From the NCBI GenBank assembly GCA_002104945.1, contig MCFH01000086.1, forward strand, positions 1 through 64,000: a DNA stretch of 64,000 nt, given 5' to 3'. Source of the DNA: Piromyces finnis finn (lineage: Eukaryota > Fungi > Neocallimastigomycota). Numbering within the stretch: the first letter of the stretch is position 1; every line of letters starts with the position of its first letter. The position numbers and the translations under genes are program-made. Below are positions 1 to 64,000 of the stretch, piece after piece. The notes beneath the pieces were generated by a model that was given only the letters and a program-made list of their open reading frames with translations, was not told where the DNA came from and ran no database searches.

Positions 1-492
1 ACGTTCCGGATGACATTTAATGCAACCACCAATTTCTGTTGTTGGCTTATTTTCTAATATGTTATGCGGTTCTGTATCTTGATATGAATTAAGACAATAA
101 CGACAGTTTTTGATATTACTTCTTTGGCATGATGTATCAATATCTCGTTCTAATGTGTTGAAATCGTCAGCATAAGTAAATCCATGATCTCTAGTCCAAT
201 CTGTGCCCTTTACTCCTCGAAAATTTATTAATGTATTATGACCCCATTCAAAATTATTTTCGTATCTTCGGTTAAACTTTCCATCCTCTGAAAGTAATGG
301 TTTTGCTCGTTCGCGATTCTCTTTGAAAAATCTTTTTCTATCAATTTCATATTGTTGATTTTTTGTTATATGTAGCTTTTTTAAATTAATATTATCATTT
401 TTAGGTACATTAATAATATTATTACAATTAGAAGAAGGTTGTGATTTTACTTTAGGACTTTCTCTTTGAAAAAAATATTTTTGGAAATTCAT
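1..492 (-). CDS. Hypothetical protein, 5' part (164 codons, runs off the left edge), Cys-containing
   Basis: Manual translation from ATG at 492 is stop-free to position 1: MNFQKYFFQRESPK...CQRSNIKNCRYCLNSY...GGCIKCHPER. GC is higher than the flanking DNA. Missing from the ORF track because it has no stop in the window. Confidence 0.6.
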   Translation of the reverse strand, partial: MNFQKYFFQRESPKVKSQPSSNCNNIINVPKNDNINLKKLHITKNQQYEIDRKRFFKENRERAKPLLSEDGKFNRRYENNFEWGHNTLINFRGVKGTDWTRDHGFTYADDFNTLERDIDTSCQRSNIKNCRYCLNSYQDTEPHNILENKPTTEIGGCIKCHPER

Positions 493-1155
493 TTTAAATA
501 TCAATTAAATAATTATAATTATATTATTTATTTAATAACATTTTAAATGCTCATATTTTATTACTAATGTATGTTATTTTGTTATTATTATTTTTTTTTA
601 TACAATTAATTTCCCATTAAATTATATAAAATAAAAAAAATTAAAATTTGTTTTAAATTTTCCGTATAAATTTTTAAGTATATTATTGTAAAAAAGTAAA
701 TTTAATATTAATGAAAAAATTTTTTTTAAAAAAAAATTTTAAATATATTTAAAAGATACATTAATTATTATATATAAAATATTAGATATGACTTGAATAG
801 TATAATATTTTATTAATGGCCTAAGGGGAATATAAATTTAATTACAAAAACTATCTTTATCATATTTCTTTGATGTAAATGCGGCTTTTAAATGAATTTT
901 TGAAATTATTGATATATATTATATATATTCTTTAAATTTATTATATAAAAAGTTTAAGAATAATACTATTTAAAAATATTTAAAAATTTTAATAAAGATT
1001 AATTATTTAAAATTCGTTATTATATACGAATTATCTATAACAAAAGATGTATTAAATACTAAAAAAATAATTTCTATTTACTTTTTTTTTTTTTTTTTTT
1101 TTAAATATAATGATATAATGATACGATAAAAAAAAGGTGGTTTAAAAATAGTATT

Positions 1156-1194
<39 letters not shown>

Positions 1195-1204
1195 TTTTAA
1201 TATA

Positions 1205-3032
1205 TTAAAAGTAATAAATATAAAGTGAAATTAATAAAACTAAAATATTTAATTTAATGGTATTATTGAATTTATAAGTATTAGAAGAATTTTCTGTATT
1301 AATGTTAGCGACAACTGCATGACTATAGAAATTTTCTATGTTTTTAGGTTCTTCAGCAATATTCCATCCAATTTCTTTTAAGATTTTTAAAACATTTGGA
1401 CCTATGGCACCATATGGATTATTGTTACCATATTTCCAGTACATTGAATTTAATGTTCTACCTTGCAGTGGTGATACATCCGAAATCATAATAAAATCAG
1501 GTCTATTATAATTATATACAAAATATTGTTACATATAAATGTTAATTATTTACAATATATTTTCAAAAATATTACTATATTTAATAATCCTTACGTGTAT
1601 TTATAATCATCACTTAAATGTGCTATAGATGTGCCTTGCAAAAATTCTTTATTTTTAGTATAAAGAACAATTTTATCACCTAAAGAAGTTTGAAAAACTA
1701 ATGAACCTGCTTCATTAGATGCAACATCTAAAATATTTTTAGCGGCTTGATATGGTTTTTCAGAACGAATAAATTCATTATGGTATTGTAATGGCGATAA
1801 TAGCCCTGAAGCTGTGAACTTTATGATATCCTTATTATAATCATTTAATGAAATATTATTTTTTGTGGATACTACATTTTTATCAAAAATTTGAATTGAT
1901 CTCCAATTAGATACATATGTATTATTAGTTAATGATAAACCTGGTGATAAAAAGTCTTGATCATCAATAACTTTTGCAACTAATGAAAAATATTTTTGAA
2001 AAGCAGTTGCAAATCCTAGACCATGAATTAATTCGTGTATTACAACATATTCAAAATCAATTTGTCCATCTTCAATAATATCATCACCCTATAATTTATT
2101 ATTAATATTATATAATATTATATTATTATATATTTGATATAAGTTTATTATAAAATCAAAAACCAAAATAAAATTAAATGAAAAAAAAAAAAAAAAACAT
2201 ACTGAAAAGTAGAATGAATAATCTGAGTTAAAATCTGAAGTAATATCAGTTGAAAGATAGATACCAATATCATCCATTTGTTTAACTAACGGCTACAATA
2301 AATATTTTTGTTAGAAATAATAATTTTGATATATTTATTGATATTTTTAATACATTATTGATATATAATAATTACCTGTGGATATAAATATTTTGTACCA
2401 TTGTTATTTAAAATATGGTATGCAGAAGCTGCAGCTGATCCTATTGAAGAGCTATTAGTACAATAGCTTTCACCTTTAATTTTACAGAAGCTATATAGTG
2501 AAGCTTGAACGATAATAGGTGTTTTAATTTTTAACGCAATAGCAATTTTTTGGGTTGCACGCTCAAAAGTATTCTTTGCTTTTTCACATATATTTGGTGT
2601 TTCAGAACAGTAAAATTGTATATCGAATGCTGATGTTACAGTTATTGATTCATCATCTAAATTAAAATCAGTAGCATTCATTATATTTTTGTTATATGAA
2701 ATAAAACCAGTTTTATCTATTTCTCCCATATTATTTATATCAAGTTTTTCATTTTCTAAGTGGTGTCTTTCGCCATCGTTATAATTGATTTTTACTTTAA
2801 ATTTATCACGATGTGAACGTTTAATTTTATTTTGTATTTTTGGTATATCTTCTGGACAAACAATATTATAATTATGACTACCATGTCCAACACCCGTTAA
2901 TGAATCTTCATCTAAAACATATATTGGATCCTTTCCATCTTTACATTGTGATAAATCATTTAATTGAGCAAAGACTTTTATTGCTATTATATTTGATAAT
3001 AATATAAATAATTTTTTATAAAAAATATTCAT
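1205..3032 (-). CDS. Secreted, possibly membrane/GPI-anchored zinc metalloprotease-like protein (HExxH), 4 exons
   Basis: Exons 3032-2376, 2292-2203, 2088-1595 and 1502-1205 with GT..AG introns. N-terminal signal-like MNIFYKKLFILLSNIIAIKVFA. Exon 3 encodes IDFEYVVIHELIHGLGF; TSIAHL...PDFIM is a Met-turn-like segment; the C-terminus is hydrophobic (NILVLLISLYIYYF). Confidence 0.8.
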
Positions 3033-4948
3033 ATTTTCTTATTTCTATATTTAATTTAGGATTTTACTTGTTTTAAATGTCAAAGAATTTATTTATTGGA
3101 AAAAATATTTATTTATTAATATAAATAATAATATCATTATTTGTTCTAATATGTAAAACTTATAGATTTTTTTTTTTTTTTTAAATATAATTGTTTTTTA
3201 AAAATATTACTATATTTTTAAATTATATTTTTGGATATTTTTTTAATAGTAAACTTTCAAGAAATATACAATTATTATTATTATTATTATTATTAAAACA
3301 GCCTGAGAATATATATTATTAAATTAGTGAATGAAACTGTTTGCAAATTTGAAAAATATAAAAAGCATAATTAAATTGAAAAATATAATTAAATATTAAA
3401 ATATTAAATAATTATTAATAAATAATATGATATATTATTATAAAAATTTTTTTACGCAAATAAATATATATTATTATTTTTTACTTCTTGATTTTCTTAA
3501 AATGATAAATATGCAATATTTTAATCTATCCTTTTATGACTGTTTTTTTTTTTTAATAATGTTGAATAATAAAATTATCAATTAATTTTTTTTTAAAAGA
3601 GAGGCAATAATAATTATTTGACCCTATTTTTTTTTTTTATAATAAAAGATGAAATATTAAGAAAAAACTAAAAAATGAAAAAATGAAAATGAAAAGTTTA
3701 ATCATTATTAAAATCTTTTTTTTAATAATTAATATAAATATTACAAAATTATTAATATATTAAATATATATTTAAAATATATTCATTTAAGTAAATAATA
3801 GTAAATGATAAAGTTATTACTAGAGAAATTTTTTTATTAATAATATATAAATTGTATTATCAAGTATATTAAGTAGGTATAATTTTAATTATATATTTAA
3901 TTTATTATAATATATTATGATTAATTAGTAAATTCAATTAAATAGGCAATATATAACAATAAATAATAAATATTATGTTTTATAATACAGAATTAATAAT
4001 ATAATAATAAATAAATAAATAATTCAGAGAATATATTTATTTATATATAATGATGTTTTTTTATATTTCGGTAAATATTAACTTTAATTGGTTTTTCAGT
4101 GTATACATATTATAATTATGGTTGAGGTATGAAAATCTGTATAAATCTTCAAAAATTTGGTTAAATATAAATTAGTGTTATAAATTTTATTTAATAAGCT
4201 TTATGTAAAAGGAATAAAAGAATGAAATGGCTTGTTGGGAGATTCATTATATATATTATTAAATTTAAAAGAAATAAATGTAGAATAATTAACTTATTTT
4301 ATTAGTATTTAAAATATTTATAAGAAAAAGTGTGTATTTTGTTAATTATAATTTTATTATATTTATGACTTAAAAGTACTATTTATACTTCAAAATATAA
4401 TTTTAATTATTTTTAATGGATTATAATAAATTCGATGTTATAAATTAATTATTATTATATAAATCAATTATATTTTTGTATTTCACATTAAAACTAAAGG
4501 ATTAAGTCAATAACTTTAAAATTAAAAAATATTAATGAATTTTACTATATAAATAAATTTGACAGTACATCAATTTTTGAAACCGGAAAATTTTATTAAA
4601 AATTTAATGGAGAAAATAATAATTTAATTAAGTTTTTATTTCAGAACTTTTAATTTGTTGTACTACATTCTAAACTTTTTTGAAAATTATAAATTTATTT
4701 ATAATTATTATTTTTTGAAAAAATATTTTTATTACTAAAAAAATAAATTAAAATATTTTAATATACAAAATTAATAGTAAATTTTATTTATTTATTTATT
4801 TATTTATTAAATTAACTATAAAATGAAATATATAATAAATAGAGTAATTAACATAATAAACCATATATTAATGAGAAAATTATGAAGATAATAATAGTAA
4901 AATAAAAGAGAAATAAATTTATTTTAATGATAACTTAAATTTATTGCT

Positions 4949-7900
4949 TTAAATCATCATATCATCATCATCACCAGTAGAGACCCATTTGATTTCTTTT
5001 CCATTTTTACTTAATTGCCATACATTAATCATTGAATACTTAGTAATACATTCACGGAGTTCTCTTTCACCCCAACCACGACTACGAACACGATCTAATA
5101 CAGATTGGAAACTATTATTTTAAAGGATAAAATCAATATAATAATTTAAAAAGAAGCAAATTAAAATTAATCATTAATTGATAAAAATATGTTTTTTTTG
5201 TAAAGAATATATATATTATTATAGAATGATTTTTATTTTTTAGTGTTTAAAATCTTACCTTAAGTTTTGAATACTACCGTTTGGTGCTCTTGCCATATCA
5301 CGACAAATTGAATAAATAGCATCTGAACTTGGTAAACGACTGTAATAAAGAGCAACCATATATTATTAAATTAATAAAATATACATATTACTGATTATTT
5401 ATTGTAAAAAAAAAAAAAATACTAAATTAAAATTTTACCTTGTATTGTTACCCTTTGCATTGCGAAGACTTTCTTTACTTATTTGAATTAATCTTAAAGC
5501 TTCTTCAACATCTTCATTGGTAACTTCATTAGAGAATCTTACTCTTGCCTTATTATTATTATTATTATTATTATTATTTTTATAAGAAGTATAAGAAACA
5601 AATAATAAATCACAATAAATCTTTTTATTATATTATATATGTAATAATATTTAATTAATACTCACTAAAGCAGAAGAAAGACGAATTACACTTAATAAAG
5701 TACGAGCACAAGTATATTGGAAGTCATCTTCATTATCTGGTTCAATTCTTTTTTGGATATATAAATTAGTAATAAATTCACCAACAGCTGGAGAGATAGT
5801 TGGATAGAATGTACGAGCCCTGGCAATATAATGTCTATAAAAGATACAATAATATTTAATAAAAATTAACAATCTTTTTTTTATTTTATTTTTAAAAAAG
5901 AATGTTACAAACCTTATTACATTAGAATCAATTATTAAATCTTCATTTTCTTTTTTTGGAGCTGAATTATGAATGTGAACATAACCAATATGTTGAGCTA
6001 ATCTATTATTTGGAATAGATAATATTAGCAAATTGAAATTATATATTATAATTATTTATTTCAAAGATTTTTAAATAGCTTACCTGTGATCTTCATTAAT
6101 ATTTGGTGTATCTAAAATTAAAAATAATAAATCAAATCTACTTAGTAAAGCAGCTGGAAGATTGATATTTTCAGATGGTTTTCTATTTGGATTATATCTT
6201 CCAAAGGCGGGATTAGCTGCAGCTAAAATAGAAGTTCTAGCATTTAATGTAGTAGTAATACCAGCTTTACTAATACTAATAGTTTGCTGTTCCATTACTT
6301 CATGAATGGCAGTACGATCATCTTCATCCATCTTGTCAAATTCATCAATACAAGCAATACCATTATCTGCAAGAACTAAAGCACCACCCTCTAAAACCAT
6401 TTCATCTGTTACTGGATCACGCATAACACTAGCAGTTAAACCAACACCAGAACTACCTCTACCTGTAGTATAAACACCGCGAGGTGCTGATTTACTAATA
6501 TATTTTAAGAGTTGGGACTTGGCAACACCAGGATCACCCATTAAACAAATATTAATATCACCACGAATTTTCATACCATCACCAGTTTCTTTACTGGCAC
6601 CACCAATAAGTAAAAGAAGAAGAGCTTTCTTAACATCCTCATGACCATAAATTTCAGGTGCAATACTACTGGCAAGACGATTGTAAACGTCTGGATCATT
6701 ACCTAATTGATTAATTGTTTCTTCCATTTCAGGAGTAGAATCCATTTGATTATATTGTTTTTTAAGTGAGTAAACATATTGTGCTTCTAAATAGGTATCT
6801 GTAATTAAACCAGCTCTTATTGCTCTAAAACCTACATATGGTAATGGAAGGAAAATACCAGAAATATAAACGGAATCTCCTGGGTTAACGGTACGTACTT
6901 GGTTTTGGAATAAATAAACAGTCATAGTTCTTGGAATATGACCCATTGGAACTTGGTCAGTCTACAAATGAATATTTATATTGATATTTTTATAATTTTT
7001 AATAATATATTTGAATCATTATTATTATAATTAAATATTATTTCCATGTGAATATGAATTGATTATATATATATTAATATAATAATAATTAAATAATAAT
7101 AATAGTAATAATAAAAAAACAATATATGCATTTTAATTACCATTTCTTGAATTTTTACTTCTTGAAATCTTAAGAATTTTGAGGCACGTGTTTGTTGGTG
7201 TAAACTACCCTTGAAATTATTAGTTTTACAATATGCACTAGAACATTCAACTTCAGGAGTAAATTGGCGAGAAGTAACCTAACATTAATATTATTTGAAT
7301 AATTAAATAATTGCATAAAAACCAATAATACATTTGATTAATTAATTTTTATTAATATTTGAAATTATTATACTTTGTATAAATGAATTTCATACTTCTT
7401 GAAAAACTTCACAACCACATCTATCACAAATATATGCATTAACAGCTAAGAATGGTTTAACATCACTAACTCTTGTTACAATACCACTAACAGTAATTAA
7501 ATGTCCAACGTATGAACCTTTAACATTTCTAATAATCATTGGCTTGGTATTAGTTAAGGGTTTAATATATAATGAGCTTTTATATTAATGTTAATATGTT
7601 AATTGATTGAAACTAGTTATATTATTATTTTAAATTATTAGATAAATTGTTATAATATTTTATCATTCTTTTAACTATTATAGTATTAGAATAATAAAAC
7701 GTGGTATAATTTATCTTGATATGTTGAATACTTTTTTTTTTTTTGAGTTATATAAATATATATAAATATATATAAAAGAAATTACTATCTTCTAGTTAAA
7801 ATAGCCGGTATATTGGTTGTTTCTGGATTTTCTTGTCTTTTTCTGTGATACATAATAACATCTAATGGTTCACTTTCTTCATTAATCTGAAATGTATTTT

Positions 7901-8783
7901 AAATATTTGAATTTAATATTAATTTTATAATATATGTACATATTTTCGGATTCCTGTTAAATTTTTATTTATTTCTTATATTAATTGCCAATTTAATTTC
8001 AAATCAATTATTTTCGATTCTTACTTCCATTTCAGTTTCTGGCATTAATTTATCTACTACTTTTGAAAAGATATCAATATATCTTTTAGTATTTTTTGTA
8101 ATATTGTCTAAAAATCCGTTAAATTTATCAGTATTAGTGGAATCAATGAACTATAATGATATTATAAAAAAATTTAATAATGAAAAATTATAAATGACAC
8201 ATTCATATTTTTTTTATTCCTATAATAAAATTAAATCAATTATTTAAATATTATAATTACTCTTTTTAAATCATCAAGTTCAATAGTAATGGAATCACGT
8301 TGACGTTGGGAAATTTCTTTCTATTATTTAATAAAACAAAAAAGATAAATTTAAATTATTATGTTAAAGTAGCTTGATTAATTGAGAAATTCTAATATTA
8401 AATTTAAAATCTTAATTTTATATAAATTACAATTTGTTCCATATATTTAACAGTTGGCTTTTGAGATCCACTAACTGGATCTTGATATTTTTCTAAAAAT
8501 TGAGTTGCACGCTCTTTTTTTTATATAAATCATTTTATATTGTAAGAGATTTTTTATTCCATTTGGATTAATTTATTTTATTTGAATATTAAATAATTGT
8601 AATATATCAAATTCATTATATTCAATAATTGTATTAAATAAATGAAAAGAAATAATTTGTAGATTACAGAATTATCAAATACAACATATAAATTAAAAAT
8701 GTTCATTTTATATATTGGGTTCGTAAATATATATAAAAAAAATAATCTTAGATTAATAATTTTATTTAATTTTTCATTTACTG

Positions 8784-8822
<39 letters not shown>

Positions 8823-8926
8823 ATAATAATAATAATAGTAATAATAAATATATAAAGAAGAAAATTAAAGATATTACCAACTTCTGTATGATAATTAATA
8901 CCAATTCGAACAATTGAAGTAGCCAT
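4949..8926 (-). CDS. MCM7: DNA replication licensing factor MCM7, multi-exon
   Basis: [14 protein letters not shown] (Walker A variant), [59 protein letters not shown] and ALLSRFD (Arg finger). First exon [16 protein letters not shown] starts at 8926; last exon [16 protein letters not shown] ends in TAA at 4951-4949. Internal boundaries are approximate. Confidence 0.93.
8781..8845. repeat. (ACT)n/(AAT)n microsatellite in MCM7 intron 1
   Basis: actgctactactact...actaataataataataatagtaataat read directly. Confidence 0.85.
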
Positions 8927-9687
8927 TTCTAGTTAAATTAAGGATATAATGAAAGCAGGAAAGATAATAATATACAATAAATAATATTCAAATTCTAAAT
9001 AAAAATAATAACCAATAGTAATGATAAACTATTATTAAAATATATTTAAACAATTTTTTTTTTTTTAAATTATATTTTATATATTTTATTATTAAAGCTT
9101 TAAACTTAAAAAAAAATTATTTTTTGTTTGAAAAGATCTAATTTTAATTAATTTGTAGAAAATTATCATTATTTTTTAATAAATTTTAAGTTGATTGGTC
9201 ATTATTAAGCATGTAGAATGTAATGTAATTAGTTTCAATACTCATAAATGATTTATAGAAAGAGAAATAATTAGTTTTAAATTAGTATTTGAAAGTAAAT
9301 GATATTTTTAAATGTTTTTTTATTATTATATCTTAATAAAAATCCATTTTTGATTATTTAAAAGCTATTATATCATTAATAATTATATGGTTTTGAAGGT
9401 AGTGTTCAGTAATACATCATTTTTTAAAAATTATAAGGAATAATTATTTTTAAAATTTATTTTAAATTTTATTATATAAAAATTTAAAAATTTATCCAAT
9501 ACAAATAACAAATATAAAAAAAGTTTTATTTCATTTTATTCTATTTTTTTTTAAAAAAAATATTGAACAATTGAATAAATTTTTATTTAAAGAATTTTTA
9601 ATTAAACTTTTGTGTTCTGTTAATAAACAAATTAATTAATATAGTTTTATTAGAAGATATATATCAAAATTTAAATAGTGATATAAA

Positions 9688-12600
9688 ATGTCGTTGGTAA
9701 TATACTTTCATATAAAGCAATTTCAAAATTAAAATTTTAAAAATACAATAATAAATTTATATTTATGAATGATAATAAAGTGAATATATCATGACATATA
9801 ACAAATTATTAATAAGATATAATATAAAAACATAAAAACATTATATTAATTATGTACAATAAATTTAAAATTTATATAAAATATAGATTTTAACAAATTT
9901 TAATTCTTCGCAACAATTTCTTCCATATATTGATAATTTGAAAAGGAAATTATTTTTAAATAAATGTACGGGAAGAAATACAGTAATAAATTTACCAAAA
10001 ACACCTTTAGTGTTATCCAATTCACATTCTATTAGCATCGTGTCAAAAAATGAAGTTAAAGAAAATATTGGTCAAATATCGTCCTTTACCCATCCTGAAT
10101 TAATCAAATCATTAGAAAGTATAGTATAATATTATATATATTGATATATTGTGGATTGTTTTATTTAGCGTATTATTTATTTGTCTTTAATATTAATTTA
10201 AAAAATTAATTTAAAATGATATTGAATGTAATATTTATTAATATTAATTGTATTTATTGTAAGTAAATAATAATATAAAATATAAAGCATTTATAGCAAT
10301 TGAAAATGTTTTTTTTTTTTTAAAAAAAAAAATTAATATGAATTAATTAATAATGCTTTTATAATTTTTAAAACTACTTATTATGGTCAATTATATATAT
10401 AATGATAAAAATATAAATAAAATTCATAAATTATAAACATTAATATTAAAACTAATTGATAAATTATTGTAGTTACACCGGGGGTTTCTTCACTTCAATA
10501 TGAATTTCATAGAGCAAAGCTTATTGAAGAGATACCAAATCATAGTATAGTTGTTATTAGTGGTTATGGTTTAAGATATATGACTAAAGGAATATTGTAA
10601 GACAATAGGAATAAAGTGAATTTTTTTCTTAATATATGTTATTATTAAATAAAAAAATACATTTTTTAATAAATTATGTAGTTATAAATTCCATCAAAAT
10701 ACCGATTTTTTATATTTAACTGGTTTTAATCAGCCGGATGGTGCTGTTATTTTAGGTAATATATTTAATATTTTTATTAAATATTCAGTATGATTTATAA
10801 TACAGTATGCTAATGTAATACCTTTTTTATATCCTTATATAATAATAATGATAATAATAATTGGCTATCAAATATATGAATAGAAAAAGATATTAGTTTA
10901 CCGAGAAAATATAAAATGACATTTTTCTGTCTTCCAAAAAATAAAAAGTTAGAAAGATGGGATGGGCCTAGATGTGGTTTAAATAATGCTATTAAATATT
11001 TTAAAGCTGATGAAGTAATTGAAATATTAATGAAATATTGAAAGAATATATATTATTTTAATAATATAAATATATAGATATAATTAATTCATTAACTTTG
11101 TTTCTATTAATAATACTTTTAATATATCAATTTATATTTAAAAATAATTAAAACGCATACATATATATTATACAAGGCTTTTCCAATTAATCAATTTAAT
11201 AAAAAACTACAAGAAATTGTAAATAAAAAATTACAAACAATTAAAGATTTTCCAACTATATATTCTAATATTTTTATCAAAGTTAATGTTGTTGATTCAA
11301 CATTGCCAGAAAAACAGCAAATTGTCGATACTTTTAATTATAGCTCTACTGCTTCAACCATGTCAGTTGGAAATACAGATCCTGATGCTAGTGATCAAAT
11401 GGCTACATTATCGAGCTATTTACGTAAGATAACATTAAAAATACCAAAGAATCGTTGGCCAACAGAGTCTTCTCCATATTCCAGAAACCCAGATGTTATT
11501 AAATCTATTATTCCATTAATTAGTAATTTTCGTTTAATAAAATCATCTTATGAGATTGATCTTTTGAAAAAAGTTGGAGATATTACAGGTGAAGCCTTTA
11601 TTGAGGTAAAAAATAAAAAATAATATTAAATAAAGAAAATAAATAGAATTAGCAATTTAGTATTTATATATAATTTCAATTGCTATTAATTCTTATATAT
11701 ATAAAAATAAAAGACTTTTAAAGGAACAAAACCAGGATTATATGAAAATCATTTAGAAGCAATTTTTGAATTCAATGTTAAATATCGTAATGCACAGTTT
11801 TTATCCTATATTCCAGTTGTTGCCAGTGGTAAAAACTCACTTTTTATGCATTATGTTGATAATAATTGTAAATTAAATGATGGTGATCTTATACTTATGG
11901 ATGCGGGTGCAGTTAGTATATTATTTTTAAAAATCTTAATATTTTCAACATTTAAAGTATTAAATTGAAATATGATATTTTATTCATATATAATATTTTT
12001 ATTTTTTATATTATATATAGGAATTAAATCATTATGTTAGTGATGTGACAAGAACTTGGCCAGTTAATGGAACCTTTTCAAAACCACAAAGAAAAATATA
12101 CCAATTATTATTGGATATTCAAAAAATGTGTATAAATGTAACATTATTAAAAGAAAAATGCTAACTTTAAAAATAAGTTATTTAATGAATTTGTTTAATT
12201 TATTTTCCTTTTAATTATTTTTATAATTTTTAATTGCTTATTTATTAAGATGTGTACTGTAAAATCGGGAAATACATTAAACAGAATTCATCAACGTTTT
12301 CTTGATATATTAGCCAAGGAATTATCAAAAGTCTTCAATAGACAAGTTTCATGGATGGTAATATTATGTTTTTTTATTTTTTATTTTTTATTTTTTTGAT
12401 ACATATTAAAATTAAAATTAATTAAATAGGAAACAAATGATATATGTCCACATCATATTGGTCATTATATGGGAATGGACGTTCATGATACAGAAGATAT
12501 ATCAAGATCATTACCTTTGAAGGAAGGGATGGTGATAACAATAGGTAAATAACATAAATAATATGCAAACAAATATAAAAAGTCAGTATCATTTTTTTTT

Positions 12601-12964
12601 TTAAAAAAAAAATTTCTAAATTCTTAAATATTTTGAAATAAATATAATAGAACCAGGTATTTATATTCCATATGATGACCGCTATCCAAAAGAATATCAA
12701 GGAATTGGTATAAGAATTGAAGATGATATAGTAGTCGGTAGTAAAAAACCAATTAATTTAACTAAATCTGTTCCAAAAGAAGTAATTATTATTTGATAAT
12801 TGTTTAATAAAAAGATATATTGTTTAAATGCTATAATATATAATATTAGAACTTATAGTAATATATTATTTAATAATGTTAATTTTATTTTTATTTAATT
12901 ATTATCAAAATATATTATAATAAAGATAAATGAAATTGAGGCTATAATGGCAGAAAGAAAATAA
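9688..12964 (+). CDS. ICP55: Xaa-Pro aminopeptidase P (M24B), ICP55/XPNPEP3 type, multi-exon
   Basis: Spliced product includes [23 protein letters not shown] (XPNPEP3-like SPFTHP..VTPG), [57 protein letters not shown] and MVITIEPGIY...[12 protein letters not shown]. Stop at 12962-12964. The 9-nt first exon (ATGTCGTTG, 9688-9696) is inferred. Confidence 0.85.
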
Positions 12965-15900
12965 GCTATTTTACTTTTTTTTTTTTTTATTTAGATCTTT
13001 CTTAAATTCAATTAGAAATTATAAAAATGATGGTGGTGGTAATGATAAAAAAGATAATAATTAAATACTAAAATATTATTTAAAATTAAAATTTAAAATT
13101 TAGAAATATAATAATTATAACAAAATAAAAAATAATAAATTATAATAATAATAATAATAATAAGAATAAGAATAAGAATAATAATAATAATAATAATTAG
13201 AAATAAATATATGAATAATAAAAATACTTAAAATATATTTATATTAATATAATTATCTTTTTTAAAATAATAAATAAATAAAATACTTTTTAAAAACATA
13301 TTAATTATATATATTATGTTATTTATTGAATCATTGTTAAAGATTAAAGAATAAAGATTTTATATATGTATATTTTAAAAGAACAATTAATAATGAAATT
13401 AATAGAACCTTCTGAAGCTTAGAACTGTATTAATTTTTATTCTTATATATAATATTTTAAAATTCCAATATAGATTCTAGTTTGACTAAATCATTTAGAA
13501 TTTGGAAAATGAAATAATATAATATAGGTATTAGTTAAATTTTTTTATTGGATAAAACGTAAAATGTAGAACGTAAACAAAATGTAGATGCCAGATTAGT
13601 TTGATCTACTTTTTTTCTTTGCTAAAATGAAGAGTTTAATGCAAAGGATTACCAAAACAAAGAAATTATAAAATCACTTACATCATCTATGTATTATTTA
13701 GTTGTCCTATTTTTATTTATTATTATTTACAAACTGCAATTTTTTTAATCCCTATGTAAACTATAAAATATATAATATTAAAATAAGATTATAAGATATA
13801 CTCTAATTTATATTTAATTACATCCTAATTTGTATTAAGTATATATTTTTAAAAGTTAAAGAAAAATGAATACTTTAATTTTAGGCTTAACATTATTTAA
13901 TACACATAAAACTATAAGTTATTTAATTTATATTTAAATATTAATAGAAAATAATTAAAAATAGAAAATATGTAGTTAAATTGAAATATAACTTTATAAT
14001 AATGAATAATATAAGTTAATAAAATAATATAGATAAAAATAATTTATCTAATTTAGCAACTCAATATGTATTATATATTTTAAAAAATTATTACTTTTTC
14101 TTATTTTTTAGGTGTAATATCACATTGTCTTTTTTTTTTTTATTTACTTTTTTGTAATATGATATATCTTGTAATTAATCTTGTACAATCAATTTATTCA
14201 ATATGTTTTTATTATAGCAACATAATACTGATATATTAATAATCTATACATTTAAATTATAGAATCTTCATGTAAAATCCATTAAATAAAAGCAAATAAA
14301 AAAAAAATTTATTAATTATATAATTAAAAATTTAATTATGAATAGTTAATTAAAAACTATTATAATTAATTTTTATATTTAATAAATTAAATTATATTGT
14401 TATTAAATTATTAATATATATGAAATTTTTGAATTATTCTTTTAATTAGTTAATATAACTTAAAAAAGTTTATTAAAATTATATTCAATTTAATTATAAT
14501 AATAATATAATAATAATCATTTATTTCTTTTTTTATATCTCAATATATTATATATATTAATGCTAGTAATAAATGATATGACTGTTTTTTAAAGGTTAAT
14601 AATATGCGATTTATAAAATATTATTATATAATAAATGGTTTAGCGATTTTCTTAATGTTTTTTTTAATAATATTAATTGTTGGGAAAATATTATGACTTC
14701 TACTATATTGTAACTTAACATTTAGAGCTTAAAATTCTATATGAATGCATATATAACAAACAATTATTCAAATTTATTTAAGAAAATGTTATTTTTCTTG
14801 AGTTTATTAATATAATTTGAATTATTCAAAATTATATATAATTATTTAAATTTTTATTTTATATAATATTGAAAATAAACGTTTTTTTTTAAAAAAATAT
14901 TTTCAAGTTTTATTTTTTCTGGAATATAGTTTATTTTATTTTTCATTTATCATATGATAGATAAAATATCATTTCCACAAAATAAACACAAATGAAAATA
15001 ATAAAATATAGGATCAGTAGTAAAATAAGAAGATTATTATTTTTTTTTATATTTATTTTTCGTATTGATGCATTATTATGCCATTTTTTTTTGTTGGTAT
15101 AAACCTCTTTTTTTATCATAAAAACAAGTATAAAAAATTGAATTCTATTAATAATTAATCTAAATAACTTAAGTATTATTTAACCTTTTTTTTATTTCTC
15201 TAATTCAAAAGACATACAAAAAAACTACAAAATTAAAGGTTATATAATAAAAATATAACATTTTTATTTTATTGTACCGTAATTATAAACAAGCTTTTAT
15301 TAATATTATAATTTTCTAGGTAATATACAATAATAAGTACAAATTTTAAAACTATACAACAATTAAATAATACTCTAATATATTATTTTTAATGTTTATA
15401 AAGACTTAAATAATATAATTTATATAATATTAATAATATTATTAATATATCCTAATCATTACCATCATTAAATTATAATTTATTCCAATACTTTAAAAAC
15501 ACACAAATTATATAAAAATAAATATTTTATATTACTGTATAATAATGAATATTCAATAATATATTATTTCATTATTTCAGTTATATAATGTAATAGTAAT
15601 TCTTAACATTTAGTATATATTAATGTTGTATACGATTAATTGACTTCTATACAAATCATTTATTTAATAAATTTTATTATATTAATAAAAAAAAAAAGCC
15701 TTAAAGGTTTGGTGTTAATTTCTATATCAGGAAGTTTTATAAATTAACTTGTTTTCTATTTAATTAAATTTATATTAATAATATGAGAAAATATATTAAA
15801 ATATATAATTATATATTATTTAATATATTATTTTGTATAGTTTTGTAACAACAATAAAACATGATGTATAATCCATAATGTAATAATTATTAATTAATTC

Positions 15901-18521
15901 ATTACAGAATTTTTTGAAAGGATTATTATAATTATATAATGAAAAAACACAAATGTTTATTTTTTTTATAATGGTAATAATATAATAGTGTTAAAGAAAA
16001 AAAAAGGATAAATAGTAATTTACAAAAGTTATTGCAAAAAAATCTTTTGTGGTATAATACTTTTTTTTTTTAAAAAAAAGAAAGAATTATATTGTAAATA
16101 ATCACATCATTTTTTGGGGGTTATACATCTTTTGTTATCCTAACAAAATTATTCTTTATTATTCATTAGGTTAATTCACCAAAAAATAAATAAATAAAAA
16201 AGTTTACTATTAGAGAATGCATATTTTATATACTTTTTTTTATTTTATGCTTATATATTACATTACTTTAAAAATTATTTCACAAATGTTAATAATACTT
16301 TATTTTTGTTAATTACATATTAAAAAACACTTAAAAATAAACTAATTTTTCAAAGATAATGCTGTTTTTAACATTTCTTTTGTTTATGTTATTTTTATAT
16401 ACATATTATTTTTATGGAATTATCAAGACTTTTAGTAAATTGTTTCATGTATAATATTTTACTAATTTGTTGATTTGTCAAATAATCGAACTAATATAAT
16501 AAAATTAAACAATTCCTTTTTTCGGTATTTTTGTGTCAATCTTAATATAAAATTTTATAAAAGAAGAAAACCATAACCCTTGCTTTATTATTCCAAGCCT
16601 TTTTTATATAAATTAACTTGTGAATATAATATAAATAAATGGGTAACATATTAATAAATGCAAAATAAATATATTCTATTATTAGCAGCAAAAAATATAA
16701 ATAATTGTAGAAACTATATAAAATAAAACTTTAAGTTTAGTTATTAATAATATATATATTTTTTAAAGATAAGATATAAAAAAAAATTATAATTAGCATT
16801 ATAAATTAACATTAAATTGTTAATAACAATATTTGCTTATTTAAAATAAACTATAATTAACACAAATTATTATTTGTTTATAATAACATTTAAGTTATTA
16901 ATCTTTTTTTTTTTTTTGTTATTTTATTAATAATAATTCATTAATTCATAAGTTTTTATTTATTATTAATTAAAAGGTATATATTTTTTTACATAGATAT
17001 TAAAATTAGAGTTACTAATAATTATCAGCATATTATATTTTAATAATGACTAATAATTAATAATTATATTTATATTTTTCATCTTTAGAGTTTAATTATT
17101 TATAATAAGAATTTTAACTTAATTCTGTTATAATTGTCATTATACTTTTTATAATTAACTATATTACTGTTAAAGTTTTCTTAGTTTTATGTCCGATAAT
17201 AACAAAAAAGTAATATCATAATAAACTTTTTTAAGGTTTCCATTTATTTCAATTTAAAACTACTAAAAATATTTAATTGTTTTTTATATAATATTATTTA
17301 TTAATATTTCTAACACTCTCTTTAATTAGAATTGTTAATTAAATATTTTTAATAATACCCATATAAATGTTTTTTATATAATAAATTAAGTTTTATTTTA
17401 TTAATTTATTTTTGTTAATTATTCTTATTTTCATATCTTTCATCTAAAAATATACTTTCAGTTATTATATTATTATTATTATTATAATTATTTTAACTAT
17501 GAATACGTTTTTTTTTTAACTAGCTATTATGTTTTTGTTGTTCTATTTTATAATATACAAAAGATTTTTTTTTTTATTAAAGTTGTTTATTGGAAGGCAT
17601 AATTGTTTCTTTTTTTATAATTAATAACCTAATTGCATTATATTAGTAATATATGTTATTTATCACACCAATATATTATATAATATGTTATTTTATTATA
17701 ATTATTAATGTATTATGTTTTAAATATATTTACATACTGTTTTTTTATTACTTTAAAATATATTATAGTATATTTAATTTAAATGTAGAAATATTATTAT
17801 TTATTAAAAATGGTTATTCCATATAACATATAAATATTCATATATTAAAGTATAATGATACATATATTATGATATGTGTATTATTTAATTATAAGATATG
17901 ATAATTAATTTAATTATAGATAAATCAAATTAAATTTAAGAATATTTAAATTTATATAAATTATTTAATAATATAATTAAAATTTGTTTATTATAGTTAA
18001 AAACAGTTATATATATAGTTAAACTATTTAAATTAAATTTTAATATTATGTTTAATTTAGTTTAAATAAAATATATTTATATATTATTTAATTACATTTA
18101 TTTTTATTAATTTCTTTTTATATATATTATATTATATTTATAGTATTTAAAGTATTTAAATAAAAATAAAATTAAATTTATTAACTTTTTAGGGTCATGT
18201 TTTTTAGGGTGTTTTTTTAATTTCTCGATTATTTTTAGCGTTAATATTTTTTTTAGACCCCTTTTTCAATTTTTTTATAATTTTCCTATATCAACAATCT
18301 TAAAAACAACCCTAGTTTAGTATCGAATATCATCTAAACTCCAAATTCGTATAAAAAGGCCTAAATGGTCCATTCTAGTTGTAGATTATCGAAAATTCAA
18401 ATAATAATTTTTATTTGATTTTAGTACAAAAAAAAATATTTATTATTTTTTGTTTTAGTAAATAGAACAAAACAACCTCTTTTAAAAACTTTTTCTTTTA
18501 AAAAAAACTTAATTATTAATC

Positions 18522-19931
<1,410 letters not shown>

Positions 19932-20413
19932 GCTGCTTAAATCTTTTGTAAAGATACCAAAATTTATAAAAATATTATTCTTTTTTGATATAATGAAAGG
20001 GAAAATTTAATATATGAAAAGAAAATAATATGAAGCAATAATAATAATAGCAAAACATGAAAAAATAATTAATTTTTGAACAAATGAAAATAATTAAAAA
20101 AAAAAAAAACAAATAACAAATAAAATACCAAAAAAAAGGAAAATAAACAAAAATAGTAAAAAAAATATTAAAAAGAAGTAAAAAAAAGTAAAAAAAAATA
20201 AAAAGTAAGAGTTTTTAATTAATAAAAAATAAAAAATAATAAATAAAAAATATAATAAAAAAAAATACAGAAAGAAGTGTTTAGATAAATTTTGTGTATT
20301 TATTTTTTTAATATTGAAGTATATTATTTTTTATTAAATTTATTTAATAATTATTAGTAATAATATAGAAGGTAGTAACAATAGTGAAAATGGTAATTTT
20401 AATTTAAATAAAT

Positions 20414-20443
20414 ATATAGTTATTTTGTGCTCATTCAAGAAGA
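20414..20443 (+). mobile_element. Older diverged RT-core fragment, left half (continues at 26721-26868)
   Basis: atatagttattttgtgctcattcaagaaga aligns to element atatagttatttgtgctccaacaagagga (DIVICAPTRG, just after FADD). It resumes after the poly(A) at 26721 as tcattcaagaagatgcttaaaaaagatgtttagg. Confidence 0.8.
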
Positions 20444-20543
20444 ATAACAATAATAGAAATAATAATATTAGTAATGATAGCAATAGTGAAGATAATAATT
20501 CTAATTTAGATAGTAATTTAGTTAATGATAGTAATAGTTCTAG

Positions 20544-20665
20544 CCCTCTTGGAAACGTGCCTTCATTTATTTAATAAATGTAGTTTCTCAAGGGGGTCTA
20601 CTCATGCTCATGGTACTGAGAGAGTAGGAAGAATTAAATCCAAGCATTGCGCAATGGATGCTTGG
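20544..20665 (+). repeat. 124-bp 5' UTR monomer (single in copy A, tandem at 27093-27340, partial plus full at 56473-56660)
   Basis: Unit ccctctt..ggaacgtgcc...gcaatggatgcttggtg. The period of 124 was measured between 27093 and 27217. Confidence 0.85.
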
Positions 20666-21307
20666 TTAGTCTTTAAGGGAAAATTATTAGGACTAAGCTC
20701 ATGGTACTGAGCGATTAAAAAACATTTATCCATCGAATTTAAGTATTTGATGAATAAGTTGAATGTTTGATATTCAGGTAAGTTTGTATAGTATTTAATT
20801 AGAAGAGTAATACATTTTGTTGCTGTATTTTTTCTTTTATTCATGTATTCATGTAGTACTACTCTTCTCTTGTAAGAATCCAATGTAGTCAACTTTAGCA
20901 TTTGCATTGTATTTTTATATTCATGTAGCTATTGTTGTATTGTTTCTTGTAAGAGACTGATTCACTCTACATCATGTAAAAATACTATTCACAAGCTTTC
21001 TGGTGTCGACATTCTTGATTCAAATTTTTTACCAATTTAAATATTTAATGAAAAGTAAGTCAAACAAGTTTAGTGTCAAAAAGCGAATCGAATTTACTAA
21101 CAACAAACCAAAACTAGAATTTTTAAAGAAAATTTACAACTAGAATTCAAAAAAAGAAACTTTAAACAAAGCATCGTAACAATTTTTGTACTATCCAGTA
21201 CTTTTAAGAAGAGAGAGAGAGACAGATTTTTTTTCCATATACGTTATATTTATAATTTTTATTAGTATTTATTTTATATTCAATATTTTTAATTAGAATT
21301 TATTATC

Positions 21308-24300
21308 ATGTCAGTCCTTTATATTAAAGACAAGAATTATATCAGACGTGGTACCCGGTCTTATGGTATCCCCTTAGATGATATTCGCTCCTTCTTTATC
21401 CGTGGTATTCGATCATGGTCAGTAAATATGCTATGGGAAAAACTCGAGGTTATTCTAGAAGATAAATTTAATTCAGTTATTAGTGTTAAATATTTTCAGA
21501 CTTTCAATGATCACTTTTTCTTAGTCAAGGTTCATGGTTCATCGAAAGATTGTATTAAAATCTTACACATGTTAAAGAAGAAACTTTCAGTTACCTCAAT
21601 TTCCTTTTCAGCTCGTAGTAGAAGGAATCACAAATACACTTTTTCCACTCTCAAACGTAAAATTTTAGTTTCTAATAAACATCAACATTCTATTCAACAA
21701 TCATTTCAACAATCAGTTCAACAATCTCATCAACAATCCGATCTTCAACTAGATCTTCAACAAGATCTTCAACAAGTTTCCAATCATGAAAATATTCCAG
21801 ATCTACAGCAAACACAATTTCAATCTCAACATTCAACAATTAATTCTAATAGCTCTATCAACTCTGATAACAGTTCAATAGTTGATAGTTCTTCAGTTTC
21901 ACAGCCATCTAGTAATAGTTCTACTTATTCCTCTGATGCATCATCCATTAATAACGATGACTTTAATAATAATAATAATAGCAACGATTCTTCCTCATCC
22001 AACAAGCCTGATAACTTTTCTTTTTGTCTTAGTTGGAACACCAATGGGTGGAATCACGAAAAGAGAGATAGTATTAGCTATTTCACAGCTATTTTCAAAC
22101 CATTATTTTTATGTTTCCAAGAAACTGGTAATGGTTCTGGATCGAATACAGATTATCCTTGTCGTGTTACTTTGCGAAACTATAGACACTTTTTCAAGAA
22201 AGCTGACGAATCAGTTCCGGGAATGAGAGGTTTATATTTAGGTTTTCACAATTCATGTCAAGCCTCACTTGAAAACTTCTCTGGAAAGTATATTATTTCT
22301 ATTTATACTTTTAGTCTCTGGAATAGATTCAAATGCTCGATTGGTAATGTTTATATGCCTCATAGTCATCACAACATCTATGTTGATCATGCAAAGTTAG
22401 AAGTTCGCTTGTGGTTACAAACTCATTCATCCCATCCATCGATTCTTGTTGGTGATTTTAATATGTCTAAAGTAAAATTATCCAACTGGTTATCAACTAA
22501 TGGATTAGGAGATTGGGAAATTCTTCCGCTTAGAGGGTCTACTATCTCTTGGACTCGAGGTGATCAATCTTCCGACATTGACCATGCTCTTATCAATTCG
22601 AAGATGAAAGATCTTATTCACTCAGGATCATTTATAAATAATTTTTATCCTGTATCAGACCATAAGCCACTTCTTATTAATGGTAAAATTATTCCTATGG
22701 AAGATTTTTCTAATGACTTTAATGTTCCTAAGAAAATTCTGAAATGGAATAGATTAAAATGTATTGAGGAAAAGGAATCTATTCTCAGTCATAATAAATT
22801 CCAAATACTTTCAGCTAAATCCAACGATCCTAATGTTTCTACAGATGAACTTTCCAAAGAGTTTACTTCAACTGCTTTTTCAATTGCAGACGAGCTCAGT
22901 ATTACTTCAGCAAATAATGTTATAAAGTCTTCATTTCATATTTCACAACAAATTTTTAATCTTCAAAAAATCAAAATGAAGTTGTATAAGAGATTTAAAA
23001 AAGAAAGAATTTATGATATAGATGAATTTATTAAAAGAATTAAAATCTACCGTAAACTCATTGATTACATCCACAAAAGATGTAATGAATTTAGGAAGCA
23101 AGAATATCTTCATTGGATTAAAACAGGATGTGAGTATATGAAGAGTCATAATCCTAAGAAGGCCTGGAAATGGATCAAGAAAACTGCAAAAATTGGAAAA
23201 GATTCTTTCTTTATTGCTCAACCAATTAAAAATAAAAATGGAGAATTAGTTGTTGCTACGGAAGAACAACTAGATGTGTGGCATGATCATTTCGAAAAGC
23301 TTGCATCAGATCCAAGTGGTGTAAGTCTTGATTTAGAGCATTGGTATGAAGAACCAATGAATAAACGTTTTTCACTTCCTATGCTTGATGAATGGGATAT
23401 CAACCAAGATATTAGTATTGATGAAGTCAAGTCAGCTATCCTCACTACTCCAAATTATAAAGCATCAGGTCCGGATGGTATTCCAATTGAATTTTACAAA
23501 GCATTAGTTCCATCAAGTAATGATTCTAATAATGCTACAGATAATAATTCTTCTGGTAATACTACTTCAGATAATGATGCTCATGGTTTAAATTTTATTC
23601 TTAAATTATTCAACCGTATTTGGGATGGAGATTTCCCCAACTCATGGAATGAATCCAGTATTGTTTCTATTCCTAAGAAGGGAGATTTGACAGATTGTGA
23701 TAACTATCGAGGTATATCACTTATCAATAATGGTATTAAGTTGATTTCCAAAATTGTCACCACTAGAATCTCAGAATATGGTTTAAAGAATAATTTCATT
23801 AGACCTGAACAATTTGGTTTTCGAAAAAAGGAAGAAAGTATTAGTCTTTTCATTTCAATCCAAGAAATATGCCGTAGACGTCAATTAGATAATAAAGAGA
23901 CATATTTGGCCTTTTTAGATCTCAGGAAAGCATACGATTCAGTCCCAATCGGTAATATTCTCCATAAATTAGATTGTTTAGGAATCCGAGGTAAGAGTTT
24001 ACAATTCATCAAAAATTTATATTTAACATCTAAGGCTAATGTCAAATTAGATGGACAATTCTCGAAATCTTTTGATGTGAAGAAAGGAGTCCGTCAAGGT
24101 TGCCCTCTTTCTCCTATTCTCTTTAATCTCTTTATTAATGATATATTTAGAGAGTGCGAAGATCTAGGAGTCAGTTTAGGTGACACTCGATGCTGTGGTG
24201 GACTTTTTGCAGATGATATAGTTATTTGTGCTCCAACAAGAGGATGCTTAAAAAAGATGCTTAGAAGAGTTAATGAATGGGCATTGTATAATGAAATGGA

Positions 24301-25831
24301 ATTTGGTATCCAGAAATGTTCAACGATGGTGATTCGTCCTGAATCAATAGAAAATCAGAACAAGAGAGATCCAACATTTTACTTAGCAGGACAACCCATT
24401 CCAACTACTGATTGTTATACTTATCTTGGTGTTCCATTTGATAAGAATTTGTCCCTTAAACCAGTAATTAAAGCTCTTAATAACAAGGTTTTGAAAGGGC
24501 TTTTCTCAGTCAGTAAATTCTTAAGAAATCCTAATATTCCTATTCCTTTCAAAAAACTAGTACTTAACTCACAAGTGATTAGCAGAGTTTCATACTTTGC
24601 ACCATTACTTGGATCCAACAAAGCTAGGTCTAGGATTGCTCAGAAGCATGTTAACAAAGGAATACGATGGGTTGCCGGAGTTCATAAAGCTGTATCGTTT
24701 ATATCTTTATACTCTATTTCAAAAGATTTGAATATTCCTCCATTGTCAGCCAAATGTGCGTTAGCTCAGGTTAGATGTTTTAACAAATGGAAAAACTCAA
24801 ATTGTATTATCTCACACCTTGTCAATTACATTCCTAAATTTAGAAAATACACGTGGTGCAAATCAAGTAGGACACTTGATAAAAAACTAAAGAAACATGG
24901 AGATGTTAAAGCAGTTAAAAACTTTTATTGGAAAGATCTCAAAGGGAATTCAATCAAAGCGCAATATTATGATGATAATAAATTTAGTGAAACTAAAGAT
25001 TTTATTAAATTATGTTATGAGTACCCAGAGTTTGCCTATGGCTTCTACTGGCTATTGAAAGCAAGAAGCGGATACAAGTTGGATGCTAGAGTTGCCAAAG
25101 CTGCTAAATTTGTTGATCCAGTTTGTCCTAACTACTGTCCATGTTGCAAGTGTGGAGATCAAAGTATTAAACATTGGTTATTAGATTGTCCAACATTTAG
25201 AGATATCCGTATTAAACATTATGATTCCATAGTCCAGCTATTAAATTTTTTCAGTCAACGTAATTCCAATAGTCCTATCAATAATAATGAAATTGATAAT
25301 ATCAGTAGAGATAGTAATAACATTAATAGTAATAGTAACAATAGTAATAGTAACAATAGTAATAGTAACAATAGTAATAGTAACAATAGTAATAATAACA
25401 ATAATAGAAATAATAATATTAGTAATGATAGCAATAGTGAAGATAATAATTCTAATTTAGATAGTAATTTAGTTAATGATAGTAATAGTTCTAATAATCC
25501 GGTGAATATTAATGTGTATGATTATTCTAGTGTGTGCAGTAAAATATTTAAATTCCTTCTTGGGGGAAGAAGTTTTAACAATATTAATTACAATTCAAGG
25601 GAATGGAAAGAACTTTGTAAGCGTCAGATTCAATCTGGTACTAATGAAGGAGCACCATTCTTGACGGTAACCGCGGAACTTCTAACCAAAATCATGCCTT
25701 TTGCTATTGGCCAGCAATGGTCAATGTTCAAAAGGTTTGAAGCAACATCCAAGAGCGTCAATGCTGAAGAAACAGTAAGACAGGCCAGGAGGGCCAGCGC
25801 AACCAATGGAGATCATAATTTTGTTCCATGA
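21308..25831 (+). CDS. Single-ORF polyprotein, 1507 aa: putative RRM, Q/S/N linker, AP endonuclease, reverse transcriptase, CCHC knuckle, Asn-rich tail
   Basis: APE motifs: SWNTNG, FQETG, VGDFN, SDIDHAL, VSDHKPL. RT motifs: KASGPDGIP, IPKKGD..DNYRGISL, EQFGFR, FLDLRKAYDSV, GVRQGCPLSPILFNLFI, LFADD, YTYLGV. C-terminal CPCCKCGDQSIKHWLLDC. No RNase H motif recognised. Confidence 0.95.
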   Translation: MSVLYIKDKNYIRRGTRSYGIPLDDIRSFFIRGIRSWSVNMLWEKLEVILEDKFNSVISVKYFQTFNDHFFLVKVHGSSKDCIKILHMLKKKLSVTSISFSARSRRNHKYTFSTLKRKILVSNKHQHSIQQSFQQSVQQSHQQSDLQLDLQQDLQQVSNHENIPDLQQTQFQSQHSTINSNSSINSDNSSIVDSSSVSQPSSNSSTYSSDASSINNDDFNNNNNSNDSSSSNKPDNFSFCLSWNTNGWNHEKRDSISYFTAIFKPLFLCFQETGNGSGSNTDYPCRVTLRNYRHFFKKADESVPGMRGLYLGFHNSCQASLENFSGKYIISIYTFSLWNRFKCSIGNVYMPHSHHNIYVDHAKLEVRLWLQTHSSHPSILVGDFNMSKVKLSNWLSTNGLGDWEILPLRGSTISWTRGDQSSDIDHALINSKMKDLIHSGSFINNFYPVSDHKPLLINGKIIPMEDFSNDFNVPKKILKWNRLKCIEEKESILSHNKFQILSAKSNDPNVSTDELSKEFTSTAFSIADELSITSANNVIKSSFHISQQIFNLQKIKMKLYKRFKKERIYDIDEFIKRIKIYRKLIDYIHKRCNEFRKQEYLHWIKTGCEYMKSHNPKKAWKWIKKTAKIGKDSFFIAQPIKNKNGELVVATEEQLDVWHDHFEKLASDPSGVSLDLEHWYEEPMNKRFSLPMLDEWDINQDISIDEVKSAILTTPNYKASGPDGIPIEFYKALVPSSNDSNNATDNNSSGNTTSDNDAHGLNFILKLFNRIWDGDFPNSWNESSIVSIPKKGDLTDCDNYRGISLINNGIKLISKIVTTRISEYGLKNNFIRPEQFGFRKKEESISLFISIQEICRRRQLDNKETYLAFLDLRKAYDSVPIGNILHKLDCLGIRGKSLQFIKNLYLTSKANVKLDGQFSKSFDVKKGVRQGCPLSPILFNLFINDIFRECEDLGVSLGDTRCCGGLFADDIVICAPTRGCLKKMLRRVNEWALYNEMEFGIQKCSTMVIRPESIENQNKRDPTFYLAGQPIPTTDCYTYLGVPFDKNLSLKPVIKALNNKVLKGLFSVSKFLRNPNIPIPFKKLVLNSQVISRVSYFAPLLGSNKARSRIAQKHVNKGIRWVAGVHKAVSFISLYSISKDLNIPPLSAKCALAQVRCFNKWKNSNCIISHLVNYIPKFRKYTWCKSSRTLDKKLKKHGDVKAVKNFYWKDLKGNSIKAQYYDDNKFSETKDFIKLCYEYPEFAYGFYWLLKARSGYKLDARVAKAAKFVDPVCPNYCPCCKCGDQSIKHWLLDCPTFRDIRIKHYDSIVQLLNFFSQRNSNSPINNNEIDNISRDSNNINSNSNNSNSNNSNSNNSNSNNSNNNNNRNNNISNDSNSEDNNSNLDSNLVNDSNSSNNPVNINVYDYSSVCSKIFKFLLGGRSFNNINYNSREWKELCKRQIQSGTNEGAPFLTVTAELLTKIMPFAIGQQWSMFKRFEATSKSVNAEETVRQARRASATNGDHNFVP

Positions 25832-26066
25832 CAAAATTTTGATCTTTGGCTCGGTGTCCCATTGGAAGTCAAATACAATTATTATACTTTAGTATGATAG
25901 TGGCTTTCTTACTTTAATTAAAATTACTAGAATACATTATACCCAATTTTTATTCATTTGTGTTTATTTAAACATATTTTTTTTATTTTTATTTTATTTT
26001 AATTTTTATATTTCATGTATTATAATTTTAATTAAATTAATAATAAAGTTTAAAATATTTGATGCC

Positions 26067-26106
<40 letters not shown>

Positions 26107-26687
26107 TAGTTCTAATAATCCGGTGAATATTAATGTGTATGATTATTCTAGTGTGTGCAGTAAAATATTTAAATTCCTTCTTGGGGGAAGAAGTTTTAAC
26201 AATATTAATTACAATTCAAGGGAATGGAAAGAACTTTGTAAGCGTCAGATTCAATCTGGTACTAACGAAGGAACACCATTCTTGACGGTAACCGCGGAAC
26301 TTCTAACCAAAATCATGCCTTTTGCTATTGGCCAGCAATGGTCAATGTTCAAAAGGTTTGAAGCAACATCCAAGAGCGTCAATGCTGAAGAAACAGTAAG
26401 ACAGGCCAGGAGGGCCAGCGCAACCAATGGAGATCATAATTTTGTTCCATGACAAAATTTTGATCTTTGGCTCGGTGTCCCATTGGAAGTCAAATACAAT
26501 TATTATACTTTAGTATGATAGTGGCTTTCTTACTTTAATTAAAATTACTAGAATACATTATACCCAAATTTTATTCATTTGTGTTTATTTAAACATATTT
26601 TTTTTATTTTTATTTTTATTTTTATTTTTTATTACATGTATTATAATTTTAATTAAATTAATAATAAAGTTTAAAATATTTGATGCC

Positions 26688-26720
<33 letters not shown>

Positions 26721-26724
<4 letters not shown>

Positions 26725-26868
26725 TCAAGAAGATGCTTAAAAAAGATGTTTAGGAGAGTTAATGAATGGGCTTTGTATAATGAAATGGAATTTGGTATTC
26801 AGAAATGTTCAACGATGGTGATTCGTCCTGAATCAATAGAAAATCAGAACAAGAGAGATCCAACATTT
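26721..26868 (+). mobile_element. Older diverged RT-core fragment, right half
   Basis: Matches element RT sequence CLKKM.RRVNEWALYNEMEFGIQKCSTMVIRPESIENQNKRDPTF. Both halves together differ from copy A by about 8 substitutions and 1 indel over about 165 nt (manual count). Confidence 0.88.
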
Positions 26869-26949
26869 ATAATTCTAATTTAGATAGTAATTTAGTTAAT
26901 GATAGTAACTTTAATTAAATTAATAATAAAGTTTAAAATATTTGATGCC

Positions 26950-26989
<40 letters not shown>

Positions 26990-27092
26990 ATAGTAACAGT
27001 TCTAATAATCCGGTGAATATTAATGTGTATGATTATTCTAGTGTGTGCAGTAAAATATTTAAATTCCTTCTTGGGGGAAGAAGTTTTAACAA
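26869..27092 (+). mobile_element. Internal fragment of the element Asn-rich/C-terminal region, interrupted by a mini-insertion
   Basis: ataattctaatttagatag...gatagtaac, then the insert, then agttctaataatccggtg...gaagttttaacaa. Near-identical to about 25446-25581. Confidence 0.85.
26910..26987 (+). mobile_element. Extremely 5'-truncated copy (about 43 nt of 3' end plus A35); 12-bp TSD AATGATAGTAAC
   Basis: tttaattaaattaataataaagtttaaaatatttgatgccgtt followed by poly(A). AATGATAGTAAC lies at 26898-26909 and 26986-26997; both carry a C where the consensus has T. Confidence 0.88.
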
Positions 27093-30000
27093 CCCTCTTG
27101 GGAACGTGCCTTCATTTATTTAATAAATGTAGTTTCTCAAGGGGGTCTACTCATGCTCATGGTACTGAGAGAGTAGAAAGAATTAAATCCAAGTATTGCG
27201 CAATGGATGCTTGGTGCCCTCTTAGGAATGTGCCTTCATTTATTTAATAAATGTAATTTCTCAAGGGGGTCTACTCATGCTCATGGTACTGAGAGAGTAG
27301 AAAGAATTAAATCCAAGCATTGCGCAATGGATGCTTGGTTAGTCTTCAAGGGAAAATTATTAGGACTAAGCTCATGGTACTGAGCGATTAAAAAACATTT
27401 TATTCATCAAATTTAAGTATTTGATGAATAAGTGAATGTTTGATTTTTCAGGTAAGTTTGTATAGTATTTAATTAGAAGAGTAATACATTTTGTTGCTGT
27501 ATTTTTTCTTTTATTCATGTATTCATGTAGTACTACTCTTCTCTTGTAAGAATCCAATGTAGTCAACTTTAGCATTTGCATTGTACTTTTATATTCATGT
27601 AGCTATTGTTGTATTGTTTCTTGTAAGAGACTGATTCACTCTACATCATGTAAAAATACTATTCACAAGCTTTCTGGTGTCGACATTCTTGATTCAAATT
27701 TTTTACCAATTTAAATATTTAATGAAAAGTAAAGTCAAACAAGTTTAGTGTCAAAAAGCGAATCGAATTTACTAACAACAAACCAAAACTAGAATTTTTA
27801 AAGAAAATTTACAACTAGAATTCAAAAAATAAGAAACTTTAAACAAAGCATCGTAACAATTTTTGTACTATCCAGTACTTTTAAGAAGAGAGAGAGAGAC
27901 AGATTTTTTTCCATATACGTTATATTTGTAATTTTTATTAGTATTTATTTTATATTCAATATTTTTTAATTAGAATTTATTATCATGTCAGTCCTTTATA
28001 TTAAAGATAAGAATTATATCAGACGTGGTACCCGGTCTTATGGTATCCCCTTAGATGATATTCGCTCCTTCTTTATCCGTGGTATTCGATCATGGTCAGT
28101 AAATATGCTATGGGAAAAACTCGAGGTTATTCTAGAAGATAAATTTAATTCAGTTATTAGTGTTAAATATTTTCAAACTTTCAATGATCAATTTTTCTTA
28201 GTCAAGGTTCATGGTTCATCAAAAGATTGTATTAAAATCTTACACATGTTAAAGAAGAAACTTTCAGTTACCTCAATTTCCTTTTCAGCTCGTAGTAGAA
28301 GGAATCACAAATACACTTTTTCCACTCTCAAACGTAAAATTTTAGTTTCTAATAAACATCAACATTCTATTCAACAATCATTTCAACAATCAGTTCAACA
28401 ATCAGTTCAACAATCTCATCAACAATCCGATCTTCAACGAGATCTTCAACAGGATCTTCAACAAGTTTCCCATCATGAAAATATTCCAGATCTACAGCAA
28501 ACACAATTTCAATCTCAACATTCAACAATTAATTCTAATAGTTCTATCAACTCTGATAACAGTTCAATAGTTGATAGTTCTTCAGTTTCACAGCCATCTA
28601 GTAATAGTTCTACTTATTCCTCTGATGCATCATCCATTAATAACGATGACTTTAATAATAATAATAATAGCAACGATTCTTCCTCATACAACAAGCCTGA
28701 TAACTTTTCTTTTTGTCTTAGTTGGAACACCAATGGGTGGAATCATGAAAAGAGAGATAGTATTAGCTATTTCACAGCTATTTTCAAACCATTATTCTTA
28801 TGTTTCCAAGAAACTGGTAATGGTTCTGGTTCGAATACAGATTATCCTTGTCGTGTTACTTTGCGAAACTATAGACACTTTTTCAAGAAAGCTGACGAAT
28901 CAGTTCCGGGAATGAGAGGTTTATATTTAGGTTTTCACAATTCGTGTCAAGCCTCACTTGAAAACTTCTCTGGAAAGTATATTATTTCTATTTATACTTT
29001 TAGTCTCTGGAATAGATTCAAATGCTCGATTGGAAATGTTTATATGCCTCATAGTCATCACAACATCTATGTTGATCATGCAAAGTTAGAAGTTCGCTTG
29101 TGGTTACAAACTCATTCATCCCATCCATCGATTCTTGTTGGTGATTTTAATATGTCTAAAGTAAAATTATCCAACTGGTTATCAACTAATGGATTAGGAG
29201 ATTGGGAAATTCTTCCGCTTAGAGGGTCTACTATCTCTTGGACTCGAGGTGAACAATCTTCCGACATTGACCATGCTCTTATCAATTCGAAGATGAAAGA
29301 TCTTATTCACTCAGGATCATTTATAAATAATTTTTATCCTGTATCAGACCATAAGCCACTTCTTATTAATGGTAAAATTATTCCTATGGAAGATTTTTCT
29401 AATGACTTTAACGTTCCTAAGAAAATTCTGAAATGGAATAGATTAAAATGTATTGAGGAAAAGGAATCTATTCTCAGTCATAATAAATTCCAAATACTTT
29501 CAGCAAAATTCAACGATCCTAATGTTTCTACAGATGAACTTTCCAAAGAGTTTACTTCAACTGCTTTTTCAATTGCAGACGAGCTCAGTATTACCTCAGC
29601 AAATAATGTTATAAAGTCTTCATTTCATATTTCACAACAAATTTTTAATCTCCAAAAAATCAAAATGAAGTTGTATAAGAGATTTAAAAAAGAAAGAATT
29701 TATGATATAGATGAATTTATTAAAAGAATTAAAATCTACCGTAAGCTCATTGATTACATCCACAAAAGATGTAATGAATTTAGGAAACAAGAATATCTTC
29801 ATTGGATTAAAACAGGATGTGAGTATATGAAGAGTCATAATCCTAAGAAGGCCTGGAAATGGATCAAGAAAACTGCAAAAATTGGAAAAGATTCTTTCTT
29901 TATTGCTCAACCAATTAAAAATAAAAATGGAGAATTAGTTGTTGCTACGGAAGAACAACTAGATGTGTGGCATGATCATTTCGAAAATCTTGCATCAGAT

Positions 30001-32755
30001 CCAAGTGGCGTAAGTCTTGATTTGGAGCATTGGTATGAAGAACCAACGAATAAACGTTTTTCACTCCCTATGCTTGATGAATGGGATATCAACCAAGATA
30101 TTAGTATTGATGAAGTCAAGTCAGCTATCCTCTCTACTCCGAATTATAAAGCATCAGGTCCGGATGGTATTCCAATTGAATTTTACAAAGCATTAATTCC
30201 ATCAAGTAATGATTCTAATAATGCTACAGATAATAATTCTTCCGGTAATACCACTTCAGATAATGATGCTTATGGTTTAAATTTTATTCTTAAATTATAC
30301 AACCGTATTTGGGATGGAGATTTCCCCAACTCATGGAATGAATCCAGTATTGTTTCTATTCCTAAGAAGGGAGATTTGACAGATTGTGATAACTATCGAG
30401 GTATATCACTTATCAATAATGGTATTAAGTTGATTTCCAAAATTGTCACCACTAGAATCTCAGAATATGGTCTAAAGAATAATTTCATTAGACCTGAACA
30501 ATTTGGTTTTCGAAAAAAGGAAGAAAGTATCAGTCTTTTCATTTCAATCCAAGAAATATGCCGTAGACGTCAATTAGATAATAAAGAGACATATTTGGCC
30601 TTTTTAGATCTCAGGAAAGCATACGATTCAGTCCCAATCGGTAATATTCTCCATAAATTAGATTGTTTAGGAATCCGAGGTAAGAGTTTACAATTCATCA
30701 AAAATTTATATTTAACATCTAAGGCTAATGTCAAATTAGATGGACAATTCTCGAAATCTTTTGATGTGAAGAAAGGAGTCCGTCAAGGATGCCCTCTTTC
30801 TCCTATTCTCTTTAATCTCTTTATTAATGATATATTTAAAGAGTGTGAAGATCTCGGAGTCAGTTTAGGTGACACTCGATGCTGTGGTGGACTTTTTGCA
30901 GATGATATAGTTATTTGTGCTCCAACAAGAGGATGCTTAAAAAAGATGCTTAGAAGAGTTAATGAATGGGCCTTGTATAATGAAATGGAATTTGGTATCC
31001 AGAAGTGTTCAACGATGGTGATTCGTCCTGAATCAATAGAAAATCAGAACAAGAGAGATCCAACATTTTACTTAGCAGGACAACCCATTCCAACTACTGA
31101 TTGTTATACTTATCTTGGTGTTCCATTTGATAAGAATCTGTCCCTTAAACCAGTTATTAAAGCTCTTAATAACAAGGTTTTGAAAGGACTTTTCTCAGTC
31201 AGTAAATTCTTAAGAAATCCTAATATTCCTATTCCCTTCAAAAAGCTAGTACTTAACTCACAAGTGATTAGCAGAGTTTCATACTTTGCACCATTACTTG
31301 GATCCAACAAAGCTAGGTCTAGTATTGCTCAGAAGCATGTTAACAAAGGAATACGATGGGTTGCCGGAGTTCATAAAGCTGTATCGTTTATATCTTTATA
31401 CTCTATCTCAAAAGATTTGAATATTCCTCCATTGTCAGCCAAATGTGGGTTAGCTCAGGTTAGATGTTTTAACAAATGGAAAAACTCAAATTGTATTATC
31501 TCACACCTTGTCAATTACATTCCTAAATTTAGAAAATACACGTGGTGCAAATCAAGTAGGACACTTGATAAAAAATTAAAGAAACATGGAGATGTTAAAG
31601 CAGTTAAAAACTTTTATTGGAAAGATCTCAAAGGGAATTCAATCAAAGCGCAATATTATGATGATAATAAATTTATTGAAACTAAAGATTTTATTAAATT
31701 ATGTTATGAGTACCCAGAGTTTGCCTATGGCTTCTACTGGCTATTGAAAGCAAGAAGCGGATACAAGTTGGATGCTAGAGTTGCCAAAGCTGCCAAATTT
31801 GTTGATCCAGTTTGTCCTAACTACTGTCCATGTTGCAAGTGTGAAGATCAAAGTATTAAACATTGGTTATTAGATTGTCCAACATTTAGAGATATCCGTA
31901 TTAAACATTATGATTCCATAGTCCAGCTATTAAATTTTTTCAGTCAACGTAATTCCAATAGTCCTATCAATAATAATGAAATTGATAATATCAGTAGAGA
32001 TAGCAATAACATTAATAGTAATAGTAACAATAGTAGTAATAACAATAGTAATAGTAACAATAGTAATAGTAACAATAGTAATAATAACAATAATAGAAAT
32101 AATAATATTAGTAATGATAGCAATAGTGAAGATAATAATTCTAATTTAGATAGTAATTTAGTTAATGATAGTAATAGTTCTAATAATCCGGTGAATATTA
32201 ATGTGTATGATTATTCTAGTGTGTGCAGTAAAATATTTAAATTCCTTCTTGGGGGAAGAAGTTTTAACAATATCAATTACAATTCAAGGGAATGGAAAGA
32301 ACTTTGTAAGCGTCAGATTCAATCTGATACTAACGAAGGAACACCATTCTTGACGGTAACCGCGGAACTTCTAACCAAAATCATGCCTTTTGCTATTGGC
32401 CAGCAATGGTCAATGTTCAAAAGGTTTGAAGCAACATCCAAGAGCGTCAATGCTGAAGAAACAGTAAGACAGGCCAGGAGGGCCAGCGCAACCAATGGAG
32501 ATCATAATTTTGTTCCATGACAAAATTTTGATCTTTGGCTCGGTGTCCCATTGGAAGTCAAATACAATTATTATACTTTAGTATGATAGTGGCTTTCTTA
32601 CTTTAATTAAAATTACTAGAATACATTATACCCAATTTTTATTCATTTGTGTTTATTTAAACATATTTTTTTTATTTTTATTTTATTTTTAATTTTTTAT
32701 TACATGTATTATAATTTTAATTAAATTAATAATAAAGTTTAAAATATTTGATGCC

Positions 32756-32794
<39 letters not shown>
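27093..32794 (+). mobile_element. Copy C: full-length with intact ORF (5' end at 27093, or at about 27217 if the first monomer belongs to copy D)
   Basis: Two 124-bp monomers, ORF 27985-32520, poly(A) 32759-32794. ATGCTTGGTG lies at 27207-27216 and 32794-32803. Confidence 0.93.
27985..32520 (+). CDS. Intact APE-RT polyprotein, 1511 aa
   Basis: Same motifs as copy A with FADD intact, plus one extra QQSV repeat. Confidence 0.95.
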   Translation: MSVLYIKDKNYIRRGTRSYGIPLDDIRSFFIRGIRSWSVNMLWEKLEVILEDKFNSVISVKYFQTFNDQFFLVKVHGSSKDCIKILHMLKKKLSVTSISFSARSRRNHKYTFSTLKRKILVSNKHQHSIQQSFQQSVQQSVQQSHQQSDLQRDLQQDLQQVSHHENIPDLQQTQFQSQHSTINSNSSINSDNSSIVDSSSVSQPSSNSSTYSSDASSINNDDFNNNNNSNDSSSYNKPDNFSFCLSWNTNGWNHEKRDSISYFTAIFKPLFLCFQETGNGSGSNTDYPCRVTLRNYRHFFKKADESVPGMRGLYLGFHNSCQASLENFSGKYIISIYTFSLWNRFKCSIGNVYMPHSHHNIYVDHAKLEVRLWLQTHSSHPSILVGDFNMSKVKLSNWLSTNGLGDWEILPLRGSTISWTRGEQSSDIDHALINSKMKDLIHSGSFINNFYPVSDHKPLLINGKIIPMEDFSNDFNVPKKILKWNRLKCIEEKESILSHNKFQILSAKFNDPNVSTDELSKEFTSTAFSIADELSITSANNVIKSSFHISQQIFNLQKIKMKLYKRFKKERIYDIDEFIKRIKIYRKLIDYIHKRCNEFRKQEYLHWIKTGCEYMKSHNPKKAWKWIKKTAKIGKDSFFIAQPIKNKNGELVVATEEQLDVWHDHFENLASDPSGVSLDLEHWYEEPTNKRFSLPMLDEWDINQDISIDEVKSAILSTPNYKASGPDGIPIEFYKALIPSSNDSNNATDNNSSGNTTSDNDAYGLNFILKLYNRIWDGDFPNSWNESSIVSIPKKGDLTDCDNYRGISLINNGIKLISKIVTTRISEYGLKNNFIRPEQFGFRKKEESISLFISIQEICRRRQLDNKETYLAFLDLRKAYDSVPIGNILHKLDCLGIRGKSLQFIKNLYLTSKANVKLDGQFSKSFDVKKGVRQGCPLSPILFNLFINDIFKECEDLGVSLGDTRCCGGLFADDIVICAPTRGCLKKMLRRVNEWALYNEMEFGIQKCSTMVIRPESIENQNKRDPTFYLAGQPIPTTDCYTYLGVPFDKNLSLKPVIKALNNKVLKGLFSVSKFLRNPNIPIPFKKLVLNSQVISRVSYFAPLLGSNKARSSIAQKHVNKGIRWVAGVHKAVSFISLYSISKDLNIPPLSAKCGLAQVRCFNKWKNSNCIISHLVNYIPKFRKYTWCKSSRTLDKKLKKHGDVKAVKNFYWKDLKGNSIKAQYYDDNKFIETKDFIKLCYEYPEFAYGFYWLLKARSGYKLDARVAKAAKFVDPVCPNYCPCCKCEDQSIKHWLLDCPTFRDIRIKHYDSIVQLLNFFSQRNSNSPINNNEIDNISRDSNNINSNSNNSSNNNSNSNNSNSNNSNNNNNRNNNISNDSNSEDNNSNLDSNLVNDSNSSNNPVNINVYDYSSVCSKIFKFLLGGRSFNNINYNSREWKELCKRQIQSDTNEGTPFLTVTAELLTKIMPFAIGQQWSMFKRFEATSKSVNAEETVRQARRASATNGDHNFVP

Positions 32795-32796
<2 letters not shown>

Positions 32797-35700
32797 CTTG
32801 GTGCCCTCTTAGGAACGTGCCTTCATTTATTTAATAATGGAGTTTATCAAGGGGTCTACTCATGCTCATGGTACTGAGAGAGTAGAAAGAATTAAATCCA
32901 AGCATTGCGCAATGGATGCTTGGTTAGTCTTTAAGGGAAAATTATTAGGACTAAGCTCATGGTACTGAGCGATTAAAAAACATTTTATTCATCGAATTAA
33001 GTATTTGATGAATAAGTTGAATGTTTGATATTCAGGTAAGTTTGTATAGTATTTAATTAGAAGAGTAATACATTTTGTTGCTGTATTTTTTCTTTTATTC
33101 ATGTATTCATGTAGTACTACTCTTCTCTTGTAAGAATCCAATGTAGTCAACTTTAGCATTTGCATTGTATTTTTATATTCATGTAGCTATTGTTGTATTG
33201 TTTCTTGTAAGAGACTGATTCACTCTACATCATGTAAAAATACTATTCACAAGCTTTCTGGTGTCGACATTCTTGATTCAAATTTTTTACCAATTTAAAT
33301 ATTTAATGAAAAGTAAAGTCAAACAAGTTTAGTGTCAAAAAGCGATTCGAATTTACTAACAACAAACCAAAACTAGAATTTTTAAAGAAAATTTACAACT
33401 AGAATTCAAAAAAAGAAACTTTAAACAAAGCATCGTAACAATTTTTGTACTATCCAGTACTTTTAAGAAGAGAGAGAGAGACAGATTTTTTTTCCATATA
33501 CGTTATATTTATAATTTTATTAGTATTTATTTTATATTCAATATTTTTAATTAGAATTTATTATCATGTCAGTCCTTTATATTAAAGACAAGAATTATAT
33601 CAGACGTGGTACCCGGTCTTATGGTATCCCCTTAGATGATATTCGCTCCTTCTTTATCCGTGGTATTCGATCATGGTCAGTAAATATGCTATGGGAAAAA
33701 CTCGAGGTTATTCTAGAAGATAAATTTAATTCAGTTATTAGTGTTAAATATTTTCAGACTTTCAATGATCACTTTTTCTTAGTCAAGGTTCATGGTTCAT
33801 CGAAAGATTGTATTAAAATCTTACACATGTTAAAGAAGAAACTTTCAGTTACCTCAATTTCCTTTTCAGCTCGTAGTAGAAGGAATCACAAATACACTTT
33901 TTCCACTCTCAAACGTAAAATTTTAGTTTCTAATAAACATCAACATTCTATTCAACAATCATTTCAACAATCAGTTCAACAATCTCATCAACAATCCGAT
34001 CTTCAACTAGATCTTCAACAAGATCTTCAACAAGTTTCCAATCATGAAAATATTCCAGATCTACAGCAAACACAATTTCAATCTCAACATTCAACAATTA
34101 ATTCTAATAGTTCTATCAACTCTGATAACAGTTCAATAGTTGATAGTTCTTCAGTTTCACAGCCATCTAGTAATAGTTCTACTTATTCCTCTGATGCATC
34201 ATCCATTAATAACGATGACTTTAATAATAATAATAATAGCAACGATTCTTCCTCATCCAACAAGCCTGATAACTTTTCTTTTTGTCTTAGTTGGAACACC
34301 AATGGGTGGAATCACGAAAAGAGAGATAGTATTAGCTATTTCACAGCTATTTTCAAACCATTATTTTTATGTTTCCAAGAAACTGGTAATGGTTCTGGTT
34401 CGAATACAGATTATCCTTGTCGTGTTACTTTGCGAAACTATAGACACTTTTTCAAGAAAGCTGACGAATCAGTTCCGGGAATGAGAGGTTTATATTTAGG
34501 TTTTCACAATTCATGTCAAGCCTCACTTGAAAACTTCTCTGGAAAGTATATTATTTCTATTTATACTTTTAGTCTCTGGAATAGATTCAAATGCTCGATT
34601 GGTAATGTTTATATGCCTCATAGTCATCACAACATCTATGTTGATCATGCAAAGTTAGAAGTTCGCTTGTGGTTACAAACTCATTCATCCCATCCATCGA
34701 TTCTTGTTGGTGATTTTAATATGTCTAAAGTAAAATTATCCAACTGGTTATCAACTAATGGATTAGGAGATTGGGAAATTCTTCCGCTTAGAGGGTCTAC
34801 TATCTCTTGGACTCGAGGTGATCAATCTTCCGACATTGACCATGCTCTTATCAATTCGAAGATGAAAGATCTTATTCACTCAGGATCATTTATAAATAAT
34901 TTTTATCCTGTATCAGACCATAAGCCACTTCTTATTAATGGTAAAATTATTCCTATGGAAGATTTTTCTAATGACTTTAATGTTCCTAAGAAAATTCTGA
35001 AATGGAATAGATTAAAATGTATTGAGGAAAAGGAATCTATTTCAGTCATAATAAATTCCAAATACTTTCAGCAAAATCCAACGATCCTAATGTTTCTACA
35101 GATGAACTTTCCAAAGAGTTTACTTCAACTGCTTTTTCAATTGCAGACGAGCTCAGTATTACTTCAGCAAATAATGTTATAAAGTCTTCATTTCATATTT
35201 CACAACAAATTTTTAATCTTCAAAAAATCAAAATGAAGTTGTATAAGAGATTTAAAAAAGAAAGAATTTATGATATAGATGAATTTATTAAAAGAATTAA
35301 AATCTACCGTAAACTCATTGATTACATCCACAAAAGATGTAATGAATTTAGGAAGCAAGAATATCTTCATTGGATTAAAACAGGATGTGAGTATATGAAG
35401 AGTCATAATCCTAAGAAGGCCTGGAAATGGATCAAGAAAACTGCAAAAATTGGAAAAGATTCTTTCTTTATTGCTCAACCAATTAAAAATAAAAATGGAG
35501 AATTAGTTGTTGCTACGGAAGAACAACTAGATGTGTGGCATGATCATTTCGAAAATCTTGCATCAGACCCAAGTGGTGTAAGTCTTGATTTGGAGCATTG
35601 GTATGAAGAACCAATGAATAAACGTTTTTCACTTCCTATGCTTGATGAGTGGGATATCAACCAAGATATTAGTATTGATGAAGTCAAGTCAGCTATCCTC

Positions 35701-38321
35701 ACTACTCCAAATTATAAAGCATCAGGTCCGGATGGTATTCCAATTGAATTTTACAAAGCATTAGTTCCATCAAGTAATGATTCTAATAATGCTACAGATA
35801 ATAATTCTTCTGGTAATACTACTTCAGATAATGATGCTCATGGTTTAAATTTTATTCTTAAATTATTCAACCGTATTTGGGATGGAGATTTCCCCAACTC
35901 ATGGAATGAATCCAGTATTGTTTCTATTCCTAAGAAGGGAGATTTGACAGATTGTGATAACTATCGAGGTATATCACTTATCAATAATGGTATTAAGTTG
36001 ATTTCCAAAATTGTCACCACTAGAATCTCAGAATATGGTTTAAAGAATAATTTCATTAGACCTGAACAATTTGGTTTTCGAAAAAAGGAAGAAAGTATTA
36101 GTCTTTTCATTTCAATCCAAGAAATATGCCGTAGACGTCAATTAGATAATAAAGAGACATATTTGGCCTTTTTAGATCTCAGGAAAGCATACGATTCAGT
36201 CCCAATCGGTAATATTCTCCATAAATTAGATTGTTTAGGAATCCGAGGTAAGAGTCTACAATTTATCAAAAATTTATATTTAACATCTAAGGCTAATGTC
36301 AAATTAGATGGACAATTCTCGAAATCTTTTGATGTGAAGAAAGGAGTCCGTCAAGGATGCCCTCTTTCTCCTATTCTCTTTAATCTCTTTATTAATGATA
36401 TATTTAGAGAGTGCGAAGATCTAGGAGTCAGTTTAGGTGACACTCGATGCTGTGGTGGACTTTTTGCAGATGATATAGTTATTTGTGCTCCAACAAGAGG
36501 ATGCTTAAAAAAGATGCTTAGAAGAGTTAATGAATGGGCATTGTATAATGAAATGGAATTTGGTATCCAGAAATGTTCAACGATGGTGATTCGTCCTGAA
36601 TCAATAGAAAATCAGAACAAGAGAGATCCAACATTTTACTTAGCAGGACAACCCATTCCAACTACTGATTGTTATACTTATCTTGGTGTTCCATTTGATA
36701 AGAATCTGTCCCTTAAACCAGTTATTAAAGCTCTTAATAACAAGGTTTTGAAAGGGCTTTTCTCAGTCAGTAAATTCTTAAGAAATCCTAATATTCCTAT
36801 TCCTTTCAAAAAACTAGTACTTAACTCACAAGTGATTAGCAGAGTTTCATACTTTGCACCATTACTTGGATCCAACAAAGCTAGGTCTAGGATTGCTCAG
36901 AAGCATGTTAACAAAGGAATACGATGGGTTGCCGGAGTTCATAAAGCTGTATCGTTTATATCTTTATACTCTATTTCAAAAGATTTGAATATTCCTCCAT
37001 TGTCAGCCAAATGTGCGTTAGCTCAGGTTAGATGTTTTAACAAATGGAAAAACTCAAATTGTATTATCTCAACCTTGTCAATTACATTCCTAAATTTAGA
37101 AAATACACGTGGTGCAAATCAAGTAGGACACTTGATAAAAAACTAAAGAAACATGGAGATGTTAAAGCAGTTAAAAACTTTTATTGGAAAGATCTCAAAG
37201 GGAATTCAATCAAAGCGCAATATTATGATGATAATAAATTTATTGAAACTAAAGATTTTATTAAATTATGTTATGAGTACCCAGAGTTTGCCTATGGCTT
37301 CTACTGGCTATTGAAAGCAAGAAGCGGATACAAGTTGGATGCTAGAGTTGCCAAAGCTGCCAAATTTGTTGATCCAGTTTGTCCTAACTACTGTCCATGT
37401 TGCAAGTGTGGGTTCAAAGTATTAAACATTGGTTATTAGATTGTCCAACATTTAGAGATATCCGTATTAAACATTATGATTCCATAGTCCAGCTATTAAA
37501 TTTTTTCAGTCAACGTAATTCCAATAGTCCTATCAATAATAATGAAATTGATAATATCAGTAGAGATAGCAATAACATTAATAGTAATAGTAACAATAGT
37601 AGTAATAACAATAGTAATAGTAACAATAGTAATAGTAACAATAGTAATAATAACAATAATAGAAATAATAATATTAGTAATGATAGCAATAGTGAAGATA
37701 ATAATTCTAATTTAGATAGTAATTTAGTTAATGATAGTAATAGTTCTAATAATCCGGTGAATATTAATGTGTATGATTATTCTAGTGTGTGCAGTAAAAT
37801 ATTTAAATTCCTTCTTGGGGGAAGAAGTTTTAACAATATTAATTACAATTCAAGGGAATGGAAAGAACTTTGTAAGCGTCAGATTCAATCTGGTACTAAC
37901 GAAGGAACACCATTCTTGACGGTAACCGCGGAACTTCTAACCAAAATCATGCCTTTTGCTATTGGCCAGCAATGGTCAATGTTCAAAAGGTTTGAAGCAA
38001 CATCCAAGAGCGTCAATGCTGAAGAAACAGTAAGACAGGCCAGGAGGGCCAGCGCAACCAATGGAGATCATAATTTTGTTCCATGACAAAATTTTGATCT
38101 TTGGCTCGGTGTCCCATTGGAAGTCAAATACAATTATTATACTTTAGTATGATAGTGGCTTTCTTACTTTAATTAAAATTACTAGAATACATTATACCCA
38201 ATTTTTATTCATTTGTGTTTATTTAAACATATTTTTTTTATTTTTATTTATTTTTAATTTTTTTATTACATGTATTATAATTTTAATTAAATTAATAATA
38301 AAGTTTAAAATATTTGATGCC

Positions 38322-38362
<41 letters not shown>
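32794..38362 (+). mobile_element. Copy D: full-length with three frameshifts
   Basis: Follows the copy C poly(A) directly. ORF pieces 33566-35182, 35233-37146, 37044-37439 and 37397-38086. Poly(A) 38325-38362. Confidence 0.93.
33566..38086 (+). pseudogene. Frameshifted APE-RT ORF of copy D
   Basis: Single-base deletions near 35041 (tctatttcag vs tctattctcag), 37071 (ctcaacc vs ctcacacc) and 37411 (tgtgggttc vs tgtggtgttc). These may be real or sequencing errors. Confidence 0.8.
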
Positions 38363-38364
<2 letters not shown>

Positions 38365-41300
38365 TTATTCTAGAAGATAAATTTAATTCAGTTATTAGTG
38401 TTAAATATTTTCAGACTTTCAATGATCACTTTTTCTTAGTCAAGGTTCATGGTTCATCAAAAGATTGTATTAAAATCTTACACATGTTAAAGAAGAAACT
38501 TTCAGTTACCTCAATTTCCTTTTCAGCTCGTAGTAGAAGGAATCACAAATACACTTTTTCCACTCTCAAACGTAAAATTTTAGTTTCTAATAAACATCAA
38601 CATTCTATTCAACAATCATTTCAACAATCAGTTCAACAATCTCATCAACAATCCGATCTTCAACAAGATCTTCAACAAGATCTTCAACAAGTTTCCCATC
38701 ATGAAAATATTCCAGATCTACAGCTAACACAATTTCAATCTCAACATTCAACAATTAATTCTAATAGTTCTATCAACTCAAATAACAGTTCAATAGTTGA
38801 TAGTTCTTCAGCTTCACAGCCATCTAGTAATAGTTCTACTTATTCCTCTGATGCATCATCCATTAATAACGATGACTTTAATAATAATAATAATAGCAAC
38901 GATTCTTCCTCATCCAACAAGCCTGATAACTTTTCTTTTTGTCTTAGTTGGAACACCAATGGGTGGAATCACGAAAAGAGAGATAGTATTAGCTATTTCA
39001 CAGCTATTTTCAAACCATTATTTTTATGTTTCCAAGAAACTGGTAATGGTTCTGGTTCGAATACAGATTATCCTTGTCGTGTTACTTTGCGAAACTATAG
39101 ACACTTTTTCAAGAAAGCTGACGAATCAGTTCCTGGAATGAGAGGTTTATATTTAGGTTTTCACAATTCGTGTCAAGCCTCACTTGAAAACTTCTCTGGA
39201 AAGTATATTATTTCTATTTATACTTTTAGTCTCTGGAATAGATTCAAATGCTCGATTGGAAATGTTTATATGCCTCATAGTCATCACAACATCTATGTTG
39301 ATCATGCAAAGTTAGAAGTTCGCTTGTGGTTACAAACTCATTCATCCCATCCATCGATTCTTGTTGGTGATTTTAATATGTCTAAAGTAAAATTATCCAA
39401 CTGGTTATCAACTAATGGATTAGGAGATTGGGAAATTCTTCCGCTTAGAGGATCTACTATCTCTTGGACTCGAGGTGATCAATCTTCCGACATTGACCAT
39501 GCTCTTATCAATTCGAAGATGAAAGATCTTATTCACTCAGGATCATTTATAAATAATTTTTATCCTGTATCAGACCATAAGCCTCTTCTTATTAATGGTA
39601 AAATTATTCCTATGGAAGATTTTTCTAATGACTTTAATGTTCCTAAGAAAATTCTGAAATGGAATAGATTAAAATGTATTGAGGAAAAGGAATCTATTCT
39701 CAGTCATAATAAATTCCAAATACTTTCAGCAAAATCCAACGATCCTAATGTTTCTACAGATGAACTTTCCAAAGAGTTTACTTCAACTGCTTTTTCAATT
39801 GCAGACGAGCTCAGTATTACCTCAGCAAATAATGTTATAAAGTCTTCATTTCATATTTCACAACAAATTTTTAATCTTCAAAAAATCAAAATGAAGTTGT
39901 ATAAGAGATTTAAAAAAGAAAGAATTTATGATATAGATGAATTTATTAAAAGAATTAAAATCTACCGTAAACTCATTGATTACATCCACAAAAGATGTAA
40001 TGAATTTAGGAAGCAAGAATATCTTCATTGGAGTAAAACAGGATGTGAGTATATGAAGAGTCATAATCCTAAGAAGGCCTGGAAATGGATCAAGAAAACT
40101 GCAAAAATTGGAAAAGATTCTTTCTTTATTGCTCAACCAATTAAAAATAAAAATGGAGAATTAGTTGTTGCTACAGAAGAACAACTTGAAGTGTGGCATG
40201 ATCATTTCGAAAACCTTGCATCAGATCCAAGTGGTGTAAGTCTTGATTTGGAGCATTGGTATGAAGAACCAATGAATAAACGTTTTTCACTTCCTATGCT
40301 TGATGAGTGGGATATCAACCAAGATATTAGTATTGATGAAGTCAAGTCAGCTATCCTCACTACTCCAAATTATAAAGCATCAGGTCCGGATGGTATTCCA
40401 ATTGAATTTTACAAAGCATTAATTCCATCAAGTAATGATTCTAATAATGCTACAGATAATAATTCTTCCGGTAATACTACTTCAGATAATGATGCTCATG
40501 GTTTAAATTTTATTCTTAAATTATTCAACCGTATTTGGGATGGAGACTTCCCCAACTCATGGAATGAATCCAGTATTGTTTCTATTCCTAAGAAGGGAGA
40601 TTTGACAGATTGTGATAACTATCGAGGTATATCACTTATCAATAATGGCATTAAGTTGATTTCCAAAATTGTCACCACTAGAATCTCAGAATATGGTCTA
40701 AAGAATAATTTCATTAGACCTGAACAATTTGGTTTTCGAAAAAAGGAAGAAAGTATCAGTCTTTTCATTTCAATCCAAGAAATATGCCGTAGACGTCAAT
40801 TAGATAATAAAGAGACATATTTGGCCTTTTTAGATCTCAGGAAAGCATACGATTCAGTCCCAATCGGTAATATTCTCCATAAATTAGATTGTTTAGGAAT
40901 CCGAGGTAAGAGTTTACAATTTATCAAAAATTTATATTTAACATCTAAGGCTAATGTCAAATTAGATGGACAATTCTCGAAATCTTTTGATGTGAAGAAA
41001 GGAGTCCGTCAAGGTTGCCCTCTTTCTCCTATTCTCTTTAATCTCTTTATTAATGATATATTTAAAGAGTGTGAAGATCTCGGAGTCAGTTTAGGTGACA
41101 CTCGATGCTGTGGTGGACTTTTTACAGATGATATAGTTATTTGTGCTCCAACAAGAGGATGCTTAAAAAAGATGCTTAGAAGAGTTAATGAATGGGCATT
41201 GTATAATGAAATGGAATTTGGTATCCAGAAATGTTCAACGATGGTGATTCGTCCTGAATCAATAGAAAATCAGAACAAGAGAGGTCCAACATTTTACTTA

Positions 41301-43011
41301 GCAGGACAACCCATTCCAACTACTGACTGCTACACTTATCTTGGTGTTCAATTTGATAAGAATCTGTCCCTTAAACCAGTTATTAAAGCTCTTAATAACA
41401 AGGTTTTGAAAGGGCTTTTCTCAGTCAGTAAATTCTTAAGAAATCCTAATATTCCTATTCCTTTCAAAAAACTAGTACTTAACTCTCAAGTGATTAGCAG
41501 AGTTTCATACTTTGCACCATTACTTGGATCCAACAAAGCTAGGTCTAGGATTGCTCAGAAGCATGTTAACAAAGGAATACGATGGGTTGCCGGAGTTCAT
41601 AAAGCTGTATCGTTTATATCTTTATACTCTATTTCAAAAGATTTGAATATTCCTCCATTGTCAGCCAAATGTGGGTTAGCTCAGGTTAGATGTTTTAACA
41701 AATGGAAAAACTCAAATTGTATTATCTCATACCTTGTCAATTACATTCCTAAATTTAGAAAATACACGTGGTGCAAATCAAGTAGGACACTTGATAAAAA
41801 ACTAAAGAAACATGGAGATGTTAAAGCAGTTAAAAACTTTTATTGGAAAGATCTCAAAGGGAATTCAATCAAAGCGCAATATTATGATGATAATAAATTT
41901 ATTGAAACTAAAGATTTTATTAAATTATGTTATGAGTACCCAGAGTTTGCCTATGGCTTCTACTGGCTATTGAAAGCAAGAAGCGGATACAAATTGGATG
42001 CTAGAGTTGCCAAAGCTGCTAAGTTTGTTAATCCAATTTGTCCTAACTACTGTCCATGTTGCAAGTGTGGTGTTCAAAGTATTAAACATTGGTTATTAGA
42101 TTGTCCAACATTTAGAGATATCCGTATTAAACATTATGATTCTATAGTCCATCTATTAAATTTTTTCATTCAACGTAATTCCAATAGTCCTATCAATAAT
42201 AATGAAATTGATAGTATCAGCAGAGATAGCAATAACAGTAATAATAATAATAATAACAATAGTAATAATAACAATAGTAATAGTAACAATAGTAATAATA
42301 ACAATAGTAATAGTAACAATAGTAATAATAACAATAGTAGTAATAGAAATAATAATATTAGTAATGATAGCAATAGTGATGATAATAATTCTAATTTAGA
42401 TAGTAATTTAGTTAATGATAGTAATAGTTCTAATAATCCGGTGAATATTAATGTGTATGATTATTCTAGTGTGTGCAGTAAAATATTTAAATTCCTTCTT
42501 GGGGAAGAAGTTTTAACAATATCAATTACAATTCAAGGGAATGGAAAGAACTTTGCAAGTGTCAGATTCAATCTGGTACTAACGAAGGAACACCATTCTT
42601 GACGGTAACCGCGGAACTTTTAACCAAAATCATGCCTTTTGCTATTGGCCAGCAATGGTCAATGTTCAAAAGGTTTGAAGCAACATTCAAGAGCGTAAAT
42701 GCTGAAGAAACATTAAGACAAGCCAGGAGGGCCAGCGCAACCAATGGAGATCATAATTTTGTTCCATGACAAAATTTTGATCTTTGGCTCGGTGTCCCAT
42801 TGGAAGTCAAATACAATTATTATACCTTAGTATAATAGTGGCTTTCTTACTTTTATTAAAATTACTAGAATACATTATACCCAATTTTTATTCATTTGTG
42901 TTTATTTAAACATATTTTTTTTATTTTTTTATTTTTTTTTTATAACATGTATTATAATTTTATTTAAATTAATAATAAAGTTTAAAAATATTTGATACCA
43001 TTAAAAAAAAA
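38363..43011 (+). mobile_element. Copy E: 5'-truncated, more diverged, short A9 tail
   Basis: Begins at ggttattctagaag (about codon 47-48 of the ORF) right after the copy D poly(A). FTDD instead of FADD (41124-41126), a G-run one base short at 42501-42504, a different Asn-repeat array, and 3' end tttgataccatt-A9. Confidence 0.92.
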
Positions 43012-43634
43012 CATGGCTATTCATATTGCGGATATGATGAACAATCCTTTTATCATTAGATATTGGAATGTTCTGCATTCTTTGAATACAGAAATTTCTC
43101 ACTTAGCTTTTTTAACAATTTTTTTTTTTTACTCTTTTTCACAATGAATATAATAATCAATTTATCACTTTCTTCTTGAAATAGAAGTAAGATAACCTAT
43201 TTATAACTATTTTATTACATTTTTTCTTGGTGGAACTTTAGATTATGAAGAGTTACAAATCGATTAGGCAGAACAAAGAAATCTGAATGAACAGCTTACA
43301 ATTCATCGGTGTTTCGTGTTTAATATATAGAGAGTTTTGCGGTTTTTCTTTTCAAAACATTTTCACTATTAGTATCTCTATGTAACTTCTTTTTTTAGGT
43401 TTAATAAGATACTTAATGTAATCAATAACGCTTATTTCATACCGATATGTTAAAAGAACATTCTAATGCTAGTATTTCTTCGAATGAAAGCATCATGAAC
43501 TCGTGGGAGAGTTTAGTGGACACCTCACTATCATACCTAATATTATTTCCCTTTTTTATTTTTATAATAATAAAAGGTAATAATATATGTAATATTATTA
43601 TCGAAAGATAACTTTTAATAGTATAAATATAACT

Positions 43635-43760
<126 letters not shown>

Positions 43761-44015
43761 AAAATAATAACTTTGTAAATACTTTAATAAAATTTGTAAG
43801 GAGTTAATTTTATTACTTATTACTTATATTTATTTTTAATAAACTGAACTAATTGTGTTAAAAGTAATAAAAACATTGCGATTTAAATAAGTAATTAAAT
43901 TTATAGTGCATCTTGTGAAGATTATTTTTTTTTTATAAAAAAAAAAGGATTACAATAAATAAATCTATATGAAACTTTTTTTTTTTTTTTATTTTTAGTA
44001 TGATGATAATCAATA

Positions 44016-47437
<3,422 letters not shown>

Positions 47438-48295
47438 TTTTAAAATTTTATAACTCGTTATATATATTAGTAAAAAAAAGTAATAATGCAAAAAAGGATT
47501 TCTAAAATATAAATTAAAAATTGAGCTTTTATAGTAATTTTAATTTTATTAACAAATTTTGTATTAACTTATTAACTAAATATTTAATATTATAATTTAT
47601 ACATATTTACATAAATTATGAAACAATTGAATTTTTTTTTTTTTTGAATTCTTTTTTTTCTGAAAATATTGATTATAAAAAAGTATCAATTACAGTAAAG
47701 CTTTAATTTCAAATTGTCTTATGTATTCTAATTATTTTATTTTAAGTGTTAAATCCAAGAAAAAAAAAAAACTAATAATATATTAAAATTGTTTTTTTTT
47801 TTTTTTTTTTTTTTTTAAATATTTTTAAAATATTTTTGATATAATTAAAATTTTTAAAAATTTCAATTACTAGATCAAAAATTCAAATGTATAATTTAAA
47901 AGTGTAGATTAACCAATCAAAAAATTATATAATAAATAGGAAGATAATTGCAAAAATTATTTTTATAGAATTTCTAAATTATAATTTTTAAAAAAAAATT
48001 TTTTTAATATATAATTAATTTTATTCTTTCTTAATAAAAATATAAATTAAATTAAAATAAATAAATAAATAAATAAATAAATATAAATATAAATATATGA
48101 GAATTTTTATTTTTTGTCCTAAATATCGATTTTTTTTTTTTTGACAGCTTTTGTTTCATTATTAAAAAAAAAGTATTAATTATTAATAAACTTAATATAT
48201 GCCCTTTTTAATTAATTAGTCAATTATAACAGTCTATTTATATATAAAAAAGTCTTTCTTCCTTTAATAATAAATATTACAATAAAATTTATTTC

Positions 48296-48493
48296 CTAGT
48301 TATAATTGGTATTCGATGTTTGAATATGATTTTTAATGGAATCTTTTGATTGCTGAGAGTGAATAATATATTTTTGTTGATCTGTGGTAGAAGTAGTAGA
48401 AGTTGAAGATTGTGAACTATTAAAATGGCTATTTATATTATTTTCTATTAAATTTACAAAAGGATTTTTACTTGAATATATATTATTCATTGA

Positions 48494-48526
<33 letters not shown>

Positions 48527-50569
48527 TGAATTTAAAGTATGAATAGAATGATTACTTGTTTTATTTGTTATTTCTTGATTTTCTTTGATTTTCAATACAG
48601 GTGTTATGTTTACCAGATCTTTATTATAATTAGAATATGAGTCAGCAATACCTTTTGATCCCCCATTTTGACATTTATATTCATGTATTGAATCATATGA
48701 AGTTGGGTTTGTTGAATATTTAATTGGGGTATAATCATTATGATAATAATGGTTTGCATCTTTTATGATTTTTAAATATTTTTGTTTTTCAACTTGGTCA
48801 TCAATAAAATCTTCATCTGAACTAATAGAACCAAATGTTGATGCAACGATTTCACTAATAGGTACTTGTGGTATTTGTGGCAATATATATGACAATTCTT
48901 TATTACTTTCCTTATTATCTGGTTTTTGATAGTAATCTGAGTATTTTAATTTTGTGTCGTTATTATTATTATTATTACTAATATTATTCATATTTCTAGT
49001 TAACGAATGAATTGGTTTATAAACTTCATTATTGTTATATTGATAATCAAACTGCTTCTTTTTTTCATTTGGTACAAGTTGATCATTTTTATTAACAAGA
49101 TCTTTATGTATTACTTTATTTATACCTTGTCCTAAATAATTCTCAGAGTTAAAATAATTTTCATTTTGGTATTCATTTTCATTAATTGACAAATTTTCTT
49201 CTTCATTATTATTTTCAAAGTTTCCATCAAAAGAACTTGATAATTTTTTTCTTGAATCATATAATTTATTTTTTAGTGTATTGTTATCATAGAGAGTTGA
49301 AGCTACTGAAGATAATTCATTAGCGTCTGAATAATAATTATTTGAATTAATTGATGATTCATCATTTATTTCCATATTGATTTTCGTTGAAACCACTGAG
49401 CCAACAGAATTTACTGTATTTTTACTATTCTTTTTATGTAAATTGCGTACAAGCGTTTTTTCTGGATCAATTATTGAATTATATTTAGAAATCGAAAACT
49501 TACTTTTTTTATGCTTAAGTTTTTTATTTTTATTTATTGTAATTTTTTCATTTTCATTATCATTTTGAAAATAATTATACTCTAATTTATTAGATAAATC
49601 AATTTCATCAATCTTAAAGTTTCCTTTCAAATTATTAATTTTTGAATGGTCAAGTATATCATTACTATTATTATTATTTACAGTTGTTGTTGAAATACGA
49701 TCGAAAATACCAAAGGATAACATATTTAATATAGAACGCTTTGGTTTATTGTTATTTTTACTAATATTAATATCACTTGATTGAAAGCTCTTTGAATAAT
49801 AATCTATTTTTGTATTCATAAATTTATCATCTTTATAATCAAAATATCTGTTATTATTGAAATTATTTACATAATCACCATCACATTTCATAATACCATT
49901 ATCTTCATCATTATCACCACAAATATCATTTTCATTAGCTTTTTTAATTTTTTCTTCAATTTTAAGTTCTTCATTCTTTTTCTTTTTACCATAGAGTAAA
50001 AGACCTACACAACCCAAAACTATTACACTTGTAATTATTCCTAGTCCTATTCCAATATACCAATACTTTGACTTTTTTTTATGATTACCTCTTATATTCT
50101 TCATATAATTACCTGTTGTTTTACCTAAATCTGTACAAGTGAAATTGACACATTGAATATATGGTAACTCTACTTCATCAGTTGCTAGACAATCTGAACG
50201 AATTTTACAAGGATAACCCATTGGTCTGTAGGAAATACAAACTTTGTTGTAACTACTTTGTGATAATGTTTCTGGTTTATTTTCATCAATTTCTACTAAT
50301 TGTGTTCCATCATATATAATTACATCGTCATTGCCATTTTCTTGTCTTCGATATTTATTACTGCTATCACTTAATTCTGAATTTTTACTATATATTGGGG
50401 TACTACAAAATATTGCATTTTTATCCCAAGATGGTGGGCAGTCATTATCAGTTGTACAAGAATTCATAAGTGTCATAGAATTTGCATAAGAAATTAAGAC
50501 TAGTAGAAAAATTAATAAAAAGATCTTTCCACTGCTATTTGTTGAATTTATTGACTTTTTAAAATACAT
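48296..50569 (-). CDS. Type I membrane protein, 757 aa: signal peptide, small Cys-rich ectodomain, TM helix, long Asn-rich cytoplasmic tail
   Basis: Intronless ORF. Hydrophobic IFLLIFLLVLISYANS; Cys-rich segment SCTTDNDCP..FC..VC..PC..SDC..QCVNFTC; TM YWYIGIGLGIITSVIVLGCVGLLLYG followed by KKKK. Confidence 0.75.
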
Positions 50570-53123
50570 TTTTACTATAATATAATAATATATTTTTATT
50601 TATTTTAAATTGAAAACGGATTATTATACTATAAATGTCTTTTATTATAATAATTTTAAAAATTAATAATTAAATAATTAATTTGATACTATTCTGTTAA
50701 ATATTATAATTATTGCTTTGTACTATATATATATTATAAAAACGATGTTATTTTTTATAACCTTTAAAATTATATGCTAAATAATTTAAACATGATACAT
50801 AATAAAATGAATTATATTATTTAAAAATATATTATTTAATATTAAAAAAAAAAATAAATAATTGTTGCTTTTGATTATACTTAATTTTATAGTATATAGT
50901 AATATTTTCTCATTTTTATTATACTTTTAATTAATCAATATTGATTGAATTGGTATATAAATATTGATTAATATGTATAATGAAATTAGTTTATAATTAA
51001 AATATTTTCAATTTCTTTAAATTTTTACTTATTTATTATTATTTCCTGAAAAAAGAAGTTAAAAAAAAAAAAAATCCATTTAATTTAAAACCAAAAAAAA
51101 ATATATTATTTTCAATAAATTATTGATTTTAATATATAATTTTTGAAAATAATTGATTATTTATATTTGATATTGAATAAAAGGAGTAAATATTTAATAA
51201 AATTTTAAATTTGAATCAAAATTATATGTACTAAAAAATATAATATATTTGTTTAAATCAACTATATATTATTCAATATATTTTAATATATTTAAATAAT
51301 AAAAACAAGGTATTTAGCCTCCAAAAGTAAATTAATTATAACTCAATAATTTGTATTTTTTTTTATTCTTTTTTAACATTTATAATGATATTATAAATAT
51401 AAATATTATTTATTTATATTTTTAATTTGAAATCATCAATTTATAATTTATAATAGAACATAAAATATTCATGTTTTTTTTTAATTGAATAAATAATATA
51501 ATTATATATATATTAATATTAAGTTTCTTCATAAAATTGTAAAAAAGGTTAAAACCATTTTTTATATTAAAATAAAAATATTTATAATTAGATTATTTTC
51601 TAATATAAGTTTCATCAAACATTTATAAATACTATATATTATATTGATTTATTTATCATATATTCATTAAAAAATAATGTAACTTTTAAAGATTGTTAAT
51701 TTGTTAAATAACAAATATATAGTAAAAGTTTATATTTTTAAAAAAAAATTATATTGACTAATTTAGTTGATAAATAAATTAAAAATAAATTAATTTGTAG
51801 AATTTCAAATTTTAATTTATATATTTACAATATTTACAAATAAAAAGATATGTAACACAATTGAATAGTAGGATTGAAATTTCATTGAAATTTCACCTAC
51901 TTCTAATCAGTTTATTTATTTTAAAAAAAATATATATATATAATTTTGATATTACTTTTCATTTTTATTTCATCAATCAACTATATATATTATTTATTTT
52001 ATTATTTATTTAAATAGTAAATGAAAGTGCATAGAAAAAAATCATTATAAAAAAAAATTCATTTTGTGAAGTAAAAACTTCTTTACAATTTATAATTTTT
52101 TTATATTAATAAAATTTAAATCAAACTCTAATTAATGAAGTTTTTGGTAGCTATAATACTTATTGTATATTGATTTTGATGTATTTTGTTATTACTATTT
52201 TATAAGTTAATCAGATATTTTTCACTTTCTAATGTCTGATTATTATTGATATCTCATGTACATGCATATCTTCTCATATAATAGGCATTTGATAATGAAA
52301 AAAAGTATTAATAATACGTTTGAAATAAAAAATATATAAAACACAATCGAATGTCATGTGTAAGCATAAATTTTTAACATTAAATTTATGTTTAGTATAA
52401 ATAGTATTATTATAAATAATATTTCATATACATAAATATATACTAAACATGTGAACAAAAATTAATTATGTGACTTTTATATAATTTATATGATAATAAG
52501 AAAATATTTATTCTTTAATTTAATATTTTGTTCTTTATTATTCTTTTTTATATTATGAATCATGATTGGCCGTATATGAAAAACTGTTTTTAATTAATAT
52601 TAATTAGTATTAACCAATGACTATTGAAAAAATTCGTACATTATTTAATTTTAACTACATAATTTAATTATGTAGTTAATCATATGTGTGATTAGTAATA
52701 TATATAATCAATGTATTATACATAAATCTATGTTTTTTATATCAATTATATAGTTTAATTTAGTTTATAAATATTTTTCTATTAAAAAATTATTAAATAG
52801 AAAATATAAAAAATATTATTATACATATAATTAATATTTTAATTTCATATTCTTTATTTTTTTTTTTTCAAATTACAGTAGAATTGTTAAAAAAAAAATA
52901 ATTAAATAATTTATTTATTATATTTCTAAATAAATTATTTTTTAATAGAATTTTATAAAGAATATTCTTCTTATATTTAAAATAATTATATAATTTCCAA
53001 TATTTATTACTATTTTAAAATATATAACAGATAAGAATGTAAGATTAATCAATTGTGTATAAACCATTAAAACACTAAAATATATTGTAAAAATATGTTA
53101 TGCATATTCATTGAATTTTTTAA

Positions 53124-53156
<33 letters not shown>

Positions 53157-53561
53157 AAATAAATGTTTTTAAAGATTGATTAGAAATAATAATAAAAAAA
53201 GGAGAAAACAAATATATGCTATTATTATAAAACTTAAAATTAAATTAAATTAACTATTATATAATAAAAGAATTTTAAATGAAAATTGTATTTGAATACT
53301 ATATTTTATTTAATGTAATACTAAAGTATTTTTATAGAACAGTAATAATCTATTATAGTTTAAATTACATTTTGATTAAAGTAGAAACAATTAAATTTTA
53401 CAAGATTAATACTACTAATAAGAAATTAATTGTAAAACAGCAGTAACAACAACAAAAACTATTAGATAATTGCTAATAAAAATATTTATAATAATAAATA
53501 TAAATAAAAGATTTTTTTTTAAGGATAATATTAATTTTATAAATATTTTTTTAAATTAAAA

Positions 53562-55990
53562 ATGAAAAATAGGGCTTCATCTGCTGTTAAATTAATTAAT
53601 CCAAATTCTGAAGTTGCTAGAAGAGGACAAGCTTTACAAATTAATATATCTGCTGCTTTAGGTCTTCAAGATGTTTTAAAAACAAATTTAGGTCCAAAGG
53701 GTACTATTAAGATGTAAGTAAAATAAATTCATTATTTTTTTTTTTTTTATATAATTAAAAGTTGGAAATTAATTATAATTCTGAAACAAAAGGTTAGTTG
53801 GTGGTGCTGGTGATATTAAGTTAACCAAGGATGGAAAAGTTTTACTTCATGAAATGGTAAGTGTTGTAGAAGTAATTTTATAGTTTGAAATGAATTTTAA
53901 AAATTAAAATAATTGAATTATATGGTAAATATTTTTATATTAGCAAATTCAAAATCCAACTGCTGCTATGATTGCTAGAGCTGCTACTGCTCAAGATGAC
54001 ATTACAGGTGATGGTACTACTTCTAATGTTTTAATTGTTGGTGAATTACTTAAACAAGCTGAACATTTCATATCTGAAGGTTTACATCCAAGAATTATCA
54101 CAGAAGGTTTTGATCTTGCCAAAAAAGAAGCATTAAATGTAAGTTTAATAATTTTTTGTAACTAATAATAAATGGTATTTTAAAATTTTTGTTATAAATA
54201 ATATAATTAATTTAAATAATAAAACAAACAATCTTAAATATATAATTGTAAATTTATAATTCAAATATAAATTATAAATTTCATTAAAAAAATAAAACGA
54301 AAAACAAACAAACAAAAAAATTAGTTCTTAGATAAATTTAAAATTGAAAAGGAAATGGATCGTGAAACTTTATTAAATGTTGCTCGTGCTTCATTACGTA
54401 CTAAAGTTCGTCAAGAATTAGCTGATGCTCTTACTGAAGCTGTTGTTGATGCTGTTTTAAGTATTTATAAACCAGGTAAACCAATTGATCTTCATATGGT
54501 AGAAATCATGAAGATGATGAATAAGAATGATACAGATACTAGACTTGTTAAAGGTTTAGTTTTAGATCACGGTGCACGTCATCCAGATATGCCAAAGAAG
54601 GTTAAAGATGCTTATATTTTAACTTTAAATGTCTCATTAGAATACGAAAAGAGGTAAAGTAAATTGTAAAATATAAAATATTATATGAATTCAAATACAT
54701 TACAAAATGCAGATTTAATCAATAAAGTAATCATAACAATAATTTCAACTAAAAATAGTAATAAAAACAAAGAAAATAATAACAATAATTGCATAAAAAA
54801 ATACTAACAATAGTTATAAAAGCAATATCACTATTATATATTAAAGAAATGAATTTTTAATAACAATACCATATTATTTATAAGTTTATCTAATAATAAA
54901 AATCAATTTTAAATAATTATTTTAGTGAAATTAATTCAGGTTTCTTCTATAGTAGTGCTGAACAACGTGAAAAACTTGTTGAATCTGAACGTAAGTTTGT
55001 TGATGCCAAAATTGCTAAGATTGTTGAATTTAAAAAGAGTGTTTGTGATGGTACCGATAAGGGATTTGTTATCATTAATCAAAAGGGTATTGATCCATTA
55101 TCTTTGGATATTTTAGCTAAAAACAATATTTTAGCTCTTCGTCGTGCAAAGAGAAGAAACATGGAAAGATTACAACTTTGTTGTGGTGGTGTTGCTCAAA
55201 ATTCAGTTGATGATTTAACACCAGATATCCTTGGTCATGCTGGATTAGCTTATGAATATGTTTTAGGTGAAGATAAGTTCACCTTCGTTGAAGAAGTCGA
55301 AAACCCAGCTTCAGTTACTATTCTTATTCGTGGTCCAAATGCTCATACTATTACTCAAATTAATGATGCTATTCGTGATGGTTTAAGATCCGTTAAGAAT
55401 GCTATTGAAGATAAATGCCTTGTCCCAGGAGCTGGTGCATTCCAAATCGCTTTACATGATCATCTTATGAAATATATGAAGACAATTAAGGGTCGTTCTA
55501 AAATGGGTGTTCAAGCTTATGCTGAAGCTATGCTTATTATTCCAAAGGTTTTAACTCAAAATGCAGGTTTTGATTCTCAAGATATGATTGTCCAATTACA
55601 AGAAGAATATGCTGATGGTCACATTGTTGGTGCTGATTTAGAAACTGGTGAACCATTTGATCCTATTGCTGAAGGTATATGGGATGGTTATCGTGTATTA
55701 AGAAATATGATTCATTCTTTCTCTGTTATTGCCAGTAATTTATTATTAGTAGATGAAATGTTAAGAGGTAATTGATTATTATAATATATATATGTATATT
55801 TAAGAAATATAGCAACTAAACATTTATTATTATTATTATTATTATTAACAATCTATAAAATAGCTGGTAGAAGTTGTAAGTAATCATTAAGTATTTTAAT
55901 AGTATTTTTATCATATGTAATATTTTCATGTATTAATATTTTTAAATTTATAAAAATATAGCATTAAAGTCACCAGGCCTTCCTCAATAA
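53562..55990 (+). CDS. CCT6: Chaperonin CCT/TRiC zeta subunit, multi-exon
   Basis: [89 protein letters not shown]-terminal exons 55864-55875 and 55962-55990 give [18 protein letters not shown]. The exact start codon is uncertain. Confidence 0.93.
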
Positions 55991-56472
55991 AAAACTTAAA
56001 GAAAATAAAACAAAAATATCAATAAAAAAGAAAGAAAAAAGAAAAAGGAAAAATATATAAATTCAAATACCATACATGATATTTATTTTATGCACATAAA
56101 AATATATAAAAAAAAAAAAACAATTAAATAACAATAAATAATAATAATAATAATAATAATAAAAAATAAAAAAAAATTAAAAAAAAAAAAAAAAAAAAAA
56201 CGGAATAATAATAAAAATAAATAAAAAGAATAAAAGGAATAATATATAAAATATTATATTTAATATGAAATAAAAAAAAAAAATTATTATTATTTTTAAC
56301 ATAATTAATTTATTATATATTATTCATTATTTTTATTTATAATTTTTCTATTTAATATTATTTTGATTATAATTTTTCATTATTTAATTCAACTAATAAA
56401 ATAAATTTTAATAAAATAAAAAATAAAAATATACTATTTTGATATAATTTCCTTTTCCTTTTTAGTTTTATT

Positions 56473-59400
56473 ATGCTCATGGTACTGAGAGAGTAGAAAG
56501 AATTAAATCCAAGTATTGCGCAATGGATGCTTGGTGCCCTCTTAGGAACGTGCCTTCATTTATTTAATAATGGAGTTTATCAAGGGGGTCTACTCATGCT
56601 CATGGTACTGAGAGAGTAGAAAGAATTAAATCCAAGCATTGCGCAATGGATGCTCGGTTAGTCTTTAAGGGAAAATTATTAGGACTAAGCTCATGGTACT
56701 GAGCGATTAAAAAACATTTTATTCATCGAATTAAGTATTTGATGAATAAGTTGAATGTTTGATATTCAGGTAAGTTTGTATAGTATTTAATTAGAAGAGT
56801 AATACATTTTGTTGCTGTATTCTTTCTTTTATTCATGTATTCATGTAGTACTACTCTTCTCTTGTAAGAATCCAATGTAGTCAACTTTAGCATTTGCATT
56901 GTATTTTTATATTCATGTAGCTATTGTTGTATTGTTTCTTGTAAGAGACTGATTCACTCTACATCATGTAAAAATACTATTCACAAGCTTTCTGGTGTCG
57001 ACATTCTTGATTCAAATTTTTTACCAATTTAAATATTTAATGAAAAGTAAAGTCAAACAAGTTTAGTGTCAAAAAGCGATTCGAATTTACTAACAACAAA
57101 CCAAAACTAGAATTTTTAAAGAAAATTTACAACTAGAATTCAAAAAAAGAAACTTTAAACAAAGCATCGTAACAATTTTTGTACTATCCAGTACTTTTAA
57201 GAAGAGAGAGAGAGACAGATTTTTTTTCCATATACGTTATATTTATAATTTTTATTAGTATTTATTTTATATTCAATATTTTTAATTAGAATTTATTATC
57301 ATGTCAGTCCTTTATATTAAAGACAAGAATTATATCAGACGTGGTACCCGGTCTTATGGTATCCCCTTAGATGATATTCGCTCCTTCTTTATCCGTGGTA
57401 TTCGATCATGGTCAGTAAATATGCTATGGGAAAAACTCGAGGTTATTCTAGAAGATAAATTTAATTCAGTTATTAGTGTTAAATATTTTCAGACTTTCAA
57501 TGATCACTTTTTCTTAGTCAAGGTTCATGGTTCATCGAAAGATTGTATTAAAATCTTACACATGTTAAAGAAGAAACTTTCAGTTACCTCAATTTCCTTT
57601 TCAGCTCGTAGTAGAAGGAATCACAAATACACTTTTTCCACTCTCAAACGTAAAATTTTAGTTTCTAATAAACATCAACATTCTATTCAACAATCATTTC
57701 AACAATCAGTTCAACAATCTCATCAACAATCCGATCTTCAACTAGATCTTCAACAAGATCTTCAACAAGTTTCCAATCATGAAAATATTCCAGATCTACA
57801 GCAAACACAATTTCAATCTCAACATTCAACAATTAATTCTAATAGCTCTATCAACTCTGATAACAGTTCAATAGTTGATAGTTCTTCAGTTTCACAGCCA
57901 TCTAGTAATAGTTCTACTTATTCCTCTGATGCATCATCCATTAATAACGATGACTTTAATAATAATAATAATAGCAACGATTCTTCCTCATCCAATAAGC
58001 CTGATAACTTTTCTTTTTGTCTTAGTTGGAACACCAATGGGTGGAATCACGAAAAGAGAGATAGTATTAGCTATTTCACAGTTATTTTCAAACCATTATT
58101 TTTATGTTTCCAAGAAACTGGTAATGGTTCTGGATCGAATACAGATTATCCTTGTCGTGTTACTTTGCGAAACTATAGACACTTTTTCAAGAAAGCTGAC
58201 GAATCAGTTCCGGGAATGAGAGGTTTATATTTAGGTTTTCACAATTCATGTCAAGCCTCACTTGAAAACTTCTCTGGAAAGTATATTATTTCTATTTATA
58301 CTTTTAGTCTCTGGAATAGATTCAAATGCTCGATTGGAAATGTTTATATGCCTCATAGTCATCACAACATCTATGTTGATCATGCAAAGTTAGAAGTTCG
58401 CTTGTGGTTACAAACTCATTCATCCCATCCATCGATTCTTGTTGGTGATTTTAATATGTCTAAAGTAAAATTATCCAACTGGTTATCAACTAATGGATTA
58501 GGAGATTGGGAAATTCTTCCGCTTAGAGGGTCTACTATCTCTTGGACTCGAGGTGATCAATCTTCCGACATTGACCATGCTCTTATCAATTCGAAGATGA
58601 AAGATCTTATTCACTCAGGATCATTTATAAATAATTTTTATCCTGTATCAGACCATAAGCCACTTCTTATTAATGGTAAAATTATTCCTATGGAAGATTT
58701 TTCTAATGACTTTAATGTTCCTAAGAAAATTCTGAAATGGAATAGATAAAAATGTATTGAGGAAAAGGAATCTATTCTCAGTCATAATAAATTCCAAATA
58801 CTTTCAGCAAAATTCAACGATCCTAATGTTTCTACAGATGAACTTTCCAAAGAGTTTACTTCAACTGCTTTTTCAATTGCAGACGAGCTCAGTATTACCT
58901 CAGCAAATAATGTTATAAAGTCTTCATTTCATATTTCACAACAAATTTTTAATCTTCAAAAAATCAAAATGAAGTTGTATAAGAGATTTAAAAAAGAAAG
59001 AATTTATGATATAGATGAATTAAAAGAATTAAAATCTACCGTAAGCTCATTGATTACATCCACAAAAGATGTAATGAATTTAGGAAACAAGAATATCTTC
59101 ATTGGATTAAAACAGGATGTGAGTATATGAAGAGTCATAATCCTAAGAAGGCCTGGAAATGGATCAAGAAAACTGCAAAAATTGGAAAAGATTCTTTCTT
59201 TATTGCTCAACCAATTAAAAATAAAAATGGAGAATTAGTTGTTGCTACAGAAGAACAACTAGATGTGTGGCATGATCATTTCGAAAATCTTGCATCAGAT
59301 CCAAGTGGTGTAAGTCTTGATTTGGAGCATTGGTATGAAGAACCAATGAATAAACGTTTTTCACTTCCTATGCTTGATGAGTGGGATATCAACCAAGATA

Positions 59401-62096
59401 TTAGTATTGATGAAGTCAAGTCAGCTATCCTCTCTACTCCAAATTATAAAGCATCAGGTCCGGATGGTATTCCAATTGAATTTTACAAAGCATTAATTCC
59501 ATCAAGTAATGATTCTAATAATGCTACAGATAATAATTCTTCTGGTAATACCACTTCAGATAATAACGCTCATGGTTTAAATTTTATTCTTAAATTATTT
59601 AACCGTATTTGGGATGGAGACTTCCCCAACTCATGGAATGAATCCAGTATTGTTTCTATTCCTAAGAAGGGAGATTTGACAGATTGTGATAACTATCGAG
59701 GTATATCGAGGTATATCACTTATCAATAATGGTATTAAGTTGATTTCCAAAATTGTCACCACTAGAATTTCAGAATATGGTTTAAAGAATAATTTCATTA
59801 GACCTGAACAATTTGGTTTTCGAAAAAAGGAAGAAAGTATTAGTCTTTTCATTTCAATCCAAGAAATATGCCGTAGACGTCAATTAGATAATAAAGAGAC
59901 ATATTTGGCCTTTTTAGATCTCAGGAAAGCATACGATTCAGTCCCAATCGGTAATATTCTCCATAAATTAGATTGTTTAGGAATCCGAGGTAAGAGTCTA
60001 CAATTTATCAAAAATTTATATTTAACATCTAAGGCTAATGTCAAATTAGATGGACAATTCTCGAAATCTTTTGATGTGAAGAAAGGAGTCCGTCAAGGAT
60101 GCCCTCTTTCTCCTATTCTCTTTAATCTCTTTATTAATGATATATTTAGAGAGTGCGAAGATCTAGGAGTCAGTTTAGGTGACACTCGATGCTGTGGTGG
60201 ACTTTTTACAGATGATATAGTTATTTGTGCTCCAACAAGAGGATGCTTAAAAAAGATGCTTAGAAGAGTTAATGAATGGGCATTGTATAATGAAATGGAA
60301 TTTGGTATCCAGAAATGTTCAACGATGGTGATTCGTCCTGAATCAATAGAAAATCAGAACAAGAGAGATCCAACATTTTACTTAGCAGGACAACCCATTC
60401 CAACTACTGATTGTTATACTTATCTTGGTGTTCCATTTGATAAGAATCTGTCCCTTAAACCAGTAATTAAAGCTCTTAATAACAAGGTTTTGAAAGGGCT
60501 TTTCTCAGTCAGTAAATTCTTAAGAAATCCTAATATTCCTATTCCTTTCAAAAAACTAGTACTTAACTCTCAAGTGATTAGCAGAGTTTCATACTTTGCA
60601 CCATTACTTGGATCCAACAAAGCTAGGTCTAGGATTGCTCAGAAGCATGTTAACAAAGGAATACGATGGGTTGCCGGAGTTCATAAAGCTGTATCGTTTA
60701 TATCTTTATACTCTATTTCAAAAGATTTGAATATTCCTCCATTGTCAGCCAAATGTGCGTTAGCTCAGGTTAGATGTTTTAACAAATGGAAAAACTCAAA
60801 TTGTATTATCTCACACCTTGTCAATTACATTCCTAAATTTAGAAAATACACGTGGTGCAAATCAAGTAGGACACTTGATAAAAAATTAAAGAAACATGGA
60901 GATGTTAAAGCAGTTAAAAACTTTTATTGGAAAGATCTCAAAGGGAATTCAATCAAAGCGCAATATTATGATGATAATAAATTTATTGAAACTAAAGATT
61001 TTATTAAATTATGTTATGAGTACCCAGAGTTTGCCTATGGCTTCTACTGGCTATTGAAAGCAAGAAGCGGATACAAGTTGGATGCTAGAGTTGCCAAAGC
61101 TGCCAAATTTGTTGATCCAGTTTGTCCTAACTACTGTCCATGTTGCAAGTGTGGAGATCAAAGTATTAAACATTGGTTATTAGATTGTCCAACATTTAGA
61201 GATATCCGTATTAAACATTATGATTCTATAGTCCAGCTATTAAATTTTTTCAGTCAACGTAATTCCAATAGTCCTATCAATAATAATGAAATTGATAATA
61301 TCAGTAGAGATAGTAATAACATTAATAGTAATAGTAACAATAGTAGTAATAACAATAGTAATAGTAACAATAGTAATAATAACAATAATAGAAATAATAA
61401 TATTAGTAATGATAGCAATAGTGAAGATAATAATTCTAATTTAGATAGTAATTTAGTTAATAATAGTAATAGTTCTAATAATCCGGTGAATATTAATGTG
61501 TATGATTATTCTAGTGTGTGCAGTGAAATATTTAAATTCCTTCTTGGGGGAAGAAGTTTTAACAATATTAATTACAATTCAAGGGAATGGAAAGAACTTT
61601 GTAAGCGTCAGATTCAATCTGGTACTAACGAAGGAACACCATTCTTGACGGTAACCGCGGAACTTCTAACCAAAATCATGCCTTTTGCTATTGGCCAGCA
61701 ATGGTCAATGTTCAAAAGGTTTGAAGCAACATCCAAGAGCGTCAATGCTGAAGAAACAGTAAGACAGGCCAGGAGGGCCAGCGCAACCAATGGAGATCAT
61801 AATTTTGTTCCATGACAAAATTTTGATCTTTGGCTCGGTGTCCCATTGGAAGTCAAATACAATTATTATACTTTAGTATGATAGTGGCTTTCTTACTTTA
61901 ATTAAAATTACTAGAATACATTATACCCAATTTTTATTCATTTGTGTTTATTTAAACATATTTTTTTTTTATTTTTATTTTATTTTAATTTTTATATTAC
62001 ATGTATTATAATTTTAATTAAATTAATAATAAAGTTTAAAATATTTGATGCCGTTCAAAAAAAAAAAAACAAACAAAAAAAAAAAAAAAAAAAAAA
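56473..62096 (+). mobile_element. Copy F: solo near-full-length element with disabled ORF; TSD TTTTAGTTTTATT(AT), 13-15 bp
   Basis: 5' end lies within a monomer (atgctcatgg). TTTTAGTTTTATTAT at 56460-56474 and 62097-62111. Poly(A) 62057-62096 has C interruptions. Confidence 0.93.
57301..61815 (+). pseudogene. Disabled APE-RT ORF of copy F
   Basis: TTA to TAA nonsense change at 58747-58749, 4-bp deletion near 59020, 10-bp tandem duplication tatcgaggta at 59694-59713, FTDD at 60208-60210. Confidence 0.88.
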
Positions 62097-62190
62097 TTTT
62101 AGTTTTATTATCTTTTATTAATTTTGATGATAAATAATGAATAAAAATTTAATTTTAAATATAGTAAATAGTAACAAAGTAAATTATTTT

Positions 62191-62231
<41 letters not shown>

Positions 62232-62405
62232 TATATATATATATTATATACTATTATTTAATCATTTATTTATTAAGTAATTATATATATATACATATTT
62301 TAAAAGCTTTTACGTAAATTTTTGAAATAATATATTAAAATCTTTACTAAACGTATATAATTTATAATAAATTTTTAAAGCTAAAAAAAAAAAAAATCTT
62401 TTTGT

Positions 62406-63800
62406 TTATAATATCTTTTCACTACGTAAAAGATTAATATATTGATAAGCAGTATGTCTTGATGTAAAAATAAAATTATAATTTGCCCGTTCTTTTACTT
62501 CTTTTATTTCTTTTCCTTCTTTGATATCTATGGTATTTATTTTATTAGTCTTTAAAGTTGGAACAAATGTTGAATTAATTGAAATATTATTGTTAGGTGA
62601 TGTTAATTTAATAGACGATGCTGAATTTGCATAGGATGAAGTTATTGGTGATTGAATAAGACTGGATATTTGGGATGATGAAAGATGCTTATGAAATGGT
62701 TCTTTCTTTTTAATTGTACTTAGTAATTCATTTTGTTTTGCTTTTGAAAAGACATTGGGTATTGATTTATTTGTAACAGCTAAAACATTTGAATTATTGA
62801 GAATGACAGGTAAAGGATTTAAAGTTTTTGCTGTTGCTGAAAGAGTGCTAGCATTTAAGAGGTTTGTTTGGACAGTTGAATTAAATAAAAACTGGGTTGT
62901 TGAAACATCAGTTGTTGGTGAGTTGGTATTTAATGAAGTAATATTATTTAAACCTTCTACATTAGGTTGCTGATTCATGTCATAGTTTGTGTGATCAGTG
63001 GCTTTAAAGGAATTAGCAGCAGCATTTAATGCTAAAGAATTTAGACCTGCCAATGCTGTTAATGTATTTTGGGGAACAAATGAAGCAACAGTAGGTATTC
63101 TTACAATAGGTGGTATTGTATTAGGGACAACAACAGTAGGTATAGGTGCTGTTACAGTTACAGTTGATTTTGATGTTGTATTTAGTGAGGTGGTCGTTGG
63201 CGTTGATATTTTTGCTGTTGCTGATGCAGTTGCTATTATATTAGAACTATCTAGTGAATTAGTATTGTGCGATGAAGGTGTGTTTGTTCCTGTTGCTAAA
63301 GATGATAATACAGAATTGTTTATATTTGATGATGACGCAGTTAAGGAAGTATAACTATTTGTTGAAGAAATCGGTGCATCCAATACCATACTTGATTCCG
63401 TAGTTGAAACGTATTTATTAGTCTCATTTATTATATCTGAAATAGTAGTACTTCCTAAACTTCCTGGTGTACCTATAGCTGAATTTTGATTAAGTGAGGT
63501 ATTTGAATTTATGGTAGAATTTAATACTTCATTTGAAGGTGAATTATTAGTATTATTTATTGAATCTGCTGGATTATCTATTTCTATTTTATCATTTGGT
63601 TTAATATCTTTATTTGCTGTATTTTTATCCTTTTGTTCTTTAGTTTGACTTAAGCCTACTATAGTGTAATCATAACCATTATCAGGACGTTTTAACTCTA
63701 ACTTATAATTTTTATATAATTCTTTTGGAATTAAATAATCAATAAATTCTATTAATAAATCTGATGACTTTGTAACTGATGTACTTTTAGTATGTTCAAC
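62406..63800 (-). CDS. 3' exon of an unknown Ser/Thr/Asn-rich protein (upstream exons not resolved or off-window)
   Basis: The ORF-track ORF extends upstream in frame without stops to an AG acceptor at 63802-63801 (VEHTKSTSVTKSSDLLIEFIDYLIPKELYK...). Mostly low complexity. Confidence 0.65.
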   Translation of the reverse strand, partial: VEHTKSTSVTKSSDLLIEFIDYLIPKELYKNYKLELKRPDNGYDYTIVGLSQTKEQKDKNTANKDIKPNDKIEIDNPADSINNTNNSPSNEVLNSTINSNTSLNQNSAIGTPGSLGSTTISDIINETNKYVSTTESSMVLDAPISSTNSYTSLTASSSNINNSVLSSLATGTNTPSSHNTNSLDSSNIIATASATAKISTPTTTSLNTTSKSTVTVTAPIPTVVVPNTIPPIVRIPTVASFVPQNTLTALAGLNSLALNAAANSFKATDHTNYDMNQQPNVEGLNNITSLNTNSPTTDVSTTQFLFNSTVQTNLLNASTLSATAKTLNPLPVILNNSNVLAVTNKSIPNVFSKAKQNELLSTIKKKEPFHKHLSSSQISSLIQSPITSSYANSASSIKLTSPNNNISINSTFVPTLKTNKINTIDIKEGKEIKEVKERANYNFIFTSRHTAYQYINLLRSEKIL

Positions 63801-64000
63801 CTTTTTTTTTTTTTTTTAAAAAAAAAAACATTACAATTATTATATTATATTTAAAATAGTTATAAAAAAACAATTGATTTGAATATATATATATAGTTTT
63901 TTTTTTTTAAAAAAAAAGGGTGAATTAAGTTATTACTTATATTAAATTTTCTCATTTTATTTAATTATTATTAAAGTTATAAATAACTTACTTCTACTAC

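Follow-up and report, generated by a model that had tools for sequence, protein, structure and literature searches.

Repeated LINE insertion behind the actin gene of Piromyces finnis and a probable integration zone past gene stops

Introduction

Retrotransposons of compact genomes survive by using safe landing sites, and those known are tRNA genes, rDNA, telomeres and other repeats. The window analysed here, a stretch of 64,000 nucleotides of the anaerobic gut fungus Piromyces finnis (contig MCFH01000086.1, positions 1 to 64,000), contains a long block of element-derived DNA between an actin gene and a convergent helicase gene. The block begins at 20414 (+483 from the actin stop) and ends at 43011, and its pieces, all of them on the + strand, come from a single family. 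This raises the question of how so many copies of one LINE came to be piled behind a single gene. A first-pass annotation of this DNA proposed that repeated insertion at a fixed gene-proximal window builds a conveyor-like array, the apparent self-targeting being a by-product. Literature searches yielded no paper about how LINEs choose their targets in Neocallimastigomycota, or about LINEs that home to the 3' flanks of Pol II genes.

The actin locus and its neighbours

The last large exon of actin lies at 18849–19931 on the + strand (Pfam Actin, E=5e-144, profile positions 15–410 of 410), and its stop codon ends at 19931. The unique 3' flank that follows (19932–20413), A-rich and then T-richer, is orthologous to the flank in L070, a contig of a related species, and has no tRNA or Rfam match; no tRNA gene or Rfam RNA was found in the whole window either. 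A sensitive BLAST search for older LINE remains between actin and 20414 gave low-complexity matches only, no better than shuffled controls. On the far side of the block, an unrelated older repeat, the retroposon-like R, of about 550 bp (43012–43561, + strand; at least 40 genomic copies at 77–82% identity), starts 0–2 bp past the tail of the last LINE copy and is followed by (AAAT)n up to 43765. A 74-bp similarity between 43163–43236 and locus L052 was rejected as a general landing motif because it belongs to R. The intergenic region is bordered by an exon of a convergent DEAH-type helicase gene with HA2 domains (44937–45215, – strand; Pfam HA2_N and HA2_C).

A second gene of the window carries a single copy of the same LINE family. 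The last exons of a TCP-1/cpn60 chaperonin gene (54355–55775, + strand; Pfam Cpn60_TCP1, E=3e-71; stop codon end at 55775) are followed after 698 bp by the co-oriented solo copy F (56473–62096, + strand), which has two frameshifting indels and one stop codon and is flanked by the target-site duplication (TSD) TTTTAGTTTTATT at 56460–56472 and 62097–62109. The actin and TCP-1 genes of the window appear to contain introns.

The LINE family

The family has a single ORF encoding an apurinic-type endonuclease (APE) and a reverse transcriptase (RT), preceded by 5' monomers of 123 bp. The RT is recognised in copies A, C, D and E (Pfam RVT_1, E=1e-35), and the endonuclease N-terminal to it in the first ORF fragment of D (Exo_endo_phos, E=9e-7); relatives carry PF03372. 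Poly-A tails range from A9 to A38, the TSDs (n=8) are AT-rich and about 10–15 bp long, and B, the mini copy, X1, X2 and E are 5'-truncated pieces within the window. With RT, endonuclease, poly-A tails, variable TSDs and 5' truncations, the family is an APE-type non-LTR retrotransposon, and the tails, AT-rich TSDs and truncations show that it integrates by target-primed reverse transcription. The genome holds 545 element 3' ends. The 5' UTR of A is 100% identical to that of 4 other genomic copies, and nine genomic copies align end to end with C at 99.3%.

Nested insertions and abutting copies

The gene-proximal part of the block consists of insertions within insertions, all on the + strand. The first piece (20414–20442) is X1a, the gene-side stub of the oldest LINE piece, whose alignment to the RT region of C begins at 20414. 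B, a 5'-truncated copy of about 706 bp, is split into a 5' part (20443–20542) and a 3' part ending in an A30 tail (26102–26720), and is flanked by the TSD TCATTCAAGAAG at 20431–20442, within X1a, and at 26721–26732 (+500–511). Inside B lies A (20543–26101), a full-length copy with one monomer, an A33 tail and an intact 1507-aa ORF at 21308–25831; its TSD, AGTAATAGTTCTA, occupies the last 13 nt of the 5' part of B (20530–20542) and the start of the 3' part (26102–26114; +599–611). The right TSD of B opens X1b (26721–26868), the remainder of X1, which continues with RT-region sequence (95.8% over 143 bp). The X2 region (26869–27092) is a 136-bp stub of the ORF's Asn-rich end (26869–26909 and 26998–27092), interrupted by an 88-bp mini copy (26910–26987, A35 tail) with the TSD (AA)TGATAGTAAC at 26898–26909 and 26988–26997 (+677–688 after subtraction of younger insertions). 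These TSDs prove that A inserted into B and B into X1, and that the 88-bp copy inserted into X2. The three TSD pairs thus bear out the target sites given in the first-pass annotation (+500–512, +599–611 and +677–688, that of B being +500–511), and the sizes it had subtracted, 6290 bp for the B+A block and 88 bp for the mini copy, are also correct. The absence of the 3' remainders of X1 and X2 would require extra events (direct-repeat recombination).

The distal copies are arranged differently. C (27093–32794) is full-length with two monomers, an A36 tail and an intact 1511-aa ORF at 27985–32520; D (32795–38362) starts 8 nt before a monomer boundary and has an A38 tail; E (38363–43011) is a 5'-truncated mosaic with a 1-bp deletion near the ORF end. 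All three are on the + strand. C had been read as an insertion into D with a target at +898–907, and this reading fails, since 27093–27215 is C's own first monomer. It is base-for-base identical to monomer 1 of 7 other C-subfamily copies, each with two monomers, and therefore 27093 (+784) is the 5' end of C itself and D begins at 32795. Of the junction proposed at about +784, the 5' end of C remains but the D/C junction does not. The 8 nt TGCTTGGT were rejected as a TSD because they are a recurrent 5' end, found also in the TSD-flanked copy L005 and at C151:552770. For C, D and E the subtraction of younger insertions involves a circular argument, since copies that abut are bound to reduce to a single point.

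At the C–D, D–E and E–R junctions the tail of one copy is joined directly to the resident 5' end with no TSD, and the same kind of join occurs at at least five further places (L003, L007, L008, L055 and C151:552770). Such joins are not predicted by a nick defined purely by distance from the gene, and they count against the zone model. They also favour the alternative that stacking is mostly element-driven, in which the gene places the founder only, later copies home to resident tails, 5' ends or the Asn-rich stretch, and growth can proceed in either direction. Consistently, A and the mini copy struck the same 20-bp Asn-rich stretch in two different copies, and at L005 a young copy lies within the last 25 bp of an older one (TSD ATAATAAAGCTT). 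However, the tail of E joins the unrelated R equally exactly, so that homology is not needed for abutment. No insertion has entered the Asn-rich region of A, C, D or E, and the two such regions that were struck belong to B and X2, which lay within the gene-proximal zone. The stubs left upstream of new copies, moreover, are spread across the entire element, at no fewer than seven element positions (483–698, 1272–1296, 2442–2510, 2606–2728, 4952–5039, 5072–5178 and 5267–5322), and lone insertions in unique DNA keep the same distance and orientation rule. Element-driven stacking is accordingly judged unlikely. The distal element DNA of the actin stack, about 21 kb, is free of nested insertions, and all TSD-proven hits fall at +500 to +688.

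Ages of the copies

The first-pass annotation saw a graded age series A < C < D < E in the integrity of the copies. Its observations hold: the ORFs of A and C are intact, D has three frameshifts, and E is 5'-truncated, carries FTDD and a diverged 3' end, and has A9 against 30–38 A in the others. The series itself does not hold, because integrity does not track divergence. Unique substitutions per kb amount to 0.18 in D, 0.88 in C, 1.8 in A and 9.9 in E, and the more distal D seems no older than C (1 versus 5 unique substitutions, a difference that is not significant, p=0.11), in line with element-driven growth. X1, about 94% identical to young copies, is the most diverged LINE piece, yet its stub is the one closest to actin, and X2 is 99% identical to young copies. 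In E, truncated at element position ~1032, only the last 1 kb is old. FTDD was rejected as a sign of decay because it is shared by E and the solo copy F, and is thus a lineage variant, and because the difference concerns the variable X of the YXDD motif. The polarity of age is therefore real but coarse, and not a gradient: an old shell, made up of the X1 stub and E's 3' part, encloses the young A, B, X2, mini copy, C, D and 5' part of E, and the older R lies beyond it. The same polarity is partly seen in other arrays. In all 7 of the 7 cases elsewhere that involve a strongly diverged neighbour (75–94% identity), this neighbour is downstream of the younger copy, but L055 and L068 are reversed, with a 97%-identity copy upstream of a roughly 100%-identity one, as element-driven stacking would allow.

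The frameshifts of D are three private 1-bp deletions, at about 35042, 37072 and 37412, and three deletions against a single unique substitution resemble long-read consensus errors. Together with another array whose 942–945-bp periodic spacing possibly arose by unequal exchange, this could suggest that the actin array was misassembled or arose as a tandem duplication through unequal crossing-over. Such an origin is very improbable: subfamily-diagnostic substitutions separate the copies (A–C 1.37%, C–D 1.15%), their 5' ends and tail lengths differ, and the nested copies are bracketed by three TSD pairs.

Insertion behind gene ends across the genome

The LINE follows a co-oriented gene at 25 of 27 evaluable insertion loci, with the stop codon of that gene 386–986 bp upstream (median 652; orientation test p=6e-8), and at none of the 27 does an opposite-strand gene lie upstream. 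The sample of loci consists mostly of one subfamily and of best-scoring hits. The upstream distances are concentrated, with 19 of 24 in a 375-bp band (p=9e-7), whereas a gene lies within 1.25 kb downstream at just 2 of 16 loci (Fisher p=1.6e-7). Where a copy stands alone in unique DNA, the same distance and orientation rule holds. Narrow distance and fixed orientation at 25 of 27 independent loci are as expected of a position-specific, transcription-unit-directed element, and the core of the earlier proposal, repeated insertion in a fixed gene-proximal zone with self-targeting as a by-product, is thereby supported by loci outside the window. Stacking is also widespread. Among the first 100 of the 545 3' ends, 26 neighbouring pairs lie within 7 kb of each other, all on the same strand and none on opposite strands, where about 6.5 pairs are expected (p=3e-8); same-strand stacks hold 40 of these 100 ends.

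Twenty-two of these 25 upstream genes were verified as protein C-termini (Pfam or PDB). They include EF1A, RPS4, RPS9, RPL18, eIF5A, a DEAD-box helicase, HSP70-HDEL, HSP20, xylose isomerase, GH1, CBM10 proteins, transporters, actin and TCP-1. The hosts are enriched for genes of translation, chaperones and the cytoskeleton (10 of 25), and many host genes are presumably highly expressed, expression being read from gene identity. No shared motif was found in the TSDs, which all differ, or in the upstream 150 bp, and the upstream 150–400 bp contain no B box and no shared 7–8-mer beyond A/T runs. A sequence-specific LINE of the R1/R2/Tx1 type was rejected, there being no conserved target sequence. 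A tRNA gene lies 36–86 bp upstream of 4 of 27 sampled copies, and only 4 of 32 scanned loci have an upstream tRNA gene; pure tRNA or Pol III targeting was rejected, since neither the window nor most loci have a tRNA or Rfam RNA and no B box is present. Chimeric retrocopies, formed by an RT jump from LINE RNA to abundant mRNAs, were likewise rejected because at F, L001, L004 and L006 the TSDs enclose nothing but the LINE and because the actin and TCP-1 genes appear to have introns.

The actin locus of a related species gives an independent view. Positions 1–857 of L070 align to 19521–20396 of the window at 81% and represent the orthologous actin flank. This flank carries a different LINE (45% protein identity), which starts at about +450–520 after the actin stop and is followed by a second, truncated piece with an in-frame stop.

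Random integration in AT-rich DNA could also leave a sense pattern at gene ends if purifying selection acts in a compact haploid genome. The TSDs are AT-rich without consensus, insertions in genes and promoters would be purged, and sense elements behind a gene may do least harm. However, the sampled copies are nearly identical (0–1.6 unique substitutions per kb), so that selection on mild effects has had little time to act. The 375-bp band, the lack of upstream opposite-strand genes at any locus, the four copies close behind tRNA genes and the different LINE at the other species' actin site also speak against this explanation, and selection alone does not predict the enriched host classes. It is quite doubtful as a full account, and purifying selection could contribute to the position and orientation biases. 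The block is therefore better read as at least eight separate insertions of a young LINE family plus R, with a zone about 0.4–1.0 kb past gene stops probably building the stack.

Comparison with known systems

The telomeric arrays of Drosophila HeT-A, TART and TAHRE are head-to-tail and co-oriented, grow at one fixed end and hold older, truncated copies further in. The actin stack resembles such a true conveyor in its head-to-tail, co-oriented order and in its probable growth at one fixed end. However, those elements attach to the chromosome terminus, whereas the actin stack is internal, with actin on one side and the helicase gene on the other, and contains nested copies, at least three of them inserted with ordinary TSDs; a telomeric array was rejected. 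Ty3, DGLT-A and other Pol III-directed retrotransposons, and Tf1 at Pol II promoters, belong to the LTR class, rely on an integrase and insert upstream of the target gene. Their integration is tethered to the transcription machinery, and they share with the Piromyces LINE a sharp position preference beside genes, but the latter is target-primed, lands downstream and inserts in sense orientation.

Dictyostelium TRE3 always inserts about 100 bp behind tRNA genes (PMC5006619). TRE3 and TRE5 are APE-type LINEs of a compact AT-rich genome that pile up at positions defined by a transcription unit and not by a target sequence (PMC5006619), and the Piromyces LINE resembles them in all these respects and in its few copies behind tRNA genes. 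In contrast, most Piromyces copies lie 0.4–1 kb behind Pol II genes with no tRNA, B box or Rfam RNA nearby, and the Piromyces element has a single ORF, where TRE3/TRE5 have two, and carries 123-bp 5' monomers. TRE3-like targeting, regularly about 15–300 bp downstream of tRNA genes, was rejected, with 4 of 32 loci and none in the window.

Tandem dimers of Drosophila non-LTR elements arise from double insertion at one site (McGurk and Barbash 2018, PMC5932611). Tail-to-head and tail-to-internal junctions, co-oriented copies, differing 5' truncations and repeated insertion at the same place are common to both systems. However, that model places a TSD copy in the junction (PMC5932611), and no such copy separates C from D, D from E or E from R, so that a double-insertion tandem was rejected. 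Stacking in Piromyces is, moreover, family-wide (40% of sampled 3' ends) and tied to gene ends.

Proposed mechanism

The integration zone, statistically established at about 0.4–1.0 kb past the stop codon and in the gene's own orientation, would be defined by the neighbouring transcription unit and not by local sequence. Favoured targets would be genes expected to be heavily transcribed and, at times, the spot just behind tRNA genes. The cue may reside where active transcription units terminate, or in their 3'-end region. If the transcription unit defines the zone, later copies would insert into or beside resident copies, and each new copy would leave short gene-side stubs and shift the bulk of the older copies away from the gene. 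Repeated landing in a narrow zone, always in the gene's direction, would thus produce the head-to-tail pile behind actin.

A LINE of 45% protein identity occupies the same spot behind the actin ortholog of another species, and the targeting thus seems conserved among anaerobic gut fungi. It is tentatively suggested that an integration complex recognises the ends of heavily transcribed units, of Pol II and less often of tRNA genes, and inserts in sense, a specificity of which no description was found for non-LTR elements and which would be conserved in gut fungi.

Biological significance

The gene-end rule accounts for co-oriented LINE stacks behind housekeeping and cellulosome genes in these genomes. 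It also calls for caution in annotation, where gene–LINE fusion models occur, such as a cellulase–RT model in Neocallimastix. Each stack is a natural dated record of successive insertions at one locus. If true, the rule would physically link target-primed reverse transcription with transcription termination or 3'-end chromatin in a fungus that can be cultured, and a LINE directed to the end of a busy gene, in that gene's own direction, would extend the known safe havens by a new class.

Structure and nesting of the LINE stack

The window is part of a very AT-rich genome: intergenic GC content is 13–20%, and that of genes and elements is about 30%. The actin ORF ends at 19931, and all stretches from 20414 to 43011 belong to a single family of non-LTR retrotransposon (LINE), lying on the + strand throughout. 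Complete copies measure about 5.6 kb and consist of a 5' end with at least one monomer of 123 bp, a 5' UTR of about 650–770 nt, one ORF only (about 1510 aa), a short 3' UTR and a tail of 30–38 A. The ORF encodes an APE endonuclease and a reverse transcriptase (RT), with a weak zf-RVT match; no Pfam family matched its N-terminal region of roughly 240 aa. The closest named relatives of the RT are from Orpinomyces and Neocallimastix. A solo copy, F, is located at 56473–62096. The monomer number varies (A 1, C 2, F about 1.5), with monomer regions at 20543–20666, 27093–27339, 32803–32924 and 56473–56658; at one sampled locus (L009, 889–1499), complete monomers and half monomers form arrays. These variable monomers are similar to the monomeric promoters of mouse L1. 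The 5' ends of the family recur in three places, namely the start of the monomer, a point near its position 56 and a point 8–10 nt ahead of a monomer boundary, a pattern that suggests several transcription start sites.

From the actin side, the stack is composed of X1a (20414–20442), the 5' part of B (20443–20542), A (20543–26101), the 3' part of B (26102–26720), X1b (26721–26868), X2a (26869–26909), a mini copy (26910–26987), X2b (26988–27092), C (27093–32794), D (32795–38362) and E (38363–43011), all on the + strand. Target-site duplications (TSDs) prove that A is nested in B (AGTAATAGTTCTA), B in X1 (TCATTCAAGAAG) and the mini copy in X2 ((AA)TGATAGTAAC). The first-pass annotation had described an age-graded stack and had subtracted 6290 bp for B plus A and 88 bp for the mini copy, placing target sites at +500–512, +599–611, +677–688 and about +784 bp past the actin stop; recomputation agrees with this arithmetic within 1 nt. 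The three nestings stand, but the placement of C inside D, a further target at +898–907 and the decay gradient do not. Nine other genomic copies match 27093–32793 end to end at 99.3%. Because the monomer at 27093–27215 is identical to the first monomer of seven of these nine, C is a standard two-monomer copy with its 5' end at 27093. The 5' end of D at 32795 lies 8 nt ahead of the monomer boundary and recurs elsewhere, in a TSD-flanked copy (L005) and at C151:552770, so that the +898–907 target does not exist. The array itself does not reveal in which order C, D and E inserted, and for all three the subtraction is circular.

Beyond E lies R, a repeat of about 550 bp unrelated to the LINE (43012–43561, followed by (AAAT)n to 43765), which starts 0–2 bp past the A9 tail of E. 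At the C–D, D–E and E–R junctions, the tail joins the 5' end of its neighbor exactly and without a TSD, as it does at no fewer than five junctions elsewhere, several of them at monomer position ~56. Because the E–R junction links unrelated families, homology is not the cause of exact abutment. In the double-insertion model proposed for Drosophila, reuse of one nick would put a TSD in the junction (PMC5932611), whereas these three junctions in the window have none.

Age and integrity of the copies

The motif FTDD in E had been read as a sign of decay, but the solo copy F carries it too. Integrity does not report age either: unique substitutions per kb, scored against 13 other copies, are 0.18 in D, 0.88 in C, 1.8 in A, 1.8 in F and 9.9 in E, the values for A and F being upper bounds, since the comparison set contains no other members of their subfamilies. 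The 33 differences of C from A, D, E and F include 16 synonymous and 7 non-synonymous changes, compared with an expected 77% non-synonymous (p=3e-6). Since these differences are common to the subfamily of C, they are lineage markers and not decay. The frameshifts of D are three private 1-bp deletions (~35042, 37072 and 37412) outside homopolymer runs, in a copy with a single unique substitution; either D was defective at birth or its deletions are assembly consensus errors.

E is a mosaic. Its private substitutions number 17 in the first 3.35 kb and 34 in the last 1.06 kb (p=1e-10), their density rising about six-fold near alignment column 4500–4750, and no relative above 96% identity to the last kilobase was found in the genome. 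Three consecutive synonymous changes at codons 1039–1041 of E resemble a gene-conversion tract. The most diverged LINE piece is X1, nearest actin, with about 94% identity to young copies. In our reading, an old shell, made up of the X1 stub and the 3' portion of E, encloses a young set (A, B, X2, the mini copy, C, D and the 5' portion of E), and R lies outside this shell. A single founder copy may have supplied both X1 and the old portion of E as its two halves, which would require recombination between direct repeats.

Insertion behind co-oriented genes

Two probes, one covering the whole element and one its 5' UTR, were used to sample young full-length copies; each locus was oriented on the element, and about 1.25 kb upstream was inspected. 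The nearest coding region is co-oriented with the element at 25 of 27 evaluable independent loci, including the two in the window, and the distance from the stop codon to the 5' end of the newest copy is 386–986 bp (median 652, interquartile range 541–734). These data support the gene-proximal zone postulated from the actin stack. An upstream gene on the opposite strand was found at none of the 27 evaluable loci. The one apparent exception proved to be an antisense reading frame in a gene for xylose isomerase (residues 294–437 of 437, E=2e-86). A downstream gene lies within 1.25 kb of the element at only 2 of 16 loci (Fisher p=1.6e-7).

Protein C-termini were verified for 22 upstream genes. 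These encode EF1A, RPS4, RPS9, RPL18, eIF5A, a DEAD-box helicase, an RRM protein, HSP70, HSP20, TCP-1, actin, GH1, xylose isomerase, two transporters, saccharopine dehydrogenase, acetyl-CoA hydrolase, adenylosuccinate lyase, two CBM10 proteins, a zinc-finger protein and a chitin-binding protein. Judged from gene identity, many of them rank among the most highly expressed genes in eukaryotes.

Co-oriented tRNA genes are present at four loci with young copies: Leu (L047, 948–1030), Ala (L063, 2593–2665), Ser (L064, 1095–1176) and Leu (L058, 2701–2783). In three of them the LINE or a stub starts 36–86 bp behind the tRNA gene, and in the fourth a short copy lies between the tRNA gene and the LINE. 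This adjacency is far above chance, and all four copies are also 545–919 bp behind a protein-coding gene. Beyond tRNA genes, the sampled loci showed no known RNA gene, no B box and no motif in common. On the sense strand of 24 upstream flanks, A makes up about 50% of positions −400 to −200 and about 38% of the final 150 bp before the insertion site, where G and T increase; the transcript region may end at this drop.

R has at least 40 genomic copies with 77–82% identity to the copy in the window and is possibly an older retroposon exploiting the same niche. Elsewhere R follows same-strand LINE 3' ends at distances of 73–800 bp, and a stub resembling R lies ahead of the HSP70 stack (L052, 922–995).

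Stacking across the genome

Stacking is a property of the LINE family. A 31-nt pattern of the 3' end matches 545 genomic sites, compared with 0 for the reversed control; 5' ends of the family number roughly 400. Among 100 sites listed, 26 neighboring pairs lie less than 7 kb apart, all on the same strand and none on opposite strands, against about 6.5 expected in total, and 40 of these 100 3' ends belong to stacks. An eight-copy stack lies behind an HSP70 gene whose product ends in HDEL. Three successive 3' ends in this stack (C1:1538274–1541134) are spaced by 942, 943 and 945 bp, a regularity that suggests a short copy amplified in tandem through unequal exchange rather than separate insertions.

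In other arrays, strongly diverged neighbors (75–94% identity) are downstream of the younger copy in seven of seven cases (L001, L007, L008, L037, C158, C161 and the C1 stack). However, a copy of 97% identity lies upstream of one of about 100% at two loci (L055 and L068), and hence the polarity rule is not absolute.

Stubs directly upstream of new copies derive from at least seven different element parts, and from R at one locus (L052). Every insertion into the actin stack that a TSD proves lies between +500 and +688, and no nested insertion was found in about 21 kb of distal element DNA, which includes four further instances of the Asn-rich stretch that took insertions in B and X2. Scattered stubs and exclusively proximal hits fit a gene-anchored zone and not sequence homing, in agreement with the earlier proposal that self-targeting is a by-product. 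The conveyor idea keeps its core, the gene-end zone, but loses its details, namely C in D, FTDD as decay and integrity as age.

Comparison with other species and known systems

An ENA metagenome contig from a related species (L070, 1–6900) carries the orthologous actin end and flank, which align as far as window position 20396 at 81% identity over 895 bp. A different, intact-looking LINE, whose protein is 45% identical to that of the window family, lies about 450–520 bp past its actin stop, indicating that two diverged LINE lineages used the same spot. The second piece beyond it is 5'-truncated, comes from a closer family and has an in-frame stop; as in the window, decay is seen in the distal copy and the proximal one is intact. 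In a Neocallimastix record (L069, 10001–14950), a GH5 cellulase whose stop is at 11773 and a co-oriented LINE RT fragment starting at 12994, 1.2 kb downstream, are joined in one public gene model, an anecdotal case with biased ascertainment. Several A-runs (10–29 A) between the two may be tails of small copies.

The closest analogues of the family are the Dictyostelium TRE elements, especially TRE3, which inserts about 100 bp behind tRNA genes (PMC5006619). A literature search found no description of a LINE targeting Pol II gene ends. Whereas TRE elements aim at tRNA genes, the LINE family of the window inserts mostly at Pol II gene ends, and this gene-end targeting behind the stack is the main result of interest.
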